Positions 1 to 64,000 of a DNA stretch of 64,000 bases are shown piece after piece. The stretch lies in IMG/VR virus record IMGVR_UViG_3300021420_000019, positions 37,524 through 101,523 of that record, one strand, 5' to 3'. Both the position numbers and the translations under genes were made by a program. The number at the start of each line of letters is the position of its first letter. Position 1 is the stretch's first letter. Source of the DNA: a virus. The notes beneath the pieces were generated by a model. The model worked only from the letters and a program-made list of their open reading frames with translations, was not told the DNA's origin and did not search any database.

Positions 1-606
1 CTTCGCGTACTCTCTAATCTCAAATTGAGCTTTCTCTGCGTTTCTCAGCGCCAGAAAGTTCATAAGAGACCGAGCGTTGCAGGACCAGTACATTTCGCTA
101 TAGATATTAACAGGTAGAAAGAAACGGGCCTGCTCTTTTGCTACCCCCAAGTCCAAAGCCCATTGATAGTTTTCATAAGCATCATCACAAAAGTCCTGTA
201 ATACTTCATCAAATACCAAAGCTTTATCCGGATCAAAGGATTGATAAGTATAGTGTCCTGGCCTCCCTACTTGTGTCCTGACATTCTCAATTTCTGGAAT
301 ATAAAATTCACCTTTCAATTCAGAATACCTAGCGCTCCACTCGTTAATAGAAACGCCTATCCTATGCCGGTGCCACTCCCGAAACACGAAGATCGGGGCC
401 TTGACTCTAAACCGAAAGAAGTTCTGTTCAAACGGAGTGCCGTGACGGTTCTTCATCAGGAATGCGATCAGCTTATCGTCCCCGACTTCCATTATATCAT
501 GGTGAGCGTTGAACGATACCCGGGCACTGTTCACTACGCTTAAGTCGTCGGCGCAATAGTTTTCGAGGTCTACGAATCCCTTGTCAAGGACTTTAATTTC
601 GCTCAC
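1..606 (-). CDS. thyX: Flavin-dependent thymidylate synthase, 3'-truncated by the window edge
   Basis: Manual translation from GTG at 606: MSEIKVLDKGFVDL...VVNSARVS...NRHGTPFEQ...APIFVFREWHRHRIGVSINEWSARY...EQARFFLP...NARSLMNFLALR...AQFEIREYAK. This contains the ThyX RHR...S-ARY signature. Start overlaps the prim-pol stop. Confidence 0.95.
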   Translation of the reverse strand, partial: MSEIKVLDKGFVDLENYCADDLSVVNSARVSFNAHHDIMEVGDDKLIAFLMKNRHGTPFEQNFFRFRVKAPIFVFREWHRHRIGVSINEWSARYSELKGEFYIPEIENVRTQVGRPGHYTYQSFDPDKALVFDEVLQDFCDDAYENYQWALDLGVAKEQARFFLPVNIYSEMYWSCNARSLMNFLALRNAEKAQFEIREYAK

Positions 607-2639
607 TCATCCTCCTCTGGTAAACGAAGTAACACCACCTGCTTCGGGCTGCTCTTTGTCCCCTGCCCATCCTCCGCTATCCACCCGCCTTGGATCAGTC
701 CCACGTACACCTGCCTCCACAAACTTGTTCCGTGTCTCTCGGGATGCAAGACCCGGTTAAGGTCTCGCTGTAGCATAGCGCCGCCGTTCCTTTGAAGCAA
801 TTGAATAATTTCTGCTTGAATGGAGCCCTCTCGCGTGGTCGTCTCGGGCACATATAGATAGCGCTTCACCGCTAGCTCATATTTTGCAATCGCGTACGCC
901 CTTTCAAGAATATCGTCGTCTATACTGTCTCGTCCGATATCTATAGCAAGGGCCAGGGCCCACTTTTCCGCTCTCTGTTCGACCCTATTGTTAATTTCTG
1001 ACAGGTGATCCAATCTAGTCGTATCCCCATCGATAGAGTAAACTGACTTTTGCACAGCTTTGTCAATCCGTTGCCTTGTGATTACCGCAGCGTCCTTTGT
1101 ATTCACCAAAACTTGAGGCACGGACTTCGGGAGAATCTCTGGCTGAAAAATGTATACGAACCGCTCATCGTTGCCTTGGGCCGAAGTGATAATCGGGCTC
1201 ATGGTCTGCACGAAGTTCTTATCCGTTGTCGCGGCTATCAAGCTCGCGCAGTATGTCTTCGGCTGGTGAGAGTACTGCTCCTTCTTCGATTTAACTGTGT
1301 TAGCGAATAGCCCGCTCTCGTACATGGTAGACAGTGCCTGCCCTAAACTGCTCCCCTCGATTGACGCCTTCTTAGACAGCGTCGCTAGCTCATCGAAAAA
1401 CAAGATAGAGTTTTTGCAATTTGTTCTGGACATTTCTATTCCGATCCCCTCGGGCGATCCCGCCGTCCAGATCAAACTTTTGCCTTCCGCGTTCCTGGTT
1501 CCCTGGTGCGCGTAGTCCACGATACCCGCGTGATTCAAGTACTCCACAGCGTCTTGGATAGACGAACTCTTGAACAGCCTTCCCTTTCTAGCAACCAGGA
1601 CGAGATACATAGACGGAATCAAACCCTTGTACTCAATGCGTACTTTGGTTCCGACGTAATTAAGAAGGATAGTTAGCGCGGGGAGCATCATAAATTCTGC
1701 CCTGCGGCTCGGATTCTTCTCACAGATCGGACGAGCGAAGCCCTCGTACATAGAACATCCCGAAAATAACCACTTTGAATCAGGGAACGTAGGGTATGGG
1801 ACTGCCTTGACGATTGGCCTCTCTATCGGCTCTGGCTGTGGTGCGGGCTGGCCGAGAGGAACGCCGCCCATGATTACCGGAGCTGGTTCTTTAACCTCGT
1901 ATCGGCAGACTGAGTGCGCAATCTTTCTGGCCATCTCTCGATAGTCAGAACCGTAATTCTCGCAGCGCTTCTCACATACTTCCACAAGCGCACTATAGAT
2001 AGCTTCCTCTTCTAATCCGTCTTGACGAAGTTTTCCACCGATGCGGGTAAGAGTGATATCATGTGACCCACGGGGGATTTTAGGGCCGTCTGTACTCGCG
2101 GTAATCTTTTCTTCCGCGTTCTTTCGCGACAGGCACCACTGAACCAACCACGGCGGAGTATCCGCTACCTCTGCCGCTGATACTATCTCGTATTTTCTAC
2201 CGGATGTTGGGTGCTCGGAGCCAGCGCTGACGGCGTACCTTGCATCGGCCCGTGCGCTCCACAACTCTCCTTGATCGTCCTTAGCTTGACAGTTCCCCAT
2301 AGCTATAGATAATTCGCTATGCTTGAACCAAAAGTGCCCTTTTCCCGGGGAACTTCGAACCACTAAAGTGTTCGGAAAAGTTTGCCCTGTTTGCTGTTCG
2401 ATCTCTTTGTGCAGATTAGGGCGGTCCACCTCGAAGACCCAAAACCCACCGAGTTTAGCTAATGCGACGGACGCAGCGTTCGCATCTGGCATCTCTTCAG
2501 ACCACTTTTGAAGGGTTTGTAAATCCGTGGTAGCTCGGGTGGGCCAATCAGTTTCGAAGGCGATCTTAGTCTTAGGGCGTAGGCGTATCTGTGGTATTCC
2601 ACGCTCTGCTAAAGGTTTCGCGATGTCGAAGAATGTCAT
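603..2639 (-). CDS. Bifunctional DNA primase-polymerase with PriCT and C-terminal DUF3987-like domain
   Basis: N-terminal prim-pol motifs (WVFEVD, VRSSPGKGHFWF, SEHPTSGRKY); PriCT-like IPRGSHDITLTRIGGKLR; C-terminal GSPEGIG...LFFDEL. Confidence 0.8.
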   Translation of the reverse strand: MTFFDIAKPLAERGIPQIRLRPKTKIAFETDWPTRATTDLQTLQKWSEEMPDANAASVALAKLGGFWVFEVDRPNLHKEIEQQTGQTFPNTLVVRSSPGKGHFWFKHSELSIAMGNCQAKDDQGELWSARADARYAVSAGSEHPTSGRKYEIVSAAEVADTPPWLVQWCLSRKNAEEKITASTDGPKIPRGSHDITLTRIGGKLRQDGLEEEAIYSALVEVCEKRCENYGSDYREMARKIAHSVCRYEVKEPAPVIMGGVPLGQPAPQPEPIERPIVKAVPYPTFPDSKWLFSGCSMYEGFARPICEKNPSRRAEFMMLPALTILLNYVGTKVRIEYKGLIPSMYLVLVARKGRLFKSSSIQDAVEYLNHAGIVDYAHQGTRNAEGKSLIWTAGSPEGIGIEMSRTNCKNSILFFDELATLSKKASIEGSSLGQALSTMYESGLFANTVKSKKEQYSHQPKTYCASLIAATTDKNFVQTMSPIITSAQGNDERFVYIFQPEILPKSVPQVLVNTKDAAVITRQRIDKAVQKSVYSIDGDTTRLDHLSEINNRVEQRAEKWALALAIDIGRDSIDDDILERAYAIAKYELAVKRYLYVPETTTREGSIQAEIIQLLQRNGGAMLQRDLNRVLHPERHGTSLWRQVYVGLIQGGWIAEDGQGTKSSPKQVVLLRLPEEDE

Positions 2640-2710
2640 TAGTCCTCTAGAAAGGTAGAATAGCAGGTCTCTCCCTGCTAGTCACGCCTAATCGTGGCGT
2701 TCCGGTTAAA

Positions 2711-3280
2711 TTAGAACTTAATCGTTCCGCCTTGCGCGTTCGCGGGCTGAAACTGCGTGGTCTGTGCCTGTTGCGCTGTCTGGGGCGGCTGTGCGTAGGT
2801 CTGTACGGGCTGGCCCTGTGGGCCCGCTGTGGTCTGTGTGCGAAACTTCACGCGAACGTAGTCCGCCGGAACAGGCAGAACAAAGCCTGCGGGAGCGGGG
2901 ACGATCCCCATGATATTCGCGTAGTCCTTCAGCCCGTCCGGGCTCTTCTCGCGACTAATGAAGAGTTGACGAACTTGACCGATCAAAGTCTCGGGATCAA
3001 GTGTCGGCAGCGGAGGATTTCCAAGGATCATCTTTACAGTCTTGTACAGATTTCCCTTCTCGTGCCATGAGGACGCGTTGAGCTTCTGACTCCAGACTTG
3101 AAGCGGCTTCCCGTCTTTGCCCACTGTTGCTAGGCTCCAGATGAATCGAATAGCCGGGTACGACTTTGCTTGACCGTTGAACGTGCTGGTAATAATACCA
3201 AGATCGACCACATCGACAATTACACCGATATGGGGTCCGGCCTCCGGTTTTTCAAATTGCTTTGCTTGAGGTATTAACAT
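2711..3280 (-). CDS. Probable phage single-stranded DNA-binding protein
   Basis: beta-rich core, flexible Q/P tail ending in F, position next to the primase gene. Confidence 0.5.
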   Translation of the reverse strand: MLIPQAKQFEKPEAGPHIGVIVDVVDLGIITSTFNGQAKSYPAIRFIWSLATVGKDGKPLQVWSQKLNASSWHEKGNLYKTVKMILGNPPLPTLDPETLIGQVRQLFISREKSPDGLKDYANIMGIVPAPAGFVLPVPADYVRVKFRTQTTAGPQGQPVQTYAQPPQTAQQAQTTQFQPANAQGGTIKF

Positions 3281-3301
3281 TGTTTTTCTCCTTTTTAGTT
3301 T

Positions 3302-3811
3302 TTAGTTTTGAACTTCTACTTCTGTTTCCACGCCAAAAATGTCGTCCTCACGAAGGACAAGGTAGTGAGTTAGTCCCACCAAAACCTCGGCTCCTGAGAA
3401 CTTTCCGAACACTACTTTGTCTCCTACATTGATCCCTGGTTTCTGTAAAGTCCCATTGACCCACTTGCCTGGCCCAACTGCCTTGACTATTCCCTTCGCT
3501 GGCTTCTCTTTTCCTTCATCGGGAATGAATAAGCCGTTGACTTGGTCTAACTCTTCATATCTAGTTACCCAGATACGATCTTGAACCGCTCGAACTCCTA
3601 CAGATTCAGGCTCGAGCTTCACATCTAGCTTTGCAACTTCAGCTAGAGCCTGCTCCTGCAACGCGAGACGATCTGCTTCGGACATCGCATTAAGTTTACG
3701 GAGACTCTCTTCACCAAACATCTCGATCCATTTGGCATCACTTACTGTTGCCGGATTAAATTGGGCACTTGACGCGCCCCTTGCGAGCTTATCGCCACCA
3801 CCTAGGCTCAT
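3302..3811 (-). CDS. groES: GroES/Cpn10 co-chaperonin with ~70-aa N-terminal extension
   Basis: VRAVQDRIWV...GLFIPDEGKEKPAKGIVKAVGPG...VGDKVVFGKFSGAEV...LVLREDDIFGV. Confidence 0.92.
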   Translation of the reverse strand: MSLGGGDKLARGASSAQFNPATVSDAKWIEMFGEESLRKLNAMSEADRLALQEQALAEVAKLDVKLEPESVGVRAVQDRIWVTRYEELDQVNGLFIPDEGKEKPAKGIVKAVGPGKWVNGTLQKPGINVGDKVVFGKFSGAEVLVGLTHYLVLREDDIFGVETEVEVQN

Positions 3812-3996
3812 GATTTGTAAACTCCCGTAATTTCAAAATTGCCGTCGAGATATTCGCCATCTATGGTTATAAAATCTTGTTCTTTAAGAGAAGACGATTT
3901 TTGAATGGCCTCTTCTAGGCTCGTGGCTTGAACTTCTATAGATACATCTACTTCGACCTTCGCCATCACTTGATAAGTTTTTATCTTTGTTGACAT
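3808..3996 (-). CDS. Hypothetical protein
   Basis: Start and stop overlap both neighbours in the operon. Confidence 0.7.
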   Translation of the reverse strand: MSTKIKTYQVMAKVEVDVSIEVQATSLEEAIQKSSSLKEQDFITIDGEYLDGNFEITGVYKS

Positions 3997-4712
3997 TAGT
4001 TTAACTCCTCCTCGTTTAGGTCTTTGTCAATTGCTACCGGAAACTGAAACTGCTGCATAACTTCGTCCACATCTATCGACTTCACAGGTCTCCACCAAAC
4101 TTTAAAATTGGGATTCCACCTGAAACGTGCCCGTTTTACTATATCGTTCTGGCTACGATCCGCCAGGCTACGCAAGACTACCACAGGTGACTGCGATCTG
4201 TCAAGCAGTAATTGTGGATCATACTTCTCCGCGATAGCGAGCACGGTCTGGGCATCCGCAAGGGCGCTATGCGGGAACAGGTTCAAGATGCCGTGATCTG
4301 CCGCCGTATGACTCAATTTGCCTACAGGCACGGCCCAGGGCAGGTCTGCGTAGAGATCGATCCACGGTCTCACGGGTAGTTCACGTCCCGCACGCTTAGC
4401 CCAGTTGTCTAAAATCTTCTTGTCGAAGCGTCTTGTGTTGTAACCCAACGTGGCATCACAATTTTCTAGCATGTCGATAACGATATCCAGAATAGCATCG
4501 GACTCGTATCCAAATCTGTCTACTGCCGCTTGATGGATACCTGTTATCTTCGTTATCTCTGGCGTGATCGGGACATCCGCCTTAACGAGCACGCCGATAT
4601 TGTCTAGACATTTCTTTTGCGATGTACTATAGAGCACCCCGCCAAATTCGATGACGCGATCATTGATCGTATCGAGGCCCGTTGTTTCGCAGTCCAGTGA
4701 GCAAAAAATCAT
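3996..4712 (-). CDS. DEDDh 3'-5' exonuclease (DnaQ-like)
   Basis: LDCETTG, GYNTRRFD, HSALAD motifs. Confidence 0.9.
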   Translation of the reverse strand: MIFCSLDCETTGLDTINDRVIEFGGVLYSTSQKKCLDNIGVLVKADVPITPEITKITGIHQAAVDRFGYESDAILDIVIDMLENCDATLGYNTRRFDKKILDNWAKRAGRELPVRPWIDLYADLPWAVPVGKLSHTAADHGILNLFPHSALADAQTVLAIAEKYDPQLLLDRSQSPVVVLRSLADRSQNDIVKRARFRWNPNFKVWWRPVKSIDVDEVMQQFQFPVAIDKDLNEEELN

Positions 4713-5078
4713 CTAGTTCACCACATCCGTTGACTTCACGGGCTTACGGTCGATTGGAATCAAATTATCTTGAGTAGTTACCAGTGGGTCCGCGATCAAT
4801 TTAACGGAAACAGACATGTGCGTTAGCAGAGACCAATTGACAAAAATTCTCCGATCAAACGTAACAACCCCGCTTGGTAGCGGCTCATCCGGGTCCTTAA
4901 GTACAATGAGTCCGGCGCTGCTAACTAACTTGATAAATTTATCGTTCACAAGATACTGTAGCTGGGCTATGCTCTCCACGTTCTCGAAGGTCTCCTGCAC
5001 ATGAACTTCATGCGGGAAGTTCTCGGGACGCCTGCGCTCGTCTACGTAAGCCGTGAAATCCACAAAATAACTAGACAT
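4713..5078 (-). CDS. Hypothetical protein
   Basis: Tightly packed ORF in the operon. Confidence 0.7.
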   Translation of the reverse strand: MSSYFVDFTAYVDERRRPENFPHEVHVQETFENVESIAQLQYLVNDKFIKLVSSAGLIVLKDPDEPLPSGVVTFDRRIFVNWSLLTHMSVSVKLIADPLVTTQDNLIPIDRKPVKSTDVVN

Positions 5079-5358
5079 CGGTCACCTTTTCTATCCTTGG
5101 AAGTGCTTCATCTTGAGTCATCAACATTAATTGAATAGAACCAAAAGCGGGTATCTCATGAATCTGTTGCTTCTTATCGAACTGATACACCCGCACTGTG
5201 CTATCACTGAAGCTACGTATGGTCAACATACGTTGTGCTATGTATGGGTTCCCTGGATTCGGACGGGCCTGAATCTGCACCTCGACTTGGTTCTCGACGC
5301 ACATCTGGTTGAACTCTTCCGATACCAGGGTCTTCCCGTTGGGGCCGTCGAATAGCAT
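5071..5358 (-). CDS. Hypothetical protein
   Basis: Overlapping start/stop with neighbours. Confidence 0.7.
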   Translation of the reverse strand: MLFDGPNGKTLVSEEFNQMCVENQVEVQIQARPNPGNPYIAQRMLTIRSFSDSTVRVYQFDKKQQIHEIPAFGSIQLMLMTQDEALPRIEKVTDV

Positions 5359-5555
5359 TAAATATTCTCGGATAAATCAGTTATCTTAGTAACCTTTTCT
5401 TGCACCGGCACCAACTTCAAGGTCGGTCCGAATGAATTAGCTATTACTCGAAACTGCTGCGCCACCGCTGGACATTCAAGCATAGGATCATCAAGACTGA
5501 AGTCCAGCCTTACAATAACGAGCAAATCGTCTCCGTCTTTTACGTAGACTTTCAT
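5358..5555 (-). CDS. Hypothetical protein
   Basis: Overlapping start/stop with neighbours. Confidence 0.65.
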   Translation of the reverse strand: MKVYVKDGDDLLVIVRLDFSLDDPMLECPAVAQQFRVIANSFGPTLKLVPVQEKVTKITDLSENI

Positions 5556-5890
5556 GATAGTGTCACTGGTCCGCCGGACTTCAGTGCTGCGGTAGCCTGC
5601 TGAGCCTTTAACGCTGCCTCTGCCGCTAGCTGTGCGGCATTAGGACCTGTCGCCTGGACGATGACCTGCTTGTTAAATACACCGCTCCCTACCGCCTTCG
5701 CGTTGCACTCATCTCCGCAGTATACAAACTTGCGGTCGTCCATAGTCTGGACAGTTCGAAGCGAGTTAAGCCAAGGGTTGGCTTGAAAGGCCTCTACCTG
5801 GCCCTCTTGGGTCTGCGGGAACGTGGCGGTCTTTCCACATCCCGGGTTATCACAGCTTAAAGTTACGAACGAAGAAATTATGGCGCTCAA
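5552..5890 (-). CDS. Hypothetical Zn-finger protein
   Basis: CDNPGC...CGDEC. Confidence 0.7.
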   Translation of the reverse strand: MSAIISSFVTLSCDNPGCGKTATFPQTQEGQVEAFQANPWLNSLRTVQTMDDRKFVYCGDECNAKAVGSGVFNKQVIVQATGPNAAQLAAEAALKAQQATAALKSGGPVTLS

Positions 5891-6456
5891 TTGATTCTCC
5901 TTTTATACAACTTTTCAAAACGGTTTAGGAACATTTCCTTTGCTTGGGCCGGGGTCCACTGCTCGATCTTAATACCGTTGCTCTTAAAGCCTTCCCACTC
6001 CTCTGCTTCTTCAAATGTACAGTTCATTATCTGGCGCTTCTCCTCGAAAAGCATGCTGTTGTCCGCTAACTTTACTGATTCGGGTTCCACAACTGAAAAA
6101 CCAAATCGATCCGCAATCGCTCCCTGTACTACAGATTCTAGCTTCCGATAGATACTTCCAGCTTCTGTGAAGTGCTTCAACGGCCTAGAAAGATCAGAGA
6201 GGTAGGACTCCGAGGCGTCGTGCATTAAGCGATCAAAGGCCTCGGAATCGGGACCTAAGAAACTACAATAATAACTATGCTGCGAAATTGAATAAAAATG
6301 TTTTGCGTGGCCTGTCCACCTGCATTGATTTGACAAAGAATGCGCTATGTCAATAATGTCAATGTCCTCAAGTCGAGGCTCTAGTAAGAAAAACTTCTTA
6401 CCTGTATATGTACAGATGTAGGCCTTCTCAATATCGTTGCCTTTTTTATCTATCAT
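5887..6456 (-). CDS. HD-domain phosphohydrolase (YfbR/YfdR-like 5'-deoxynucleotidase)
   Basis: DIAHSLSNQCRWTGH...YSISQHS...LMHDASESYLSD...VKLAD. Confidence 0.9.
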   Translation of the reverse strand: MIDKKGNDIEKAYICTYTGKKFFLLEPRLEDIDIIDIAHSLSNQCRWTGHAKHFYSISQHSYYCSFLGPDSEAFDRLMHDASESYLSDLSRPLKHFTEAGSIYRKLESVVQGAIADRFGFSVVEPESVKLADNSMLFEEKRQIMNCTFEEAEEWEGFKSNGIKIEQWTPAQAKEMFLNRFEKLYKRRIN

Positions 6457-6710
6457 TTCTTTTCCAATCCGCCGCTAATTCCGCTCATTCCTGCACATAT
6501 CGGACAAGGCACCGACTTGCGCTCTGGGTTCAAATCGACTACGTCCCAGTAGTGTTCGCGGTCACAGTGCATAACCCCGTTGACTGATGCCTGCGGCTTG
6601 TAGTCCTTGCGTTTCTTGGGCTCAGTCATCTTCTGTAGCCTCTCGAATAAATTCGATCTCCTCGAATGGGACAAACACTTCCTTAGTTCTATATACGGTT
6701 GGATATCCAC
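6453..6710 (-). CDS. Small hypothetical protein (true start probably the downstream MTEPKK)
   Basis: HCDREH...CPIC; coupled to the HD gene. Confidence 0.55.
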   Translation of the reverse strand: MDIQPYIELRKCLSHSRRSNLFERLQKMTEPKKRKDYKPQASVNGVMHCDREHYWDVVDLNPERKSVPCPICAGMSGISGGLEKK

Positions 6711-6828
6711 CGAGTCCGCGAATATGACTTAAAATTAATAATAAAGCGTTTGGGCCAACTGCGCCTGGGTTCATCTTATAAATAGTGTTAAAGTCCCCGG
6801 ATTTTGATTGAATATAGATATTCATCAT
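6622..6828 (-). CDS. Hypothetical protein
   Basis: Start overlaps the kinase stop. Confidence 0.6.
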   Translation of the reverse strand: MMNIYIQSKSGDFNTIYKMNPGAVGPNALLLILSHIRGLGGYPTVYRTKEVFVPFEEIEFIREATEDD

Positions 6829-7508
6829 TTGCTGAGTCCTCTTAAGTACTCCGCCAGCGTGATAGCTTGTTCGCCGAGTAGTGCCTCGTGTCCCTCTGAA
6901 TTAATCAATCGGAAATCAAAATTATAAAAATCTAGCGCGGTCTCTGATGGGTGATTGCTAGGGCGATCTGTTGCGTGATACTGTGTTCCGTCTTCTTGTA
7001 TTCTGGTCACCTTGACGTTATAACCGCCGCGTTGCTTGATACCGGCTGCCTCATTAGGAAAACGAACGTCGGTCACCAGCGCTATATCTAAGTTAGACGA
7101 GATGCTCGCGAATAACTTCTTGACCCAATAGTCTGGGTCCTGGGCTCTCCTGAATTCAGTTCCCCACCATTGAAGCAACTTCGGATGCTTGCCGTATGGC
7201 GCTAGCTCTGAGACCTCTGGGTTCGGATCGGGCTGAACCCATTCTGGCAAATTAAGAATGTGCGCGAATGTCTCTCTGCGATTCTCTCGGGCTAACCAAC
7301 GCTTACCTGTATCGGATACGAGAAACTCGTTCACTTCCTGGTATAGCGCGGTTGCGAACTTAAAGACTCCTACATTAACCCCGCGCCATACTCGCTGATA
7401 ACTGTGAGGCCTGCAACGTTCATTGAGTCGATCATAATGGTCAAGGATCGCTTCCGCAGCGGTATCCTTGCCCTGGCGTGCGCGATTTCCTAGCCCGATT
7501 AATAGCAT
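6825..7508 (-). CDS. Deoxynucleoside monophosphate kinase (T4 gp1-like)
   Basis: IGLGNRARQGKDTAA P-loop; LLQWWGTEFRR; TDVRFPNE; HPSE. Confidence 0.9.
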   Translation of the reverse strand: MLLIGLGNRARQGKDTAAEAILDHYDRLNERCRPHSYQRVWRGVNVGVFKFATALYQEVNEFLVSDTGKRWLARENRRETFAHILNLPEWVQPDPNPEVSELAPYGKHPKLLQWWGTEFRRAQDPDYWVKKLFASISSNLDIALVTDVRFPNEAAGIKQRGGYNVKVTRIQEDGTQYHATDRPSNHPSETALDFYNFDFRLINSEGHEALLGEQAITLAEYLRGLSK

Positions 7509-8251
7509 TAGTCTATCACCTTTGCCGGGCCGCTATACCACCCAAAACAACTGAGACACTGCCAGCGCTGTTTCTGTCGAAGGGCTGTATACTCGAATCC
7601 ACGGCGCTGTACTTTGTCTGAGCCGCACTTTGGGCACGCTTGGCGCTCTCCGCGATTAACGTTAGCGTGATTTGTTGCCCAGGGACGCAAGGCATAGTAC
7701 ACTTTTTCAAGAAGCGCCGTATCTTGCGCGTTATAGCGGCACATTAATTTCCAAGCCTTCGGGTCTCCCGCCATGCAACTCAACCAGAGGTGTATGCCTG
7801 TGTTAGGGAGTTTTCTGCCTACGCCCAAATAATTTCCGAGATCATCCAATTTATTTGAATCGAAGCGAAATGCCTTACGGGCTATCCTCAATGTATCAAC
7901 GGTTTTAAACGGACTGGGCGGAGGGAGCCCGTGAGTTACAAATCGTGTAAAGGCCTTGCGAACGTCAAAGGAATTTCCATTATGAGCTACCAAAATATCA
8001 GCTTCATCAAATATTTTCCAAAGATCATTAACAAGTAGCTCATCATTTTCTAAATCTTTCTTATATCCTGGGTAGTCCGCGAGACACTTAGTGTGAATTT
8101 TGGATTCGCCCATAACTTTATAAGCATAGCTAAGAAGGAACCAATCCTTTTTATATGCCACGATTGACGTTTCCCACTTGGGTCCCCAAGAAAATCCTAG
8201 CGAGGGGGCCGTCTCCAAATCGACAAAAATTATTTTTGCTTTCTCAGTCAT
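7508..8251 (-). CDS. RNase H-like (RNase_H_2/YprB-type) exonuclease with C-terminal Zn ribbon
   Basis: VDLETAP, AHNGNSFD, KLDDL, YNAQD; CPKC...CLSC. Confidence 0.85.
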   Translation of the reverse strand: MTEKAKIIFVDLETAPSLGFSWGPKWETSIVAYKKDWFLLSYAYKVMGESKIHTKCLADYPGYKKDLENDELLVNDLWKIFDEADILVAHNGNSFDVRKAFTRFVTHGLPPPSPFKTVDTLRIARKAFRFDSNKLDDLGNYLGVGRKLPNTGIHLWLSCMAGDPKAWKLMCRYNAQDTALLEKVYYALRPWATNHANVNRGERQACPKCGSDKVQRRGFEYTALRQKQRWQCLSCFGWYSGPAKVID

Positions 8252-8694
8252 GGTATCCTCAAATCTTTCGCTGGATTATGCGGACAAAATCCGCCATTAA
8301 TTCTCTTACCCCACTGGCAATTAAAGCACAAAGTTTGTAATCCGATAGGAAAACCATCCTTAACTATTGTTCTATATTGCAAATTCTTAATTCCGCCCCT
8401 TCTCTTTTTATCTTCTGTTGCATCATCTTTGATGTGGTCTAGAGACAAAAAACTTAACTCTTTAGTTCCGCAACAAACACAACCACTGTCCACACCGTAG
8501 TGCTCGATGCAAATTCTTTTCAATTCGAGCCGCCTACTCTTGATGTGGTCCGCATGAGTCGCGGCATACCTCGCGGAGATTTCCTTCTTCTTATCCGCAT
8601 TATTTCTATACCACTCTTTAGAACGCCTATCGTGTTCTTCTTTATTGTCTTGATAATACTTAGCCCTATAAGCCTTCTTCTCTTCCTTTGTCAT
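8248..8694 (-). CDS. HNH-like endonuclease
   Basis: CVCCG...LSLDHI...QTLCFNCQ; basic N-terminal helix. Confidence 0.75.
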   Translation of the reverse strand: MTKEEKKAYRAKYYQDNKEEHDRRSKEWYRNNADKKKEISARYAATHADHIKSRRLELKRICIEHYGVDSGCVCCGTKELSFLSLDHIKDDATEDKKRRGGIKNLQYRTIVKDGFPIGLQTLCFNCQWGKRINGGFCPHNPAKDLRIP

Positions 8695-9378
8695 CTATGG
8701 TTTACCCGCCCACACTCTTATTGCCTCTGTGCCGACTGAGCCGACAATAATACCGACTTTAAATCCGCGGAACCAGGAACGCTTTGCTTTCGCTTTTTCA
8801 AGTTTAACATCGGCCTCGCGGCTCGCTTTCTCGTCAACAATCTGTTTATTCAATCCTACAATCAGACTATCTTGTGCGCCGATTATACCGTCGTCTGTTA
8901 TCAGTTTCGCGCTTAAATCTGACACTTGAAGCTTCAATGCGGGAATCTCTTCCAGTGCCTGCACGGTCTGAGTCGCGGCCTCTGGAGTGATCGTGTCCGT
9001 GTTTCCGTTCGACTGTACCGCTCCCGGCTTCAAAGGCAGCAGCAACTTCCAGCGATCTAATATCTGCTGCTGTGTAGCTTGAGAGTCTATCTGTTGTTGC
9101 TTCGCTAAACCAGAGATAGCTGTCTTGATCTCTTGATCTATCACCAAATTATGTTGCTCGCTGTCCGCTTTTAACTGCGCGATCTGGTCCGTTAAGGTCT
9201 TATTCGCGTTGGTATCTGTTACAACCTGACTGGCGGCCTGCTGCGCTTTATGGTCATCGTAGCGAACGAACATATTCTCGATGCCCTGCCCGGCGCGGAA
9301 CAGAACGAACGCGACAATGCAGATGACAATTAAGCGCTCATGAGCCTTGATAAACGTGATCCATTTTTCTAGTGTCAT
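8695..9378 (-). CDS. Membrane-anchored coiled-coil protein (spanin/Rz-like?)
   Basis: N-terminal TM segment, coiled coil, C-terminal hydrophobic segment; start moved to MTLEKW. Confidence 0.5.
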   Translation of the reverse strand: MTLEKWITFIKAHERLIVICIVAFVLFRAGQGIENMFVRYDDHKAQQAASQVVTDTNANKTLTDQIAQLKADSEQHNLVIDQEIKTAISGLAKQQQIDSQATQQQILDRWKLLLPLKPGAVQSNGNTDTITPEAATQTVQALEEIPALKLQVSDLSAKLITDDGIIGAQDSLIVGLNKQIVDEKASREADVKLEKAKAKRSWFRGFKVGIIVGSVGTEAIRVWAGKP

Positions 9379-9383
9379 ATTCC

Positions 9384-9821
9384 TCAATTGTAGTCCGGAT
9401 ACTGCCGAAGTTTCTTCTTGGCCCACTTTCGATATTCTATAGTTCCGATTCTGCCAGCGTATCCGAATGCCTCACGTCCTAGGGCTTTAACCGCTGGCGG
9501 GCTATCCAAGTACAACGCAAGTTGAGTCAGCACGCGAATTATACTCAGCCCTTCAACCTTATGGAGACCATACCGGGTAAATGCGTTCTCTATCTTTCCT
9601 AAAAGAGAATTACAAGAGGCGCATAAAAGACCTCGAAATAGGCCGCTAGCATGGTCATGTTCAGTTGCCAGCCTCTTTCCAGTAGACTTTCTGCCGCAGC
9701 AAAAACATACGCCGCCCTGATAATTAAACACCTTACCCCACTCTGCGGGGGTTATATCAAATGCTACCCAAAGGTGCTTCTCTCTTCGTTTCTCAGTCGC
9801 GCTAACCATCAAATTCGTCAT
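9384..9821 (-). CDS. Endonuclease VII-family protein
   Basis: QGGVCFCC...EHDHASGLFRGLLCASCNSLLG; start moved to ATG 9821. Confidence 0.85.
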   Translation of the reverse strand: MTNLMVSATEKRREKHLWVAFDITPAEWGKVFNYQGGVCFCCGRKSTGKRLATEHDHASGLFRGLLCASCNSLLGKIENAFTRYGLHKVEGLSIIRVLTQLALYLDSPPAVKALGREAFGYAGRIGTIEYRKWAKKKLRQYPDYN

Positions 9822-9871
9822 TTCTCTTAAATACCCCTCAAGAGTAGGCCGTATCCCCACGGCAATAAACG

Positions 9872-10048
9872 CTATTTGATAGTTGAGACCTTGACCAGGT
9901 GGCCATATCCATCGAACATTCTGTATCCGCGCATGCCCTTTGTCTGCCACAGTAGCGGCATACCTGGCTCGATAGTGTACCAGGTCCTGCCAATCAAAAC
10001 CTGATATACAGAATACTGATTGCCTTCGGCTAACGGTGATAGGGTCAT
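9872..10048 (-). CDS. Small hypothetical protein (58 aa, MTLSPLAEGNQY...; not in the track)
   Basis: GGAGG RBS; ATG overlaps the upstream stop. Confidence 0.6.
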   Translation of the reverse strand: MTLSPLAEGNQYSVYQVLIGRTWYTIEPGMPLLWQTKGMRGYRMFDGYGHLVKVSTIK

Positions 10049-10458
10049 TTGACCTCCGCATACGATAGGATAGGCGACGATTTCAAATCATACTTAGACT
10101 CGTAATGTTCTAGGCACTCTCGGCGGTCGATATCAAAGTTAAGCGCTAGCGCACCGAGGTCCCAGGCCTCTCTTTCGGACTTCATGACGAGTTCACCGAA
10201 TGTCTCTTTTCCTGTGTGCTCCCGTCGGGGGTGCCTAGGATCATATTTCATGCCGGGTAGTCCGAATATCTCCGAGATCATGTGCCCACACTCGTGCGCG
10301 AGTGTATTCACACTGGAATACTTAACCGGGATAGAGGTGATCTCTTTACGTACGACTATGCGGAATTTGTTTCTATCGCCGTCTACATCGCCTTCAAAAT
10401 ACGAATACCCGGGCTCGTCCTCATCGATATCTATCTCTACCACTACCGATCTTTTCAT
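10045..10458 (-). CDS. Putative zinc metallopeptidase
   Basis: TLAHECGH...SEREAW. Confidence 0.65.
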   Translation of the reverse strand: MKRSVVVEIDIDEDEPGYSYFEGDVDGDRNKFRIVVRKEITSIPVKYSSVNTLAHECGHMISEIFGLPGMKYDPRHPRREHTGKETFGELVMKSEREAWDLGALALNFDIDRRECLEHYESKYDLKSSPILSYAEVK

Positions 10459-10652
10459 TGCCTGTCCCTCAGAAACTCAGTGCCTGACGTGCGCAGAGCT
10501 TCCCTAGTGTCCTGATCGGACTCTTGTCTGCGTTCGCGGTCGATCTTGACTCGCATAGTGTGTAACTCGGTCGCTGCGAAGCGTTCTGTGTTGTCCTTAT
10601 ATTCTGAACGGGCCATGACTCCTCCTATGTTAGTATATCGATCTTCGTCCAT
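10455..10652 (-). CDS. Hypothetical protein
   Basis: Coupled to the downstream gene. Confidence 0.55.
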   Translation of the reverse strand: MDEDRYTNIGGVMARSEYKDNTERFAATELHTMRVKIDRERRQESDQDTREALRTSGTEFLRDRQ

Positions 10653-10686
10653 TCTGAAATTGTTCGACTATTCATCATCAGCGCAT

Positions 10687-11154
10687 CTAACACAGCCATA
10701 TACGCCAACAGTGACGGCTGACGCCTCCAATACTTGCGGTCGGTGCGTACGCGGTCTGGACAGGGATAATAGGCGCTTGTACATTAGTGGTCGTATTGTT
10801 AGAATTGTTACCGCCTGTCGCTGAATTGCTGTTAGTGTTAGCACTGGTAGCACTTGATGTGCTGTTCGCAGTGCTGGTTGTGCTCTGATTCTGTACCTGA
10901 GTCTGGGTTTGATTTTGTGTTTGATTCTGCAATTGACTCTGATTCTGCGGGGCCACTGTGGGGATAGCTTCACAGATGAATGTCAGACCGTTATCGACTA
11001 CAACTTGACCGTTGCCGTCGCCTGTGCCATTGCCTAGTGTGCCAGCGGGAACCTGTACCCTGACTTGACCTGGGGTTGCGCAGGTCCAACAAAATGCGCT
11101 AGTCGGAATAAGACTGAGAACAGATAGTGCTAGTGCCGCGATGAATGTTTTCAT
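10687..11154 (-). CDS. Secreted low-complexity (Q/T/N/S) protein
   Basis: Signal peptide MKTFIAALALSVLSLIPTSAFC; AAGGAG RBS; own promoter. Confidence 0.7.
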   Translation of the reverse strand: MKTFIAALALSVLSLIPTSAFCWTCATPGQVRVQVPAGTLGNGTGDGNGQVVVDNGLTFICEAIPTVAPQNQSQLQNQTQNQTQTQVQNQSTTSTANSTSSATSANTNSNSATGGNNSNNTTTNVQAPIIPVQTAYAPTASIGGVSRHCWRIWLC

Positions 11155-11184
11155 TTGGTCTCCTTATGTTCTAATTACGCTATC

Positions 11185-11212
11185 AGTATAACAGAGCCTG
11201 TAAGGATGTCAA
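11185..11212 (-). promoter_or_regulatory. sigma70-type promoter
   Basis: TTGACA-N16-TATACT. Confidence 0.65.
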
Positions 11213-11379
11213 GCTTTATTTTCAGAAATCTTTAAGCGCTCTTGGGCCATAACCCAATCGATAGCATCTCGCTTGGAGTCGAAGGTCTTGGCCAAGGTCC
11301 CGTCAATATAGACCTCCCACTCAATCTTGTCTTGGCGTGGGCGCTCGTAGTTTCGGTTGCGTTTGATGATCTTGTGCAT
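11209..11379 (-). CDS. Small hypothetical protein (56 aa, MHKIIKRNRNYERP...; not in the track)
   Basis: ATG overlaps the upstream stop. Confidence 0.55.
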   Translation of the reverse strand: MHKIIKRNRNYERPRQDKIEWEVYIDGTLAKTFDSKRDAIDWVMAQERLKISENKA

Positions 11380-11834
11380 TACTCGTCCTTGTTTTGGTTT
11401 AAGTGACTTGCAATCTCTGTATTTTCAAATACATGGCGAGCAACTGATTCAATATACGCTCTCGGATATGGTTTAGGCATGGGCCATTGCGAGCAAGACA
11501 GCGTTAACTCTAAGATGATCTCAGATAAGGACTTATTGTCCAAAAACATGCTATTTGCACACGCAATCATAGATTCGGTGTTCATGCGAATCGTGTCTTC
11601 CTCTTCAGGCTCGTCAACCACTTGGACTATTGGCTTTGTATTTGGATAAACCCAAAGCCAACCGTTTGGTGTTTTCGCACTGACGAGACCGAGTGCTTTT
11701 TTAGCCTTTCGCATGGTCCGCCAACCTACTGGCGCGATCGTTCGGGCTTCCTTAGATGAAACTGAGCCCTTGGTCAATTTGATCTTGAGCCAAGTTAGCG
11801 CTGCCTCCATTTCTTTTGGTTGTCTTCCTCGCAT
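11379..11834 (-). CDS. Hypothetical, possibly winged-helix DNA-binding protein
   Basis: GGAGG RBS before ATG 11834; basic N-terminal domain. Confidence 0.6.
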   Translation of the reverse strand: MRGRQPKEMEAALTWLKIKLTKGSVSSKEARTIAPVGWRTMRKAKKALGLVSAKTPNGWLWVYPNTKPIVQVVDEPEEEDTIRMNTESMIACANSMFLDNKSLSEIILELTLSCSQWPMPKPYPRAYIESVARHVFENTEIASHLNQNKDE

Positions 11835-11850
11835 AATTCCTCCTGTTTCC

Positions 11851-11879
11851 AAGATAGCAAACTACGAATAACTTGTCAA
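11851..11879 (-). promoter_or_regulatory. sigma70-type leftward promoter
   Basis: TTGACA-N17-TATCTT. Confidence 0.55.
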
Positions 11880-11923
11880 GAGAATTCTTGCCACCTTGTG
11901 CTTAATTGTTGCCTCCTTGACCT

Positions 11924-12165
11924 CGAATTCTTGCCTTCTTGCCAACATGGCAACAAGAAGTCTGCCTCAGAGGGAGAGAGAGAGCAAGTAAACCAATATA
12001 TAAGTATAAATAACTATAAGACCCCTTGGTATTGATAATAAAAGACTTATTATAATCACGTCCGAATTTGTAAAAAGTTATATGACTATTTTAATTAAAT
12101 ATAGTGGTCTCTGTGTCTCTGAGGCGAACGACTTGTTGCCAACATGGCAAGAAGGCAACAATTCG
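11924..12165. repeat. ~58-bp imperfect inverted repeats flanking an AT-rich core (origin-like)
   Basis: cgaattcttgccttcttgccaacatggcaacaag...gcctcagag (11924-11972) versus ctctgaggc...cttgttgccaacatggcaagaaggcaacaattcg (12117-12165). Confidence 0.75.
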
Positions 12166-12890
12166 TTTTTGACCTAAACTACTATGTAAAAATTACTGTC
12201 ACCAACTGTTGGTGTCAGCATTTTAGTCCCAATGGCTCGCCTCGCATTGTGTCACCAGATAATGCCGTGGGGATACAGACATCATATAGGAGACCATGCG
12301 AAGCACATCAGACCAGGGATTTCAGCATTAAGCTGGAAGTGACCCAAGCTGATTAAGCGCTAACTCTTCGACAACATAAACGCTTAAGCCATAAAGCCAA
12401 AGGTCAGCGATGCATTAGAGCAGCCTGGAAATATTCTGGTTCAGAAATTTTCAGGAAATTTGACGCACAAAATGACAAAAACGGCGAAAATCGGCGCAAT
12501 AAGTATATTAAAGCAATATGTTTGCAACGATAAGTGCAACAAAACAAAGGTATTTGCTGCAAAACGCAACAAAATGAGCCGATTAACGACCGTCAGGACG
12601 CTAATCGAGGAATAATAAGAGCGGATGGAAGAGACTCCTTTCTATATAGCTGAAAACAAAAGAGATACCCGGGTGGAGTCCAGGAGTCCGCATCGCCCCC
12701 GGCACCCGTCGATGCCCGATGACGAATACGAAGGCGTCAAAAGTCCCACTAGTACGCAGTAATAACGTAAGGCACTCTAAGTACTTCATTTTAAAGATGT
12801 TACGTCAAAACTGAGTTTGTTTATTGGTCTGAGAAAGCTTTTAAGACCGTTTTTAAGAATGGGAACACCCCGACATCGAATCGGGAGTGC

Positions 12891-12944
12891 GCTGGGAAGA
12901 GTCTCATAGCTCTTCCCGGCACCCTACTATGAGAGGGGTATATG
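12891..12944 (+). promoter_or_regulatory. Kissing-loop RBS-sequestering element, copy 1
   Basis: gctgggaagag[tctcatag]ctcttcccggc a ccct[actatgag]aggg gtat ATG. Confidence 0.7.
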
Positions 12945-13511
12945 AAAAGAGTTAGAGATAGTTTGTTGTCTCCGGAGGACTTTGCTCGTCTTAGGGCAAT
13001 GTCCCCTAAAGTACCTAAAGAAGCCATAGCGTTAAAACAGCGGAAAGAGTCCTCTCCCTTTAGGAAGAGGTTGAAGGTTTCTCCTGTTGTAGTCCTAGAA
13101 AGGGTAGAAAAGCCCGAACTCAGTAAAGACTATCTATCTTTGAGGGCTGCCATATCCGATCCTAGGTTACCTGTTGCAAAAGCCTCTTCGAACATCAAAG
13201 ATGTGTTGTTTATTGGAGACGGTCAGCATATTTGGAAAAGCCAGTGGGTGGCGCTAGCGTGGGCGGAGAAGCATAAGAGTTCCAAAACCCGAGTCCGTTG
13301 GGCTAGTAGTTTTTATTCTATTAAAGGCTACATATTTGCAAGGAACGGTCATAACGAAGCGGAACAGATGTTGAAGTGGTGGGACGGGTTGTTGAATATC
13401 GTACCATATGAGATTCCACTCCCCCCTCCTCCATCAGATGAAGAATTGTTAGCCTGGTGGAAAGAGTTAGAAGCAAAAATGGCAGAAGTAGGTATGAAGG
13501 ACAAACAATGA
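12942..13511 (+). CDS. Hypothetical protein
   Basis: 189-aa ORF with GAGG RBS; no motif recognised. Confidence 0.7.
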   Translation: MKRVRDSLLSPEDFARLRAMSPKVPKEAIALKQRKESSPFRKRLKVSPVVVLERVEKPELSKDYLSLRAAISDPRLPVAKASSNIKDVLFIGDGQHIWKSQWVALAWAEKHKSSKTRVRWASSFYSIKGYIFARNGHNEAEQMLKWWDGLLNIVPYEIPLPPPPSDEELLAWWKELEAKMAEVGMKDKQ

Positions 13512-13933
13512 CCGAAACCAACTACGTTAACCGAGTAGACCAGACGCGTCTCCAGAAGATAGACGGCAGCAAGCTGGCCGAATCCGTGGACGAGGAACTC
13601 TACCCCCGACGGGACAGAAAGATCGGAACTGATCCAGTACCCGTGGCCCCTCTTGTTCCTACGAGCATATATCCGTCCCTTTGGGCTAGCGCTAACCAAG
13701 ACCCGCCGAAAGCGGGCGACACCATAACCACGGACCTGGATTGGGTAAATTCTACCGAACCGGACGAGCTTCCTGACGATGGTATTGGGAACGTGGCACC
13801 GACTCCAGCACCCGAACCACCCTTTGCACTTTACTTTGGTCCCAGTCGAGAAGAGTTTGAAACGTTTAAGAAACAAGTTGTCGCGGCTTTGCGCCATATA
13901 GGCGTAGATGTAAGAAAGTACTTCGAAGTATAA
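13508..13933 (+). CDS. Hypothetical protein
   Basis: AAGGA RBS; ATG overlaps the upstream stop. Confidence 0.7.
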   Translation: MTETNYVNRVDQTRLQKIDGSKLAESVDEELYPRRDRKIGTDPVPVAPLVPTSIYPSLWASANQDPPKAGDTITTDLDWVNSTEPDELPDDGIGNVAPTPAPEPPFALYFGPSREEFETFKKQVVAALRHIGVDVRKYFEV

Positions 13934-13967
13934 ATTGGGAAACGTCCCTCCTGATCCGAGGGTACGA

Positions 13968-14017
13968 GTCGGGGTGGCTCACTCCACCCCGGCATCCCTA
14001 GTGAGAGGGAATAAATG
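13968..14017 (+). promoter_or_regulatory. Kissing-loop element, copy 2
   Basis: gtcggggtgg[ctcact]ccaccccggc a tccct[agtgag]aggga ataa ATG. Confidence 0.75.
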
Positions 14018-14830
14018 CACATCAGCGAGAAACAAGTTCCTGGGAAGGAACACACATTTGTAGCTGTGAATGGAAAGACCGAGACTGGGACTTTACCCGC
14101 TCTTCGTGGGCAAAGCAACTCTTTTGCGTTTTGGGTTAAAGACGAAGCTTGCATAAACGGTGGGTACTGGCGATCCCAGCTATATTTAACTCAGCGTAGA
14201 AAGGATTGGTCTACCGGAAAGAATGGCTTATTAGGGAGAATGAGGAACCTAATGAATAGCCAGAAGCAACAAGCTCAAAGAAACGGGCACAAGCCACCAC
14301 TTGTTACTGCCGAACAGATGTCATCAATGTGGGTGTCCCAGAACGGTTTATGCGCTGCTTGCGGTGGTCAGTTGAGTTTATTAGGTGCTGCTTTTGACCA
14401 CAATCATGAAACTGGCGAACCACGCGGCTTCCTTCATCAATATTGCAATATCGCTGAAGGATGTACAACGCGGATGACGGAAGAAGAATTCAGAAAATTT
14501 GTAGAGTTTATCGGGAGTATTAAGATGAAGCATGATAAAGCGTACGATCAGCCAACCAACATGGCTAACGCTGGCACGACCACACCGGCGGCTAAGGTAT
14601 CTGGCGATATCAAGAATGATGCCCTAGGCAACCCGAGCCGGTTCGCACGTAACGCGAGCACCTCGGTGACCGAAGACACTAACTCTGAGATCGATACCCT
14701 CCGCGAGCTTCAACTCGGTTCAAACGGATATCAGGCAAATGGGTACCACCCCAGGGTGGCGAACTCCCCAGTTCCTACGAGAGGTTTCGGAGAAAGTAAG
14801 GCAGATGTAGGCGGGTACCAAGGCGAGTAA
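14015..14830 (+). CDS. Endonuclease VII-family protein read in frame into a probable resident gene (internal RBS + ATG at 14525)
   Basis: QNGLCAACG...FDHNHETGEPRGFLHQYCNIAEG; gggag-N7-ATG before MKHDKAYDQP. Confidence 0.7.
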   Translation: MHISEKQVPGKEHTFVAVNGKTETGTLPALRGQSNSFAFWVKDEACINGGYWRSQLYLTQRRKDWSTGKNGLLGRMRNLMNSQKQQAQRNGHKPPLVTAEQMSSMWVSQNGLCAACGGQLSLLGAAFDHNHETGEPRGFLHQYCNIAEGCTTRMTEEEFRKFVEFIGSIKMKHDKAYDQPTNMANAGTTTPAAKVSGDIKNDALGNPSRFARNASTSVTEDTNSEIDTLRELQLGSNGYQANGYHPRVANSPVPTRGFGESKADVGGYQGE

Positions 14831-14831
14831 C

Positions 14832-15017
14832 GTGACGGTGAAAGAGTTAATCTCGGAACTCCAAAAGAGAGACCCAGAGAGTCGGGTCTTTATGGGCTAC
14901 GACGGAAACGTAGTAGTATCTGAATCAGATTCGGTTGTATCGCCTTCAGAAGAGGAGATCGAAGTCTGCTGGTGGTCTGTAAGGCCGGGCGATACAGTTA
15001 TTTTGTGTAACGAGTAA
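14832..15017 (+). CDS. Small phage protein (MTVKELI type)
   Basis: MTVKELISELQKRDPE start; tightly packed. Confidence 0.65.
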   Translation: MTVKELISELQKRDPESRVFMGYDGNVVVSESDSVVSPSEEEIEVCWWSVRPGDTVILCNE

Positions 15018-15040
15018 ATAAAGCTTGACAGGAGACTAAA

Positions 15041-15211
15041 ATGATTGTAGGATTAGCACTAATCGCAGTAGCAAGTTTCGCGTACGCGGTCTACAAGCAC
15101 ATGACCTTGTCTTCGGTCAAGGCCGCCGTTCTAGCGGAAGTTACAAAGGTCGAAGCGTCGGTTGTGCCCGAGGTTAAGGCACTCGCGGCAGCCATAAAGG
15201 CAAAACTGTAG
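15041..15211 (+). CDS. Small membrane protein (56 aa; not in the track)
   Basis: AGGAG RBS; MIVGLALIAVASFAYAVYK. Confidence 0.65.
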   Translation: MIVGLALIAVASFAYAVYKHMTLSSVKAAVLAEVTKVEASVVPEVKALAAAIKAKL

Positions 15212-15218
15212 ATTCAAT

Positions 15219-15295
15219 GGCGGACGGGGCGATACAGGTGACGCCCCAGACTGTGAATCTGGGTATAGTGGGTTCAAGGCCCATCGTCCGCCCCA
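15219..15295 (+). tRNA. tRNA-His(GUG)
   Basis: Cloverleaf; loop ctGTGaa; encoded G-1; CCA. Confidence 0.9.
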
Positions 15296-15335
15296 AAAAT
15301 TGTTACGCAGGTCCAAATCCTAGCGTGATGACCTG

Positions 15336-15389
15336 ATCGGGGAGTGCCAGTAACACTCCCTGATTTGACTCTTTACTGGAGGGTCTATG
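15336..15389 (+). promoter_or_regulatory. Kissing-loop element, copy 3
   Basis: ggggagtg[ccagtaa]cactccct gattt gactct[ttactgg]agggtc t ATG. Confidence 0.8.
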
Positions 15390-15887
15390 AGCAGTGCAAA
15401 AGATATGCGAGCGCAGTTGGGGATGTATCCTACAACCGCCAGGCATAAGTTAAATAGATTGATAATGTTTTCTTTAGTTCAGAAGTCCGGATTGGATTTG
15501 TGCTTTCGATGCGGAGAGAAGATACTGACGCCGAAAGAATTATCGGTAGACCATAAGTTGCCTTGGTTTCGTATTTCCACGGAGCTGTTTTGGGATTTAG
15601 AGAACATAGCCTTCTCACATTTCTCCTGTAACTCGGAAGAGGGCCGGTCGAGAAATCCGAGCAATACTAGGAATCCGAATTTAATAGCTCCTGACGGGAT
15701 GCTATGGTGCAGTAGATGTAAGGATTATAGACATATTGAAGATTTTAGTCCATCTAGACGAAAGTCTAATGTTGGGCACGTCTGTAGAAAATGCGTATCA
15801 GATAAAGAGAAAACACGCTATTCTAAAGCTGTAAATCGTCCGGTTAGAGGCTACCGACAAACTATGAAAGCCTCAAAAGATTTTTGA
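15387..15887 (+). CDS. HNH homing-endonuclease-like protein
   Basis: CFRCG...SVDHKLPW...NIAFSHFSCN plus C-terminal Cys cluster; paralog of the 18900 ORF. Confidence 0.85.
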   Translation: MSSAKDMRAQLGMYPTTARHKLNRLIMFSLVQKSGLDLCFRCGEKILTPKELSVDHKLPWFRISTELFWDLENIAFSHFSCNSEEGRSRNPSNTRNPNLIAPDGMLWCSRCKDYRHIEDFSPSRRKSNVGHVCRKCVSDKEKTRYSKAVNRPVRGYRQTMKASKDF

Positions 15888-15896
15888 AAATAAGTG

Positions 15897-15925
15897 TTGA
15901 CAAACAAAACGGTTTGTGAGACACT
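15897..15925 (+). promoter_or_regulatory. Probable promoter of the tRNA/ncRNA array
   Basis: TTGACA-N17-GACACT. Confidence 0.55.
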
Positions 15926-16148
15926 ATGAAAGTCGAGAACGGAGATACCCACCGACTAATGTCACGGGCTTCGCTCGACAAAGTTTGATACTGTTTCATG
16001 CCGGAGAGATGCTAAAGCCGTGCACGGCTAATCTGGTGTGATGACATCGACCGGAGTCACTCCCTTTAGGGCGTGAACTCCTTAGCCTGGTCAGCCGTTG
16101 ACGCGAAGGCATCCGGTCTAGAACGTTTTCGTCGGCGAATATTTTTAT

Positions 16149-16223
16149 CCTTGTCTGATGTTAATGGTAGCATTCCTGTTTGAAGCACAGGCTGTAACCG
16201 TTCGAGCCGGTTGGCAAGGACCA
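16149..16223 (+). tRNA. tRNA-Phe(GAA)
   Basis: cctgt ttGAAgc acagg; GTTCGA; CCA. Confidence 0.85.
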
Positions 16224-16305
16224 GTTAGAGACATGCGGAGTCCGCGACGGATAGAAACGGCGCGGAATCCTACAGCGAGACGCAAGTCACCATGTCCACG
16301 TTTAT

Positions 16306-16393
16306 GCGTCTGTGGATGGAATAGGCAGACACGTCGGTCTCAAAAACCGATGACAGAGATGGCGTGGGAGTTCGAGTCTCCCCGGACGCACCA
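16306..16393 (+). tRNA. tRNA-Leu(CAA)
   Basis: Class II cloverleaf; ctCAAaa; CCA. Confidence 0.9.
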
Positions 16394-16400
16394 ATTTTAT

Positions 16401-16490
16401 TGTGGGCAGCATTGGATGCAGCGGACACTTATAAAGTCCGAATCAGCAGATCGCTGAGCCGATAGGGTCCGATTCCCTAGTCCACAACCA
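16401..16490 (+). tRNA. tRNA with UAU anticodon (Ile) and long variable arm
   Basis: ctTATaa; V-arm tcagc-agatc-gctga; T arm taggg tccgatt cccta; CCA. Confidence 0.7.
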
Positions 16491-16495
16491 AGTTT

Positions 16496-16581
16496 GCCGT
16501 TGTGACGGAATGGTATACGAGGGAGTCTTAAAAACTCCTGTGCTCACGCACATGCTGGTTCGAGTCCAGTCAACGGCACCA
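16496..16581 (+). tRNA. tRNA-Leu(UAA)
   Basis: ggagt ctTAAaa actcc; CCA. Confidence 0.92.
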
Positions 16582-16585
16582 ATCT

Positions 16586-16653
16586 GGCGGAGACAGAGGT
16601 TCGATTCCTCTCTTAGGTCACTGACCCGAGTCGTCTAGCGGCAGGATACCGCC
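16586..16653 (+). ncRNA. Circularly permuted, anticodon-less tRNA mimic (YrlA-like topology)
   Basis: ggcgg-agac-[T arm agagg ttcgatt cctct]-[closed acceptor-like stem]-tc-[D arm gtctagcggcaggat]-a-ccgcc. Confidence 0.7.
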
Positions 16654-16908
16654 TAACAAGATCGCAAGTCCTACGGGGCGAACGATAGAACACGGCAGGG
16701 CGAACTCGGGTGGAAACACTTTAGAGCATCTGTGCTCCGTGGGCTCGGGGAACGCGACATCCCCAGAATTTGATATTCCAGAGACCTGTAAGTCCCTGAT
16801 ACGGCAAGGTCCCGGATTGCCAGGACGGTGCTACGCGCCACGATGGGGCCGCTTTGATGCTACTGGGCCAAGTTAACCAGTCAGTCCTGGCATAGGTATT
16901 CAAGTTTT

Positions 16909-16984
16909 GAATTCGTAGCTCAATTGCTAGAGCAATCGACTCTTACTCGATGGGTTGTGGGTTGGACTCCCACCGGATTCACCA
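16909..16984 (+). tRNA. tRNA-Lys(CUU)
   Basis: atcga ctCTTac tcgat; CCA. Confidence 0.9.
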
Positions 16985-17054
16985 AGTTTGACGTTCACTT
17001 AACAGTGAGATAACGACCGTAGCGGTTTCGCGTGACTCCGCCGTCAAAAGATTC

Positions 17055-17129
17055 GGATCGCTAATTCAAAGGCTAGAAGCGCTCTCTTTTAAAGAGTTAA
17101 TCTCCGTTCGAGTCGGAGGCGATCCACCA
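17055..17129 (+). tRNA. tRNA-Lys(UUU)
   Basis: gctct ctTTTaa agagt; CCA. Confidence 0.9.
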
Positions 17130-17137
17130 AGTTCTAT

Positions 17138-17225
17138 TGAGCCCATGACACAATGGTGTGTCCCTTCTCTGTAAAAGAAGCGGTCCTTGCGACCACGGTC
17201 AGTTCGATCCTGACGGGCTCAACCA
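17138..17225 (+). tRNA. tRNA-Tyr(GUA)
   Basis: cttct ctGTAaa agaag; long V-arm; CCA. Confidence 0.85.
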
Positions 17226-17226
17226 T

Positions 17227-17301
17227 AGTCGAGTAGCACAATGGCGGTGCAGACTCTTGATAGGAGTAAGGCTGTCCGTTCAAGTCGGACCTCGACTACC
17301 A
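17227..17301 (+). tRNA. tRNA-Ile(GAU)
   Basis: actc ttGATag gagt; CCA. Confidence 0.88.
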
Positions 17302-17377
17302 ATATTGATATCCGGGGGACTAACTAGGAGCCGTATAGCAGCCTAGTTCAATGCTGTACGGGAAACCTCCCCGGCGT

Positions 17378-17452
17378 GGGCGATGAGTAGGACGGGAATA
17401 TTCCTGCTTTGCAAGCAGCGAGAAATCGGTTCGACTCCGATATTGTCCACCA
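17378..17452 (+). tRNA. tRNA-Ala(UGC)
   Basis: ttTGCaa; G3:U70; CCA. Confidence 0.85.
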
Positions 17453-17459
17453 AATTTAC

Positions 17460-17532
17460 ACCCTGTTCGCCAAGCGGCTAAGGCATCTGGTTTACACCCA
17501 GACATTCGGGAGTTCAAATCTCTCACGGGGTA
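17460..17532 (+). tRNA. tRNA-Val(UAC)
   Basis: tctgg ttTACac ccaga; no encoded CCA. Confidence 0.88.
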
Positions 17533-17533
17533 C

Positions 17534-17609
17534 GGGCTGTTCGTTCACCGGAATAGGACACGACGCTACGAACGTCGAAAAAAGAGTTCGATTCTCTTAC
17601 GGCCCTCCA
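17534..17609 (+). tRNA. tRNA-Arg(ACG)
   Basis: cgacg ctACGaa cgtcg; CCA. Confidence 0.9.
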
Positions 17610-17613
17610 TCTT

Positions 17614-17689
17614 GACCCTGTAACTCAGCGCACAGAGTGTCCGCCTTCGAAGCGGTTCGCCGGGGGTTGGAATCCCTCCAGGGTCTCCA
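17614..17689 (+). tRNA. tRNA-Arg(UCG)
   Basis: ccgc ctTCGaa gcgg; CCA. Confidence 0.88.
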
Positions 17690-17798
17690 GTATGTTGTAA
17701 TACGAAGCGTAACACAACAGAAGGCGGCTACCAGTTGTGGGTAGGTCGCAAGTGAAATCCAAAGCACGTTCGGTGATAGCCCGGACAACATTTTCTGT

Positions 17799-17886
17799 TA
17801 AGGCGTAGGGGAATTGGTAGACCCGCTCGGCTGTTACCCGAGAGTCGTAAAGACACCTGTAGGTTCGAAACCTACCGCCTTAGCCA
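17799..17886 (+). tRNA. tRNA with Asn (GUU) anticodon and long variable arm
   Basis: ctcgg ctGTTac ccgag; V-arm gtc-gtaaa-gac; G73; CCA. Confidence 0.85.
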
Positions 17887-17894
17887 CTTTCAAA

Positions 17895-17969
17895 GGACGA
17901 TTAGTTTAATCGGTAGAACTGCTGTCTTGTAAACAGCGGGAAATGGTTCGAGACCATTATCGTCCTCCA
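17895..17969 (+). tRNA. tRNA-Thr(UGU)
   Basis: gctgt ctTGTaa acagc; CCA. Confidence 0.9.
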
Positions 17970-18041
17970 AGTTTTGTCTCTCGGTCATTATGGCCAAGCC
18001 GAGAAAATCTCTGTGGCGCAGAGTAAAGACAAAAAGTTTAA

Positions 18042-18116
18042 GCAGGGCTAGTATAATCGGTAGTACGCGCCCCTCGTAAGGTCGTAATGCGTGTTCGAGT
18101 CACGCGCCCTGCTCCA
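18042..18116 (+). tRNA. tRNA-Thr(CGU)
   Basis: ctCGTaa; CCA. Confidence 0.88.
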
Positions 18117-18177
18117 AGTTAAGCGGTGCCTCACTCTGATGTCCAGGTTAAATGTTCAGACAGCCGCTCTTGATTTT

Positions 18178-18251
18178 GCTGGCATAGCTCAATGGAAGAG
18201 CTTCCGCTTGGTAAGCGGAGGACTTGAGTCCGATTCTCAATGCTAGCTCCA
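18178..18251 (+). tRNA. tRNA-Thr(GGU)
   Basis: tccgc ttGGTaa gcgga; CCA. Confidence 0.9.
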
Positions 18252-18258
18252 ATTTTAC

Positions 18259-18336
18259 GGCCTGTTGGTCCAGCCTGGAGTGGACGCGTCCTTGTCACGG
18301 ACGAGATCGTGGGTCCGAATCCCACACGGGTCGCCA
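18259..18336 (+). tRNA. tRNA-Asp(GUC)
   Basis: cgtcc ttGTCac ggacg; GCCA. Confidence 0.9.
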
Positions 18337-18341
18337 TTTAC

Positions 18342-18415
18342 GGCCCTGTCGATTAGTGTCAGGTCATTCGCTTCTCAAGCGAACAGCAGCGGTTAGATTC
18401 CGCTCAGGGCCACCA
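18342..18415 (+). tRNA. tRNA-Glu(CUC)
   Basis: ttcgc ttCTCaa gcgaa; CCA. Confidence 0.88.
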
Positions 18416-18420
18416 AGTTT

Positions 18421-18497
18421 GAGGACATGGTCCAATCGGTAGCGATGCTGGCCTTTCAAGCCATGCGGTGCGGGTTCGAGTCCCGCTGTCCTTACCA
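18421..18497 (+). tRNA. tRNA-Glu(UUC)
   Basis: tggc ctTTCaa gcca; CCA. Confidence 0.88.
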
Positions 18498-18509
18498 AAT
18501 CGAGGAACT

Positions 18510-18770
18510 ATGAGCTGGGTGATGGTTAACGACTTCACCGTCGTGGAAAGAAAAGAAGACGGCACGGTAACACAGCAGGTGTTCACCTCGCACGCCCAGG
18601 CCCGTCAGTTCATGGAGAAGTACGCGGGACAAAAACCTATGAGGCCGCACAAGCCCACGATGCCTAGTCACGCTCGCGCTAGGTCCGGTAGTTCAAAGCC
18701 TATCATCCCGCAGACAGCGGAACAGATAGCGCTGAGAGAAGCGGCGCTGAAACAGTTTAACGGTTTGTAA
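18510..18770 (+). CDS. Hypothetical protein within the tRNA array
   Basis: GAGGA RBS, ATG 18510 (MSWVMVNDF...). Confidence 0.65.
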   Translation: MSWVMVNDFTVVERKEDGTVTQQVFTSHAQARQFMEKYAGQKPMRPHKPTMPSHARARSGSSKPIIPQTAEQIALREAALKQFNGL

Positions 18771-18777
18771 GTTTAAT

Positions 18778-18864
18778 CCGCTGGTGATGGAATTACCAGA
18801 CATGCGAATCTTAGAAATTCGTGCCCTATGTGGCGTGGGAGTGGAAGCCTCCCCCGGCGGACCA
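18778..18864 (+). tRNA. tRNA-Leu(UAG)
   Basis: cgaat ctTAGaa attcg; class II; CCA. Confidence 0.88.
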
Positions 18865-18899
18865 ATTTAAATCTTATCAACGACCGGGAGGTCAACGAT

Positions 18900-19337
18900 A
18901 TGAAACTGAAAGACGAATCTAAGTCAGAGCGTCGCGCTAATCAATTAGGAATGTCTTACGGTACAGCATCCGGTAGACTTCGTAAGATGATACTATTTGA
19001 TGTATTGAGAAAGCACAGCGAGAATAAATGTTTTAAGTGCGGCGAATTGATAGAGTCCGAAAAAGACTTAAGCATCGAGCATAAACAGCCCTGGGAAAAT
19101 AAAAATCCCGATCTGTTTTGGGATTTAAATAACATCGCTTTTTCTCACATGTGCTGCAACATACCGCATGTTTATAAGGGCAGCGGAGCGTCACTTAGAA
19201 AGATCGGTCCGGAAGGAACTTCGTGGTGCTGGCAGCATAAAGAATTTTTACCAATTGGAGAATTTTATACGGATTCTTCAAATTGGAACGGTCTACACAG
19301 CAGATGTAAATCTTGTCATAAGTCTAGACCTAGATAG
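18900..19337 (+). CDS. HNH homing-endonuclease-like protein
   Basis: GGAGG RBS, ATG 18900; CFKCG...SIEHKQPW...NIAFSHMCCN; paralog of the 15387 ORF. Confidence 0.85.
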   Translation: MKLKDESKSERRANQLGMSYGTASGRLRKMILFDVLRKHSENKCFKCGELIESEKDLSIEHKQPWENKNPDLFWDLNNIAFSHMCCNIPHVYKGSGASLRKIGPEGTSWCWQHKEFLPIGEFYTDSSNWNGLHSRCKSCHKSRPR

Positions 19338-19344
19338 TTTCTAC

Positions 19345-19419
19345 TGCCCGTTATAGTTCTGTTGAACTTCGAGGTCTCATAAGCCTTGCAGGTTGGTTAG
19401 ATTCCAACACGGGCTACCA
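19345..19419 (+). tRNA. tRNA(CAU), Met/fMet/Ile2 undetermined
   Basis: ctCATaa; U1-U72 mismatch; atypical D arm; CCA. Confidence 0.7.
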
Positions 19420-19425
19420 CTTTAA

Positions 19426-19499
19426 GCGTCTGTGATGTAACGGTAGCATATTTGACTGCCAGTCAAATCGTCTCGATTCGAATTCGAGTAGACGCCCCA
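19426..19499 (+). tRNA. tRNA-Gly(GCC)
   Basis: tttga ctGCCag tcaaa; CCA. Confidence 0.88.
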
Positions 19500-19596
19500 C
19501 ATTGATGTTCGCCTGTCCGTGGCGCGAGTAATTACCGCAGCCGCCCAGGCCGGAGCCCGATCCCGAGAGTGTAAAACGTCATAGTCGGAAAAATTT

Positions 19597-19713
19597 ATGA
19601 GTGAACAAAAACAGTGTTTAGAGTGCAAAGTTCCGATACACGAGGGTCCATTCGGCCCGTACATAGTGTATCTAAACGAAGACGGAACTCCACATATTTG
19701 CGATAAGAAATAG
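19597..19713 (+). CDS. Micro-protein (38 aa, MSEQKQCLEC...HIC)
   Basis: CxxC...HxC, possible Zn ligands. Confidence 0.45.
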   Translation: MSEQKQCLECKVPIHEGPFGPYIVYLNEDGTPHICDKK

Positions 19714-19717
19714 TTTT

Positions 19718-19791
19718 GCAAGCATGGTATATAGATTGTGCCCCGGCCTTCCAAGTCGGAGAATCGAGTTTGAGTCTCGATGCTTGCTCCA
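19718..19791 (+). tRNA. tRNA-Gly(UCC)
   Basis: ccggc ctTCCaa gtcgg; CCA. Confidence 0.88.
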
Positions 19792-19798
19792 AGTTTAT

Positions 19799-19873
19799 AT
19801 GAGAGTCGTCCAGCGGCCAGGACTGCGGTCTCCAAAACCGCGTACGGTGGTTCGAGTCCATCCTCTCATGCCA
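19799..19873 (+). tRNA. tRNA-Trp(CCA)
   Basis: gcggt ctCCAaa accgc; GCCA. Confidence 0.9.
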
Positions 19874-19878
19874 ATTTT

Positions 19879-19955
19879 GTCTCTATAGCTTAACGGATAA
19901 AGCGCCGAGCTTCTACCTCGGGACCACGCGGGTTCAATTCCTGCTAGAGACTCCA
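19879..19955 (+). tRNA. tRNA-Arg(UCU)
   Basis: ccgag ctTCTac ctcgg; CCA. Confidence 0.9.
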
Positions 19956-20031
19956 ATTTTCGTGGCCGCCCTAACGGGTATAAAACTATCGGGACGATAT
20001 AGACGGCGAAAATTCCCGAGCGGAAGATTAC

Positions 20032-20107
20032 GGACGCGTAGCACAGCGGACAATGCGGCTCTCCCCTAAAGAGTCAGGCCCAGGTTCAACTCCTGGCGCG
20101 TCCCCCA
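20032..20107 (+). tRNA. tRNA-Arg(CCU)
   Basis: gctct ccCCTaa agagt; CCA. Confidence 0.88.
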
Positions 20108-20351
20108 GTTCTACCGAGGTCTCATGTGGACCGCAGTCGTTGATGGCTACATCATAACACAAAGAATGTCCGATGACGACGTGTGGTTCAGATGTAACTT
20201 GTTCGGAAGGGAGCCGTTGATAGACGCACTTGAGAGGTTCCTGAAAGATACCGAAGACAATGGACACAAAGACTAAGAACGGGCTCCTGCGGCTCTCGAT
20301 ACTGTGGGGCCCGATAGCGATCTTGGTTATCTCGATTTTGACGAATTAGTT

Positions 20352-20641
20352 TGGCAGTCTAGACAATCGCGGGGAACCGAGGAAAGTCAGGACACAACTA
20401 AGTACAGTGCCGTGGGAGATGCGGGCCGGGCAACCGGACGGGTAAGCCTCCGTATCGCATTGCGAGTTAACACTCTCGTTGCGTTCATTGGAGCGGAGAC
20501 AGTCCACACTGGTGCAATCGAAAATAGGACCTGAGCGTTTACTTAGCGTGTTGAGGGTCGGGTTTCGAGCAAAGAGGAATGATTGTCGCCGCGACTTGTG
20601 TAGTATCGTTCGCGGAACAAAATCCTGCTTATTGACTGCCA
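20352..20641 (+). ncRNA. rnpB: RNase P RNA (compact, ~290 nt)
   Basis: P1 tggcagtc/gactgcca; P2 gacaatc/gattgtc; CR-I GAGGAAAGTCAGGAC; CR-V AACAAAATCCTGCTTAT with a compensatory P4 change. Confidence 0.92.
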
Positions 20642-20655
20642 CACTTTAGGATCAT

Positions 20656-20868
20656 ATGCCGCAATCAGTTGACGAAATTCTAGCAGGCGCAAAGGAAACA
20701 TTGGCGAACGCCAACAAGGCCTTCCCGAGTTCTTCTCCAGCGCCCCCGCAACCGCAGAAGCCCTCTTACACTGCGGCGCACGCAGCGAGAAAGGCCGTCC
20801 CGAGTATGGGCGATGAGCTAGCGGCTAAGGGCACGATGGTCGATAAAGCGAAACAGGCGTTGAAGTAA
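20656..20868 (+). CDS. Small hypothetical protein
   Basis: AGGA RBS; 70 aa. Confidence 0.7.
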   Translation: MPQSVDEILAGAKETLANANKAFPSSSPAPPQPQKPSYTAAHAARKAVPSMGDELAAKGTMVDKAKQALK

Positions 20869-20872
20869 TTAC

Positions 20873-20958
20873 GGAGCGGTGCCGAAACGGTAGCCGGATA
20901 TGTTTGCTAAACATACGTCCGAAAGGACGTGGGAGTTCGAGTCTCTCCCGCTCCGCCA
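20873..20958 (+). tRNA. tRNA-Ser(GCU)
   Basis: tatgt ttGCTaa acata; long V-arm; GCCA. Confidence 0.9.
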
Positions 20959-21094
20959 GATTGAATACTTGTCCGAAAGGGCATAGGGAACCTTAAACGG
21001 TAAAGACGCGAGAATATCTAAAAGCTATTCGAAGCGGACCTTGCAGTCGAAAGACGAAACTGAGAATCTTAGCAAGGGGTTCCCGAGCATTTAT

Positions 21095-21180
21095 GGAAAG
21101 CAGTCGGCAATGGTGCCTCACAGTCTTGAAAACTGTACCACCCGCAAGGGTGACGGAGTTCGATTCTCCGGCTTTCCTCC
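21095..21180 (+). tRNA. tRNA-Ser(UGA)
   Basis: acagt ctTGAaa actgt; long V-arm. Confidence 0.88.
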
Positions 21181-21254
21181 GTCCGAGTCGGCAAATGATA
21201 AGCTAGTCGTCCGCAAAACGACAATCGCTGGTTTGATTCCAGCCTCGGACTCCA
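21181..21254 (+). tRNA. tRNA-Cys(GCA)
   Basis: gtcgt ccGCAaa acgac; U73; CCA. Confidence 0.85.
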
Positions 21255-21263
21255 AATTTCTAT

Positions 21264-21337
21264 TCCCTTGTCGGCTAAAGGCAGGCCACGAGTCTTTGAA
21301 ACTCGTTACGGACGTTCGACCCGTCCCGAGGGAACCA
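21264..21337 (+). tRNA. tRNA-Gln(UUG)
   Basis: cgagt ctTTGaa actcg; CCA. Confidence 0.9.
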
Positions 21338-21344
21338 TTTCTAC

Positions 21345-21419
21345 TCCCGTGTCGGCTAACTGGAAGGCCAGCGCCCTCTGAAGGCGTTAATTTTCGTTCG
21401 AATCGAAACGTGGGAACCA
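21345..21419 (+). tRNA. tRNA-Gln(CUG)
   Basis: gcgcc ctCTGaa ggcgt; CCA. Confidence 0.88.
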
Positions 21420-21423
21420 TTTC

Positions 21424-21849
21424 ATGAAGAAACTGTTACTCGCTCTCGTGTTAATTTTGGCTCTCGCGACACCAGCGCAGCCGAGGCACCACGCGAGCCA
21501 AGGTATCATCATCGAGATTCACGCGAGCACCACGTACGAGACCGGCAGGTTGAAGCGGTTATCAGATAAGCTCAACTTCGACGGACAGCATATGGTCCCT
21601 TGGTGGAGAATCGTAGTTCTGAACAAAGCCGATTGGACAGATGCTCTCATTAAGTATAACCTCGAAGGGCAAACTGATAGCGCGTTCACCGTCCTAGGTC
21701 AGAACGTGACATTCGTGAACGAAGACTATATCGGCTTTGCCGATGACGCTAGGTTAGAACACACGCTAGCCCACGAAAGTGCTCATTTGATTTGTTCATG
21801 CACTAGTGAAGATACCGCGAATAAGATCGCGAAGATTCTAGAGAAGTAA
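21424..21849 (+). CDS. Exported zinc-metallopeptidase-like protein
   Basis: Signal peptide; HTLAHESAH. Confidence 0.65.
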   Translation: MKKLLLALVLILALATPAQPRHHASQGIIIEIHASTTYETGRLKRLSDKLNFDGQHMVPWWRIVVLNKADWTDALIKYNLEGQTDSAFTVLGQNVTFVNEDYIGFADDARLEHTLAHESAHLICSCTSEDTANKIAKILEK

Positions 21850-21926
21850 GCCGAGCAGAGGCTCCGAATTCGGAACGGTACGTTCTCGTTAGATGCTCTG
21901 TAAAGGATACGAGATCAGGTACTACA

Positions 21927-22682
21927 GTGAGAAAGTTTCTCGCATTGGCTCTATCGTTGGTCCTACTTATCTCCGGATCAGCCGTACTCATTACGGGCGC
22001 ACCAAGATCGTTTGAACCCCAGGCTCGCGCAGCCACGGGCGCTATCTTCGTTGATGCTGACCGTAGATTCGAATGTTCCGGAACTGAAATAGCTCACACG
22101 AAAGACGGTGACGGAATATTTTTGACGGCTCGTCATTGCGTTGCTTCTGTCGAAACAAACAAGATCACTCGGCGCATGCAACTGTCCTTTTCAGACAACA
22201 TGGGCGGACCTTACTACGATGCCGTACCGATTGCGATTTCAACCAGTGATGATCTAGCTCTTCTGCTTGTTAGAAATGGTGCGAGCATTCCAGAGGTGAA
22301 GATCAAGGACGAGCGTAGGCTACGCGGCGGTGATCCGATCTTTAACGTTAGCTACCCTCTCGGAGCAGGTAAGTTAATTTTTCATGGGGAATATTTAGCT
22401 CCCAGGTTCCCGATGTTTCCTGGCATACTTGCGGATTACCCCATGTGGCAGTTCGCGATGCCAGCAAATATTACGTGGGCTCACGGGTCCAGTGGTAGTG
22501 GGGTCTTCAGTAGCGGGCAGCGTGCTTTGATCGCGGTCTGTGTCGGAACGTTTTCTGAGGGCAGTTTCAACGTGGCAATCCCCGCAGATAGAGTACTTGA
22601 CTTTCTTGCGGATTTATCGGATAATACAGTTGAACGGTTTGCTTTGCAAAACCCTGAGAAGGAAGAAGTAGAAGTCTTTTAA
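21927..22682 (+). CDS. Exported trypsin-like serine protease
   Basis: Signal/TM segment; LTARHC, DDLALL, HGSSGSG catalytic motifs. Confidence 0.9.
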   Translation: MRKFLALALSLVLLISGSAVLITGAPRSFEPQARAATGAIFVDADRRFECSGTEIAHTKDGDGIFLTARHCVASVETNKITRRMQLSFSDNMGGPYYDAVPIAISTSDDLALLLVRNGASIPEVKIKDERRLRGGDPIFNVSYPLGAGKLIFHGEYLAPRFPMFPGILADYPMWQFAMPANITWAHGSSGSGVFSSGQRALIAVCVGTFSEGSFNVAIPADRVLDFLADLSDNTVERFALQNPEKEEVEVF

Positions 22683-22718
22683 TTTAATCAGATACGTTCC
22701 GCATAATTAACGGAACCA

Positions 22719-22771
22719 GGCTTGGGAGAGCCCCTACTCTCCCAGGCCGACTCTTAAGGGAGAGACAAATG
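22719..22771 (+). promoter_or_regulatory. Kissing-loop element, copy 4 (one mismatch)
   Basis: ggcttgggagag[ccccta]ctctcccaggcc ga ctct[taaggg]agag acaa ATG. Confidence 0.6.
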
Positions 22772-23419
22772 AAAGGACATCTTTACAGATATCCGCATCC
22801 GTATAGTTCAGATAAGTTTATTTACGCCGGGCAGGGCGAGAAACGCGATAATGAGCATCGCGGTGGCCGAACTAGTTTCGGTCGTAGATTCGAGAAACTA
22901 TTTCCCGGCATTGAATTGCCGAATCCGGTAAGAGAGACGATTGAAGTCCGAGATTATTTAGAGCTAAATGAACTAGAAATAATCTGGATGTTTCAATATC
23001 ATACTTGGCGTGGATATCCTGGCGGAATGAATTTAACTTTACCCGGGTCAATCGATTATAGGAGTATGGGTTTAATCGGCGGACGTGTTCAGGGCCCTAA
23101 GAACGTAGAATCGGGGGCGCTAGCAAAAATCCAAAGTGCAGGCGGGCGTGTTAGCGGTCGAATGAATTCTGAGTCCGGACGTATTCAAGAACTCGGTCAC
23201 ACGCAGGGTCGTAAGAATGTTGAAAGCGGGCAACTTGCCAGTATACAAAGTATGGCCGGTCGTGCCGGTGGGCGCATAGCTTTAGAAAGCGGACAATTTT
23301 CTGGAATCAGAAGCAGAGGTAATCATAGTCGTTGGCACATAGCCCGTGGTATTTCTAGACCGAGTGTTTGTTCGTTGTGTGCAGAAACAGAAAATTTAAC
23401 GAGAACTAGCTTAACGTAG
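22769..23419 (+). CDS. GIY-YIG-like homing endonuclease with Gly/Arg-rich repeats
   Basis: GHLYRY...FIYAGQG..R..EH, conserved E, GGMN; paralog of the 54573 ORF; 3' end overlaps tRNA-Pro. Confidence 0.7.
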   Translation: MKGHLYRYPHPYSSDKFIYAGQGEKRDNEHRGGRTSFGRRFEKLFPGIELPNPVRETIEVRDYLELNELEIIWMFQYHTWRGYPGGMNLTLPGSIDYRSMGLIGGRVQGPKNVESGALAKIQSAGGRVSGRMNSESGRIQELGHTQGRKNVESGQLASIQSMAGRAGGRIALESGQFSGIRSRGNHSRWHIARGISRPSVCSLCAETENLTRTSLT

Positions 23420-23473
23420 AGCACGTGCTTTGGAAGCACGGGGGTGAAGTTTCGAGCACTTCGTTCTCGACCA
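23400..23473 (+). tRNA. tRNA-Pro(UGG)
   Basis: cgtgc ttTGGaa gcacg; ACCA. Confidence 0.85.
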
Positions 23474-23481
23474 GTTTAAAA

Positions 23482-23555
23482 CGGAAATTCTGATAATGGT
23501 AGTCTCTACGTTTCGGATACGTAGGGCGGACGTTCGATTCGTCCATTTCCGACCA
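23482..23555 (+). tRNA. tRNA-Pro(CGG)
   Basis: tacgt ttCGGat acgta; ACCA. Confidence 0.85.
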
Positions 23556-23564
23556 CATTAAAGT

Positions 23565-23595
23565 GAGCTTCCAGAAATGGGGGCTCTTGTATTTC
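23565..23595 (+). terminator. Probable intrinsic terminator ending the tRNA region
   Basis: gagcttcca gaaa tgggggctc followed by ttgtattt. Confidence 0.5.
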
Positions 23596-23605
23596 TAGGA
23601 GTGTC

Positions 23606-25138
23606 ATGGCTACAGTAACTCAGCAGTTAGGCAGAGCAGCGGCGTATGATCTATTGGCGGCAGCGGGCATTACGAACACAGGTTCAAGTATTATTGCCGG
23701 GGGAAACGTAGGAAGCTTTCCCACAGCAACCTACACTCTTGATGGAATGATCTTTATTCCTCCCGCAGCATTAGATTCAGCAGACGCTCAGAACGCCCAG
23801 ATCGACAACAATGCCGCCTTCCTCTTCTTCCAAGCTCTGCCTCAGACAATGGCCCTCTCAACAGCCGACATCGGCGCGACCGGCATTCAACACAGCCCCG
23901 GTGCCCCCAATGGCACCTACTATCCTGGCGTATATGTTTCCCCAAGTTCAATTGCAATTTCTACTCCAGTCACTCTAGATGCGCAGGGCAATCCTAACGC
24001 GGTGTTCGTATTTTATTCTACGGGTTCAACTATCACTCAGGCTATAGCTGGCACAATTAACTTGGTCAACGGAGCAAAGGCCGCTAACGTAGTGTGGCTC
24101 GTGGGTAGCTCTTGGACTAGTATCGGCCCCGGCGCTTTGACACAGGGCAACATTATTGCGGCCACCTCTATCACTTTAGGTGGGGGAGTACTCAATGGTA
24201 GGGCACTCGCGGGAGCGGTAAACTCCAGCGGAGCGATCACGATAGCTGCGGCAGAAAGTATCACTGCTCCGGCCAGCGTCGGTACTCCAACTACAGCGGG
24301 CGGTCAAGCTCAAGCTTTGATCGCTACACAACCTGGGGTTTCGGTTCCCACGGCTTATCCTCAAGTTACAGGCCAAGGAATTATTCCTCCTCAAGATTTG
24401 GATATGCTTCAGATCATCGGAGAGGGCGGAGATATTTTAGTATCTGTAGATTATCTTGGAACAGTTCATAACGTTACAACTAGCCAGTCATCTACGTCTC
24501 CATTGACCTCAGTTGCGATCTCTTCGTTCCCAATTACCTCTGTCACATCAGCGGGAGTATACACCGGAACATTTCCTGCGGGCACGAATACAGTAGCCGG
24601 TCAGACTGCGGTCATCTCTGGCTTCACGAACGGCGGCAATAATGGAACGTTCACGATCACCGCATCTACAGCGACAACTATCACCGTGACCCCGAACACG
24701 CAAGTTAACGAGAGCGCTTCGGCTCAAGCGTTAATTACGGGCTTTAGTCAAAGTACCTATAACGGAACTATCACAAACGGCGCGGCCAGCGGGCTCGCCG
24801 GACGCTTTGTTTCGGTCACTGGCTTCACGAACTCGGGTAACAACATCTCTAACACCTTGGTTATCTCAAGCACCGCGACAACTATCGTGACATCTTACAC
24901 CGCGCAGGTCGCTGAGACACACGCGGCTACCGCCACTGTGTCTGCGTCGTTCACGCCGTCTAACGGCTGCCGATTGGGCCAGTATTTCACGAGGCTCCTA
25001 CCCGGTGCAACTATCGCTCAGTTATTTACCGACGCTTTTGCTAACCCCAGTCTCTTGGACATCGTCCATGTGTATGTACCGAATAGTGGGGCCATCGTCT
25101 ACATTTTGGATCACAACGGCGTGGCTAGTGGCAGCTAA
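23606..25138 (+). CDS. Putative virion protein with DUF3494 ice-binding-like domain
   Basis: LLAAAGITNTG...PGVY...VTLDAQGNPNAVFVF...LVNGAKAANVVWLVGSS...GNIIA...LNGRALA. Confidence 0.85.
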   Translation: MATVTQQLGRAAAYDLLAAAGITNTGSSIIAGGNVGSFPTATYTLDGMIFIPPAALDSADAQNAQIDNNAAFLFFQALPQTMALSTADIGATGIQHSPGAPNGTYYPGVYVSPSSIAISTPVTLDAQGNPNAVFVFYSTGSTITQAIAGTINLVNGAKAANVVWLVGSSWTSIGPGALTQGNIIAATSITLGGGVLNGRALAGAVNSSGAITIAAAESITAPASVGTPTTAGGQAQALIATQPGVSVPTAYPQVTGQGIIPPQDLDMLQIIGEGGDILVSVDYLGTVHNVTTSQSSTSPLTSVAISSFPITSVTSAGVYTGTFPAGTNTVAGQTAVISGFTNGGNNGTFTITASTATTITVTPNTQVNESASAQALITGFSQSTYNGTITNGAASGLAGRFVSVTGFTNSGNNISNTLVISSTATTIVTSYTAQVAETHAATATVSASFTPSNGCRLGQYFTRLLPGATIAQLFTDAFANPSLLDIVHVYVPNSGAIVYILDHNGVASGS

Positions 25139-25173
25139 AGTTTTGTTTTAAAATCTACCAATAAGGAAATACA

Positions 25174-25341
25174 ATGACAATCGAAATTTTGCTAGCAAGG
25201 AAACAGGAACTACAAAATCAATTAAGCCAACTGATTGCGAATTCAAACGCGATCAACGGCGCGATTCAGAACTGCGACTGGGCAATCGAGCAGTTGAAAG
25301 CACCAGCCGCTCCCGCTACAACAGAACCAGCAGCTTCGTAA
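25174..25341 (+). CDS. Small coiled-coil protein (55 aa; not in the track)
   Basis: AAGGA RBS; MTIEILLARKQELQNQLSQL. Confidence 0.6.
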   Translation: MTIEILLARKQELQNQLSQLIANSNAINGAIQNCDWAIEQLKAPAAPATTEPAAS

Positions 25342-25457
25342 GTAACGACTGAGGTACACCATGTGGACTAGAACATGCCCGTGGTGTAAACGTCTCTTGG
25401 AGAAAGTAAATCCGTGGGATGTTGTGAGATGTGTTTGCGGATTTATTTGGAGATAGC

Positions 25458-26612
25458 GTGACTCAGAATCAAGATCAGTACAACTCATCCGGAAATATAA
25501 CTGCTGCGGGAACTGGTTGTACTCTGGTCAACACTTCAAGCTCGGTCGTTCTACCTCTAATTAACGCTCCATCTATTAGTTCTGTTGTTGTAACAGTATC
25601 GGGAACCTTCTCCGGAACCTTAAATTTCGCGGCTACGAACGCCGGACTTCCTTTCTCTAATCCCCTATCGATGACTCCAGTCGGCGGAGGAGCTGCGGTT
25701 ACCAGTGCCACCGCTCCCGGCGCATGGACCGCTCAGGTGGCGGGATTAACTGTAATCGGGGTTTACGGGTCTCCGTTTGCTTCCGGTGACGCGCTAGTCA
25801 CGATCACATCATCAACAGCGGTGATATCTGGCGGCGGTGGCGGAACTATATCCGGAACTATTGCCACGAATCAAGTGGCGGTTGGCTCCGGGGCGAACAC
25901 AATTGCCGGGAGTAGCAATTTTACGTTCGTTAACAGCAATCAGACGTTGAATATAGGTAACAGCGCTAACCCCACCATTACGATGGGCCCTACGGCAGCC
26001 GCAGGAAGCCCGGGGACTACGCTAACCGCAGGGTTATTTAATGCTAATATTGTTTTAAGTAGCATTGTAGGTGTCATCCTAGCTGTGGCCTCGGGCGAAA
26101 GTGTGATGGTCAACGGACCTAGTGGCACGGATAGTTGGTCTTATAGCGGCACGACGGGCTACACTTCTTGGAACGGCGGCACTAGCGGCTCTGCTGCAAT
26201 TGGCGTGGCTCTTGTAGCAGGAACCCCGAATCCGATGCTGCTGCCGACCACATCCCCCTCCTCCGTTACGCAGGTTTTGGGACTCAGTTCTATTACCGGC
26301 GGTCTTTCTCAGCTAGCGTGGGTTACGCCTAGCGGCGGCGTTTCGCTTATCGCCTCCGGCACAGCCGCAATGGGAACAACAGGAATTTCAACACTTACTT
26401 CTGGTACGGTAACGACGGTTCCTGCCGCCGGAGTAGCAACAACTGATTCAATTGAGTGGGCATTTAACGCCGCGCCTGGAGCAGGGTATTCAGCCGGAGT
26501 TTTTGTTTTGGCCTATGTAACCAGCGGGAATGTAAATTTCGTTCAAGTAAATCCGACTGCGGCAACTCAAACGCCTGCGGCAGCAACCATAAATTGGCGC
26601 GTGGTTCGTTAG
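25458..26612 (+). CDS. Fibre/decoration-like virion protein
   Basis: G/S/T-rich; shares internal and C-terminal modules (...NWRVVR) with the 56453 ORF; start moved to GTG 25458. Confidence 0.65.
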   Translation: MTQNQDQYNSSGNITAAGTGCTLVNTSSSVVLPLINAPSISSVVVTVSGTFSGTLNFAATNAGLPFSNPLSMTPVGGGAAVTSATAPGAWTAQVAGLTVIGVYGSPFASGDALVTITSSTAVISGGGGGTISGTIATNQVAVGSGANTIAGSSNFTFVNSNQTLNIGNSANPTITMGPTAAAGSPGTTLTAGLFNANIVLSSIVGVILAVASGESVMVNGPSGTDSWSYSGTTGYTSWNGGTSGSAAIGVALVAGTPNPMLLPTTSPSSVTQVLGLSSITGGLSQLAWVTPSGGVSLIASGTAAMGTTGISTLTSGTVTTVPAAGVATTDSIEWAFNAAPGAGYSAGVFVLAYVTSGNVNFVQVNPTAATQTPAAATINWRVVR

Positions 26613-26621
26613 AGCTAAAAA

Positions 26622-26993
26622 ATGATAGCCACTTTAATCGCTTCAGCGGCATCCGCCATAATCTCAGCGGCGGTGACCCGACACTACTTTCCAAGAGTAG
26701 TCGAGAGAGTCGTAGAGAAGTTCGTTGATCGGGTTGTTGAAGTCCCCGTCGATAGAGTAGTTGAAAAGATAGTCGAGATCGAGAAGCCCCCGGTATTCGT
26801 TCCTGTCGATAGGCCTAGATTTTTAAGCGCGGAAGAGCGCAGAGAACTGATTGCATCGCAGGCGAACGATCCCGATATCATGGCCCAGGTGGCCGATAGT
26901 ATTCGAAGGCGAGACGAGTCATTTGGCGGGTACTTCCCCGACCCGGCGGCGCAAATCGATCCGAACTGGAACCCGAAAAGAAAGAAGATTTAA
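26622..26993 (+). CDS. Membrane-anchored protein with VEK/VPV repeats
   Basis: N-terminal TM segment; VVERVVEKFVDRVVEVPVDRVVEK. Confidence 0.7.
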   Translation: MIATLIASAASAIISAAVTRHYFPRVVERVVEKFVDRVVEVPVDRVVEKIVEIEKPPVFVPVDRPRFLSAEERRELIASQANDPDIMAQVADSIRRRDESFGGYFPDPAAQIDPNWNPKRKKI

Positions 26994-27002
26994 GGAGTTT
27001 TG

Positions 27003-29480
27003 ATGGCGTTGGTTCGCGGCCCGTTAAATTCGAGTTCCCCCACGACCAGTGTTTTGACTGGCGGAGTTTACAACGCGGTACCTCCTGCGCCCGCCGATAC
27101 TCAGGAATGCGCCCTTCAACTTGATGCAAACGGGCGATTGTTGGTTTCAAGTACCGGAGGCGGCGGGGCTACTGTAGTCACCGGCACGTTATCCAACAAC
27201 ACAGCTCCCCCGGGCCCAAATAACGTCGGTGTATTACCAGCCGTTGCAAACGCGGCGGCCCCGACTTATATAGAGGGCAATCAGGTTCTGTTGTCTACGG
27301 ACCTGTCAGGAAATCTTAGGACTATCTCCGGAGCAGGTTCAACAACTGCCGTAACCGGAAACGTAACTGTCGTTCAACCAACCGGAACGAATCTTCATGT
27401 TGTAGTTGATTCAACAAGTGGTACTGCCGCTGAGAACTTGATCCAGGTCGCTGGTGTCACGTTAGGGGCTACCGCTGTAACCGCATACGGAACAGCGCCT
27501 GCTGCTGCCAACGTTCCTGGTGTAAACGCTTTTATCACTAACACGCCTGCGGTGACTTTGGCTAGCACGACGATCACAGGAAATGTGACAGTGGTTCAGC
27601 CCACCGGAACGAACCTTCACGTTGTTGTTGATTCAACCACAGGCACCGCTGCCGAGAACTTGATTCAAGTGGCCGGTGTTACCCTTGGCGCTACGGCTGT
27701 AACTGCCTACGGTACAGCACCGGCAGCCGCAAATGTGCCTGGTGTCAACGCGTTTATTACTAACACTGTTGCAACAACACTGGCTTCGACCACGATCACC
27801 GGCACCGTTGCTGTCACTCAGAGCACAACCCCTTGGGCCGATAACCTGACTCAAGTTGCAGGCGTGGCACTCGGAGCAACTGCGGTAACTGCGTTCGGAA
27901 CTGCCCCTGCCGCCGCAAATGTTCCTGGCGTTAACTCATCTATCTTTGCTGGTACGACCGGCATCACGGCGACAGGCACATCACTAAACGTGAACATCAC
28001 CTCTGGTTCATTGATCACCGCCGCGGTTACCGGCACAAAGTCAAATAACTCTGTCGTTCCAGGCGCAACGAACCTCGGCGTCCTACCGGGAATCGCTAAC
28101 GCAGTAACGCAGACATGGACAGAGGGCGATCAAGTCCTAGAGTCTATGGACCTGTCCGGCAGGCAGCGCGTGCGCGGTACGTTGACGCATAACAACGCCG
28201 CCCCATCCTCAGATTTGCTCGGAGTGATGAACGGGCTCGCTAATGCCGTAGCGCCAACATACACTGAAGGCGATCTAGTTCTTCAGTCCGTCGATTTGTC
28301 TGGAAATACCCGCGTTATCGGTACGAAAACGAATAACAATGCCGCGCCGACAACACAGGTCGGCGTCCTACCTGCTCTCGCTAACGCAGCGCCCCCCGCA
28401 TGGACTGAAGGAAATCAGGTACTCGAATCAGTCGATTTAACGGGTCGTCAACGTGTTCGAGGTACTCTTACAAATAATAATGCGGCTCCGGCGGCGGATC
28501 AGTTATCCGTTATACCGGCTCTTGCAAATGCTGTTGCGCCCGCATGGACCGAAGGCGATCAGGTTCTCCTTTCCGAAACACTGACAGGACAGCTACGCAC
28601 AACAGGCGGAGCTGTTACCCAGGGTTCTACAACCGCAGGGGAAATTGGTGGACTAATACAGGGAGCTGTTACAACCGCGAATCCCCTATATACAACTGGG
28701 CAAACCGATCCCCTTTCTTTAGATATTAACGGAAACTTACGGACACTTTTATATGATGTCCTCCAACTCCCCGGAGATAATTTCGGGAATCTAAGGTCAA
28801 TTTCTGATGCCGGAGGTAATTTTCAGGTAATTGGAACTAATCCATATCTTTGGAATGGCGGCGGATTTTGGAGGCAGAGAGATATACTCGGAGCCCCAGA
28901 TTCGGGCAGTGGAAACGGGGTTACCGCGATTGCGCCCGTTGTGTTCAATGGCACAACTTGGGATCGCGCACGTAGCGCAACCATCGGCAATGCTGTCGCC
29001 TCAACTGGACTTCCAGCAAACACTGCTTACGGCGAATATCTTTCCACAGCGCCTGCGCCTACAACGGGACAGTACTCTGCGCTTCAGACAGACTATAAGG
29101 GTAGTTTGTTTACGAAGCCGATTCGTCGAAGTGAGACGGTCGCGCAGGCGACTACAATCTCTCTTACAGCATCGGCGACTACTGTTTTAGCGGCGCAAGC
29201 CGCTGGAATCTTTACTGATATCAGCAATCTGATTATCACGGTAACGACTGCGGCTACCACTTCAATTCCGTTCACAGCGACTCTTTCTGACGGAACGGCC
29301 AGTTATATTTTTGATATGGAAACAGGGTCGCTTACGACGGGAACTCCTCCGCCTTTGATGCTTGCTTTTAATCCACCGATATCAGCAACAACAGCCGCGA
29401 CAGCCTGGACGATTGCACTTTCCGTCGCAACAGTCGTGGTTCACGTTACTGTGAACTCCGTGTTACAGAAGGCGAGCTAA
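27003..29480 (+). CDS. Repeat-rich fibre-like virion protein
   Basis: 74-aa tandem repeats and several NNAAP...WTEGDQVL repeats; AAGGAG RBS. Confidence 0.7.
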   Translation: MALVRGPLNSSSPTTSVLTGGVYNAVPPAPADTQECALQLDANGRLLVSSTGGGGATVVTGTLSNNTAPPGPNNVGVLPAVANAAAPTYIEGNQVLLSTDLSGNLRTISGAGSTTAVTGNVTVVQPTGTNLHVVVDSTSGTAAENLIQVAGVTLGATAVTAYGTAPAAANVPGVNAFITNTPAVTLASTTITGNVTVVQPTGTNLHVVVDSTTGTAAENLIQVAGVTLGATAVTAYGTAPAAANVPGVNAFITNTVATTLASTTITGTVAVTQSTTPWADNLTQVAGVALGATAVTAFGTAPAAANVPGVNSSIFAGTTGITATGTSLNVNITSGSLITAAVTGTKSNNSVVPGATNLGVLPGIANAVTQTWTEGDQVLESMDLSGRQRVRGTLTHNNAAPSSDLLGVMNGLANAVAPTYTEGDLVLQSVDLSGNTRVIGTKTNNNAAPTTQVGVLPALANAAPPAWTEGNQVLESVDLTGRQRVRGTLTNNNAAPAADQLSVIPALANAVAPAWTEGDQVLLSETLTGQLRTTGGAVTQGSTTAGEIGGLIQGAVTTANPLYTTGQTDPLSLDINGNLRTLLYDVLQLPGDNFGNLRSISDAGGNFQVIGTNPYLWNGGGFWRQRDILGAPDSGSGNGVTAIAPVVFNGTTWDRARSATIGNAVASTGLPANTAYGEYLSTAPAPTTGQYSALQTDYKGSLFTKPIRRSETVAQATTISLTASATTVLAAQAAGIFTDISNLIITVTTAATTSIPFTATLSDGTASYIFDMETGSLTTGTPPPLMLAFNPPISATTAATAWTIALSVATVVVHVTVNSVLQKAS

Positions 29481-29481
29481 T

Positions 29482-30552
29482 ATGAATATAGCTTCGTTCC
29501 CGATAAATGTGACAGTCGCAGGCGATGGTGTTTCCACATCTGTCGTAGTTGGATTGGGGTACACGCCAACATCGGCTGCACTTGTAACTGCGTACGACGC
29601 GAACTACAACAATGTATCTGCGAATGTTTTGTCGGTTGTGCCGGGAACATTAAACGTCACGATTAACTTCGTCGCGGCGTTTAGCGGCAACGTTCAAATC
29701 CTGCTAGCACTGGCCAATTCGTCGTTCAGCGCCGCTCAGTTGCAGCCTGTCAGCATCTCAGCGATGCCGACAACTCCGGTAACCGGAACATTTTGGCAGG
29801 CAACGCAGCCTGTTTCAGGTACTATCTCAGTCAACGCGCTTCCGACAGGCACGAATCAGATCGGTCACGTTATCGCGGATACAGGCTCTACAACGGCGGT
29901 CACGCAGGCCACACCTGCAAATCTACAAGCCACTGTTACGTCGGCGGGCGGCATATTTGAAGTATCTCCTACTACGGCGGCCAATACAAACGCGAATCCT
30001 TTCTTTAATTCGATCACAGATGGTACGACCAAAGCCACTGTAATTGCAGCGACAGCCGCTTTGAAAACCGATCTTTCTTCCGTGGCGGGAACGGCAACAG
30101 TTACCGCAGCGGCGGGCGTCCAAAAAGTAGGCATTACAGGTAACGCGAACGCGACTCTAGACGCGGCCATTAATGGCGCAGCATCAACGAACGCACTATG
30201 GACAATGAACGCGCCTTCGACCGCTTCAGCGGCGGCGATGGCGACTCCGACAACGCTCGCGGCTTTGAGCGTGGCAAATGTTAAAGCGTCTGCCGGAAAT
30301 CTATACGGATTGTCGGTAAACAACACATCGAGCACCCCCATCTATATTCAGTTTTACAATACAGCAGGAACCCCGACGTTGGGGACAAGCGTGATTTTCT
30401 CCGTCCCGTGCGTCATCGGTGTAACGACTCTCGTTATGGCCCCACCGGCGTTAGCAAACTTTACGACGGGGATCGGAATCGGGGCCTCGACTTCTCCGCT
30501 TAGTACAGGAACTCCGTCGGTTGCGCCAGTGGCGACTATATTCTTTAAGTAG
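29482..30552 (+). CDS. Putative virion structural protein
   Basis: C-terminal VKASAG.LY...YIQFYN domain shared with the 30898 ORF. Confidence 0.6.
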   Translation: MNIASFPINVTVAGDGVSTSVVVGLGYTPTSAALVTAYDANYNNVSANVLSVVPGTLNVTINFVAAFSGNVQILLALANSSFSAAQLQPVSISAMPTTPVTGTFWQATQPVSGTISVNALPTGTNQIGHVIADTGSTTAVTQATPANLQATVTSAGGIFEVSPTTAANTNANPFFNSITDGTTKATVIAATAALKTDLSSVAGTATVTAAAGVQKVGITGNANATLDAAINGAASTNALWTMNAPSTASAAAMATPTTLAALSVANVKASAGNLYGLSVNNTSSTPIYIQFYNTAGTPTLGTSVIFSVPCVIGVTTLVMAPPALANFTTGIGIGASTSPLSTGTPSVAPVATIFFK

Positions 30553-30560
30553 GAGGCTCT

Positions 30561-30863
30561 ATGTCATACAGCGCAGATTATACACTGTCTCAGACTCAAT
30601 CGTTTCAAAATACGATTCAAATGGCGTTGATTTCCGTCGCTCTTACCGTTGCGGTAACCGCGCCTAGCGGAGATGCGGTCATTGACGGTTTACGCAACGC
30701 GTTAGCTGCTGCGGTTTTGAATAATCCCGCCGTCTACGTGGCACGCTTTACGGTTGCCGCCATCGAAGAGGGGGCATTGACGGCAGCGAGCACCGATGCG
30801 CAGATTTTTGCTGCTGTCGGAAACGTTTGGAGTGCCATTGCTGGAGTTACGACCAGAGATTAG
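30561..30863 (+). CDS. Hypothetical protein
   Basis: AGGAGG RBS. Confidence 0.75.
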   Translation: MSYSADYTLSQTQSFQNTIQMALISVALTVAVTAPSGDAVIDGLRNALAAAVLNNPAVYVARFTVAAIEEGALTAASTDAQIFAAVGNVWSAIAGVTTRD

Positions 30864-30897
30864 CAGGGCACTATGACTTTGTAATACGGAGATTTAA

Positions 30898-31278
30898 GTG
30901 ATAACACAAACCAACGTAACCAGTCCGTCGCAAGAAATTATCTTTTTAGACACTGCGATGGGAGCCACCGTCGATTCAGTGAAGGCGAGTTCCGCTCAAG
31001 TTTATTCTATCTCGGTCAACAATACCTTGAACGCGAGTCCGGTTTACGTGAAGCTCTTCAATTTGGCTTCCGGTTCCGTCACAGTGGGCACGACTGCCCC
31101 AGATGAAGTGATCTACATTCCGGCTTCGTCTATCATCACTCAGAACTATTTCACAGCCGGTTCTACCCCGGGCAAGGTATTTGCAACAGCGCTGTCAGCG
31201 GCGTGCCTGACCACCGGGGGCACGGGCGGGGTAACTAGCCCCACCCTGAATGTCAGTGTTACGGTATCGTACGTATAA
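30898..31278 (+). CDS. Putative small structural protein
   Basis: VKASSAQVY...YVKLFN, paralogous to the 29482 C-terminus. Confidence 0.65.
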   Translation: MITQTNVTSPSQEIIFLDTAMGATVDSVKASSAQVYSISVNNTLNASPVYVKLFNLASGSVTVGTTAPDEVIYIPASSIITQNYFTAGSTPGKVFATALSAACLTTGGTGGVTSPTLNVSVTVSYV

Positions 31279-31303
31279 CAAGTTTGTAATTTAGGAGACT
31301 CTC

Positions 31304-31555
31304 ATGTCTATGTCATCGGAAGAAACAAAGTTCAAGACCGCAAAGAAGATGGTCAAGGGACATTCTCAACCGGGAACGTCCTCAACAAACATTGACGAAG
31401 CGCTCGGTAATGCAACAAAGAAGAAGACCACTCCGGCGCACGTTGGATTCGGTTCAACTTCTGATGAATGTGAGTCGCTCGGCGGTATCGCAAAGAAAAA
31501 GCCCAGCATGGTTGATCCAGGCGGCGCAGGTGATGCTGCCCCGTACATGCGCTAA
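31304..31555 (+). CDS. Small hypothetical protein
   Basis: AGGAG RBS. Confidence 0.7.
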   Translation: MSMSSEETKFKTAKKMVKGHSQPGTSSTNIDEALGNATKKKTTPAHVGFGSTSDECESLGGIAKKKPSMVDPGGAGDAAPYMR

Positions 31556-31642
31556 AATATTCTCTGTTCGCGAATAGCGAATGGGAAAATCAACACAGTT
31601 TAAAATTGGGGTCCTACTGTGTGACCCGTTCAAGGAGCAGTC

Positions 31643-32500
31643 ATGACGTTTAAGAAGAACTTTGTCTGTGCGATAAAGGTAGGCGGTAAGGTCTTGCGTG
31701 AGTCTTCGGGCCGCGTAGAATTGCCGTTCGGCTCGGAGTATTCAGTTCTGTTGAAGAACCTGGACTCAGTTCGCATGCAGGCGCGTATCTCAATCGATGG
31801 CAAGGAAGCGACCGGATGGTTAATCATCGGGCCGAACCAGAGCATCGACGTTGAGAGGTTCGTAGAAGATTTAGATAGAGGCAATCGGTTCAAGTTTATC
31901 GAACGCACCGAGCGTATCGAGGAACACCGTGGCATTAAGGCTGAAGACGGGCTGGTCCGTGTCGAGTTCAAGCGCGAGAAGATATATGAAGTGCCCCAGG
32001 TGGCTATCCATCACACTTACCATCATTATTATCCTGGTGGTTGTTATGGTTGGCACTATCCGTACTACGGTCCGTTTTATAGCGGGAACTATTGCAGGGC
32101 GCTGAACCAGAACGTGCAGACCGCGACCAGTGCGGTCACGACAGCAGGGTTGTCCGGCGTGACGTACACAAGCGCTAGCGGTAGCGTAGCGGGCGCACAG
32201 GCGAACAACGTAAGCTACTCGGCTCAGAACTTGCAGGCTAATAATGTTAGCGCGAACGCGAACGACGCGGGGATCACAGTTCCGGGCTCACTGAGCGATC
32301 AGAAGTTCATTTCAGTTTCAGGTTTTGAAACAGAACAGTCCGAAGTGGTTGTTCTGTATCTTGTCGGCAAGAAAGCGGGAGCGCCTGTGCAGGTCGCAAA
32401 GACCGTGCACACGCTGCTACAGTGCGAAACTTGCGGCAGGACAAGTAAATCATCAGCGAAGTTCTGCAAAGAGTGCGGGACATCGCTGGAAAAAGTTTGA
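31643..32500 (+). CDS. Hypothetical protein with C-terminal Zn ribbon
   Basis: LPFGSEYSVLLKN; CETCG...FCKECG. Confidence 0.8.
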   Translation: MTFKKNFVCAIKVGGKVLRESSGRVELPFGSEYSVLLKNLDSVRMQARISIDGKEATGWLIIGPNQSIDVERFVEDLDRGNRFKFIERTERIEEHRGIKAEDGLVRVEFKREKIYEVPQVAIHHTYHHYYPGGCYGWHYPYYGPFYSGNYCRALNQNVQTATSAVTTAGLSGVTYTSASGSVAGAQANNVSYSAQNLQANNVSANANDAGITVPGSLSDQKFISVSGFETEQSEVVVLYLVGKKAGAPVQVAKTVHTLLQCETCGRTSKSSAKFCKECGTSLEKV

Positions 32501-32591
32501 AGGCATCCAAAGGGTGCTTTTCATTAAAGCGTGGCGTTTGCGTGCTAGATTAAAAATCGAAGCGCAGCGTTCGCGTTCATAGGAGAAACAC

Positions 32592-33530
32592 ATGGGCGTT
32601 ATTTCGCAGTATCAGATTAACACAGCGTTCCCCAGCACGGTTGGCGGAACGTCTGGCGTACTACAGTACTTCTTCAGCAATCCACCGCAATCTTTGTGGA
32701 ACGTTGGAGTCTCAGGAGTAAATCCCCCAGTCCAATCTTCACAGTTGGGTATGGTCCCGTCAGCAACCAGCTCAATCGGCATGTTGCCTTTTGATGGTGA
32801 TGGATTCAAACTACAGGGCAACCGTTTCACCTTGTTCGCTAGCGGTGTCGCATCAAACACCCTAGGAACACCGACAGTTACCCCGTTGATTCAGATCGTG
32901 ACCCCGAACGCTACAACAGGTTCGATCTACAACAGTCCGGTTTACACAACCATCATCGCTGGCGTTCCCTCTTCAGCTATGGTAGCTGGTAACGCGGTCG
33001 CGTTCCAGATGAGTGCTAACTTGTACTTCGAGCCTCAGTCAGGAACACTATCCGGAACCCAAGAGTGGCAGATCGTACCTAAGCAGCCAGGAACCACTTA
33101 CGTGCTGACACAGGTGACTGTCGCTGGAACCTCAACGACATACACTGGAACGATCACTGGTGGAGCCGCAAACGCTTACGCCGGACAGACGTTCTTGATC
33201 TCCGGTTTCGTGAACGCTGGAAACAACGTTTACGTAACGGTGACCGCGTCAACCGCTACAACCTTGGTTGTGACAACCACGACTCAGGTTAACGAAACAC
33301 ACGCGGGAGCTGCAACAGGTGGAGGCACGCCGGTAATTCAGCTTACCTCTCTCTTAACCGCAGTTCAGGGACTATCACCGAACACCCCACCGAGCCCGAC
33401 CGCCCCGGGACAGATCACGAACGAGTATCTGTCAAATCCAGGGTTCGGGTTTGTCTGCGGAGTTACCTTCAGCACTGGAAATACAGGCAATAGCGCTTCC
33501 TTATATGAATTTAAGATGGCGCAATGGTAG
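32592..33530 (+). CDS. Putative virion protein with shared ~75-aa module
   Basis: LTQVTVAGTSTTYTGTITGGAANAYAGQTFLISGF...QVNETH. Confidence 0.65.
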   Translation: MGVISQYQINTAFPSTVGGTSGVLQYFFSNPPQSLWNVGVSGVNPPVQSSQLGMVPSATSSIGMLPFDGDGFKLQGNRFTLFASGVASNTLGTPTVTPLIQIVTPNATTGSIYNSPVYTTIIAGVPSSAMVAGNAVAFQMSANLYFEPQSGTLSGTQEWQIVPKQPGTTYVLTQVTVAGTSTTYTGTITGGAANAYAGQTFLISGFVNAGNNVYVTVTASTATTLVVTTTTQVNETHAGAATGGGTPVIQLTSLLTAVQGLSPNTPPSPTAPGQITNEYLSNPGFGFVCGVTFSTGNTGNSASLYEFKMAQW

Positions 33531-33685
33531 GCCCTAATTCCTTTCTTTTCAGTAGTTTAGAAAGGATTTAGGTAACATTCTAGGATGAGACGGGGCGAAG
33601 CAAAAGAATTCGCCCCTCCTTCCAGAAAACCGTGTGAAAGCCACAACAGCCTCGTTACAGTCTTGGCAAATTTTATAGGAATCTT

Positions 33686-33928
33686 GTGAACGAAGATACA
33701 GCCCTTATTTTGTCGAACATGAGTGACATACGTAACGAACTCACCAAAGCTATCGGTGACCTGCACTCGGAGTTCGCTGGCTTTAAAGGTGGTATGGACG
33801 CTAGGGTAGATCAGATAGAAGCGGACCAAGAGAAGACCGAGAAGCGCCAGTGGATTCACTCTGTAGTAGTTACCGTGGGCACGGTCCTGCACCACGATCT
33901 AGGCGCTTGGCTTCACTGGAAGATATAA
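33686..33928 (+). CDS. Coiled-coil + C-terminal TM protein (holin/lysis-accessory-like)
   Basis: Composition and topology only. Confidence 0.45.
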   Translation: MNEDTALILSNMSDIRNELTKAIGDLHSEFAGFKGGMDARVDQIEADQEKTEKRQWIHSVVVTVGTVLHHDLGAWLHWKI

Positions 33929-33942
33929 TTCAAAAATAGCAC

Positions 33943-33971
33943 TTGACAAGCAGACAGAAGTGTGCTAAACT
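33943..33971 (+). promoter_or_regulatory. sigma70-type promoter of the HNH gene
   Basis: TTGACA-N17-TAAACT. Confidence 0.6.
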
Positions 33972-33989
33972 ATTTGTAGCTACAAGGAT

Positions 33990-34035
33990 GGGGGTGCCTC
34001 AATCACCCCCTACTCTATTGAGGAGAGTAAACATG
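33990..34035 (+). promoter_or_regulatory. Kissing-loop element, copy 5
   Basis: gggggtg[cctcaat]caccccc tactct[attgagg]agagta aac ATG. Confidence 0.82.
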
Positions 34036-34632
34036 TATCATACTATAAAGGATTTGATAGGTAAAAGATTCGGTAAGTTATTAGTAGTTGCAGATTCTGG
34101 TGAGAGAAATAACCACAGAGAAGTAATTTGGTCGTGTTTATGCGATTGCGGGAAAGAGTGTAAGAAAACGTCCAGCACTCTTTCAGCGAATAAAAGTAGA
34201 TCATGCGGCTGTAATCGGTCGGAGCCTAAGCCCAGCCTTCAAAAGAAGAGAATAGATGACGCGCCGCAACGTCAATCATTTACGCAATATCGTGTCGCCG
34301 CCAAAAGCAGAGGCTACACTTTCAATCTCACGCTAGAACAGTTTAAGAATATTTGTTCGTTAGATTGTTTTTATTGTGGTTCTTCTCCGTCAATGGTTAA
34401 GAGAACGAAATATGATTCTATATCTATGAACGGAGTAGATCGCAAAGACAACGTTTTAGGATATGAATCTAGTAATTGTGTTCCTTGTTGTGATATTTGT
34501 AATAGGATGAAACATACTCTGTCTGTAGAAGAGTTTGTTCAACACATCGAGAAGGTGTACCATTCCAGCCGTCAGTCAAAAACAAGCGATCATGATGCGT
34601 ATCGCGGAACATCATCCGGAAGAGTTGTATGA
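34033..34632 (+). CDS. HNH homing endonuclease
   Basis: LIGKRFGKL..WSCLCDCG..SCGC; CFYCG..NGVDRKDN..GY..SNCVPCC..CNRMK; start moved to ATG 34033. Confidence 0.88.
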   Translation: MYHTIKDLIGKRFGKLLVVADSGERNNHREVIWSCLCDCGKECKKTSSTLSANKSRSCGCNRSEPKPSLQKKRIDDAPQRQSFTQYRVAAKSRGYTFNLTLEQFKNICSLDCFYCGSSPSMVKRTKYDSISMNGVDRKDNVLGYESSNCVPCCDICNRMKHTLSVEEFVQHIEKVYHSSRQSKTSDHDAYRGTSSGRVV

Positions 34633-34753
34633 TCGTAATAAGGGTGCCGCTGAGATGACCCACTCTCAGTTGCACGATTTCGCGAAGACCCCCAATAAAG
34701 GGCTTCCTACATACGCACACGCCAGAGCAGCCCGGAAGAAAGAAAATGGCTAA
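34562..34753 (+). CDS. Small basic protein (PAVSQKQ type); start codon uncertain
   Basis: (I)PAVSQKQAIMMRIAEHHPEELY...LHDFA. Confidence 0.55.
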   Translation: MPAVSQKQAIMMRIAEHHPEELYDRNKGAAEMTHSQLHDFAKTPNKGLPTYAHARAARKKENG

Positions 34754-34907
34754 CGAATTCGGCGGACTGATGCCTAAGAAGGGCGAGAACACAGACATAA
34801 TCAAGACCGTAGATACAACCCCTGTCCCGGATAAGCCAGCGCCCCCGAAGCCTCCCGCAGGCTGGGACAAGCTCTCATACGGGATAGCACGGGCCGCGAG
34901 GAAGTAA
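34746..34907 (+). CDS. Small hypothetical protein (53 aa; not in the track)
   Basis: MANEFGGLMPKK...LSYGIARAARK; overlaps the upstream stop. Confidence 0.55.
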   Translation: MANEFGGLMPKKGENTDIIKTVDTTPVPDKPAPPKPPAGWDKLSYGIARAARK

Positions 34908-34912
34908 AGTTT

Positions 34913-35061
34913 GGGCCTATCTGAAAGAAGAACTGGTCTCCCTCGGGCTCTGACCAGCGCACGTCGGAACGATACGACATATCGGCCATGCTTGAATCGA
35001 TATCTTACCTAAGCCACGCCAGAACCGTGGCCCAGAAGAGCATTTCAGATAAGTGAGCCTA
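34913..35061 (+). ncRNA. Unidentified multi-stem structured element
   Basis: Closing helix tatctgaaa/tttcagata enclosing four hairpins. Confidence 0.5.
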
Positions 35062-35097
35062 GTATTTTTGAAAGACGTTTTTAATTAGGAGTTTCAA

Positions 35098-35358
35098 ATG
35101 GCGGAAAAGAAAAAGCACCATAAGTACCACACGACCACAATTTCACACCACTCTGACGGCAGCCATACTACGCACCACGCCCACGAAGACGGCCCGCAAC
35201 ACGATAAGAAATACGCAACCGGGTCTCACGATGAAATGGTTGACGGCCTAATGGACGCGACTTCGCGCCCCAATCCAGGTGAGGCAGAAGCAGAAGCCGG
35301 ACCTGCTCCAGCGGCGGCAGGACCGGCAGGTGCTGTAGCTGCACCAGCGGCGGTGTAA
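35098..35358 (+). CDS. His-rich small protein
   Basis: AGGAG RBS; KKKHHKYHTTTISHHSDGSH. Confidence 0.75.
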   Translation: MAEKKKHHKYHTTTISHHSDGSHTTHHAHEDGPQHDKKYATGSHDEMVDGLMDATSRPNPGEAEAEAGPAPAAAGPAGAVAAPAAV

Positions 35359-35359
35359 T

Positions 35360-35800
35360 ATGGCTGTTACAGGAAAAGACGCAGAGCTTCTTAAAGGTGG
35401 TAACGAGGAGAAGACTCCTGCGGAGCGGGCAGAGATTGCCAATCAAGCCCCCAATAAAGCGATATCCGAAGGTTCCGGCACGGTAGACGGAAAAAGTATC
35501 TGGAAAATGCGCGGCAGTATGAAAGATGGCGGCCCTGTTCATGAGACCGGAGCATATTTACTGCACGAGGGAGAGCATGTCGTCCCTAAGAAAGAGGCTA
35601 ATATGGCTGGAGAGAAAAAACACAACGTGTCACTTTATAGAAGTATGCACCACCTCCGAAAAGGGGGCTTGCATCGTGCGCTAGGAATTTCAGAAGGCGA
35701 GAATATCCCGGCAGATAAGTTGGAAGTTCACGAAGGCGATTCAACACATATGAAACACATGAAGAACTTCGCGAAGACCATGAAGGGATTTAAGAAGTAA
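35360..35800 (+). CDS. Hypothetical protein (possibly two fused modules)
   Basis: GGPVHETGAYLLHEGEHVVP; KGGLHRALG. Confidence 0.7.
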   Translation: MAVTGKDAELLKGGNEEKTPAERAEIANQAPNKAISEGSGTVDGKSIWKMRGSMKDGGPVHETGAYLLHEGEHVVPKKEANMAGEKKHNVSLYRSMHHLRKGGLHRALGISEGENIPADKLEVHEGDSTHMKHMKNFAKTMKGFKK

Positions 35801-36006
35801 TGGATATAAAATCCGTTCTATCCAAGTTGACGAATGACGCACATGTTCCAATTGCATTGGTCGTTTTCGCAGTTACTACAGGGTTCCATTTCTACACCGG
35901 CAAGGACCTCGGATCAGGATACGTGTCAAGTCTATACGCGTTTTATTCGTTCCTAGCAGGACATTTTGGATTCTCCCAGAAGTGGCCAGACAAAGACTCA
36001 CAGTAG
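35800..36006 (+). CDS. Small two-TM protein, holin-like
   Basis: Two hydrophobic segments, 68 aa. Confidence 0.5.
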   Translation: MDIKSVLSKLTNDAHVPIALVVFAVTTGFHFYTGKDLGSGYVSSLYAFYSFLAGHFGFSQKWPDKDSQ

Positions 36007-36011
36007 GTCCA

Positions 36012-36188
36012 ATGGACGAGAAAGTCCTCAAACAAATAATCGGAAAATTAATGATGCAGGTTGAGGAAGAGAAGCGCCTACGCATTGAAGCGATACAGGC
36101 GCTAGTAAATCTTCCTCTGCTACAGCCATTTTCGGTTAAAACTCCCACGCAAGAGGAGATTGATAGACGTATACAGGAGCTATTGTAA
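36012..36188 (+). CDS. Small hypothetical protein
   Basis: ATG 36012; coupled to the next gene. Confidence 0.55.
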   Translation: MDEKVLKQIIGKLMMQVEEEKRLRIEAIQALVNLPLLQPFSVKTPTQEEIDRRIQELL

Positions 36189-36826
36189 TGGCCGAAGAAA
36201 CAAATGAAAAACCGAGCGGCCAGGTCGTCTGTTACGCGGTGAGGCACGGGCGAACAGTTGCAAACGAAGAAAATAAGTTCCGTGGTCAGATGAATATTCC
36301 GTTGGACGAAAATGGAAAGCAGGACGCGAAAGATGCGGCGGAATTTTTGAAAGATAAGACAATCGGTCAAGCGTGGACAAGTCCTTTGAGTCGCTCTAAG
36401 GATACAGCAAAAGTGATTTTGAAAGGTCGCGGAATTAAAGCGATCCCAGATGAAGGATTGTTGCCACTGGACTCCGGGAAGCTCTCCGGGAAGAGTAAAG
36501 AAAAGCACAGGTCTCAGATGGATTATTATGAGGCTAACCCTGATAAGACCATCCCTGGCGGAGAGTCCCTGGATGATTTACACGAGAGAGCTAGACGCCC
36601 GCTGCTTAAAGCCCTTCGAGTCGGTCTTCGTACTAAGAAACCTAGTCTTATTAGTGCTCACGCCAGTATTCTTCATGTTTTAGGTGAGCTGCTTCACGGA
36701 GATCACGAGGTGGCGCTTACCGAGCCCGGCGGAATTGTTGAAGTCTCTTTCGACGGAAAGAGATTTCACGCGAAGCCGATCTTCAAAGCAAAAGAAGAGA
36801 CAAAAGAAACACAATACGCTTCATAA
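36188..36826 (+). CDS. Histidine phosphatase (phosphoglycerate mutase family)
   Basis: VRHGRT..N, SPLSRSKDTA, PGGES, SAH. Confidence 0.92.
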   Translation: MAEETNEKPSGQVVCYAVRHGRTVANEENKFRGQMNIPLDENGKQDAKDAAEFLKDKTIGQAWTSPLSRSKDTAKVILKGRGIKAIPDEGLLPLDSGKLSGKSKEKHRSQMDYYEANPDKTIPGGESLDDLHERARRPLLKALRVGLRTKKPSLISAHASILHVLGELLHGDHEVALTEPGGIVEVSFDGKRFHAKPIFKAKEETKETQYAS

Positions 36827-36841
36827 TATTCCGGAGACAAT

Positions 36842-39067
36842 ATGCCTTTAGTCGGTCAGGCCAAGCAAGATTGGGAGTTCGTAAGCTATCGTGCGAAACG
36901 GCAGACCGAGTACTGGGCCCGCATTGTAGACGGTGACGTGACTCTGGCAAGGGAACTCGATCCAGAGATTCTTGCAGCCGCGCTGAGTCAAGATAAGCCG
37001 TTCCGTTCAGAGGGACTGACCCTGAAGGAACTGTGGATGCTCTATATTGGCGTGAATAAGCTAACCGAGGAAGAGGAACAGCGCGGAAAGAAAAAGAAGA
37101 AAGACCAGTCTATCGAGCCGATCAAGTCCCGAAGGATCGCTGGCATGCCGCTGTTGGATAAGAAGGGAGTTCCAACGGGCGAGTACGAATATGGTGTCCA
37201 CTTTCACGATTCTGGATATCTGCACTTCGACCAGTGGCTATACGCACGAGATCAGGCCCGTAAGAACCTGTTGTGGTTGAATCGAGAAGTTCTCGGCAAT
37301 ACCCTTGTAATCGAGAGGGTTCATCAGCAGGTTTGCGATCAGTTTGTCTTCCCGAACTTTGATGGCGTGTACCGTCACGGATACACGATCCAGGAACTGA
37401 CCGGCACTATCAAGAACTTGAATAGAGTTCCTAGAAAGTGGGACCTGGAATCTCGAAACTACGTTCCGAGGACCCAGACCGATATCGAGAACCCGGATAA
37501 CTACGCTAAAATTTCCATGACCGAGGACGCTAGAGACTTTTTCAAGTCAACCATCGGTCGCGCTCACGTAATTCAGTTGATGCTGGCGATACCGGATGTC
37601 AGCATCATCATCTGTTGCGCGGATAACAACCTCGCTGAAATTTTCGTAACTGAAATCAAAAAGAAGTTCTTTCTCGGTGCAGGAGCAGACCCAGGTCCTA
37701 TACATCTGCTATTTCCTGAGTACGTTCTACGCGGGGTTAAGGGAACGTCTAACGAGCCCCTTTGGACTCCGGCTCGTAGGCTAGAGCGAACATATCCTAC
37801 CCTGTGGGCCGACTCAATCGAGTCCACACTGTCTGGTTTGCATTGCGATTTCTTCAACTTGGACGACGTGATCTCTAACACGAACTGTCAGACTCCGATC
37901 ACCCGCGAAAAGATGAAGAACCATATCGATACTAACATGTCGGTGTGCGACACTTGGGGCTGGATCAACATAATTGGCACCAGATACTTTCCGGATGATT
38001 ATTACGGGTATCTGGAGGCCATGTCGATAGAGAAGCCGGAAATTTACGGCATTAAGCTCTTCAAGAGAGCGGCCTGGTATGTAAAGCCAGAGTTCGCTCA
38101 CATCGGGAATAAGAAAGTCAAGATGCTCGAAGAGCACATGGTCAACTTGACCTTCCCAGAGCACGCCGACTGGAAGTTCCTCCAGGGAAAGCTAAGAAAC
38201 GAGTACACGTTCCGTTGTCAGTATCTGAACGAGCCCGTCTGGGGTTCGGATCAGATCGACATGCCCTTAGAGTTGTTGAAGGCCCACCTGATGAACCCGA
38301 TGGAGTCCAATACTCTACAGGGCGAGATTTTTGTCATGGGCGATATGGCGAAGGAAGCCAAGAAGAACTCGGATTACTCTACCTTCGTCGCGATGAAGAT
38401 TTACAGGAAGCGGGACCCGAACACACAGCAGCAAGACGGAACTGTCGCGGTTGTGATCCTTGAGGTCGTTTATGGCCGCTGGACACAGACCGAGACAGCA
38501 TACCAGCTCGCACAAATTAACAGGAGATGGAACCCGCGTCGTATTCAAATAGAGAATACAGGCGGACTGGAGTCGTTCATCTCTTACGCCATACCCGAGG
38601 CGTTTAGAAAGACGGGCCAACCCTGGTACCACATATTTTGGGCACCAGTTGAGCAAGGCTACGACGCAAAAAGAAACAGAATAAAAGGTCTAGAGGTTCT
38701 TTTAAAAGCTGATCGACTTTATTTTGCTATGGGGCCCTGGAACGACGAAGCTTTCACACAGTTAAGTCAATACACTGGCGCGAAGAGCACCCGTTCTAGG
38801 AAGGATGATATACCGGACGCAATGTCATTTATCAGCCGGTATCTTCCCAGTAGTTCTCCAAAGTCCCCCGAGCAACAGCAGCAAGAGGTAGATCAGCAAG
38901 AGAAAGAGATGGGCGCAAAATTACTAAAGGCGCAGCACGACGCGATGTTCGGTCCGACGAGTTTTAATTACACTCCGCCAGCCGAGCCCGCACCAATATC
39001 TTCAAACCCTAGCGGTAACACCGGGCTAGTCGGACGTTTATTCGGCGGGAACGGGATGAGAGCATAA
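36842..39067 (+). CDS. Terminase large subunit
   Basis: ARDFFKST (Walker A-like), GLHCDFFNLDDV, IGTRY...D, F.CQYLN.P, GDMA...SDYS, KDDIPDAMS. Confidence 0.9.
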   Translation: MPLVGQAKQDWEFVSYRAKRQTEYWARIVDGDVTLARELDPEILAAALSQDKPFRSEGLTLKELWMLYIGVNKLTEEEEQRGKKKKKDQSIEPIKSRRIAGMPLLDKKGVPTGEYEYGVHFHDSGYLHFDQWLYARDQARKNLLWLNREVLGNTLVIERVHQQVCDQFVFPNFDGVYRHGYTIQELTGTIKNLNRVPRKWDLESRNYVPRTQTDIENPDNYAKISMTEDARDFFKSTIGRAHVIQLMLAIPDVSIIICCADNNLAEIFVTEIKKKFFLGAGADPGPIHLLFPEYVLRGVKGTSNEPLWTPARRLERTYPTLWADSIESTLSGLHCDFFNLDDVISNTNCQTPITREKMKNHIDTNMSVCDTWGWINIIGTRYFPDDYYGYLEAMSIEKPEIYGIKLFKRAAWYVKPEFAHIGNKKVKMLEEHMVNLTFPEHADWKFLQGKLRNEYTFRCQYLNEPVWGSDQIDMPLELLKAHLMNPMESNTLQGEIFVMGDMAKEAKKNSDYSTFVAMKIYRKRDPNTQQQDGTVAVVILEVVYGRWTQTETAYQLAQINRRWNPRRIQIENTGGLESFISYAIPEAFRKTGQPWYHIFWAPVEQGYDAKRNRIKGLEVLLKADRLYFAMGPWNDEAFTQLSQYTGAKSTRSRKDDIPDAMSFISRYLPSSSPKSPEQQQQEVDQQEKEMGAKLLKAQHDAMFGPTSFNYTPPAEPAPISSNPSGNTGLVGRLFGGNGMRA

Positions 39068-39068
39068 C

Positions 39069-41189
39069 ATGACGGAACCATTGAACCCGCATGCGGCTGA
39101 AACCCTTGAGAGAAGGGCAGTCGATACTGTGGGCGATATTACGTCAAAGGACATGCACAAGGATTCCGGCACCGGGACCTACATGTTCGATGACAGGGCC
39201 GCGCTAAAGTTAGTTTTAGATGACGCTTCACGCGCCGACAATTACATCAACATCAACCAGTGGGCGAGTTCGTGGCAAGACTCCGATATCATTTTGCAGA
39301 GTCCCCGCCAGTCTAGCGCGTTCGATGGTGGGAACGTATCTCAGGCGAACGTTCCGAAGTTTACCCTGTCGAACCACATCAGTTCGATTGTTCCAAAGAT
39401 TATTGAGGGTCTCTTCTATGAGGACCCCCCGTTCTTGCTACGCCCGCGCCCGGGCACGAAGCAAGAGGTAACCCGTGCGAAGACCGCCTTGTTCTCCGCG
39501 CAACTGTGGGATATGCGGTTCAAGACCCAGGTCGAGCGCGGCACAGATCAGATGGCGCTGTTCGGGACCACTATATTCAAGTGGGGCTATCTAGAGAAGC
39601 CGGAGAAGGTTAAGAAGGCCCGTCGCAAGGCGGGACAGGCGATATTAGACACCTCGGTCTCTACCTCGCAGATCGATACTCCGGATTCGGACGACTTCGA
39701 AACATACATCGAAGAAGTTAAGATTTCTCGCCCGTGGTTTAAGTTCTGCGACATACGTACGGTCTTAGTGGACCCAGGCACCCGCGTCGGGGATATCCGA
39801 GAATCGAAGTGGGTAGTCTATCGCGATTACGCCACATATGACGATCTGAACAGCCTACGCGGTCTCTCGGGATACGATGTCCCGAGCGAAGAGGACTTGC
39901 AGGCGTTCTTCTTGTCCGGCCCGACAGTGAAGGCGGACAATATTACGATGACCATCCCGGAAGGTATGCGTGGCTACCTCCAGCACGCGCTCCCGCGTAG
40001 CTTTAAGACCAGCGCCGATCCGCAAGACTCTCCGATGGAGATTCTTGAGCGTTGGGATAAGCAGAAGGTCATTGTCGTACTCGCGTTCAACGGCAAGAAT
40101 ATATTGCTCCGAAACGAGCCGAACCCGTACGGAAAGATTCCGTTCTTTAGCGCAAACTGGAGAAATCTCCCGGACGCGTTCTACGGACAGGGCCTAGGAC
40201 AGCTAATCGGTTCAGAGCAGATCGTTGAACAAGGCATCACGAACCTAGCGCTTGATCTACTTGCGTACGGCTTGCAGCCTACAGCCGTTCGTAAGAAGGG
40301 CTTCAACGTTCCGACACAGATGACCCGCTGGAAGCAGGGCGGTATTATTGATGTCGATGATGATGTCGATAAAGCGTTCAAGTTCCTGACGATGCCTCCG
40401 GTCCCCGGCGAAGCATGGCAATTTTTACAGCAGGCACAGCAGGCCGCAGCGACAACATCTGGCGCGAACGAAATAGTCGGCCAGGGCGGAACCACAGGCG
40501 GCGGGCGTGGAACAGGAATGCGTTCCGGTACCGGAGCGTCAGCCGTTATCCAGGCCAACGCGTCCCGTTTGGACGGTCCGAGCGCACGTTTGGTTGAGCA
40601 GGTATTCGTCCCTTGGTTGTATCAAATGGATGAACTTAATAATGAACTTCTTCCAACATCAGTCCTCCGTCGAGTTCTCGGCGAGGAGTTGGGGGAGGTC
40701 TATATGGGCGATCATATCGACTTCCGAAATGCGAAGTTCGAATATGAGGTCCTCGCTGGAGCGCACCTCGGAGCCAAGAAAGAGATGGCTCAAGCGTTAC
40801 CAGTGATAATTCAGTTACTGAATAATCCTACATTTGTACAAAATGTAAATGACGGTCACTATCAATTTGACGCTGTGGCCATCTTTAAAGCCTTTACAGA
40901 TGCCGCCGGTTGGAAATTTAGTCAATCGTTTCTTCGTCCTATGTCACCGGAAGAGATACAGAAGCATGAAGCAAATTCTCCCGCTGCTATGCAGGCTCAG
41001 CAATTAAAGGGCCAACAGGCGATGCAGGCTCAGAAATTCCAACAGGATCAACAGTTAGAAGATCAAAAGACCCTAGGTAAGGCAGGTGCTGAAGTTCTCA
41101 GATCAGCTACCGAGCATTCTCTGGGAATGGAACAAGCCGGACAACCCAGCGATAACGCTGAGTCGTTTGGTTCGACAACGACGGTATAA
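39069..41189 (+). CDS. Portal protein
   Basis: Follows terminase; NPYGKIPFF...FYGQGLG; Q-rich C-terminus. Confidence 0.88.
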   Translation: MTEPLNPHAAETLERRAVDTVGDITSKDMHKDSGTGTYMFDDRAALKLVLDDASRADNYININQWASSWQDSDIILQSPRQSSAFDGGNVSQANVPKFTLSNHISSIVPKIIEGLFYEDPPFLLRPRPGTKQEVTRAKTALFSAQLWDMRFKTQVERGTDQMALFGTTIFKWGYLEKPEKVKKARRKAGQAILDTSVSTSQIDTPDSDDFETYIEEVKISRPWFKFCDIRTVLVDPGTRVGDIRESKWVVYRDYATYDDLNSLRGLSGYDVPSEEDLQAFFLSGPTVKADNITMTIPEGMRGYLQHALPRSFKTSADPQDSPMEILERWDKQKVIVVLAFNGKNILLRNEPNPYGKIPFFSANWRNLPDAFYGQGLGQLIGSEQIVEQGITNLALDLLAYGLQPTAVRKKGFNVPTQMTRWKQGGIIDVDDDVDKAFKFLTMPPVPGEAWQFLQQAQQAAATTSGANEIVGQGGTTGGGRGTGMRSGTGASAVIQANASRLDGPSARLVEQVFVPWLYQMDELNNELLPTSVLRRVLGEELGEVYMGDHIDFRNAKFEYEVLAGAHLGAKKEMAQALPVIIQLLNNPTFVQNVNDGHYQFDAVAIFKAFTDAAGWKFSQSFLRPMSPEEIQKHEANSPAAMQAQQLKGQQAMQAQKFQQDQQLEDQKTLGKAGAEVLRSATEHSLGMEQAGQPSDNAESFGSTTTV

Positions 41190-41275
41190 ATTTCCCACAG
41201 CCTCATGAACTGTGGTATACTAATCAGGGGCGAGCCTAGTACTCGCCTCAGATTATCTTACTAGGAGATAAAATG
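41190..41275 (+). promoter_or_regulatory. Upstream hairpin, TATACT -10 box and kissing-loop element, copy 6
   Basis: ccacag cctcatgaa ctgtgg TATACT aatc aggggcgag[cctagta]ctcgcctca gatt atct[tactagg]agat aaa ATG. Confidence 0.82.
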
Positions 41276-41839
41276 AAAAATTTAATAGGTAAAGTATTCG
41301 GAAGACTTACAGTTGTAGAAAGACTTGAGAATCACGTCGCTCCATGCGGTCTTCAAATTGTAAAGTGGAGATGTTCCTGTTCTTGCGGTGAAACTACTGA
41401 GGTATCTTCTAATAGCCTTTCAACAGGGAAAGTAAAGTCTTGCGGGTGCCTCGCAAAAGAGATGGCGGCACAAAAAGGATTTTTAAACGCAACTCACGGT
41501 GGGTATTCTAAGAACCGCAGTCTAGAAGATCAGATTAAGTTTCAGGCCCTGATAAATATAAGGGAGAGATCGAAGCGCAGGGGCTATGAGTCTGATTTAG
41601 AGATGTGTGATCTACCGGGCCTAACTGATTCATGTCCTGTATTAGGTATTAAATACTCTAGAGGGTCCTTAAAAGATAAGAATTTTTCTCCGTCCATAGA
41701 TCGAAAGAATACGAACCTACCGTATTTAAAGAAGTATAAAGATAATCTTGTATTTATTTCGCATCGAGCTAATAGGATTAAGTCCGATGCGACAATCGAA
41801 GAATTGCAAAAGATTTTGCAGTATCTTCAAAAGGAATGA
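41273..41839 (+). CDS. HNH homing endonuclease
   Basis: LIGKVFGRL..CSCSCG..SCGC; CPVLG..SPSIDRKN...N..FISHRANRIK. Confidence 0.88.
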   Translation: MKNLIGKVFGRLTVVERLENHVAPCGLQIVKWRCSCSCGETTEVSSNSLSTGKVKSCGCLAKEMAAQKGFLNATHGGYSKNRSLEDQIKFQALINIRERSKRRGYESDLEMCDLPGLTDSCPVLGIKYSRGSLKDKNFSPSIDRKNTNLPYLKKYKDNLVFISHRANRIKSDATIEELQKILQYLQKE

Positions 41840-41840
41840 G

Positions 41841-42167
41841 ATGGCAAATAAACATCCGCTTTTAGCAAATGAGCTAACGCCAACAGAGCAGGTTTCGTTA
41901 GCCGCATTGAAGCAGTATCCTGGCTTTTCGGTGTTAGAAAAGCTATTAATGGAAGCATGTAAACGAGCCACAGAAGATGTTATTAAACTCGATCCCGTCG
42001 AGGAGGGCTATGAGCGGAAGCTCAAAGCACTTCAGTCCAGGGCTCGGGAACGCAATGAATTTTCTCTTCTAGTTTTGGGGTCGGTAGAGTGGCAGATAGC
42101 GATGGCCGCACCGGCAGAAAGAGAGGAAGAGCCGCAAGAAAATCGAATAGTAAAAGGAATGAAATAA
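41841..42167 (+). CDS. Hypothetical head-assembly-region protein
   Basis: AAGGA RBS, ATG 41841; lies between portal and scaffold. Confidence 0.65.
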   Translation: MANKHPLLANELTPTEQVSLAALKQYPGFSVLEKLLMEACKRATEDVIKLDPVEEGYERKLKALQSRARERNEFSLLVLGSVEWQIAMAAPAEREEEPQENRIVKGMK

Positions 42168-43384
42168 TGAGTGTAACCCAAGGAATAACCCCCGAAACTC
42201 TAACGTTTGATGAAATCAAACTGTGGAGCGGTCAGGAGATGAAAGATCAGATGCGCAGGTCTAACGAGATGCGCGAGGCGGTCTATAAGATCATCTCGTC
42301 TAGGTCTCTATCGGAAGTTGAGGCGGCGCAGACACAGATAGATCAGAACGCCCCTCCGGCAGAGATAGTACCGACCACCGATGAGGCAGCCGCAGCCGAA
42401 CAACAGCGTTTGGCGGCAGAGGCCGAAGCACAGCGTGTCACGGCGCAGGAGACCGCACGCCAGGCCGCAGAGACCGCTGAAAACGAACAGTTACGTGTCG
42501 CCGGTATCACGGTTCAACGTGACCAGAACGGTAGTATTGTAAAATTGATTCAGGATTATCACGTACCCAGGGAAGACGGAACCCCTATCGGGCGACCGAC
42601 GCACCTAGAGGCCCGAAGCTGGCCCGAACTGGTTGCAAAGCAGAAAGAGGCGCACAGTCAGGCGACGAGAGCGTTCGACCGCTTGAAGTCACAGAAGATT
42701 TCATTTAAAGATCAACAGCCTATCGTTCCGGCTCAACAATCGGATGCGGACTTACTCGCCGCTATGAAAGACCTGAGATCAGACGATCCTCAGAAGCAGC
42801 TCGACGCTCTCAGAAAGGTTCAGAAGGCCGAGGCGGATAAAGTTAACGCCGAGCAGGCTGAATTTAGACGCCAGGCAGATGTAAGTAAGCGGTTCTTGGC
42901 GAATCACAAACACGACTTTAATAACTGTAAGGCAAACATCGAAATGGTCAAGGAATATTTCGAGCAGAACCCGGAACTCGCGTGGACTGACGATAACCTT
43001 GAAATTTGCTTACACGCCTTGGAATCAAAGCTGGCTCCTGTCGAGCCAGTAGCGCCCGTAGCCCCGGCTAATCCGGCACCGGCGGTAGCGCCAGTAGTTC
43101 CGACAATAGCAACGCCAGCGGCAGTGCAGCCGCAGGTGATTGTTCCGGCACCAACAGCAGCCCCGGCTAATCCGGTGGTGATTGTTCCAAGGCCGGGAGT
43201 CAACGGCGGACTCGTACCAGGTGAGACTTCAGCGTCTCGCCCGGGACCAGCGAAACCGAAAGGACTCACAGCGGAAGAGATTAAATCGTGGGACGGCCCG
43301 ACGATGCGAGCGAATATGCGTAATCCGCAGATGCGCCCGCAAATAGAACAGTTTTTCGCCGACCGTGCTCAAGGTAAAAGGTAA
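42167..43384 (+). CDS. Capsid scaffolding protein
   Basis: Helical, A/P-rich linker, directly upstream of the capsid gene; ATG 42167. Confidence 0.65.
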   Translation: MSVTQGITPETLTFDEIKLWSGQEMKDQMRRSNEMREAVYKIISSRSLSEVEAAQTQIDQNAPPAEIVPTTDEAAAAEQQRLAAEAEAQRVTAQETARQAAETAENEQLRVAGITVQRDQNGSIVKLIQDYHVPREDGTPIGRPTHLEARSWPELVAKQKEAHSQATRAFDRLKSQKISFKDQQPIVPAQQSDADLLAAMKDLRSDDPQKQLDALRKVQKAEADKVNAEQAEFRRQADVSKRFLANHKHDFNNCKANIEMVKEYFEQNPELAWTDDNLEICLHALESKLAPVEPVAPVAPANPAPAVAPVVPTIATPAAVQPQVIVPAPTAAPANPVVIVPRPGVNGGLVPGETSASRPGPAKPKGLTAEEIKSWDGPTMRANMRNPQMRPQIEQFFADRAQGKR

Positions 43385-43418
43385 ACCGCGCATCTAAAGC
43401 ACACTGGAGGGCACTGCT

Positions 43419-44836
43419 ATGGCAGGCTCACCAAATCCGTCAGCAGCAAATGTTGGGAATATATTGACGGCACAAAGTATCCTTTTCGATAAGGAACTTA
43501 TTCCTAACCTCAATTAATGGGGTCACTTAGATTTTAAGTGAGAATCTTCTCTAATGGACTTGAACCCTGAGACGGGAACAAGGCGCAAGCGAAAGCAGCG
43601 TGAGAGACTAAACGAGAAGACCCGCTGACGGCGGGATGCGATAGTCCGCTCTAACAGGAAAAAGAACTGTTAGTTAACATAAGGCAAGGGAGAAACGGAC
43701 GCGTTCCTCGTAGCGGCAGAGCGTAAAGTTCAGCCGTTGAACGCAGGTATCAACCGTCAGTTCTTCCAGTACAACACCCTAACCGGCGACACGACACAGG
43801 TCGGTGATGGCGTGGTAGGCGCACCAGAGTTCGTAGGACAGATTTCATCTCCCGCGCAAGTTGGAGAGTGGAACAACTACAGTAACTTCAGCAGCTTTGT
43901 TATCGCTTCAGCCTTGGACGATGTAGTTGGAAACAGCGCAATCGAACTAGGCTACCAAGCGGGACAGAGCATCTCTGAGTTGTACAGCGCGGTAGCCGAT
44001 GCAGCAGGAGCGGCCAGCGTTGACACCCAGGTTAACCAGAGCGCGTTGCTAACTACCCCGTTCGTTCTCGATTTGGGAACGGTACGTGAGTTGAAGCAGC
44101 AGCTTGTTTCCAAGAACGTGTTGCCGAACCGTGGCGGCAAGTTCGCAGGGGTCGTTTCACCTAACGTCCTAGGCGATATCTTCAATGCAACGACAGTGAA
44201 CAACTCAATCGTTGACTTGTGGAAGCTTGGCAACATCGACAAGTTCGACAAGATGGCAGGTTCGGACCAGAAGATGGATATCGAACTGCCAGGCACAAAC
44301 ATCGTGCTTCGTCAGACACCTTTCGTTACCACAACCGCGAACTACAGCGGCAGCGGTAAGATCGCGTATCGCACCTACGTCTTCGGCAACTACGCCTTGA
44401 TCGGCGTGTGGCTAGAAGTCGGAGGCGACACCGACCTTCACGAAGGCGACTGGCGCACGATTGACTGTAAGGTTGTTGACAACGCTCCGGCGTCGTCATT
44501 CGACCCGACCGGAACAATCGGCGGATGGTGTTCCTAAATTATTGGGTCACTCGAAAGAGTGAGAATCTTCTCTGATTGACTTGGAAGCTGAGATGGCTGA
44601 CAGGGCGGAAGCCGAAAGGTACCGTGAGAGACTAAGCGAGAAGACGCCGCAAGGCGATGCGATAGTCCGTTCTCATGAGAAAAAGAATCATGAGAGGTTA
44701 GCAGAAATGACTAACCTATTACTTAAAAGTAATATAACAAAAAGATAAGTTTCATCAAACAGTCTCATTGCCTCCCGCCAGGGGTGCCAATACCCAACGC
44801 ATGCGTTGGATTGATAGTGTCCCGGCTATTCAGTAG
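43419..44836 (+). CDS. Major capsid protein, three exons: 43419-43510, 43685-44535, 44745-44836 (344 aa)
   Basis: GGAGG RBS; removing both introns restores the frame: ...KELIPNL|KGETDAF... and ...GGWCS|YKFHQTV...PAIQ*; N4-gp56/P22-like position. Confidence 0.88.
43511..43684 (+). mobile_element. Group I intron 1 (174 nt, ORF-less)
   Basis: Follows exon U, ends in G; GAGAGACTAAACGAGAAGA and GATAGTCC (P7); P3 tcttctc/gagaaga. Confidence 0.9.
44536..44744 (+). mobile_element. Group I intron 2 (209 nt, ORF-less)
   Basis: Follows exon U, ends in G; GAGAGACTAAGCGAGAAGA / GATAGTCC; closely related to intron 1. Confidence 0.9.
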
Positions 44837-44870
44837 GCAATAACTAGATAGTTAACACTATTTAGAAACA

Positions 44871-44959
44871 ATTTCCCACGACCTCATGAATCGTGGTATA
44901 CTAATCAGGGGTAGAGCCTAGAACTCTACCCCAGATTATCTTTCTAGGAGATTAAAATG
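44871..44959 (+). promoter_or_regulatory. Upstream hairpin, TATACT -10 box and kissing-loop element, copy 7
   Basis: ccacga cctcatgaa tcgtgg TATACT aatc aggggtagag[cctagaa]ctctacccca gatt atct[ttctagg]agat taaa ATG. Confidence 0.82.
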
Positions 44960-45427
44960 TTAACAGAGAAGCAAAAAGAAGCAGATAAGAATTTTCGTCA
45001 GCGTCATCCCGAAAAGATGATGGCGAAAGACAAGAAGCGCTACGAAGAAAATAGAGAATCGGAACTCGCTCGTAACAAGGCGTATTATCCGACATATTAC
45101 GAAAAGAATAAAGAAGAGATTAAATTTCGTCGTAGATGCTACATGCACGGTTGTACGTTTGAGTGGCTAGAAAGCAAACTTAAAGAACAAGATAACCGAT
45201 GTGCAATTTGTAAAAAGATTTTTGAAAAGACCCCTCACATAGATCACGACCACAATTGCTGCCCTTCGAACAAACGTTTTACATGCGGCAATTGCAATCG
45301 TGATCTGTTGTGTGATGATTGTAATTTAGGGCTAGGTCGGTTTAAAGACGATCAAATCATATTACTTTCAGCAATGGAGTATTTGAAGAAGCATCAAAAA
45401 GATTCAGGTCAGAGTCAAAAAGGATAG
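44957..45427 (+). CDS. Endonuclease VII-family homing endonuclease
   Basis: QDNRCAIC...HIDHDH...RDLLCDDCNLGLGRFKDD. Confidence 0.9.
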   Translation: MLTEKQKEADKNFRQRHPEKMMAKDKKRYEENRESELARNKAYYPTYYEKNKEEIKFRRRCYMHGCTFEWLESKLKEQDNRCAICKKIFEKTPHIDHDHNCCPSNKRFTCGNCNRDLLCDDCNLGLGRFKDDQIILLSAMEYLKKHQKDSGQSQKG

Positions 45428-46099
45428 GTGATGGTAATGGAAGTAAATAACCCATCAAATTTGCCACTGCAAAATCTGCCTAATGCTTGGGAAGCAAGGC
45501 ATGATATCAAGGTCACTCAGGAAACAATTAAGAACATCCTGAAGGACGGTATACCCGCGTGGTATAAGTGGCCGAAGGACTATAAACAATTCGCACGCGA
45601 ATCGTATCTTGCTGACAAAGAAGTCAGTGAAAAGATGACAGTCCGGTATCGCATGGAAGATCAAGAGAGCCTCCTAAATGAGGTGGCGCGAAGGGTCAAT
45701 CCTATGAGCACTAGAGACTTCATTCAAAGATTGCGAGACGCGGGAGTGAAGTGTTATACGATTGAGCTTGGCTACCCACCACAGACAGTCGGACTATGGG
45801 CCTTCAAACCAGGAACGGATCGTGTCATACCTGTCTGTTATTGCCAAATTCCAGCACAAGTAGAATGGTCTGTTCTGAGACTTGACAAACGCGGATTGCC
45901 TGCTGGCGAGTCCTTTCGCGGATGGAGAACAGTCTTATCTCAGTTGATTTTGAAAGGAATAGTCTCGGAGGAAAAAGCTCACGAGATTTTTGGCCGTCCA
46001 GTGGACGGGCCTGTAAGTCGAAGGTATCGTCAAACTATGTTTTGGTTTCGCAATCGGCGAGAACTGACAGATGACTTTACTTTGACGGACCAGGAGTAG
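45428..46099 (+). CDS. Hypothetical protein
   Basis: 223 aa in the head module; RGWRTVL motif. Confidence 0.75.
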   Translation: MMVMEVNNPSNLPLQNLPNAWEARHDIKVTQETIKNILKDGIPAWYKWPKDYKQFARESYLADKEVSEKMTVRYRMEDQESLLNEVARRVNPMSTRDFIQRLRDAGVKCYTIELGYPPQTVGLWAFKPGTDRVIPVCYCQIPAQVEWSVLRLDKRGLPAGESFRGWRTVLSQLILKGIVSEEKAHEIFGRPVDGPVSRRYRQTMFWFRNRRELTDDFTLTDQE

Positions 46100-46161
46100 T
46101 AAAAGGCAGTTTTCCCGCCTATTCAAACCTATCCGGGGTTAACCGGCAATCCCGACAATAG

Positions 46162-46185
46162 TCCCGACACTTTGTCGGGATTTTT
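46162..46185 (+). terminator. Intrinsic terminator
   Basis: tcccgaca ctt tgtcggga ttttt. Confidence 0.6.
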
Positions 46186-46203
46186 ATTGGGCAAGAGAAT
46201 CAG

Positions 46204-46722
46204 ATGACAGAACATAACCAGTCTGGACAGGGCACACCTGCTCCAGCGCCTGTAGTACCAAGTGACGCAGCAACACTCCAGATGCTAGTTCAGCTTTTAC
46301 TGGCCGAGCGCCAGGAGGCTCTGCTAGAGAGGCAAGAGAAGAAGCAGACACAGGAACTTCGCGATAAGCAACGCCGCATTAACGCTGATTACAACGTGGC
46401 CGAGAAAAATAAAGCTCAGTCTCTGTGTACTCATCAAAAGGGCGGCAAGCATCCGACTCCCGGTGTCTTGAATTACGCGGTATATCATCACACGTTTACA
46501 GACCAGACAGTTTATATCCGTTGTCAGATTTGCGGCATGAGATGGCGCAAGCTTGACACGACTGAATTTTTGGTCCGTAAGGGTGAGAAGGTTCCTAATC
46601 ACACCGGAATCGGTTGGACAGAAGCGTATAAGATGCTCGCCCATACCACGAATACCCCGACCTCATCAGAGGTTCTGATGGCTACTCAATCTCTCTCCGC
46701 AGATACGGCTCAATTAGCTTAG
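46204..46722 (+). CDS. Hypothetical protein (coiled coil + CxH/CxxC)
   Basis: CTHQKGG...CQIC. Confidence 0.7.
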   Translation: MTEHNQSGQGTPAPAPVVPSDAATLQMLVQLLLAERQEALLERQEKKQTQELRDKQRRINADYNVAEKNKAQSLCTHQKGGKHPTPGVLNYAVYHHTFTDQTVYIRCQICGMRWRKLDTTEFLVRKGEKVPNHTGIGWTEAYKMLAHTTNTPTSSEVLMATQSLSADTAQLA

Positions 46723-46889
46723 TCTAGAAATTATCTGGTCCGGCGGATTACATACTCGATTCCGAGACAAATCGAGTTCTTTTATTTAAGGAGACGACCC
46801 TGTTATACCATTCCTAATCACTTCAAGACTATAGATACGGGTCTTGAGGACCCGCCTTTCTGTAGTCGGACTGTATAACGACTACTCCC

Positions 46890-47984
46890 ATGAATTCTCA
46901 AAGCTTGACGACTTTGCAAAACATGCTAGACAGGGTGCGCTCTTTCGGTGATATCCAGCCCACCTTACACGAGGTCAGCGGATACCAGCCCGAACCCTTT
47001 GTTACCATCTGCACCGATGTTTACTCTGATATCGTTGGCGTGCCGTTTCCGCACAAGTGGAACGAGATCAAGCTGCCCGTGTTCTACAGCAACTCCTGGC
47101 AGCAGGACTACGCGCTACTCAATCCCGACCAAAGTTCGGTATATAACGTCGAGTGGCTAGAGCGCGGGATCGTTGTCGATATGACCAGCACCGCTATCCC
47201 GAGAGCCTGGGGATATGTCGAGTGCGGTCGTCAACTGACCCAGGCGACCGGAACATTCATTCAAGTTAGCACATGGCGCAACCCTACGTTCCTAGCGAAC
47301 TGGTTCCCGAACTATATGTTGTACTATGGGACCTGGGGCGCTGGAAATACCGCGAACCCGACGACCGGAAACAACCCGGGACCGGGATCGATCTACACGG
47401 CTCCGCTAAACGCTATCGCGAACTCGCAGCCGAATAACCCGATCAACCAGATCATCGATCCGAACGGAAACCTTCAAGTTGTGACCACCTACGGTACCTG
47501 CGGCAATGTAGCGCCTAACTGGCCCCCGGCTGGCACCGCCCCGGGAACAAATACCCCGGACGGTTCAACTATCTGGACCGTCGTAGACCCGAACGGCGTC
47601 GGTATCCGTATCCTACCTGTGCCATCGCAGACCGGGGCTGTATTCCAGTTTAACTTGATCGCGCAGAAGCCAGCGATACGCTTTACGAGCTTAGACCAGA
47701 CCTTGGACCCGTTCCCGGATAAGTACGAGTCTTACTTCCGCCAAGGTATCATCGCGCAGTGCTACCGCTATAGTTCGCTCGCGACGGTCCAGGCGAAGTT
47801 CGAGAAGAACTATCAGATATGGCTCAAGAGCTTGAACGATCTCCGCGCTATGGAAGATCGTGAACTCGAAGAGAACCGATTCGTGCCCGAGCAGGGAGTT
47901 ATGGACAGGGGCGGCGGTGGCTCAATCGGTGCAGGCTGGAGAGGAGCTGCGTATCCGTTCCCAGGCCCAGGACAGAACTGGTAA
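46890..47984 (+). CDS. Head-tail adaptor-like protein
   Basis: Position; FPHKWN...QQDY, IRILPVP, PFPDKY pattern. Confidence 0.6.
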   Translation: MNSQSLTTLQNMLDRVRSFGDIQPTLHEVSGYQPEPFVTICTDVYSDIVGVPFPHKWNEIKLPVFYSNSWQQDYALLNPDQSSVYNVEWLERGIVVDMTSTAIPRAWGYVECGRQLTQATGTFIQVSTWRNPTFLANWFPNYMLYYGTWGAGNTANPTTGNNPGPGSIYTAPLNAIANSQPNNPINQIIDPNGNLQVVTTYGTCGNVAPNWPPAGTAPGTNTPDGSTIWTVVDPNGVGIRILPVPSQTGAVFQFNLIAQKPAIRFTSLDQTLDPFPDKYESYFRQGIIAQCYRYSSLATVQAKFEKNYQIWLKSLNDLRAMEDRELEENRFVPEQGVMDRGGGGSIGAGWRGAAYPFPGPGQNW

Positions 47985-47991
47985 TTAAATT

Positions 47992-50766
47992 ATGCCAAAT
48001 TCTTTGCAAGATACAAAAAACTACATCGAGCCGTTCTGCCGATATATGCCTTCGAACGTGGGCACGAGCAATATGCCCCTCATCGGACTCGCGAATATCG
48101 TCAGAAACATAATTTTGGCTGCGCCCTTCACTTGGGCCTTTAACCGCAACAACGATGATAGCATCACTACGGTTCAAGGTACTCAGGACTACGCGACAAG
48201 TATCACGGACTTTGGTTTTCTAGAGAAGACCACGGTCAAGGACACCGACGGTAAGCTTTGGGAGCTAGAAGACGTTCTGAACAATATATCCCTAGGGAAG
48301 TCCACCACTCAGGCCCGTCCGGAGGCAATTGCGGTTGAGGGCTTCGGTGCTACCCCGACAATGCCGACAATGCTGAACACTATTAAAACTAGTTTCAGTA
48401 CGCCGGTTTTTATGAATCAGCCCTCGATTAGTTTCACCGTGCCGCAGACAGTTATTGCTGGCGACACCCTAGCATTTGCGGTAGAGTTGAGTAACGGTGT
48501 CGGTGCTCCCGCTAGCGTTACGGATAGTTTGGGAAATATAATTACTTTAATCTCGTCACAGAGCGCCACCGCCCCCGGAACAGATTCAGTTGCAACAGAA
48601 CTAGGCGTGGCATCAGCGTACGCTATCCTCGCGGCTGCGGGCATATCAAACACGGGCTCTACCCTAATCGCAGGCGGCAACATCGGGTCCTTCCCGACCG
48701 CGACTGAGACCGGGTTTACCTCCGCCAACTTCATCCCTCCAGCGGCAATCGACAACACTGACGCTTCGGCAGCGCTGTCAGCCGCGCTTACCGCGTATAA
48801 CTTTTACAGTGCCCTTAGCTTCACATCGTTGAGCGGCTCTTCTGCAAATTTGAGTGTCTTAGGTAACGGCGCGACCGCCAGCACTTATATCCCGGGTAAC
48901 TACTCTGCGGGCTCTAGTATGGATATCCCGACGAGTATCACCTTAGATGCCCAGGGCAACTCGAACGCTTTATTCGTCTTCAAGGCGGGGAGCACGTTGA
49001 CACTCGAAAGCGGGGCGTCTATCCTCTTGGCTAACGGCGCTAAGGCCGCGAACGTAGTTTGGGTCGTAGGCAGCTCTGCTACCACTGTTGGAACTACCGG
49101 AGTATTTAATGGCAACATTCTAGCCAACACAAGCATTACGATTGGGGGCGGGACGTTTAACGGTCGCGCCCTAGCGGGAATCGTAACCAGCTCTGGGGCG
49201 GTCGTTATATCAACCGCTGTGGCTATGGCGGTTGCTACAGTTCCTTCAGCAGTTGATAACCATCAATTTCTCGTATACAACATGCCGGTTACGGTGTCCG
49301 GAATCAGCACTATTACCATTACCGCGCCAGCATCAAGCGGAGCATCTCTACCACTGACTCAGGTATCGGTCTCCGGAACTACGGTCGCGTACACAGGAAC
49401 AATCACCGGAGGGGCTTCGAATGCTTTTGTAGGTCAGACATTTACAATGTCCGGCTTTACGAATCCCGGAAATAATGTCTCAATGATTATTACCGGATCG
49501 ACCGCGACAACCCTGGTCGGTACAACTACGACTCAGGTTAACGAACTGCACTCTGAGATCGCAGCATTTTCTTTGACGTTAACACAGGTCGCGGTTGCCG
49601 GACCAACAGTTACATATACCGGAACGATAAATGGCGGAGCCTCAAACGGTTTCGTAGGACAGACGTTCGCTATCTTTGGCTTTACTAACTCAGGTAATAA
49701 CGTTTCGCTCTTGGTCACATCTTCAACTTCAACTACACTCGTCGGCACAACAACGACCCAGATCAACGAGGTACACTCCGCGCTCGCTCAGATCACACCA
49801 GCGCTATCGCTATCCCAGGTATCTGTATCTGGAACAACGACCACATACACAGGAAATATAACCGGGGGAGCGTCAAATAGTTTCGCTGGCCAGGTGTTTA
49901 CAATCTCTGGTTTTACAAATCCAGGAAACAACCTCGTGCTTACGGCCACCGGATCGACCGCGACAACCCTGACGGCTACGACTACAACCCAGGTTAACGA
50001 GTCACACGTTCAGACAGCATCGTCACCTTTAAACGCTAGAAACTTTCTTGTTGAGGGAGTTTTACTGACCGGAGTCGGGCCTATTCAACTTACATCTTAC
50101 TTCTTTTCGAACCCGGTAAATAACCAGGGCGTTTCGCAAACGTGGACATCGGAGCCTCTGACAACTATACAACCGAACGAGCTGCTGTTAGCGTTCACAA
50201 CAGCGTACGCTCCGCCATCTTCGGTTACCGACACGTTCAGCGTTCTACAGTCTGGCATTATAACAGATTCGACTTCGGCCAACGTTCAATTGAGCACGGC
50301 GGCCTTCATGGCTCCTACGGTCGGGGTGTATAACTCTCACTGGACTCAGGCGTCGTCAGCGCCGTGGCAGGCGGTGTTAGTGGGATACCCAGGTCTCCCA
50401 GGTCTCGGTAACTTATCTCCTGTATTCAGGTTCTCAGCCGTTCCTAATAAGGCGTACCCGGTGGATTTGATCTACCAGAAGAAGCCTCTCCAATTTGTGG
50501 TATTGACGGACCCGTGGGCCCCGATCCCAGATTCGTTCTCAGATGTGTATAACAATCTGTGCCTTGGGTACTATATGGAATCGTGTCAAGACCCTCGGGC
50601 ACCTCAGTATATAGCTCGCGGAATAGCAGGATTGCTGTCTCGTTCACAAGGCTTGACCCAGATGGATAAAGCATTATTTGCTGCGAGCTACTTGAACTTC
50701 AGCGCTCAACAGATGCTAGAGATGATGAAGCCACAGCAGTCGATCCAAGCTCAGGCGTCAAGATAA
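47992..50766 (+). CDS. Adaptor/tail-tube-like protein with inserted DUF3494 ice-binding-like domain and three ~75-aa repeats
   Basis: N- and C-termini resemble the 46890 ORF (FTWAFN..GTQDY; FRFSAVP..PIPD); internal AILAAAGISNTG...TLDAQGN...NGRALA. Confidence 0.75.
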   Translation: MPNSLQDTKNYIEPFCRYMPSNVGTSNMPLIGLANIVRNIILAAPFTWAFNRNNDDSITTVQGTQDYATSITDFGFLEKTTVKDTDGKLWELEDVLNNISLGKSTTQARPEAIAVEGFGATPTMPTMLNTIKTSFSTPVFMNQPSISFTVPQTVIAGDTLAFAVELSNGVGAPASVTDSLGNIITLISSQSATAPGTDSVATELGVASAYAILAAAGISNTGSTLIAGGNIGSFPTATETGFTSANFIPPAAIDNTDASAALSAALTAYNFYSALSFTSLSGSSANLSVLGNGATASTYIPGNYSAGSSMDIPTSITLDAQGNSNALFVFKAGSTLTLESGASILLANGAKAANVVWVVGSSATTVGTTGVFNGNILANTSITIGGGTFNGRALAGIVTSSGAVVISTAVAMAVATVPSAVDNHQFLVYNMPVTVSGISTITITAPASSGASLPLTQVSVSGTTVAYTGTITGGASNAFVGQTFTMSGFTNPGNNVSMIITGSTATTLVGTTTTQVNELHSEIAAFSLTLTQVAVAGPTVTYTGTINGGASNGFVGQTFAIFGFTNSGNNVSLLVTSSTSTTLVGTTTTQINEVHSALAQITPALSLSQVSVSGTTTTYTGNITGGASNSFAGQVFTISGFTNPGNNLVLTATGSTATTLTATTTTQVNESHVQTASSPLNARNFLVEGVLLTGVGPIQLTSYFFSNPVNNQGVSQTWTSEPLTTIQPNELLLAFTTAYAPPSSVTDTFSVLQSGIITDSTSANVQLSTAAFMAPTVGVYNSHWTQASSAPWQAVLVGYPGLPGLGNLSPVFRFSAVPNKAYPVDLIYQKKPLQFVVLTDPWAPIPDSFSDVYNNLCLGYYMESCQDPRAPQYIARGIAGLLSRSQGLTQMDKALFAASYLNFSAQQMLEMMKPQQSIQAQASR

Positions 50767-51305
50767 TGTTCATCGTTCCCAACACAGAGTTTAGATATCT
50801 GCTCTTCGGAAATGTCAGTCCGATTAACCCGTGCACTCTGTTCGCGGGCTCTCAGCTACAGATTTTCTCTTATCCATTTATACAGGAGTGGAGAGAAGGT
50901 AGAGCAGACGATTGGGGCAGGCTAGGCCGTGAATTGCTCCCTAGGCAGCTATTGGTTGCCCCAGGACCGGGAACATTCTTCAATCCCGCGTACGCGGTCG
51001 CTTCCGGGACGGTATCTCTACCGCCAGCGGTTGATCCGGCTACCGTTCTGATAACGATATACCAGAACAGCTTCGCTTTAGTAGGCGGGGTCGCTCAGAA
51101 ACAAAGTATCGCTCTAGGTTCAACGAACGTCTTAGTGACAGCGGGGGGCTGCGTGAACTGGGAGTTAGTAGTCGGAGCACAAACTAGTCTTACAGGTGGT
51201 CCCGGTTTCAGCCAGCAGGCACAGTTAAGTATCGGGGTGGTACTGTATTACCCGACAACCAGCACCCCGGAAGTACAGTTGACGCAGTTTGAATTTCAGA
51301 GTTAA
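50766..51305 (+). CDS. Hypothetical structural protein
   Basis: Coupled to the upstream gene. Confidence 0.65.
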   Translation: MFIVPNTEFRYLLFGNVSPINPCTLFAGSQLQIFSYPFIQEWREGRADDWGRLGRELLPRQLLVAPGPGTFFNPAYAVASGTVSLPPAVDPATVLITIYQNSFALVGGVAQKQSIALGSTNVLVTAGGCVNWELVVGAQTSLTGGPGFSQQAQLSIGVVLYYPTTSTPEVQLTQFEFQS

Positions 51306-51316
51306 TAAGGAAGGAT

Positions 51317-54300
51317 ATGTCTCCAGGTTTACTTGAGTCCGCAGGGGCGCAACCTAAAAACCCCAGCAAAGGAAAACCCGTACACGTTGCCCGCATGGAG
51401 GTCGGCCTCTACACCAACCGATCCCCTCTGCATGATTCTGCGACCACTATCCTTTCTAGATTCTACGGTGGAAATCCTGACTCACTAATTGATGGCAGCA
51501 ATATGGAAGTAACCAACCAGTTGACCTTGGCTAGGCGACCCGGTTTGTCTAAGTGGTCTTCGATTGCTGTCCCTGACGCTCCGAACTGGTTTTACGATTG
51601 GCGCACACTAGACTGCGGTATCAAGGTCATCGTGGATACCCCGACCGCATCATATATCCAGACTCCGACCACCCAGACTCAAATCTTCACGAAGTCTCTC
51701 GGGGCGGGTCAGGGCTATTACCAGGGCGTAGCAGATATACTTTACTACGGAGACGGGATAGACCTTCAAAAGATCGTCATGATGTCCCCGGGCTGCGTGC
51801 CGACCGGACCGTTTAACTTTGGAACTGCGGCTCCGACAATCGGTCCGACGATGACAGTAACCCCGAGCGCCTCGGCCACGGTCGCGTGGCAGGCCAACAC
51901 CGTATTCTCAACGATGGGCTTGCTTGTCGATTCCAACGGTAATATCGAGCAACTGATCGGTGTAAACGCGAACCCGGTGAACGCCCCGAACGCTACACAG
52001 TTCGGCACGAGCGGAAACGGACAGCCAGCGTGGAACCAAACCCCGGGCGGATTGACATTAGACAACGGGTGGGATTGGACTAACTGGGGCCCGATAGTCC
52101 TATGGTCCGCGAACACAGTATACAACAACATATCCGTTGGCGGAACTTTAGCCAACCCGTGCATCATTTACGACGCCGCGACAAAGTGCTGCTTCACAAA
52201 CACAAATCCCGGCGGCGCTCAAGGCACGAGCGGAAGTTTTAGACCTAATTTCAATCCCGCCTCTGGCGCTATTACATTTGATCCGAACGGCTCTAACGCG
52301 CCTCCGGGAGTTAAGTGGGTCAGCCTCGGGGGAGTTCCCCAGACTTGGATACCGAGTCACCTTTATCACACACGCGCTGCGGACTTCCTAGGTCAAGTTG
52401 TAGAGCCCGTAGGTTTGACGAGCGGCTTTCCATCGAACCAGACGATATATTATCAGGTGAACCAGACAGGCTCTAACCAGACATCAGGCGCTGGCGGAGC
52501 GGGTCCGTCGTGGTCAACTCTTCCAGGGACACAGACCAACGATAATCAACTTCTGTGGTTGAACTTAGGCTCTAGCGTTCGTTTAATAAATACCGGGTAT
52601 ACCGCGTGGACCGCTCAAGGTTCGGTGTTTTCCGTAATTGTGGACTCGAACAATAACTATCAGGTCTGCGTTACGAGCGGAGTCTCATCTTCGACCGCGA
52701 CCGGCGCGGTACCGTGGGCGACCTTATACGGTCAGCAGACGAACGACGGGACCGTCACTTGGGTCTGCGTCGGCGCTAAGATGGTTTGGGCCGCGAACAC
52801 GATCTGGTATCTCCCGACAGTCGGTTGGTTTCCCCCGAGCGGATCAGTTTCGTTCGGCGGTGCGCTGATTATCGATAGCAACAATAACGAACAAGCTGTC
52901 GTTATCTCCGGTAAATCTGGAGCGGTGCATCCTGTATGGGCGACAACCCCGGTTGGCGCGTTGACCGTAGACAACGCAGCTACCTGGCAGTTGATAGGTC
53001 CTGCGGTAACTATGGGCTTTGCGATAACGAAGGGCGTGAGTTTCGCGTACAGTTACGAGAGCCGAACCGCCTGCGATCCTTATAATTACGCTGTAGGTTC
53101 AGTGATCGCCGCGTGCCCGAATACCACCTGGCTAGGTGCGCCCCCGGACTGGCCGTCTCCATTAGGAGCGCCAACGGGATCAGAGACCGGGCATATCTCT
53201 ACTGCGTCACCTTTGACTACGATTACCGGCCCGACCCCTTCATCTGTCGTGACCCTGGTAATCCCAGGATCGCCCGATCCACAGATAGATACAATAGTGA
53301 TCTGGGCCACTCAAGACGGCGGTAGCACTCTGTTCTTTTTAACTGAAGTTCCTAATACCCCACCTATTGGCGGGGTTCAACAGTACCAGACTGTCGTGAT
53401 TAACGAGTCTCCGTTTACGGGACCAGGTGCGGTCAACCCATTTATCACAGCGCCCATTAACGGCCAGAATAACCCGCCCCCTGCGGGATTCAAGCCGATG
53501 GCGTATCATTTTGAGCGTATCTGGGGCGCGGTTGGAAACTTTGTGTTCGCGTCCGGCGGCCCGGATGTATTGTCAGGAAATCCTAACGAGTCATTTAATC
53601 CGCTTGACTTCTTCGAATTTCCAGAGCCCGTGACACGTATCGTGCCTACAGCGACAGGTATCTTGGTCTTTTTGACTTCGGATATCTACGCTATTTTAGG
53701 CGGACCTGCGTTCAGCACTTTTTTCCCGACGCCGATGGTGCCGGGGGTAGGCCTCCTGCACTACAATGCTTTGGATGTTCACGGCGCGGTAATTTATATG
53801 TTCACCGCCGACGCTCAGTTTATTTCTTTAGACCCGAGTGGCGGTGCGCAGAGAATGGGCGGCCCGATAGCGGATCGACTTCAGAACTTTAGTCCTCTGA
53901 CAACGTACGTATCGGTCCATGAAAACGGAAATGATAACTCGATTTTTATTTCGGACGGCGCTACAGGATGGTACCGTTTGAACCCGTCACAATTTCCAAA
54001 TGGAAATTCTGTATGGAGCCCGTTTGCAACGATTACAAACGGCGCTAAAGCCGTACTGTCTATCGAAGTATCGCCGGGTGTGCACCGCCTGCTCGTCGGT
54101 GGAACAGGACCTAACGAGTTCATCTTGCAGCGTGATTTTTCAACTTATGAAGACAATAGTATCCCATATACTTGTAATTTTACTATGGGGAGCATTTCTC
54201 TTGTAAATCCCGGGCAAATATGCGGACTAACGTTTATGAATCTCCGCGCAACCAAAGTAGGAACAGCGCCAACGGCTGCGTTCTTGTTAAATGAAATTAG

Positions 54301-54529
54301 CGGAAATTTCACAACGTTTCCAGAATCACAAAACTATCCTTGGCAAATTTGGGGTGCTACACTAGCTCCGACTAGTCTTTACAGTTCGGCATATTATTTT
54401 CGTGCCGCCGGAGTTCCCGCGCTTTGCGAGCACATGCAGGTGAAAGTTTCGTTTCCGGCAGAAAATTTCGCTAATGAGGTGCTTTCGCTCACTCTATTTG
54501 GAGTTCTGGAGCAATCTCCGGAAATTTAA
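51317..54529 (+). CDS. Tail/DNA-stabilisation (P22 gp10-like) protein with Trp-rich repeated inserts
   Basis: L.RRPG N-terminus; AYHFERIW..; repeated W.ANT.Y and T.DG.V.W units. Confidence 0.65.
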   Translation: MSPGLLESAGAQPKNPSKGKPVHVARMEVGLYTNRSPLHDSATTILSRFYGGNPDSLIDGSNMEVTNQLTLARRPGLSKWSSIAVPDAPNWFYDWRTLDCGIKVIVDTPTASYIQTPTTQTQIFTKSLGAGQGYYQGVADILYYGDGIDLQKIVMMSPGCVPTGPFNFGTAAPTIGPTMTVTPSASATVAWQANTVFSTMGLLVDSNGNIEQLIGVNANPVNAPNATQFGTSGNGQPAWNQTPGGLTLDNGWDWTNWGPIVLWSANTVYNNISVGGTLANPCIIYDAATKCCFTNTNPGGAQGTSGSFRPNFNPASGAITFDPNGSNAPPGVKWVSLGGVPQTWIPSHLYHTRAADFLGQVVEPVGLTSGFPSNQTIYYQVNQTGSNQTSGAGGAGPSWSTLPGTQTNDNQLLWLNLGSSVRLINTGYTAWTAQGSVFSVIVDSNNNYQVCVTSGVSSSTATGAVPWATLYGQQTNDGTVTWVCVGAKMVWAANTIWYLPTVGWFPPSGSVSFGGALIIDSNNNEQAVVISGKSGAVHPVWATTPVGALTVDNAATWQLIGPAVTMGFAITKGVSFAYSYESRTACDPYNYAVGSVIAACPNTTWLGAPPDWPSPLGAPTGSETGHISTASPLTTITGPTPSSVVTLVIPGSPDPQIDTIVIWATQDGGSTLFFLTEVPNTPPIGGVQQYQTVVINESPFTGPGAVNPFITAPINGQNNPPPAGFKPMAYHFERIWGAVGNFVFASGGPDVLSGNPNESFNPLDFFEFPEPVTRIVPTATGILVFLTSDIYAILGGPAFSTFFPTPMVPGVGLLHYNALDVHGAVIYMFTADAQFISLDPSGGAQRMGGPIADRLQNFSPLTTYVSVHENGNDNSIFISDGATGWYRLNPSQFPNGNSVWSPFATITNGAKAVLSIEVSPGVHRLLVGGTGPNEFILQRDFSTYEDNSIPYTCNFTMGSISLVNPGQICGLTFMNLRATKVGTAPTAAFLLNEISGNFTTFPESQNYPWQIWGATLAPTSLYSSAYYFRAAGVPALCEHMQVKVSFPAENFANEVLSLTLFGVLEQSPEI

Positions 54530-54537
54530 AATAAGTC

Positions 54538-54566
54538 TTGACAGCGTTAATTTTATGTGATACAAT
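54538..54566 (+). promoter_or_regulatory. sigma70-type promoter giving a probably leaderless mRNA
   Basis: TTGACA-N17-TACAAT, 6 nt before ATG 54573, no RBS. Confidence 0.7.
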
Positions 54567-54572
54567 AAAGAT

Positions 54573-55259
54573 ATGATTGGCACACTTTACAGATATCCTC
54601 ATCCTTGCGATTTGACTAGATTTATCTATGTCGGACAAGGGCCTAAACGCGATGTCGAACATCGGTCGGGTCGGAGTGTCTTCGGACGAAATTTCAAGAA
54701 GTTATTTCCCGGCGTAGAACTTCCGCAACCTGTTAGAGAACAAATTGAAGTCTCCGATCATATTCAGCTCAATGAAGAAGAAACAATTTGGATGTTCCGC
54801 TTTCATACTTGGCGCGGATATCCTGGCGGAATGAATCTATTGATCCCCGGCTCGCAAGACTATAAAAGAATTGGGAAAATCAGGGGACTCTTAACAGCGT
54901 CTATTCCGGGGCACACGGCAAGAGCGGGCCGAATCGGCGGTTCTATTGCCGGGCCGTCTAACGGAAGAAAACTATTAGAGAGAAAGCGAGGGCTTTTCGG
55001 TCGAACAAAAGAAAAGATAATAGAAGATGCTCGCAAGGGCGGTCTTGTTGGCGGTTTAACTGCTGGAAAAATTGCTAGAGATTCTGGTCAGCTAGCCGCA
55101 CTACGTACCCCAGAGCATCAGCGAGAAGCGGGTCGTAAAAGTGCGGCAAGACTCGGCGGCATGCCTAAAAATGGATTACACGTTCGCTGGCATGTTAAAA
55201 GAAATAAACCAAATTTAAAATGTAATTTTTGTAGAGAGGAAATAGGTGCCATTAAGTGA
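54573..55259 (+). CDS. GIY-YIG-like homing endonuclease
   Basis: GTLYRY...FIYVGQG..R..EH; paralog of the 22769 ORF. Confidence 0.7.
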   Translation: MIGTLYRYPHPCDLTRFIYVGQGPKRDVEHRSGRSVFGRNFKKLFPGVELPQPVREQIEVSDHIQLNEEETIWMFRFHTWRGYPGGMNLLIPGSQDYKRIGKIRGLLTASIPGHTARAGRIGGSIAGPSNGRKLLERKRGLFGRTKEKIIEDARKGGLVGGLTAGKIARDSGQLAALRTPEHQREAGRKSAARLGGMPKNGLHVRWHVKRNKPNLKCNFCREEIGAIK

Positions 55260-56442
55260 CTTTTATCCTGATTTGAAAGGGTGGACGCCAGTTACACCAT
55301 CCGCGCCATCTGCGCCCCCTTCAAATAGCAGTTCATCGGGGCCATCTCAGCTACCACCTAGTTCAGATACTCCATCTTCACCGTACTTGCGCACTAGTCT
55401 TCCCCTTCCGTTACAGTATAGCCCGGATACATTACGACAAAGTAATCGCCCGGGTCTTTCCGGTTTTCGTATCGCACCTCTGCCTCCTGGTGGGGTCGCA
55501 GCGATCAACGCCGCATCAACTTCGGTTGTTAACAATTCGATAACAGAGTTCGCGGCCTCATCAGGCGCAGCAGGACCAAACGGAAGCGTACAATTTAATA
55601 ACGCCGGGCCACTCGGCGGAGTTAGCCAGTTTAATTGGAATAACGCCACCAGTACCTTGGGAATTACTGGCAGTTTAACTTTGTCTACTCCTCTCGGGGT
55701 CACATACGGCGGAACCGGATCGAATCTCTCTGCGACCGGAGGAGCGAACGAAGTTGTCCAGCAGTCCACTGTGGGCGGTCCGTTCACGGTCGGACAGTTA
55801 TCGTTTACTAACATATCAGGAATTTTGTCTGTCGCGTCCGGCGGAACGGGAACGGCGACGCCCGCGCTTGTAGCGGGCATGGATATCACGATCACTGGAC
55901 CCTGGCCCGATCAGACTGTCGCGGTTAAGACTCAGGCTGGGGTCACCCCGGGCTCTTATATAAATTCTAATATAACAGTTGATTCTAGCGGGATCATAAC
56001 TGCTATCTCAAGCGGCTCGGGCGCGACTGGTAGCACGGTCGCGGCTGTGAACGCGGTAGTTCAATCAGCGGCTATCAGCACCACCCCATTGTACACAGTT
56101 CCAGCTTCGCCAGCGGGCGGATCGAACTTCATGCTGTCCTGGAACGCGAAGACTACTACAGCCGCAGGAAGCACATCGACCCTCGGACCCCTTCAGTTAA
56201 CTTTTACGAGTCCTGACGGTGTTACATTTACCGCTCAGAACTTGCAATATACGATTTGGCCCGGCGGCGTAGCAATCGACTTGTCCGGAAATACTTTCAA
56301 TACAACAACTGATTTGTCGATGGGTATCCCGATTCTTATAAACGTTCAAGCGGGATCAACGATCAGCTACGCCTTTGGGTACGCCTCTAGCGGCGTGCCG
56401 TCTATGGTTTACGATCTTCACGTTCGTCTTGTATTAGTATAA
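55246..56442 (+). CDS. Tail fibre-like protein
   Basis: GSVQFNN, GGTG motifs, GSY.N..ITVD..G. Confidence 0.65.
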   Translation: MPLSDFYPDLKGWTPVTPSAPSAPPSNSSSSGPSQLPPSSDTPSSPYLRTSLPLPLQYSPDTLRQSNRPGLSGFRIAPLPPGGVAAINAASTSVVNNSITEFAASSGAAGPNGSVQFNNAGPLGGVSQFNWNNATSTLGITGSLTLSTPLGVTYGGTGSNLSATGGANEVVQQSTVGGPFTVGQLSFTNISGILSVASGGTGTATPALVAGMDITITGPWPDQTVAVKTQAGVTPGSYINSNITVDSSGIITAISSGSGATGSTVAAVNAVVQSAAISTTPLYTVPASPAGGSNFMLSWNAKTTTAAGSTSTLGPLQLTFTSPDGVTFTAQNLQYTIWPGGVAIDLSGNTFNTTTDLSMGIPILINVQAGSTISYAFGYASSGVPSMVYDLHVRLVLV

Positions 56443-56452
56443 AGGTAAAATT

Positions 56453-57967
56453 ATGAGTTTAATTCCTACTAAGGAAAGCGTAATCGGGACATTTATTAAC
56501 CCGCGTCGTGCGACCAACGACTTTTTGCAACTGCAAGATAGCCAGGGAGGTACGATTTTCGGATGGGTGGATAGTGACGGCCACTTGCAGGGGAGTCTTC
56601 TGTCCGGCATAACTGGAATCGGTGGTAGTATCGCGAGCGGTCAAATCGCTGTCGGGTCCGGTGTAAATGTTATTTCAGGAAGCGCTGCGCTGACTTTTTC
56701 TGGTGGAAGTCTCATAGTTAATGCTACTAATTCTATAAGTCTTAACAATTCAGGCGCAAATGGCACAAGCATCTCGGATTCAGGTGGCGGCGGTTTAAAT
56801 GTTCTAACTAGCGGTGGCGGAAGTTTTAATCAAATAATTAATACAGGCACTGGTGGTACAACTATCGAAGATGCTGGAGGCGGTGGATTAACTGTCGAGA
56901 CTCCTACTGCATTTTTGACTCTGACGCAGGGCTTGGGAACAACTCTACGAGATACAAGTAATACCGGAATTATAATTGATGCATCTCACTTGGGTGGTGT
57001 TCTATCTATTAACCCGAGCGGACAACCTATCACGATTGGCGGAACTATTGTCAGCAACATAGTTCTAACCGGAAACTTTACTGAAACAGGCGTCATGACG
57101 GTTACCGGCCCGGCTACGGCGGGTACGGTACCCGGAAATTTTGTATCTACAGGCCACGGGCCAACGAACGTATTAGACGCGGTTTTGGCTATCTCCAACT
57201 CAGGCGGGGGTGCAACCGCATACATAGGCCGAAGTGCAACTGGTGTTTTCTTTATTACCAATGACGGCGCGGCCATCCCTAACCATGGGTATTTTCAATT
57301 TAATAGTGCAGGTGATGTACAGCTATTAGCTGGCGCTAATGGCGCGGCGCTTGCCATGAATACGAGTGCGGGGGCGTTTCCTGCGGGCTCTGTGGTCTGG
57401 GGCATGCCTGATACAGGGGTTGGATTCGCGGTATTTCATATGTCGGGCGGCCCGAACAACGCAGCGTGGCAGTGGCAAACTGACACAGGCTTGATGACCT
57501 TTGCAGGCGCTACATCAGGTACCGCTTCAATGGGCGTAGCCGCCGTAGCGGGAACTCCGAATCCAATACTATTGCCCACGAGTACAGGAACTTCCGGACA
57601 GGTCCTTACTACCGACGGCGCAAACCCCCAACAAACTAGCTGGACCGGCGGCGGCACGGGTACCTCTGGTACTGTAACCGGCACCATCGCGTCCGGCACG
57701 GCGGTATTAGGAACCGCGCTTATCGCGTCCGGCGCGAAGGCGACGACGGTCACGGTCGCGGGATCGGGTATTCTGGCAACAGATAATGTCATGGCAGACT
57801 TCAGCGTCGATCCGACCTCGACAACAGGGTATGCACCGTCTGCGAACGGTATGTTAACGATCATAAAATTTTGTACAGCAGGCAATGTAAATTTCATAGT
57901 TGTGAATAACACAGGTGCTTCTATAACTCCTGGCGCAGTGACTTTGAACTGGCGTGTGGTGAGATAA
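56453..57967 (+). CDS. Tail fibre-like protein
   Basis: LPTSTGTSGQVLTTDG; C-terminal module shared with the 25458 ORF. Confidence 0.65.
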   Translation: MSLIPTKESVIGTFINPRRATNDFLQLQDSQGGTIFGWVDSDGHLQGSLLSGITGIGGSIASGQIAVGSGVNVISGSAALTFSGGSLIVNATNSISLNNSGANGTSISDSGGGGLNVLTSGGGSFNQIINTGTGGTTIEDAGGGGLTVETPTAFLTLTQGLGTTLRDTSNTGIIIDASHLGGVLSINPSGQPITIGGTIVSNIVLTGNFTETGVMTVTGPATAGTVPGNFVSTGHGPTNVLDAVLAISNSGGGATAYIGRSATGVFFITNDGAAIPNHGYFQFNSAGDVQLLAGANGAALAMNTSAGAFPAGSVVWGMPDTGVGFAVFHMSGGPNNAAWQWQTDTGLMTFAGATSGTASMGVAAVAGTPNPILLPTSTGTSGQVLTTDGANPQQTSWTGGGTGTSGTVTGTIASGTAVLGTALIASGAKATTVTVAGSGILATDNVMADFSVDPTSTTGYAPSANGMLTIIKFCTAGNVNFIVVNNTGASITPGAVTLNWRVVR

Positions 57968-59280
57968 TGACAGGCAGCCGCGTATTCGATGGAACGAACT
58001 CTATCCGTACTCCAGCTAGCAGTGTTTATAATAGTCTATCGCAGGAGACGATTGCGTTCTGGGTCTTTCCAACCGATTTAACAAATCAAAGTGTCGCTCT
58101 CGTTAAAGACCCGAACACGCTATCGCCATTAGGCCCGGTTCTGCAATTGCAGGGCGGCCAAATTTCGGTATTCTTAAATGATGGTGGTGCGGGCTCTGTC
58201 TCCTCAACCACGATACCAACTAGCTCTTGGAGCTACATTTTGGTAACTATTAATTATTCGCTAGCGCCCGCGAATACCGTTCGTATATACAAAAACGGTA
58301 TTGAAGTATCTTATAGTAGCACGAACACTGGCGGCTCTGGAACTCCAAGTGACGACAGTGGTGATGGCTTTTGGATCGCTGGTGCTGCCTTTACGTTTGG
58401 CACGGGACAGGGGCTCGTTGGCAGTATGGCCGAACTTGCTGTTTGGAACACAGTCTTATCTGGTGCGCAGATCACCGCTGCCGCTGCTAGTACAACCGGA
58501 ATCGCCAGCATTCAGTCCGCTAACTTAGTCGGGTACTGGCACCTGTGCGGGTTAACAAACCCGGAACTCGATGCGACAGCAAACGGGAACAACGGAGCTT
58601 TGGTTCCCGGGCCGTCAACAGCATTTGACACATTTACAACTAATACTGGGCACAGCGCTCTCGCGACCGTAACAGGTACACCGTCAGCGACTAACGAGTG
58701 GGTTTTGTCTATAACTGAACCGGCAAATCCGTCGCCATCTTTCAACGCGGGATGGCTGTTAGTGAACGATGCAGGTCCGGTGGCCGCGCAAGAGTTCTTG
58801 ACTACGACATCCCCGACCACCTTTGACAGCACCTTATCGTCTACGGCGGACTGGGCGTCAGACTTAACTTTCTTTAATAAGCCTCCGGTTCTCCTTCAAG
58901 TGATTACCGGGTCTAGCAGCTTCCCGACTACTACGTTATCTAGCAGTACGATAGCGGTCGCGGTCGGCGGGACAGCGAATCCGATCACCGCTCTGTCTGT
59001 CACGGATACAAAGAGCAACACATACGTTCAACAGGGCTTTACTAGGTTGAATAATACGTACGCGGCCCTATTTATAGCTCAATCCCCGACGACACCGCTG
59101 GTCGGGGGAACTGACACCGTGACCGTTCACTACACCGGCGGGAGCGCGGAGACAAAGACCTTATTGGAGTTGAACTGGTCCGATCCTCCGCTAGCGGGAG
59201 TAGCCTCCCCCGGCTACGCGGGCTGCGGGGTGGTCAGTACGTTTGTTCCCCAAGCGGGCGCGTTCTTAGTAGGTTTTTAA
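57967..59280 (+). CDS. LamG/concanavalin A-like lectin-domain virion protein
   Basis: TIAFWV...W.YILVT...IYKNG...G.MAELAVWN.VLS..QI; LVGYW. Confidence 0.75.
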   Translation: MTGSRVFDGTNSIRTPASSVYNSLSQETIAFWVFPTDLTNQSVALVKDPNTLSPLGPVLQLQGGQISVFLNDGGAGSVSSTTIPTSSWSYILVTINYSLAPANTVRIYKNGIEVSYSSTNTGGSGTPSDDSGDGFWIAGAAFTFGTGQGLVGSMAELAVWNTVLSGAQITAAAASTTGIASIQSANLVGYWHLCGLTNPELDATANGNNGALVPGPSTAFDTFTTNTGHSALATVTGTPSATNEWVLSITEPANPSPSFNAGWLLVNDAGPVAAQEFLTTTSPTTFDSTLSSTADWASDLTFFNKPPVLLQVITGSSSFPTTTLSSSTIAVAVGGTANPITALSVTDTKSNTYVQQGFTRLNNTYAALFIAQSPTTPLVGGTDTVTVHYTGGSAETKTLLELNWSDPPLAGVASPGYAGCGVVSTFVPQAGAFLVGF

Positions 59281-59712
59281 ATGATAAAATTATCGCCGTC
59301 AACCGAACAGGACATCGAGCGTTTGACTGCGTGGATCAAATCTGATCCGTATCACAAAGACTGCTTAAATCCGATTTGGTGGTTAACCGGGGTAGAGGGA
59401 AGTCTTCTTTCATTTCGTTTGGACGACGATCATGGCCCCTTATGTTACGTGCGTTTAGATCAGGATATCTTAACTGGCTTGATCCGCTTGCACACTCAGT
59501 TCGCTCCACGGCAAGATGTGTCTAAGCTTCGGTTAGTGAGAGGGATGTTGAAGTGCGTTCCTATCGTAGAGAAATTTTCCAGAGAACAAAAAGCAAGCGG
59601 GATCGTCTTTCAATCAACTAGTCCTCTATTGATTGATTTTATGAAGAAAAAATTTGAATTTCAGCCAGCAGGCGGTGACGATTATCTGTTTCCGCTCCAG
59701 GCAGGTGTATAG
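59281..59712 (+). CDS. GNAT-like protein (P22 gp14/T7 gp13 position)
   Basis: Size and position before the ejection proteins. Confidence 0.45.
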   Translation: MIKLSPSTEQDIERLTAWIKSDPYHKDCLNPIWWLTGVEGSLLSFRLDDDHGPLCYVRLDQDILTGLIRLHTQFAPRQDVSKLRLVRGMLKCVPIVEKFSREQKASGIVFQSTSPLLIDFMKKKFEFQPAGGDDYLFPLQAGV

Positions 59713-60381
59713 ATGTGTGGCTCATCAGCACAGCAGAATCAGTTAGCATCGCAGGAAGCAAGCTTCTCTTCATTACTTAGCGCAAACTACGCCCAGAACT
59801 TCGGTGCGCAAAGTCAGACTCTTCAGAACTTGACGAATCAATTTACCCCGATAGCAGAGGCCGGACCGGATCAGCAAGGAATGGGTCCGCAGCAACTTGC
59901 CGCCCTCAACACGCAGGCCACTGAAGGCGTCGGTCAAAACTACGCGAACGCCTCTCGTGCGCTAAACACGCAACTTTCATCGCAGGGGGGAGGGAACGAA
60001 TATTTACCCACCGGAGCGGCAGCTTCATTGAAAGGTAATTTGGCGTCATCGGCAGCAAATCAGTTATCTAGCGAACAGCTAGCGATCACAAATCAAAATT
60101 ATAATCTAGGACGCAGTAACTGGCAGAACGCGACTTCAGGATTAAACGCACTCGCAGGTGAGTATAACCCGAACGCGATTGCGGGGCAGGCGTCCGGCGC
60201 AAATCAGTCAGCCGCCGGTCAAGCGAAAGAAATTAACCAGGAAAACAACCAGTGGCAAGGCGAACTTGCGGGAGTTATCACGGGCGGTATAAGCGCTCTA
60301 TCCGGCGGATTGGGCAATCTCGACACAACAGGAAGTTCGACCGGCGGCGAGCAGGCGCTGAACTTCCTTGGCGGAATATAA
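59713..60381 (+). CDS. DNA ejection/internal virion protein
   Basis: MCG start; Q/A/N/G-rich; Gly-rich hydrophobic C-terminus. Confidence 0.6.
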   Translation: MCGSSAQQNQLASQEASFSSLLSANYAQNFGAQSQTLQNLTNQFTPIAEAGPDQQGMGPQQLAALNTQATEGVGQNYANASRALNTQLSSQGGGNEYLPTGAAASLKGNLASSAANQLSSEQLAITNQNYNLGRSNWQNATSGLNALAGEYNPNAIAGQASGANQSAAGQAKEINQENNQWQGELAGVITGGISALSGGLGNLDTTGSSTGGEQALNFLGGI

Positions 60382-60390
60382 GAGGATAAC

Positions 60391-62676
60391 ATGGCACTGA
60401 ACGAAGTAGCACCACAGATTCCGGGGATGCTCCCTAGTTCTCCAGGAACCGATGTGTTAGGTAATCCGACTCCTGCGGGTATGGTTGCGCAGCCGCCAAC
60501 CGCAGGTCCGGCTGCATTATCCGCCCCTCCGACGGGACAAGGTGAAGATGAAAGTCTTCCTCTCGCGCCCCCGTCTGGTGGCGCTACCCTAGGACAGCGA
60601 TCACCCACTCTTAGAGCGCTAGCACAGAACGCTAACCTGGCTGCCAAGAGCAACCCTAAAGCTGCGGCTGCACCGGGAGGTTGGGCTAGGACGCTTCTCG
60701 CTGGCGTACTGCCAGCAGTCAGCGGGCTAGAAAATGGTATGGGAGATGCTGCGGCAGTCGGAACTGTCTCGGCTGGCGGAGGCGCGTTGACCGGAGTCAC
60801 CCGTACCTTGGCTGCGAGAGACCAGAGATTGAAGGCCGAGAAGCAACAGCAATTTCAGAATACGCAAGAGGTCGATAAGAACAAGGCGTTGAACGCTGAA
60901 GCAAACGCCCGCATGATCCACGAACAGCAATTGACTCATAATCTGAAAGAAGAGGGAACTCAAGCGAGCTTGAAGAGCGGACAAGAGCAGCTAGCCGCCT
61001 GGAAGAGCCAGCCGAATCCCGGGATCGAGAGAGCGAAGGGATTGACCGCAGACCAGGCTAAGGAGATGCTTAAGAAGGATAATCTCGATCCGACAGAGGA
61101 GACCTTAGTGCCATCGGGGGTTATCACGACCGTAGATAAAGACGGTCAGCCCTACAACCAACTGACCTACAGCGTTGTAAAGGTCACCCCGGTTGACCTG
61201 GACCCGAAAAATCCAGAACAGAAGAAGGTATTAGATAGAATAAATAGTTTCGCTCCCCCGGAGTCCGGAAAGAAGTGGGAGGGCGAAAACGGCGGGGCCG
61301 TTCACTTCAGCGGCGCGCAGTACAATATGCTCTTGCAGATGTCGAACGAGCGACAGGCCGCTGATATAGCCGCGCAGAAGGTCGCCGCTCAGATGGGGAT
61401 CGAGCAAGAAGATGTCAAGAAGAGCGAGGAAGCTCTGAAGTTTCGCCAAGACCCGAATATCATCAGGGCGCTGGGCGCGGCGACAACTATAAACGGTGCG
61501 CCAGATTTTATCTCCGCTAGAAACGCTCTGCTACAGGCTTCACAGAATCCCAAGAGCCCCCTGTACGGGCAGTACACGAATGTCGATAACGATATGCGAC
61601 AGTTCTTAGGGTACACCGAGGGAGCCAAGGGCGAGAAAAACTATATCTACGACAAGATGATCGAGGACTACCAGAAGAAGGTAGACGCCGGAACCGAGCA
61701 ACTATCAGATTTGAAGAAGGAGTTGAACGGCGCAGACGGACAAAAAGCTGCGTCAATCGCCGGAGGTCTTCAGGCAAAGATAGACGATCCGGCCACTCCT
61801 GCGCCTTTGAAGGCTCAGTATATTCGCATGAGAGATCAAGCCGCCAAACAGTCACAGGCAAGCCTGGCTTACGATGCGGATAAGAAGCAGAGAGAGACCG
61901 CCGCCGAGAACCAGGCGAACACCGGAGATATGTCCGGTATCATGGATATGGTCAAGAACTACGACTACGACCCGGATAAGCTGTTCAGCCGGTTCAAGGA
62001 CCTGAAGGCGAAGAGAGACTTTATATCTCAAGTCTACGCGGAGACCGGACAGAAGTGGTCGGACTCCGAGTACAAGGCCCGTTACGCTACGAAGCAAGAC
62101 TACCGCCCAGAAGGAAAAGGCGGACAGGCCGTACAGAGCTTGAACACGTTCGCCGAACACACCGGGGACGCGAACAACTTAATAGCGAACTTGAACAACA
62201 CCAAGAGCCCGTTACTTAACAAGCCGCTCAACAAGTGGGACGAGTCAGTCCTAGGACAGCCACAGGTCATGCAGTACAGGGTCGCTGTCGCGGCTGCGGC
62301 GGACAACTACATCAACTACCTGCTGAACAACAAGGCCAAGCACGCGTCGGATGACGATCTAGCGGCAAAGCTACAGTCAACAAGTACAAGTCCCGCGCAG
62401 GCTCAGGCCATGATGCGTCAGATGGCTAACACTATCGCTTTGAAGGCCCGTGAGCAGAACTTCGCTTACAGGAAGCAGATGGGCAAGGATATCCCGGAGT
62501 TCCTAGACCCAGATACCGTTCAAATTTTCAAGACCTTCGGTATTAATCCAGATCAGATAACGACCACGGGCCAGAGCGGACTGACGGGCTCTACAAATCC
62601 GGGCGCTCCGAAACCACCCCAGGGCGCACAAACAGCCGTTAAAGATGCACAAGGTAATATCATCGGGTACAGATAA
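60391..62676 (+). CDS. DNA ejection/internal virion protein
   Basis: Large helical protein in the ejection-gene position. Confidence 0.6.
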   Translation: MALNEVAPQIPGMLPSSPGTDVLGNPTPAGMVAQPPTAGPAALSAPPTGQGEDESLPLAPPSGGATLGQRSPTLRALAQNANLAAKSNPKAAAAPGGWARTLLAGVLPAVSGLENGMGDAAAVGTVSAGGGALTGVTRTLAARDQRLKAEKQQQFQNTQEVDKNKALNAEANARMIHEQQLTHNLKEEGTQASLKSGQEQLAAWKSQPNPGIERAKGLTADQAKEMLKKDNLDPTEETLVPSGVITTVDKDGQPYNQLTYSVVKVTPVDLDPKNPEQKKVLDRINSFAPPESGKKWEGENGGAVHFSGAQYNMLLQMSNERQAADIAAQKVAAQMGIEQEDVKKSEEALKFRQDPNIIRALGAATTINGAPDFISARNALLQASQNPKSPLYGQYTNVDNDMRQFLGYTEGAKGEKNYIYDKMIEDYQKKVDAGTEQLSDLKKELNGADGQKAASIAGGLQAKIDDPATPAPLKAQYIRMRDQAAKQSQASLAYDADKKQRETAAENQANTGDMSGIMDMVKNYDYDPDKLFSRFKDLKAKRDFISQVYAETGQKWSDSEYKARYATKQDYRPEGKGGQAVQSLNTFAEHTGDANNLIANLNNTKSPLLNKPLNKWDESVLGQPQVMQYRVAVAAAADNYINYLLNNKAKHASDDDLAAKLQSTSTSPAQAQAMMRQMANTIALKAREQNFAYRKQMGKDIPEFLDPDTVQIFKTFGINPDQITTTGQSGLTGSTNPGAPKPPQGAQTAVKDAQGNIIGYR

Positions 62677-64000
62677 TGACTCAGCTAGCACCAGGAATGA
62701 TGACCGACCTTCAAGGGAACGTTGTACCGATCCCGAAGGACGCCCAACAAGAGCCGATACAGTCTGCGCAGCCATCAGATGATAATATGATGACTGACCT
62801 GCAAGGAAATCGTGTCCCGATTCCGAAGGGATCGACTCAGGAGGCGCTTCCACAGGAGGGCGCTGCGTCACGGTTCGGTTCGGGAGTTGTCGCGGGAACT
62901 AAGGCTATGATCCCTAGTTCCGCTACAGAGACCGCGAAGTCCGTGTTAGCTAACGCTGCTACAGGTGGAGTGTACTCAGGGGTTGAAGCGGCAAAGGGAA
63001 TATACGAGGGCTATAAGCAGGCTCGCGAAGAGGGCCAGCCGATCTACTCATCCGTAGCTAGCGGAATCGGTTCGGTAGCTGGGCTCGATCCGGAAGGTAT
63101 TAGAGAGCGGGCAGCAAAAGGCGATATCGCCGGAATCGTTGGCGAGGCTATCCCGTCAATCGCTTTAACATTGGCTGGCGGAGAGCACGAGAGGATCGGA
63201 CGAGCATTTACATCAGACGCTCGTGCGCTTAAGACCGCATCCGCAACTCGCGAGGCTACGACCGCAACCTACGCCCAGAGGCTCGCAGAGCAAGAGACCG
63301 CCACCGACCAGGCTGTGAGAGCGACACAGCGAGCTAAGCAGCTCACCGACAGCCTCGGCAAGGACCCGAATGTAACTCAGCAGCACGTTGATGACGCGAA
63401 CTCTACCGCGTCCGCTGCGGCAGCGAACGCTAGAAAGGCCACGCAGGCACTGAACGACGCTCACGAGGCTCACGCGCAAGCCGGAGTTGAGGTAGACCGT
63501 CTGACACGCAAGAGCCAGAGGAGCGCTCAGAAGGCATCTGAGAAGACAACCAAGGCCGTCGGCGAGGCGAAGGAAGACTTCCAGAAGGCTATTCCGCCCG
63601 CTCCGAGCGGTAAGGCCGCGTACAGCGACCGCGACTACGATGTCGGTCGCGGGTACCTTGAGAAGCACCACACCGATGTTCAACAGATCGGTTCAGTTCA
63701 AGACGCTTACGACGCGTTCGATCACATCCAGAAGGGAATGGAGACCGAGATCGCCCCATACGTACAAAAGTACGCGAAGGAACCTATCGCTACCAACGTT
63801 AATATGGACGTTCGAGACGCGCTGAAAGATAACCCCCGTCAGGACTTTGTTGAGAAGGGGATGGCCGAGCTAGAAAATTACAACTTAACTGACCCGACCA
63901 TCGAAGAAGCGGACACGATCCGTAAGCAGTTAAACGATGAGAACCGCGCTATCTTGAGAAAGAATATGTGGGACGTTGATACCGCACTCGGTGTCGATCC
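62676..64000 (+). CDS. Large internal virion protein, runs off the right edge (not in the track)
   Basis: ATG overlapping the upstream TAA; MTQLAPGMMTDLQGNVVPIP..., with the MMTDLQGN.VPIPK unit repeated twice. Confidence 0.65.
   Translation, partial: MTQLAPGMMTDLQGNVVPIPKDAQQEPIQSAQPSDDNMMTDLQGNRVPIPKGSTQEALPQEGAASRFGSGVVAGTKAMIPSSATETAKSVLANAATGGVYSGVEAAKGIYEGYKQAREEGQPIYSSVASGIGSVAGLDPEGIRERAAKGDIAGIVGEAIPSIALTLAGGEHERIGRAFTSDARALKTASATREATTATYAQRLAEQETATDQAVRATQRAKQLTDSLGKDPNVTQQHVDDANSTASAAAANARKATQALNDAHEAHAQAGVEVDRLTRKSQRSAQKASEKTTKAVGEAKEDFQKAIPPAPSGKAAYSDRDYDVGRGYLEKHHTDVQQIGSVQDAYDAFDHIQKGMETEIAPYVQKYAKEPIATNVNMDVRDALKDNPRQDFVEKGMAELENYNLTDPTIEEADTIRKQLNDENRAILRKNMWDVDTALGVD

What the first reader, a model, noticed from the sequence alone, without database searches (positions are those of the whole stretch)
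12891..44959. Covarying kissing-loop RNA element that buries the RBS of unrelated homing-endonuclease genes (7 copies)
Seen: the same architecture sits directly before seven start codons. A GC-rich hairpin 1 is followed by a short hairpin 2 whose loop and 3' arm contain the Shine-Dalgarno sequence, and the two loops are reverse complements. Loop pairs: ctcatag/ctatgag (12942), ctcact/agtgag (14015), ccagtaa/ttactgg (15387), ccccta/taaggg (22769, one mismatch), cctcaat/attgagg (34033), cctagta/tactagg (41273), cctagaa/ttctagg (44957). Every loop sequence differs yet pairing is kept, and the stems also covary. Six downstream genes are HNH, EndoVII or GIY-YIG-like nucleases, so the element crosses protein families. 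Most copies have a third hairpin further upstream. Known: T4-type homing endonucleases are repressed by simple RBS hairpins; I know of no loop-loop version. Inference: a portable translational lock or switch that restrains toxic nucleases, or a cis-element that travels with these mobile cassettes. Copy-specific loops could make each lock orthogonal.
Basis: partly seen in the sequence, partly recalled or inferred. Interest (0 to 1): 0.9.

Follow-up and report, generated by a model that had tools for sequence, protein, structure and literature searches.

The report
Kissing-loop leader RNA of phage nucleases
Seven selfish DNA-cutting-enzyme genes of this uncultured ~100-kb soil phage, and over a hundred more in its relatives, start behind the same small two-hairpin RNA. 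The tip of its first hairpin always pairs exactly with the tip of the second, which holds the ribosome-binding site, so it most likely restrains translation of these nucleases. No RNA catalogue or searched paper describes it.

Summary
All seven sites fold as described, and six have a perfect 6-8 nt loop-loop complement; the 22769 copy has one C.A mismatch. The motif is family-wide in an uncultured clade of ~100-kb soil phages: 116 unique copies, about 50 different loop sequences, 113 perfectly complementary, 2 with G.U. A pattern scan of IMG/VR that left the five middle loop bases free gave 75 of 82 perfect complements. The same pattern gave 0 of 120 in cellular genomes. G.U but never A.C occurs in the stem, so the selected structure is sense-strand RNA. 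Downstream genes are HNH/EndoVII, GIY-YIG/NUMOD3, T5orf172 and PD-(D/E)XK nucleases. The leader plus ORF forms one insertion cassette, often with its own sigma-70-like promoter.

The two invariant loop pairs and the second stem together cover a consensus, optimally spaced GGAG. I therefore read it as a cis translational lock; that function is inferred, not shown. A coaxial intramolecular kissing complex is sterically doubtful in many copies, so a pseudoknot, alternating states or dimers remain open.

There is no Rfam match, including int-alpA, and no paper was found. Earlier notes of this scan report similar leaders on other phage DNA.

The parts
12891..12944 (+). Leader copy 1: H1 12891-12920 (loop 12902-12909), H2 12921-12939 (loop complement 12927-12934), ATG 12942. 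Divergent subtype with CCCT/AGGG arms.
   Evidence: weak model hit E 3.4
12942..13511 (+). Downstream ORF, 189 aa, no recognisable family (P0001)
13968..14017 (+). Leader copy 2: H1 13968-13993 (loop CTCACT 13978-13983), H2 13995-14010 (loop AGTGAG 14000-14005), ATG 14015
   Evidence: weak model hit E 0.51
14015..14830 (+). EndoVII-type (beta-beta-alpha-Me) nuclease gene, 271 aa
   Evidence: Pfam PF02945 E 7.5e-11; PHROG endonuclease VII
15335..15389 (+). Leader copy 3: H1 15335-15365 (loop CCAGTAA 15347-15353), H2 15368-15384 (loop TTACTGG 15373-15379), ATG 15387. Lies just after tRNA-His.
   Evidence: (E 9e-9)
15387..15887 (+). HNH endonuclease gene, 166 aa
   Evidence: Pfam PF01844; phrog_23251 E 3e-20
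22719..22771 (+). Leader copy 4: H1 22719-22748 (loop CCCCTA 22731-22736), H2 22751-22764 (loop TAAGGG 22755-22760), ATG 22769. The only copy with a C.A mismatch in the loop helix.
   Evidence: model hit E 1.4e-4 although not in the seed
22769..23419 (+). 216-aa ORF (P0002), GIY-YIG/NUMOD3-like. Its 3' end overlaps tRNA-Pro (23400-23473).
   Evidence: no HMM hit; 44% identity to a member of the GIY-YIG cluster; atlas leads to GIY-YIG/NUMOD3
33943..33971 (+). Sigma-70-like promoter of copy 5 (TTGACA, 17 nt, TAAACT, TG before the -10), followed by the palindrome TTGTAGCTACAA at 33974-33985
33990..34035 (+). Leader copy 5: H1 33990-34010 (loop CCTCAAT 33997-34003), H2 34012-34028 (loop ATTGAGG 34017-34023), ATG 34033
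   Evidence: (E 3e-10)
34033..34632 (+). HNH-type endonuclease gene, 199 aa
   Evidence: phrog_374 E 3e-18
41192..41221 (+). Promoter-like site of copy 6 (TTCCCA, 18 nt, TATACT with TG) enclosing hairpin H0 (41195-41215). The -10 box ends 6 nt before H1.
41227..41275 (+). Leader copy 6: H1 41227-41249 (loop CCTAGTA 41235-41241), H2 41254-41270 (loop TACTAGG 41259-41265), ATG 41273
   Evidence: (E 2e-8)
41273..41839 (+). HNH-type endonuclease gene, 188 aa, inserted between the portal stop codon and the SD of the next gene
   Evidence: phrog_374 E 2.5e-20; empty versus occupied sites
44873..44902 (+). Promoter-like site of copy 7 (TTCCCA, 18 nt, TATACT with TG) enclosing hairpin H0 (44876-44896)
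44908..44959 (+). Leader copy 7: H1 44908-44932 (loop CCTAGAA 44917-44923), H2 44938-44952 (loop TTCTAGG 44942-44948), ATG 44957
   Evidence: (E 1e-9)
44957..45427 (+). EndoVII-type nuclease gene, 156 aa, with no detectable similarity to the copy-6 protein
   Evidence: Pfam PF02945 E 1.3e-13; BLASTP E 26 against the copy-6 protein

Best explanation
The element is a cis-acting 5' leader RNA that belongs to free-standing homing-endonuclease cassettes of one clade of ~100-kb uncultured soil phages.

Anatomy. It has a stable GC-rich hairpin H1 with a 7-8 bp core, sometimes extended to 17 bp. H1 presents a 6-8 nt loop beginning CC. The loop is Watson-Crick complementary to the loop of a 4-5 bp hairpin H2 that starts about 14 nt further on. 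The two invariant loop pairs (CC with GG) engage the first half of a consensus GGAG Shine-Dalgarno. The H2 stem (CUCU with AGAG) engages the second half. When both form, an intrinsically strong ribosome-binding site (GGAG 5-7 nt before ATG) is buried.

Most likely function. The leader holds nuclease translation low, or makes it conditional, on transcripts that are abundant. The cassettes sit co-oriented inside tRNA and structural operons and often carry their own sigma-70-like promoter, which ends a few nt before H1.

Shown: the RNA structure, its covariation, its sense-strand nature, its link to nucleases of several folds, and its membership in the inserted cassette.

Inferred: repression of translation, the transcription start sites, and the three-dimensional form. 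That form could be an H-type pseudoknot, a bent kissing complex after the lower part of H1 opens, or alternation with H2.
For: - Structure: all seven copies fold into H1 and H2.
- Covariation: H1 7/7, loop helix 6/7 and H2 4/5 pairs show compensatory changes, with 0 of 500 shuffles as high. This holds on a MAFFT alignment and on a model alignment blind to the loop pairing.
- Diversity: 116 unique leaders with about 50 loop sequences; 113 perfect, 2 G.U, 1 C.A.
- Unconstrained pattern scan: 75 of 82 perfect in IMG/VR against 0 of 120 in cellular genomes.
- Sense-strand RNA: at unconstrained H1 positions there are 241 WC, 15 G.U and 0 A.C pairs.
- Ribosome-binding site: GGAG is present in 106 of 116 leaders, mostly 5-7 nt before the start, and 111 of 116 starts are ATG. 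The split is loop end GG, then stem AGAG.
- Energies (medians): H1 -16, H2 -0.8, loop duplex -7.3 kcal/mol.
- Downstream genes: HNH/EndoVII, GIY-YIG/NUMOD3, T5orf172 and PD-(D/E)XK. About 123 of 150 nuclease homologues in the clade carry the leader.
- The conserved core EndoVII gene of the replication module, which is not a cassette, has none.
- Cassette limits come from empty versus occupied sites.
- Promoters: TTGACA lies at a fixed -47 from loop 1 in 33 of 116 leaders.
- Precedent: T-even homing-endonuclease genes are repressed by RBS-sequestering hairpins (PMC2988022).
Against: - No expression data exist.
- Geometry. In the MFE folds the two hairpins abut, with 0-2 nt between them. Across the family, H1 length and linker length are anticorrelated (r = -0.57) and 49 of 116 leaders have an H1 of 11 bp or more. 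A coaxial stack of H1, loop helix and H2 needs a linker that spans 18-27 bp. That is impossible for these copies unless part of H1 opens.
- H2 alone is marginally stable yet covaries, so its role is not fully explained by a pseudoknot-only model.
- A lock that never opens would need no strong SD. An unlocking trigger is therefore implied, but none is identified.
Confidence: 0.62

Rival explanations
1. The two complementary loops pair between molecules, not within one. In a head-to-tail dimer, H1 of molecule A kisses H2 of molecule B and the reverse. The SD is then buried only when the mRNA is abundant, which gives a concentration-dependent brake. Copy-specific loops would act as address codes that keep different nuclease mRNAs from cross-pairing.
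For: - The steric problem of the intramolecular form disappears: short linkers and full-length H1 are compatible with two side-by-side coaxial stacks.
- H2 is too weak alone (-0.8 kcal/mol) yet covaries, as expected if it is stabilised by stacking on a loop helix.
- Within a locus, no leader loop cross-matches another leader's partner by 6 nt or more: 0 observed against 6.9 expected, about 4% of permutations.
- Precedents: phi29-family pRNAs self-associate through complementary loops of identical molecules (PMC4201828). The tandem-hairpin guanidine-II riboswitch dimerised rather than kissing within one molecule in vitro (PMC9300104).
Against: - No data on oligomeric state.
- An mRNA under co-transcriptional translation is an unlikely partner for bimolecular folding.
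- A pseudoknot without H2 is sterically feasible for most copies.
- The orthogonality signal is weak and is inflated by near-duplicate leaders in the permutation pool.
Confidence: 0.15
2. The leader mainly controls RNA fate rather than ribosome access. H1 at the 5' end, or between cistrons, blocks 5'-end-dependent decay or exonucleases. Alternatively, the quasi-continuous helix of about 19 bp is an RNase III-type processing site that separates the cassette from the host operon.
For: - H1 is very stable (median -16 kcal/mol) and begins within a few nt of the predicted start of cassette transcripts.
- The cassettes lie inside operons.
- RNase E processing is reported near T4 seg genes (PMC2988022).
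Against: - A stabiliser hairpin needs no complement at the SD.
- The invariant pairs are precisely those touching GGAG.
- No cleavage data exist.
Confidence: 0.1
3. The element is a promoter-plus-stem-loop regulatory cassette of the PeSL kind. H1 would act as a terminator or insulator, and the repeated leaders would serve as recombination substrates that shuffle optional genes. The loop complement would be secondary.
For: - Sigma-70-like promoters lie next to stem-loops.
- Leaders of copies 6 and 7 are about 90% identical direct repeats, 3.7 kb apart, heading unrelated ORFs.
- The same site holds different ORFs behind similar leaders.
Against: - Only 19 of 116 leaders have 5 or more T in the 8 nt after H1, and only 12 have a T run of 4 or more, so most are not intrinsic terminators.
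- This reading does not explain 113 of 116 perfect loop complements. It can coexist with the main explanation.
Confidence: 0.08
4. It is a DNA-level signal: inverted repeats bound by a protein, a cruciform, or a nuclease target site.
For: The palindromes just upstream (TTGTAGCTACAA; GTTGCAAC in the promoter spacer) look like operators.
Against: - G.U is tolerated but A.C never (15 against 0 in 256 unconstrained stem cells), which fits only the sense strand as RNA.
- About 50 different loop sequences rule out one binding protein.
- The repeats are interleaved in a pseudoknot-like way, which is not cruciform-compatible.
Confidence: 0.02

Closest known systems
RBS-sequestering leader hairpins of T-even phage homing-endonuclease genes (I-TevI, I-TevII, I-TevIII, segB, Aeh1 mobE; review PMC2988022)
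   Same: A stable RNA structure directly before a homing-endonuclease gene occludes a good Shine-Dalgarno. The genes sit in polycistronic contexts, and a promoter lies immediately upstream.
   Different: In T-even phages one simple hairpin does the job, and a late promoter inside it produces a truncated, open transcript. Here the anti-SD is split between a hairpin loop and a second stem (pseudoknot or kissing topology). The loop sequence is hypervariable with strict covariation. The promoter lies before the whole structure. One design serves at least three nuclease superfamilies in more than 100 copies.
Guanidine-II riboswitch (mini-ykkC), tandem hairpins with loop-loop kissing next to an SD (PMC9300104)
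   Same: Two small adjacent GC-rich hairpins whose loops pair, coupled to SD accessibility. The same open question applies of intramolecular pairing versus dimer.
   Different: Guanidine-II has conserved ACGR tetraloops, two C-G pairs and a ligand. Here the loops are 6-8 nt, fully Watson-Crick and differ in every copy, there is no sign of a ligand pocket, and no Rfam hit.
int-alpA RNA motif, Rfam RF02996
   Same: By those notes, a small structured leader before phage add-on and nuclease genes, with a loop that matches the RBS.
   Different: RF02996 finds nothing in this genome even at E <= 10. This leader is two tandem hairpins, not a three-way junction. The motif's own description could not be read, because no supplement is held.
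PeSL promoter/stem-loop cassettes of T4-type phages (PMC2839356, PMC4122927)
   Same: Repeated small regulatory modules (sigma-70-like promoter plus stem-loop) at the 5' side of optional genes. Similar modules head unrelated ORFs.
   Different: PeSL stem-loops are terminators and have no RBS pairing. Most H1 hairpins here lack a U tract, and their defining feature is the loop complement.
   Same: A phage RNA with two loops complementary to each other, whose sequences covary among relatives.
   Different: pRNA is a non-coding packaging-motor part that multimerises on the connector. This element is an mRNA leader, and self-association is untested.

Membership tests
T-even-type RBS-sequestering leader of homing-endonuclease genes | The Shine-Dalgarno of a homing-endonuclease gene lies inside a conserved, stable RNA structure | tested here: met
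   GGAG is split between the H2 loop end and the H2 3' arm. Both helices covary.
T-even-type RBS-sequestering leader of homing-endonuclease genes | One simple hairpin whose 5' arm is the anti-SD | tested here: not met
   The anti-SD is split between the H1 loop (CC...) and the H2 5' arm (CUCU), giving a pseudoknot or kissing topology.
T-even-type RBS-sequestering leader of homing-endonuclease genes | A promoter inside the structure, so that its transcripts lack the inhibitory arm | tested here: not met
   The promoter-like sites end 3-10 nt before H1, and none lies between loop 1 and the SD. Transcription starts were not measured.
T-even-type RBS-sequestering leader of homing-endonuclease genes | Demonstrated translational repression | not testable with these tools
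Rfam RF02996 int-alpA | Covariance-model score at or above the gathering score (35.8 bits) | tested here: not met
   No match at E <= 10 in the whole genome, in the leaders or in six related loci. The gathering run gave only tRNAs.
Guanidine-II riboswitch (mini-ykkC) | Two hairpins capped by conserved ACGR tetraloops | tested here: not met
   The loops are 6-8 nt and hypervariable, with about 50 sequences. No Rfam hit.
PeSL promoter/terminator cassette | Strong sigma-70-like promoter | tested here: inconclusive
   TTGACA, 17 nt, TAAGAT at a fixed position in 33 of 116 leaders, and an extended -10 in copies 6 and 7. Other leaders have weak or no -35 box. Activity is untested.
PeSL promoter/terminator cassette | The stem-loop is an intrinsic terminator (U tract) | tested here: not met
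   Five or more T in the 8 nt after H1 in only 19 of 116 leaders.
Intramolecular kissing-loop complex (three coaxial helices) | Loop-loop Watson-Crick complementarity maintained by covariation | tested here: met
   113 of 116 perfect; 6 of 7 pairs with compensatory changes.
Intramolecular kissing-loop complex (three coaxial helices) | A linker long enough to join the bases of the two stacked hairpins | tested here: inconclusive
   The linker is 0-10 nt and is anticorrelated with H1 length (7-17 bp). This is feasible only for short-H1 copies or after the lower part of H1 opens. No 3D modelling was available.

The most novel reading that the evidence does not exclude
The leaders are self-addressing mRNA tags. 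Each nuclease mRNA would then silence itself only once it becomes abundant, and the copy-specific loop sequences would keep the several cassettes of one phage from cross-silencing.
Probability: 0.15. Interest if true: 0.9.

Novelty: new variant of a known kind. Interest (0 to 1): 0.75.

Why it matters
Homing endonucleases must be kept in check by the genomes that carry them. So far the only worked-out control is the simple RBS hairpin of a few T-even genes.

This leader is a compact element of about 50 nt, with over a hundred natural variants and near-perfect covariation in a tertiary (loop-loop) helix. It has been attached to nucleases of at least three unrelated folds and moves with them as a cassette.

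It offers three things:
- a clean, directly testable model for how selfish genes are tamed;
- a natural library of dozens of mutually non-matching 7-nt loop pairs, which could serve as orthogonal translational locks;
- a new family for RNA catalogues, which would improve annotation of phage intergenic regions and flag nuclease cassettes, including ORFs of no known family.

Tried and rejected
- Rfam: the gathering run, and E-value runs up to E = 10 on the leaders and on six related loci, gave only tRNAs and noise. RF02996 alone on the whole genome gave nothing.
- Weinberg 2017 paper: int-alpA is not in the main text, and no supplement is held.
- Literature word searches for kissing or pseudoknot together with homing endonuclease returned no description of such a leader.
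- Megablast of the portal region against named phages found no match. The only named relative is Tunturiibacter phage Tunturi_3 (37% portal identity), which has no leader.
- The leader does not follow the proteins outside the clade. Among 27 loci of EndoVII relatives from other phages, only the closest (57% identity) has it. Among 62 usable GIY-YIG loci, the four with 64-100% identity have it; two of the 58 distant ones (<40% identity) show a 6-nt loop/SD-window match, as chance predicts.
- A possible eighth copy at 23565-23586 (loop AGAAAT, complement ATTTCT just before AGGAG of the 510-aa DUF3494-like gene) lacks H2 and looks terminator-like. The model does not find it, so I did not count it.
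- H1 as an intrinsic terminator was rejected for most copies.
- The DNA-level reading was rejected on the G.U versus A.C asymmetry.
- The orthogonality test was only marginal.
- The atlas search gave nothing usable for P0001.

Full report
**Setting.** The window is the right-hand 64 kb of a single 101.5-kb viral contig, with CheckV completeness about 95%. It carries 31 tRNA genes at 15220-23555, a large terminase at 36842-39067 and a portal gene at 39069-41189. No named phage is close. The only named relative is Tunturiibacter (Acidobacteriota) phage Tunturi_3, at 37% portal identity. IMG/VR holds 72 related loci with portal identity of 54-88%, mostly from soil metagenomes, with contigs up to about 118 kb.

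I read all seven sites. Minimum-free-energy folds recover the same layout each time. A GC-rich hairpin H1 is followed within 0-2 nt by a short hairpin H2, whose loop end and 3' arm carry GGAG or GAGAGG. The ATG lies 21-25 nt after H1, and z-scores are -2.8 to -4.8. Six are perfect complements of 6-8 nt, and the 22769 copy has one C.A mismatch. A further hairpin H0 lies upstream at most sites. A covariance model built without any loop-loop information, run with filters off, finds five copies strongly. It finds the two divergent copies (12942, 14015) weakly and nothing else of the kind in the window.

**It is far more than chance, and it is family-wide.**
- A descriptor scan of the related loci finds the same design again and again.
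- With loops required to be of equal length there are 116 unique leaders and about 50 different loop-1 sequences. Of these, 113 are perfectly complementary, two have a single G.U, and one has C.A, which is the window's copy 4.
- First check that does not select on complementarity: 350 generic 'two hairpins plus start codon' sites, parsed without looking at the loops, are bimodal. Forty-four have a complement of 6 nt or more, against 0.2% when loops are cross-paired between sites.
- Second such check: an IUPAC pattern that fixes only the top of H1, the CC/GG pair and the H2 arms matches 82 places in IMG/VR, and 75 have all five free positions complementary. The same pattern in bacterial and archaeal genomes gives 0 of 120.
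- Third such check: on the model-made alignment of 67 hits from the portal-derived loci, the loop helix is 94% paired. Six of its seven pairs show compensatory changes, as do H1 (7/7) and H2 (4/5), and no shuffle of 500 reaches this (one search gives the same on a MAFFT alignment).

**It is RNA of the sense strand.** At H1 positions that the pattern left free, I count 241 Watson-Crick, 15 G.U and 0 A.C pairs. A duplex-DNA or antisense-strand signal would not show that asymmetry. All copies are co-oriented with their neighbours.

**What follows the leader.**
- In the window, five ORFs match HNH or EndoVII models.
- The 22769 protein has no HMM hit. It is 44% identical to a member of the clade's GIY-YIG/NUMOD3 cluster, and its atlas neighbours are GIY-YIG/NUMOD3 families.
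- The 12942 protein is an orphan.
- Across the clade, the 116 downstream proteins form one large HNH/EndoVII cluster (66), a GIY-YIG/NUMOD3 cluster (29), several small HNH clusters, two T5orf172/MUG113 proteins, one PD-(D/E)XK endonuclease and a few unknowns.
- Conversely, about 123 of 150 nuclease homologues in these loci carry a leader.
- The EndoVII gene of the replication module (window 9384-10061, minus strand) is conserved in Tunturi_3 and translationally linked to its neighbour. It has no leader.
- Tunturi_3 has no leader at all.
- Outside the clade the leader does not follow the proteins. Only the closest of 27 loci with EndoVII relatives has it. Of 62 usable GIY-YIG loci, the four at 64-100% identity have it, and the 58 distant ones (<40% identity) do not exceed the chance rate.
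- Most pattern-derived loci share other proteins with this genome, at a median of 70% identity. This leader type is therefore a trait of one phage clade.

**It is part of the mobile cassette.** Fifteen relatives have 336-418 nt between the portal gene and the next conserved gene, and none has a leader there. The window, L004 and L065 have about 900 nt. The alignment shows an insertion that begins right after the portal stop codon and ends at the SD of the next gene. It consists of H0/promoter, H1, H2 and a nuclease ORF. The ORFs at this one site differ, while the leaders are alike. Leaders 6 and 7 of the window are about 90% identical. Nearly all their differences are compensatory, in H0, H1 and the loops. 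Their proteins share no detectable similarity. The leader is thus a module that is exchanged or retained independently of the ORF.

**Promoters.**
- TTGACA lies at a fixed distance (median -47 nt from loop 1) in 33 of 116 leaders, with TAAGAT 17 nt further on.
- The consensus scan calls promoters before copies 5, 6 and 7; in copies 6 and 7 the -10 box ends 6 nt before H1.
- If these promoters are used, cassette transcripts begin at or a few nt before H1. This is inference.
- In the fixed TTGACA/TAAGAT promoter type, 'H0' is a conserved palindrome (GTTGCAAC) in the promoter spacer and looks like an operator. In other leader types H0 covaries like an RNA hairpin, which would matter only on read-through transcripts.

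**Mechanism.** The bases under constraint point to the ribosome-binding site.
- The two invariant loop pairs are C-G pairs with the GG of GGAG, and the H2 stem pairs CUCU with AGAG.
- The site itself is strong: GGAG in 106 of 116 leaders, mostly 5-7 nt before the start, and ATG in 111 of 116.
- A strong site that is doubly masked argues for a lock rather than merely weak expression. It parallels the RBS hairpins of T-even homing-endonuclease genes (PMC2988022).
- I therefore take a cis translational lock as the best explanation. Repression itself is not shown.

**The three-dimensional form is open.**
- H1 is paired through 7 bp in every copy and is extended to as much as 17 bp in many.
- The linker to H2 is 0-10 nt and is anticorrelated with H1 length (r = -0.57).
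- The distance between the two loops is the conserved quantity: 13-25 nt, with a mode of 17-20.
- Stacking H1, the 7-bp loop helix and H2 in one molecule would need the linker to span 18-27 bp. That cannot happen with the 0-3 nt seen in the long-H1 copies, nor with the 0-2 nt of the window's MFE folds, unless the lower part of H1 opens.
- An H-type pseudoknot, with the H2 5' arm as the crossing strand, is feasible for most copies but excludes H2.
- H2 is marginal alone (median -0.8 kcal/mol) yet covaries. This suggests that it is stabilised by stacking on the loop helix.
- A head-to-tail dimer satisfies all constraints. It has precedents in phi29-family pRNA (PMC4201828) and in the in-vitro behaviour of the tandem-hairpin guanidine-II riboswitch (PMC9300104).
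- Within loci, leaders do not cross-match each other (0 against 6.9 expected), but only about 4% of permutations are as low and the pool contains near-duplicates.
- I give the dimer reading about 15%.

**Other rivals.**
- H1 as an intrinsic terminator fits few copies: 19 of 116 have a T-rich tail.
- A role in stability or processing is possible but does not explain why the pairing targets GGAG.
- A PeSL-like role in modular shuffling (PMC2839356) may coexist with the lock.

**Novelty.**
- Rfam 15 has no match for any copy, nor for six related loci, at the gathering score or at E up to 10.
- Earlier notes of this scan report 'kissing-loop leaders' before homing-endonuclease genes on other phage DNA. 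Some tie them to the orphan Rfam motif int-alpA. I tested that lead here: RF02996 finds nothing in this genome at E <= 10. This leader is two tandem hairpins, so it is not a member by the model.
- Word searches of the paper library found the T-even hairpins, but no loop-loop or pseudoknot leader of nuclease genes.
- I class it as a new structural variant of a known kind of control, RBS sequestration on homing-endonuclease mRNAs.

Noticed in passing
window 23565-23605: A hairpin (loop AGAAAT) directly after tRNA-Pro. Its loop is complementary to ATTTCT just 5' of the AGGAG of the 510-aa DUF3494/ice-binding-like gene at 23606. There is no H2, it is followed by a T-rich stretch, and the leader model does not find it. 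It may be a terminator or an unrelated SD-proximal pairing.
   Followed up: partly
window 33974-33985, and about 23 related leaders: The perfect palindrome TTGTAGCTACAA (variant TTGTACGTACA) sits between the -10 box and H1 in one class of leaders. It looks like an operator or a phage-specific start-site motif. In the window it occurs exactly only once.
   Followed up: partly
related loci, e.g. L062 about 4440-4470, L057 about 4340-4375: In the leaders with a consensus TTGACA/TAAGAT promoter, the 17-nt spacer holds a conserved palindrome centred on GTTGCAAC. This is a candidate repressor site within the promoter of nuclease cassettes.
   Followed up: no
window 22769-23419 and 23400-23473: The 3' end of the GIY-YIG-like ORF overlaps the start of tRNA-Pro(TGG) by 20 nt. 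Leader copy 3 starts 40 nt after tRNA-His. The nuclease cassettes are thus wedged into the tRNA array.
   Followed up: no
window 54561-55256: A second homologue of the 22769 protein, without the leader. A near-consensus promoter (TTGACA, 17 nt, TACAAT) ends 7 nt before its ATG and there is no SD, so it may be leaderless.
   Followed up: no
window 9384-10061 (minus strand): An EndoVII gene in the replication module overlaps its upstream neighbour and is conserved in Tunturi_3. It is a core resolvase-type gene without leader, and a useful internal contrast to the cassettes.
   Followed up: partly
window 41186-41275 and 44867-44959: Two direct repeats of about 90 nt, about 90% identical (leaders 6 and 7), flank about 3.6 kb of head-module genes. 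They could support deletion or mini-circle formation by recombination, as described for PeSLs.
   Followed up: no
L137:5448-6185, L130:963-1388, window 12942-13511: A few leader-bearing ORFs have no known family. Since nearly all other partners are nucleases, they are candidates for new selfish nuclease families.
   Followed up: no

Follow-up and report, generated by a model that had tools for sequence, protein, structure and literature searches.

Layout of the tRNA operon

The locus belongs to an uncultured soil phage whose record is about 101 kb long, and the window (the whole stretch of 64,000 nt that was analysed) forms part of this record. An operon of 34 tRNA genes occupies 15220-23555, with all tRNAs and all 13 spacer units considered here on one strand. 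The units sit in gaps between two tRNAs, or between the promoter or an ORF and a tRNA. The features are listed below, with positions counted from the first nucleotide of the window and with homologues of units referring to a search of about 20 related arrays.

15897-15925, + strand: putative promoter (TTGACA, 17-nt spacer with TG extension, GACACT), predicted start at about 15931-15933
15932-15979, + strand: unit 1, hairpin at which the primary transcript is predicted to start
16001-16116, + strand: unit 2, multi-helix RNA with 11 distinct homologues
16230-16298, + strand: unit 3, orphan between tRNA-Phe and tRNA-Leu(CAA), no homologue
16582-16908, + strand: lineage-specific insert of 327 nt, no homologue in relatives, whole-gap z -0.61
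16987-17048, + strand: unit 6, orphan between two tRNA-Lys genes, no homologue
17312-17374, + strand: unit 7, orphan between tRNA-Ile and tRNA-Ala, no homologue
17692-17791, + strand: unit 8, partly conserved, with a 3' hairpin at 17768-17786 (loop UGAUAGC) followed by a T run
17972-18034, + strand: unit 9, orphan between two tRNA-Thr genes, no homologue in assembled relatives
18122-18168, + strand: unit 10, orphan with a chance-level fold, no homologue
19507-19606, + strand: unit 11, 5' UTR of a Cys-rich ORF of 38 codons (19597-19713), together with the start of that ORF
19965-20023, + strand: unit 12, orphan with a chance-level fold, no homologue
20351-20646, + strand: reduced bacterial type-A RNase P RNA (RF00010, 86.1 bits, E 1.7e-25), not among the 13 units
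20971-21084, + strand: unit 13 (itself 20986-21084) with an upstream GAAA-capped hairpin
23565-23586, + strand: terminator-like hairpin and T run directly after the last tRNA (Pro-CGG), from a consensus scan

The initial annotation had described a polycistronic cassette, and the single strand, the conserved promoter, the terminator-like end and the RNase P RNA of its own agree with this description. The units are encoded inside the tRNA transcription unit and on the same strand, with promoter and terminator predicted from sequence. Copies about 91% identical to the putative promoter were found twice in the relative G005 and once in L194; a simple consensus scan did not pick it up at 15897-15925, where it would act as the promoter of the array. 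Every tRNA of the array has an encoded CCA end and a T-rich leader, and the AAGTTT/AATTT linkers that had been noted beside the units and the tRNAs do not belong to the units but turned out to be the CCA end of the upstream tRNA joined to the 5' leader of the next. Three genuine but odd tRNAs of the array are overlooked by ARAGORN, homing-endonuclease genes are present within it, and junction sequences of 25-32 nt are repeated.

When the array was compared with 50,697 GenBank phage records using megablast no match was obtained. The usable relatives were recruited via the portal protein; those recruited via two array-side proteins of 216 aa and 251 aa were rejected as too distant and without arrays. 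The order of the tRNAs is kept in 9 arrays, in which the junctions are either 1-9 nt long or filled with genome-specific inserts. The slot between Arg(TCG) and Asn is filled in every array, but by unrelated closed inserts.

The RNase P RNA scored below the 100-bit cut-off of RF00010. The alignment runs over model positions 1-367 and includes the two strands of P4 and, in L15, the sequence GGGU; P18 is missing, and shortening affects P3 as well as the specificity domain. The match at 20351-20646 is full-length and has the P4 strands and the GGU in L15 that a bacterial type-A RNase P RNA should show; the RNA may be catalytic. Of 19 related phage records, 14 contain such an RNA. No RnpA gene was found in the phage, and no description of a phage-encoded RNase P RNA was found in the literature searched.

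A contig from an RNA library was identical to the RNase P RNA over 20365-20636. Another contig, identical to 16522-16839, begins inside tRNA-Leu and therefore shows no excision there; no ends are visible in it and it could stem from DNA carry-over. The ORFs of the array had no RNA-library contigs among the assembled contigs of one soil metatranscriptome. The runs X2 and X3 cover only small shares of the array, and their uncovered parts carry no weight.

Folding and identity of the spacers

All 13 unit intervals exist as first described, none is a tRNA gene, and every closing helix that had been quoted is present in the sequence. The earlier failure to match any of them to a riboswitch or ribozyme was borne out, since comparison with the Rfam 15 covariance models over 14800-24000 gave no unit a match at E<=5. 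At E<=10 no credible match was obtained over 15890-16150, 16575-16910 and 20955-21098; the sub-threshold matches in these three sub-regions were a truncated tRNA (E 2.3), the T arm of which lies outside the units, and two chance-level matches near unit 13 (E 5.8-8.6). ARAGORN made no tRNA call on the 13 units at default or 85% thresholds, and RF00005 gave none at E<=5. A T arm (5-bp stem, TTCRANY loop) or a 3' CCA after the closing helix was absent in 13/13 units, which are therefore not tRNA-like RNase P substrates. At E<=0.05 no unit showed sequence similarity to a tRNA of the family.

The units are dissimilar to one another; no direct-repeat family joins them, and they share no stem or motif. 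No similarity at the protein level linked the short spacers of the window with ORFs that relatives carry in their long spacers, and the units were rejected on this ground as decayed ORF remnants.

The description of the units as closed by their own terminal helices held for the spacers as a class and was weaker for single units, whose terminal helices are at chance level. The best perfect terminal helix per whole spacer, with unselected ends, was 5-8 bp compared with means of 5.1-6.1 bp in dinucleotide shuffles (p = 0.06-0.71). With the ends chosen in the initial annotation the folding z was <= -2.3 in 7/13 units and between -1.8 and +0.4 in the other six, these ends having been selected for pairing. 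For whole gaps z was <= -2 in 5/11 gaps of the window versus 11% of coding controls. About half of the units folded better than shuffled controls and the remainder did not.

For the class as a whole, 13 related arrays supplied 103 non-tRNA spacers with a length of 45-170 nt. Their mean z was -1.56 versus -0.37 for flanking coding DNA (p = 3e-9), and the minimum free energy fold was closed (a helix of at least 5 bp spanning at least 80% of the spacer) in 45% of them, compared with 21% of shuffles and 15% of coding controls (p = 3e-6). The excess was alike in orphans (48% versus 20%) and in conserved spacers (39% versus 22%). Folding of the + strand had no advantage over the - strand beyond that seen in the coding flanks (gaps versus flanks, p = 0.22), and given this lack of strand preference an inverted repeat at the DNA level is not separable from an RNA helix for the orphans. 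The measured rule that spacers in these arrays self-close about twice as often as chance may stem either from hidden RNA genes or from limits on how the precursor can fold.

Conserved elements, mRNA leader and orphan inserts

Homologues were found for only 4/13 units (15932-15979, 16001-16116, 17692-17791 and 20986-21084) in the about 20 related arrays. The other nine had none there, the orphans occupying junctions for which relatives have 1-9 nt, and three of the nine fold no better than shuffles. Covariation as expected of a conserved structured RNA was seen in 16001-16116, 20986-21084 and the 3' hairpin of 17692-17791 only.

Unit 2, near the start of the transcript, is, judged by its pattern of covariation, a conserved structured RNA of a new family without Rfam match. 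A GAGA bulge sits in the closing helix (6+4 bp), and the RNA further consists of a 5-bp hairpin that covaries, a central arm that varies, and the 7-nt loop CUGRYCA on a stem of 2 bp. In the alignment 98.9% of cells are paired and six pairs are changed on both sides; the covariation score was reached by 0/500 shuffles, and the compensatory changes include the closing helix. A GCUAA/UUAGC pseudoknot was rejected, given that it clashes with the covarying hairpin, which occupies the same GCU. Among 185,579 prokaryote genomes there were 60 seed matches and no full-length copy, and of 97 IMG/VR matches to a loose two-block pattern only the known relative was genuine.

Unit 13 is likewise a conserved structured RNA of a new family without Rfam match, as judged from three sequences. 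The fold is closed by a helix of 7 bp and contains a CGC/GCG hairpin together with a 6-bp helix bearing a GAAA-capped hairpin. Homologues occur in the same slot of L206 and in a different slot of L193; seven pairs are changed on both sides, the closing helix accounting for four of these, and 0/500 shuffles did as well. A search of IMG/VR for the core returned the two known copies and no others.

In L194 the slot of unit 8 holds a copy with 85% identity. The stem of the terminator-like 3' hairpin of unit 8 (consensus scan) is altered on both strands between the two phages, and the hairpin recurs with its loop retained in L201; the z of the whole gap is merely -0.5. Unit 1 (z -2.97 with chosen ends) retains its GTCGAG/CTCGAC stem in G005 with a diverged interior, had no other homologue in about 20 related arrays, and is probably the 5'-terminal hairpin of the transcript. 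For unit 11, the ORF part is conserved in L193 and the whole-gap z is -2.41.

Among the orphans, z values with chosen ends and then for the whole gap in two runs were -3.72, -2.56 and -1.63 for unit 3, the junction of which is 1-6 nt in L193 and L204; -3.15, -2.31 and -1.64 for the strongly folded unit 7; -2.71, -2.09 and -3.17 for unit 9, which is covered by a contig at least 88% alike in the second soil run X3; -0.20, -0.12 and 0.03 for unit 10; and +0.36, +0.64 and +0.85 for unit 12. The helix of unit 6 (z -1.14, whole gap about -1.0) uses TTT taken from the linker. The units at 16691-16741 and 16818-16892 are fragments of the single 327-nt insert at 16582-16908. This insert also contains, outside the 13 units, a circularly permuted tRNA-Glu-like module at 16586-16653, in which the only T arm in the spacers of the window, a canonical one at 16595-16611, accounts for the partial tRNA match.

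Interpretation and comparison with known systems

On balance we regard it as probable that the 13 units are spacers of mixed nature, transcribed together with the tRNAs and cut out as these mature, among which are a few new small RNAs, an mRNA leader and lineage-specific inserts. The first group would be conserved, phage-restricted RNAs (16001-16116, 20986-21084, the 3' hairpin of 17692-17791 and 15932-15979), the second the one mRNA leader at 19507-19606, and the third the eight inserts at 16230-16298, 16691-16741, 16818-16892, 16987-17048, 17312-17374, 17972-18034, 18122-18168 and 19965-20023, where relatives have junctions of only 1-9 nt and where most inserts are self-folding and lack conservation. 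Transcription of the array would yield a single long precursor or a few of them. RNase P, whether that of the host, one with the phage's own RNA or both, would cleave the 5' end of each tRNA and so leave a short U-rich tail on the 3' end of the upstream spacer, and an endonuclease would cut the A/U-rich linker right after the encoded CCA and free the 5' end of the next spacer. In E. coli, polycistronic tRNA precursors are processed by RNase P and RNase E (PMC2190699). Spacers with paired ends would withstand exonucleases and avoid mispairing with the adjacent tRNAs, and self-closing inserts would therefore be the tolerated ones; a few spacers may have been retained as small RNAs with some function. 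Given that the RNase P RNA lies in the same operon, the question of processing is directly testable in vitro.

It had originally been proposed that tRNA processing frees most of the dozen units as small RNAs with a function, as decoys, antitoxin mimics or anti-defence RNAs. The class-wide excess of closed structures, orphans included, speaks for this, as do the patchy, slot-hopping distribution like that of accessory cargo (unit 13 occurs in different slots) and the constantly occupied Arg(TCG)-Asn slot. We nevertheless consider it unlikely, and the number of about a dozen could not be maintained, given the nine units without homologue in about 20 related arrays, the three that fold like shuffles, and the failure to find a target, a partner protein, a tRNA-like feature or a Ro/Rsr gene in the phage.

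That all units, the conserved ones too, are functionless filler, with self-folding acting as a filter on which insertions the tRNA precursor tolerates, would fit the finding that orphans are as helix-closed as conserved spacers and that junction occupancy varies freely. This appears improbable because unit 2, compared between phages with mostly 30-67% identity in their proteins, keeps about 65-75% nucleotide identity and shows 16 compensatory cells, seven compensatory pairs occur in the helices of unit 13, and another spacer, of 154 nt, is 92% identical between G005 and G008.

Small mobile or recombination-derived elements at the DNA level, with the closing helices as terminal inverted repeats at T-arm/CCA/linker junctions, could explain why junctions that are otherwise tight carry an insert in some arrays only, why one element occurs in different slots and why folding shows no strand preference beyond controls; the repeated 25-32-nt junction sequences could support recombination, and homing-endonuclease genes lie within the array. 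Against this, no two units of the window are alike, as related copies of a miniature inverted-repeat element with shared termini would be, they have no terminal sequence in common and, apart from the generic leader, no duplicated target, and units 2 and 13 covary at paired positions where protein-recognised arms would keep their sequence; we give this origin little credence. Decayed tRNA genes with acceptor stems surviving as closing helices are very improbable and were ruled out for the listed units by the absent T arms and CCA ends, the lack of even relaxed ARAGORN calls and of tRNA similarity, and the consideration that neutral decay would not spare the acceptor stem, although the related arrays do contain tRNA debris (canonical T arms in 3/141 non-tRNA spacers versus 0.24 expected, including 16595-16611) and odd tRNAs that escape ARAGORN.

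Two testable new RNA families with covariation support emerge, so far from one phage clade only. Current work treats the tRNA arrays of phages as a response to host defences that cut tRNA, and usually pays no attention to the sequence between the tRNAs. A more far-reaching and rather doubtful idea is that in this soil-phage clade (about 100 kb) a self-sufficient tRNA operon, equipped with an RNase P RNA, serves as the platform on which a rapidly turning-over set of structured small RNAs is expressed and processed, at least the conserved ones of which (16001-16116, 20986-21084 and the permuted tRNA-Glu-like module) might act on host RNA-binding or tRNA-targeting defence proteins.

GOLLD and ROOL are likewise structured non-coding RNAs set in phage tRNA clusters, and GOLLD was found in the array of one unrelated viral contig (L016); with a length of 400-600 nt and Rfam models of their own they differ from the units described here, which at 50-120 nt have no Rfam match. 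Y RNAs of the YrlA type, known from bacteria and phages, have a tRNA-like domain with a T arm, a closed acceptor-like stem and a D arm, in that order (PMC4201824), and the module at 16586-16653, which adjoins tRNA-Leu via a 4-nt linker, has the YrlA order with open ends at the anticodon stem. Unlike YrlA it has neither a long Ro-binding stem formed from the RNA ends nor an Rfam match, and no Ro60-type TROVE/Rsr gene was matched in the 101-kb phage record.

In E. coli, 3'ETS-leuZ is cited as a tRNA-spacer-derived sponge for small RNAs (bioRxiv 10.1101/2021.04.25.441314); RNAs of this type are by-products of tRNA precursor processing (PMC2190699) which persist and have a role as RNAs. Such RNAs have a stem and a U-rich tail, and by analogy the units would end alike after RNase P cleavage of the next tRNA. 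Sponging by 3'ETS-leuZ requires complementarity to a host small RNA and Hfq.

The tRNA region of phage T4 yields two stable RNAs of unknown role (PMC3014915). These, RNAC and RNAD (species 1 and 2 RNAs), are likewise small non-tRNA RNAs co-transcribed among phage tRNA genes (PMC3014915), with no relation to the units in sequence or at the level of Rfam. The T4 RNAs accumulate stably, whereas the units are known from sequence and, within 16522-16839, from an assembled RNA contig, and in contrast to T4 there are many spacers here, mostly unconserved, together with an RNase P RNA in the array.

The tRNA array and its RNase P RNA

The source record, of which the window comprises bases 37524-101523, is 101,523 bp long, originates from a soil metagenome and is rated 95% complete (IMG/VR), and it carries phage genes for a terminase, an SU10-type portal, a primase-polymerase, an endonuclease VII and an HNH endonuclease. 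ARAGORN called 31 tRNA genes at 15220-23555, all on the + strand, and with three odd ones that were judged real the array totals 34 tRNAs.

Odd tRNAs and other elements of the array
16398-16492, long-variable-arm tRNA with anticodon UAU, missed by ARAGORN in the window
18775-18870, tRNA-Leu(UAG) with the aberrant T loop GTGGAAG, missed by ARAGORN in the window
19597-19713, 38-codon ORF between two tRNA-Gly genes, zinc-ribbon-like with two CxxC-like pairs, conserved in the related phage record L193
20351-20646, reduced bacterial type-A RNase P RNA inside the array (86.1 bits, E 1.7e-25)
21181-21251, tRNA-Cys(GCA), missed by ARAGORN and detected by Rfam only

In relatives the tRNA-Leu(UAG) is called outright by ARAGORN, and the UAU tRNA, which always adjoins tRNA-Leu genes, is called as tRNA-Ile(tat) in most of them. 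Two paralogous free-standing endonuclease genes also lie within the array, one with an HNH match in Pfam (15387-15887) and one with no Pfam match (18901-19337), in which a 51-nt block is 76% identical to the first. Ice-binding-like (DUF3494) domains were observed in two large proteins, encoded at 23606-25138, directly 3' of the array, and at 47992-50766.

The RNase P RNA has the two strands of P4 and the GGU of L15 but lacks P18, and its P3 and specificity domain are short. A search for an RnpA gene in the phage gave nothing. It is present in 14 of the 19 long related phage records, and a literature search found no report of a phage-encoded RNase P RNA. The sequence GAGGAAAGTCAGGACAC, an unusual form of the P4 strand, was found in 12 viral contigs (L010-L021), verified as RNase P RNA for the copy in the related phage G005 only; among the stretches fetched for these contigs 11/12 contained tRNA genes, three a permuted tmRNA and one GOLLD.

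Helix closure of the spacers

Thirteen helix-closed non-tRNA intervals had been proposed in the initial annotation (units 1-13, numbered 5' to 3' from 15932-15979 to 20986-21084). All of them exist and their quoted helices pair; none was called as a tRNA even by relaxed criteria or had a T arm or CCA end, and the absence of any known riboswitch or ribozyme was borne out by the Rfam comparison (0/13 units matched). The AAGTTT/AATTT linkers noted around many of the units turned out to combine the CCA encoded at the end of the preceding tRNA with the T-rich leader found before every tRNA of the array.

Closure by a terminal helix was at the level of shuffled sequences when the units were taken singly, but as a class it was commoner than in shuffles and controls. 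With ends left free within the spacer, the perfect terminal helices in the window were 5-8 bp compared to a shuffled average of 5-6 bp (p 0.06-0.71), and with the annotated ends, which had been chosen because they pair, the folding score against shuffled controls (z) ranged from -3.7 to +0.4 across units. Whole-spacer z was -2 or lower for 5/11 spacers in the window versus 11% of coding controls. In 13 arrays, 103 non-tRNA spacers measuring 45-170 nt had a mean z of -1.56, and that of flanking coding DNA was -0.37 (p = 3e-9). One helix of at least 5 bp spanning at least 80% of the length enclosed 45% of these spacers, compared with 21% among shuffles and 15% among controls (p = 3e-6).

Conserved and orphan units

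Relatives were found through the portal protein (72 related IMG/VR loci, the 19 long records among them), and the arrays compared were the array regions of these relatives, the first relative G005 and six further metagenome contigs. The tRNA order was the same as in the window in nine arrays. Given that proteins are mostly only 30-67% identical to those of G005, spacers without constraint are expected to be unrecognisable between these phages. Searches of all the related arrays with BLAST and iterated nhmmer gave homologues for four units only (units 1, 2, 8 and 13). Paired changes were seen in units 2 and 13 and in the 3' hairpin of unit 8. Apart from these four units and unit 11, the other eight had no homologue in these searches.

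Unit 2 (16001-16116) has 11 distinct homologues. Its consensus fold is closed by a 6+4 bp helix that has a GAGA bulge, and it contains a 5-bp hairpin with four pairs altered on both strands, a central part that varies, and a 2-bp stem with a G-C/C-G swap and the loop CUGRYCA. In this alignment 98.9% of cells are paired, slid registers pair 23-48%, and the covariation score was reached by no shuffle; the unit was absent from 185,579 prokaryote genomes. Just upstream, a promoter-like block at 15897-15925 consists of TTGACA and GACACT separated by a spacer that contains an inverted repeat. It shows about 91% conservation in relatives and is repeated within their arrays, with copies in G005 as follows:
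13833-13886 of G005, promoter-like block
near 12150 of G005, promoter-like block

Unit 1 (15932-15979) begins at the predicted transcript start and its stem, but not its interior, is kept in G005; judged from the sequence it is probably the 5'-terminal hairpin of the transcript. Unit 13 (20986-21084) has two homologues, one in a different tRNA slot, and seven of its base pairs are altered on both strands, including four within the 7-bp closing helix; GAAA caps one of its inner hairpins as well as the upstream hairpin at 20971-20982. Unit 8 (17692-17791) is 85% identical in the related record L194, and its 3' hairpin, followed by a T run, keeps the loop UGAUAGC with a stem changed on both strands. 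A 154-nt spacer element with 43 predicted pairs, not in the window, shares 92% identity between G005 (L022, oriented gap 4408-4560) and L193 (oriented gap 2017-2170), phages that are distantly related, and is, by sequence comparison, another conserved predicted RNA of the arrays.

Unit 11 (19507-19606) overlaps the start of the 38-codon ORF. Two of the eight units that lack homologues, 16691-16741 and 16818-16892, are parts of one 327-nt insert, which starts with a circularly permuted tRNA-Glu-like module (16586-16653) in the order T arm, acceptor-like stem capped by a short loop, and D arm, with both ends of the module in the anticodon stem. A second permuted module is present in the Ile(UAU)>Leu(UAA) gap of L206, and the slots are neighbouring in the two related phages. 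The topology resembles that of YrlA; the phage, however, has no Ro/Rsr gene.

Each tRNA-tRNA junction was either 1-9 nt or held a genome-specific insert of median about 96 nt. The Arg(TCG)>Asn(GTT) junction was occupied in 8/8 syntenic arrays by mostly unrelated sequences of 102-691 nt, and four of the five short inserts were closed by their own helix. Spacers without homologue (orphans) were as strongly structured and closed as conserved ones, and the inverted ends of the orphan units may have a DNA-level origin. Three alternative origins were tested, namely decayed tRNAs, remnants of ORFs and mobile elements with inverted repeats, and they account for a minority at most.

Expression, proposed processing and known parallels

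Two contigs in a soil metatranscriptome were identical to the array, one of 272 nt covering 20365-20636, which nearly coincides with the RNase P RNA, and one covering 16522-16839; no contig fell on the ORFs of the array. These contigs are a hint of RNA accumulation but are silent on processing, because they carry no ends, the second one starts within tRNA-Leu, and DNA may have been carried over.

The best-supported reading is a mixed set, in which by-products of precursor processing are accompanied by two or three selected RNAs. The array would be transcribed as a long precursor and cleaved by RNase P at the 5' end of each tRNA and by an endonuclease in the A/U-rich linker 3' of each CCA, steps we infer from processing in E. 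coli (PMC2190699) and from phage T4, where RNAC and RNAD set a precedent (PMC3014915). Spacers would be freed as by-products, those with paired ends being best tolerated and most stable, and two or three would be retained by selection as RNAs.

Phage tRNA clusters are already known to contain RNAs other than tRNAs: T4 RNAC and RNAD (PMC3014915) lie within such a cluster, and GOLLD adjoins phage tRNAs. New relative to these are two specific RNA families that show covariation and match nothing in Rfam or the literature, the self-closure of spacers measured across a whole phage clade, and the sharing of one array by structured spacers and a phage RNase P RNA.

Follow-up and report, generated by a model that had tools for sequence, protein, structure and literature searches.

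The stretch of DNA analysed in this work (64,000 nucleotides, hereinafter the window) is part of an IMG/VR virus record of 101,523 bp that is 95% complete according to CheckV, and it harbors the genes for the terminase large subunit (TerL, 36842-39067) and the portal protein (39069-41189). An array of 31 tRNA genes covering 19 amino acids, all of them on the + strand, occupies positions 15220..23555, as delineated by ARAGORN and Rfam. A promoter-like site (15025-15053) and a terminator-like hairpin (23565-23586) lie at its two sides, the counts obtained in the scan for such signals being close to those expected from shuffled sequences; another promoter-like site (20338-20367) was dismissed since it overlaps the RNA described below. 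On the basis of TerL, the nearest cultured relative is Tunturi_3, a Tunturiibacter phage (i.e., a phage of Acidobacteriota) sharing 26% identity, and the best DNA match among public runs is a soil metagenome. The host is likely a bacterium living in soil. A second soil run and a lake run contained small shares of words, but these came from cross-matching tRNAs of other organisms, and no habitat was inferred from them.

Some other genes of this region deserve mention. Homing-type endonucleases are encoded in the array or at its edge, namely an Endonuclease VII (14015-14830) and two HNH proteins (15387-15887 and 18828-19337), and four members of the phage clade considered below carry relatives of the HNH gene starting at 18828 in their arrays. 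Directly past the array and the terminator-like hairpin, a gene (23606-25138) codes for a protein of 510 aa in which an ice-binding-like domain was recognised (PF11999, E 8e-29). The sole tRNA with a GUU (Asn) anticodon (17799-17886) is 88 nt long and exhibits a long variable arm, an 11-nt D-loop and a G73 discriminator; the same long-armed form of a GUU tRNA is found at another phage locus (L286, 3053-3140). In bacteria, this type II shape belongs to the tRNAs for Leu, Ser and Tyr, and it is possible that the GUU tRNA might be charged with serine.

Within the tRNA array, at positions 20352..20641 of the + strand, lies a gene of 290 nt for an RNase P RNA descended from the bacterial type A, which runs from the 5' end to the 3' end of helix P1 and is supported by a match to the Rfam family RF00010, by covariation and by a contig from an RNA library. 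An earlier note on this DNA had placed a compact, phage-encoded RNase P RNA at this point of the array and had proposed a search with the Rfam covariance models as a check; the assignment is borne out by our data, and the coordinates coincide with the outer ends of P1 (UGGCAGUC / GACUGCCA). Indeed, when the 601 bases from 20200 to 20800 were searched with reporting by E-value, RF00010 (bacterial class A) matched positions 20351-20646 over model positions 1-367 with 86.1 bits (E 1.1e-26), well outside what chance would produce. The match is full-length and RF00010 is the best-scoring Rfam family for the element, weaker matches to other families of the clan being suppressed in the scan; the search of the whole record returned the same single match (E 4.5e-28). 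However, the score lies below the curated gathering score of the family (100 bits), so that routine annotation overlooks the element: at the gathering threshold, Rfam gave 24 tRNA matches and no RNase P in the 64-kb window. The element departs from type A in three features, i.e., the score relative to the Rfam cutoff, the absence of P13/P14 with the CR-II/CR-III joints, and the absence of P18.

The helices were mapped from the Rfam alignment and from the relatives of the element, and all coordinates given below refer to the + strand. The RNA possesses P1 (8 bp), P2 (7 bp), P3 (3 bp), P4 with a bulged U, P5, the P6 pseudoknot, P7, P8, P9, P10, P11, a P12 hairpin, J5/15, P15, P16, P17, L15, CR-IV, a P19-like hairpin and CR-V; P13, P14, P18 and the canonical CR-II/CR-III joints are absent. 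The CR-I and CR-V motifs, P1, P2 and the very short P3 that had been noticed previously are all present in the sequence. The 5' strand of P1 (20352-20359) pairs with 20634-20641, and the helix measures 8-9 bp in all 13 sequences when these are compared after justification at their ends. P2 is formed by 20362-20368 and 20581-20587 (GACAAUC/GAUUGUC), with 100% of the cells paired and six of the seven pairs changing on both sides. P3 (20370..20379) is minimal, with 3 bp (CGG/CCG) and a GGAA loop, and the same site is occupied in the relatives by 3 bp with a GAAA loop or by inserts of up to about 60 nt. CR-I and the 5' strand of P4 (GAGGAAAGUCAGGAC, 20379..20393, with the bulged U at 20387) pair with 20624-20630, which belong to CR-V and the 3' strand of P4 (ACAAAAUCCUGCUUA, 20617..20631). 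The resulting pseudoknot has 7 bp, is 100% paired in the 13 sequences and covaries at three of the seven pairs (A-U/G-C/C-G; G-C/U-G/U-A; A-U/C-G/G-C/U-A). The change from C-G to A-U in this helix (GUCAGG / CCUGC), already pointed out in the earlier note, is real; in cells, P4 is almost invariant.

The P6 pseudoknot joins CUAAGU (20398..20403) to the loop L17 (ACUUAG, 20541-20546), with 94.9% of the cells paired and five of six pairs changing on both sides; its combination with P16/P17 is the hallmark of type A, type B RNAs having P5.1/P15.1 instead. The segment 20514..20568 embeds J5/15 (GCAA), P15 (UCGA/UCGA, 100% of the cells paired and 4/4 pairs covarying), P16, P17 and the 3' side of L15, where CGGGU (20559-20563), which contains the predicted CCA-binding GGU, is invariant in the 13 sequences. 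In bacterial type A RNAs, the GGU of L15 binds the 3'-CCA of tRNAs, and the finding that about 28 of the 31 tRNA genes encode the CCA fits the invariant core motifs and the CGGGU of L15. CR-IV (AGAGGAAUG, 20573..20581) follows the 3' strand of P15 without any P18, the hairpin with a GNRA loop that takes 24 nt in the model (0 nt here); P18 is missing from some bacteria too, and hairpins stand at its site at two of the phage loci (L283 and L279). Lastly, a P19-like hairpin is located in J2/4 (20589..20615, CCGCGA/UCGCGG); it occurs in 9/13 relatives with differing sequences and is absent in four.

The specificity domain (S-domain, 20405..20511) is reduced, as had been proposed, and the proposal proved right in detail: P7, P8, P9 (with a GCAA loop), P10, P11 and a P12 hairpin (about 20456-20483) are kept, whereas P13, P14 and P18 are gone. 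The portion that in type A includes P13, P14 and the CR-II/CR-III joints measures 62 nt vs 105 in the model. The RF00010 consensus used for this comparison was taken from a full-size phage copy; with respect to it, the canonical J11/12 ACAGAAA and J12/13 GUGAAA (corresponding to CR-II and CR-III) have disappeared, and P12 is flanked, where these joints would stand, by GUA on the 5' side and by CAUUGGAG on the 3' side. The latter is a conserved single-stranded element (20486..20493; CAUUCRAG in the relatives) that replaces J12/13-P13-P14-J14/11, with positions A136, U137, U138, A141 and G142 invariant in alignment A3 (see below). From its sequence, it looks like a T-loop motif (UUCRA). At position 96 (20447) and at the third base of this motif (position 139, 20490), 10 sequences have G-C, and the window and its closest relative (L066) have C-G, a swap which, being a single evolutionary event, is a hint of a pair and not a proof of it. 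In type A RNAs, the CR-II/CR-III joints dock the tRNA elbow, and the loss of such joints together with P13, P14 and P18 weakens substrate binding and folding in bacterial ribozymes.

The selection on structure that the earlier note had read from the change in P4 is supported by compensatory changes scattered throughout the RNAs of 13 related phages. Alignment A3 comprises these 13 RNAs, all from phages related through TerL and including that of the window, and 60 pairs were counted in it, leaving out P1 and P19 (misaligned because of end gaps) and P12 (unalignable). Standard pairs were found in 97.5% of the cells vs 35-39% when the partners were slid by 1-3 columns. Although the structure derives partly from the same 13 sequences, it agrees with the slid controls as well as with the Rfam model, which is independent of them. 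Changes on both sides affected 44/60 pairs (164 cells), and none of 500 shuffles attained any of these measures. Every counted helix except P10 exhibits compensatory changes, which are abundant in P2, P5, P6, P7, P9, P11, P15 and P16.

A profile search with TerL gathered a clade of ~100-kb phages to which the window belongs. RF00010 matches were obtained in G042 (whose TerL is 74% identical), G014 (42%), G035 (40%) and nine further records, and the element is present in 7/7 clade genomes that are at least 90% complete (the window's own record, G042, G014, G129, G135, G140 and G143); hence, it is conserved in the near-complete genomes of the clade despite a TerL identity decreasing from 74% down to about 35%. 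No RF00010 match was found in Tunturi_3. The copies of the clade always lie in a tRNA array and on the strand of the tRNAs, and the viral setting with a same-strand array is shared by 12 clade relatives and by most of the other matches. In the window, the conserved neighbors are a tRNA-Arg(CCU) upstream (20032..20107, +) and a tRNA-Ser(GCU) downstream (20873..20958, +, ARAGORN). G042, G131 and G129 show the same arrangement, Arg(CCU) - RNase P RNA - Ser(GCU), and in G131 and G129 the RNase P RNA is separated from its neighbors by 2-8 nt upstream and by 4 nt downstream.

As far as expression is concerned, a contig of 272 nt (depth 5.2) was found in a soil metatranscriptome produced by a different study from that of the likely source sample, and it aligns over its whole length, without gaps and with 100% identity, to positions 20365-20636. 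This contig fits a discrete and stable RNA of the predicted size; since contigs cannot show ends and a carry-over of DNA is possible, it proves neither transcription nor the ends of the RNA. The flanks of the ribozyme gene were not covered in the same run, which, by the rule of the search tool, is not evidence either way. Regarding the protein partner, the lack of rnpA that had been reported for the window holds for the whole 101.5-kb record, where the Pfam family Ribonuclease_P (rnpA, PF00825) gave no match at E <= 1. In a further 30 viral records bearing an RNase P RNA (8 of which are at least 90% complete), no match to this family was obtained at E <= 0.01, the control genomes being positive. 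The simplest reading of these gene contents, and a plausible one, is that the phage RNA would use the RnpA of the host.

The homology, the fold and the selection acting on it, the conserved position and the presence in an RNA library point to an RNase P RNA of type A descent that is functional and belongs to the phage, and that would likely join host RnpA and cut the 5' leaders of phage pre-tRNAs, and we consider this explanation to be probable. According to this model, the ribozyme would be transcribed together with the 31 tRNA genes of the phage and would fold into a standard catalytic domain (P1-P6, P15-P17, CR-I/IV/V, the bulged U of P4 and the GGU of L15) and a trimmed S-domain (P7-P12). 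The RNA would most likely pair with the RnpA protein of the host, the holoenzyme would then remove the 5' leaders of the pre-tRNAs encoded by the phage, and the phage would in this way gain a tRNA maturation capacity of its own during the infection. What stands against the model is the score below the cutoff, the loss of CR-II, CR-III, P13, P14 and P18, and the lack of an obvious need of the phage for such a ribozyme, given that every host possesses one.

A further issue concerns the tRNAs on which the ribozyme would act. The earlier note suggested that the reduced S-domain may tolerate the non-canonical T-loops of the array, an idea that, as stated, is not supported, in that 24/31 T-loops of the window are canonical (TTCRA), the remaining seven deviating at position 55 or 56. 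Across 21 phages, the canonical share is 67-100% (at least 80% in most of them) in the carriers of ribozymes devoid of the S-domain and 43-89% in the clade of the window plus G043. Since phages whose ribozyme lacks the S-domain have mostly canonical T-loops, there is no parallel between the size of this domain and the deviance of the T-loops, and we rejected the general rule that a smaller S-domain entails more deviant T-loops, the deviant share being no higher as the ribozyme shrinks. A base other than C at position 56 (G, A or U) was found in 28/157 tRNAs of the clade (window 15220-23555; L317, L318, L322, L323, L324) and in 3/116 tRNAs of the other phages bearing an RNase P RNA. In all 28 clade tRNAs, G18 is kept and the base at position 19 restores a Watson-Crick pair (C19-G56, U19-A56 or A19-U56), against a null expectation of 0.24, an example in the window being the tRNA-Lys(CUU) at 16909, with C19-G56; a further 19 tRNAs of the clade have C or G at position 55. 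Judging from these sequences, the elbows of the clade are intact but swapped. They co-occur with a clade ribozyme that replaced the elbow-docking joints; this co-occurrence does not establish a link, and a connection between the S-domain and T-loop tolerance can be regarded as a possibility.

It could be imagined, as a special case of the main explanation, that the remodelled S-domain has co-evolved with the swapped-elbow tRNAs, the ribozyme thus preferring phage pre-tRNAs or those that the host handles poorly. The full compensation of the non-C56 tRNAs, their scarcity in the other phages with an RNase P RNA and the replacement of CR-II, CR-III, P13 and P14 by the conserved CAUUCRAG element in the clade would be in agreement with this idea, which we nevertheless regard as rather unlikely: most T-loops of the window are canonical, as are those of the phages whose ribozyme has no S-domain, the co-occurrence is confined to one clade and maybe reflects one evolutionary event, and the reading of the elbow by stacking need not be base-specific. 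Indeed, stacking is reportedly the way in which the elbow is read in the structure of the Thermotoga maritima RNase P-tRNA complex, with no need for base specificity. It is likewise doubtful that the phage clade has an orthogonal channel of tRNA maturation, in which the elbow-docking module (CR-II, CR-III, P13, P14) would have been swapped for the T-loop-like element, about a fifth of the tRNAs would be elbow-swapped, and ribozyme and substrates would have co-evolved away from the system of the host; if this were true, the phage would keep making tRNAs when the RNase P or the tRNAs of the host are disabled.

Another possibility is that the RNA dispenses with host RnpA, acting by itself or together with a phage protein that escaped recognition and is encoded, for example, by an adjacent small ORF. 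The absence of rnpA from the 31 viral records is what this hypothesis would predict, and a 70-aa ORF does lie directly downstream of the ribozyme gene (20656..20868, +) and is conserved in the closest relative, being 56% identical over 69 aa and at the same place in G042 only. However, none of the other 11 clade loci has this ORF, for which no match was found in Pfam or PHROG either, and bacterial-type RNase P RNAs need a protein in vivo, so that we judge such independence improbable. A second flanking ORF, of 50 aa, has neither a Pfam/PHROG match nor a relative in the clade loci. According to another hypothesis, the RNA would be a decoy binding host RnpA or pre-tRNAs without cutting them, and would shut down the tRNA maturation of the host; the phage has no rnpA and the RnpA-binding regions of bacterial enzymes (P2/P3, CR-IV and CR-V) are kept, but so are all the features of the catalytic core (the bulged U of P4, J5/15 and the GGU), of which a sponge has no need, and a block of RNase P would hit the 31 tRNAs of the phage itself, which makes this possibility very slight. 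Hardly any credit can be given to the idea of a decaying, functionless piece of host rnpB captured by chance, to which the score under the cutoff and the three missing helices might lead, since chance and a decaying pseudogene are ruled out by the covariation in the 13 sequences (97.5% pairing and 164 double-sided compensatory cells), the element is kept in all the near-complete genomes of the clade while TerL falls to about 35% identity, and no close cellular donor was found.

The statement of the earlier note that viral RNase P RNAs are rare needs correction, given that limited motif and TerL searches yielded at least 31 RF00010-positive IMG/VR records, plus loci in tRNA arrays with canonical core motifs. 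The exact CR-I variant GAGGAAAGTCAGGAC occurs at 59 viral loci, and 20 of the 49 records with this variant that were searched gave an RF00010 match, with lengths of 158-363 nt. All of these 20 share CR-V, though it was not a selection criterion, and most of them are found inside tRNA arrays or next to them, with the same orientation as the tRNAs. Mini RNase P RNAs of 158-249 nt lacking the S-domain (L065, L069-L080) are located in phage tRNA arrays, again on the strand of the tRNAs. Many of the mini copies have the same A-U variant of P4 and CR-V as the window; the copy of the window differs from them in being an intermediate form, with the S-domain remodelled and not deleted, and in coming from a clade of ~100-kb phages that is separate from theirs. 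Phage tRNA arrays also harbor copies with the canonical P4 motifs, and most phage copies are under the Rfam cutoff and are thus missed by standard annotation. A scan of viral contigs for the CR-V motif gave mostly chance matches and 1 new ribozyme among 79 records not already known, and blastn of the element and two relatives against 50,697 GenBank phages, a weak tool for such RNAs, detected no homologue. Matches to the canonical-P4 motif were also observed at the ends of viral contigs with no adjoining tRNA (L326, L330, L332, L334, L336-L339, L342), and these have the appearance of bin contamination or of host rnpB genes at the borders of proviruses, and not of phage genes. On the cellular side, the strict A-U pattern of P4 at full-size spacing was found at 16 MAG loci in 185,579 species genomes. 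No tRNA was found near any of these loci, which presumably represent the rnpB genes of the cells themselves; their resemblance to the window is limited to the core, so that no close cellular donor emerged.

The comparison with known systems places the phage RNA closest to the bacterial type A (RF00010; the E. coli M1 RNA encoded by rnpB), with which it shares P1-P12, P15-P17, the P4 and P6 pseudoknots, CR-I/IV/V, the GGU of L15 and the optional P19. It differs from it in its length (290 nt vs a consensus of 367), in the lack of P13, P14 and P18, in the 3-bp P3, in having GUA and CAUUGGAG in place of CR-II/CR-III and an A-U pair in P4 where bacteria have C-G, and in being encoded by a virus within a tRNA operon without an rnpA partner gene. 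The pattern of losses recalls the archaeal type A (RF00373), which reportedly also lacks P13, P14 and P18. In contrast with the archaeal RNAs, the phage RNA scores best with the bacterial model (in a scan where the other clan matches are suppressed) and has the bacterial-style GGU in L15 and P6/P16/P17, and the tRNAs and genes of the phage are of bacterial type. Archaeal RNase P RNAs work with four or five proteins. Natural reductions that keep the catalytic core are represented in cells by the type T RNA of Pyrobaculum (RF02357) and by the RNA of Mycoplasma fermentans (276 nt); the former has lost nearly the whole S-domain, whereas the copy of the window keeps P7-P12, and the latter is a type B RNA, whereas the phage RNA is of type A descent.

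To our knowledge, RNase P RNAs have been considered a cellular and organellar hallmark. In the literature covered, which did not extend to subscription journals, where prior work may exist, we found no report of an RNase P RNA encoded by a phage or another virus, and such RNAs seem to be unreported in print. A virus-encoded copy would add the 5' processing of tRNAs to the translation-related functions carried by phages. Moreover, the phage copies found span from 363 nt to about 155 nt, with that of the window (290 nt) in between, and represent a natural minimisation series able to show what the ribozyme can do without in vivo, which has hitherto been studied mostly through engineered deletions. 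The clade also provides many covarying sequences at positions that are near-invariant in cells, e.g., the three pairs of P4.

Some features of single phage loci are worth reporting. At L010:9725-9875, a mini RNase P RNA of ~155 nt has its core motifs ~100 nt apart and is directly followed by a tRNA, in a record with no RF00010 match at E <= 0.01. A structured module of ~60 nt (GGAUGGUAUGCYGAAUCC ... GGUAGGGAAACCGARGCAAAGAGUCCC), matching no Rfam family, is inserted into P3 of one ribozyme and P12 of another (L068:1524-1581, +, and L067:1660-1730, -). The 'tmRNA' called by ARAGORN at L282:1299-1596 (-), which overlaps with two tRNA-Lys genes as well as with the 3' portion of the RNase P RNA, is probably a false call. 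At three loci (L280:1417-1898, L286:1411-1883 and L065:407-749, the last on the - strand), the ribozyme gene directly adjoins a tRNA gene on either side, the distance being 0-8 nt (0-1 nt in L065), and in such copies the processing of the adjoining tRNAs could also generate the ends of the ribozyme, which would itself make the cut at the downstream tRNA.
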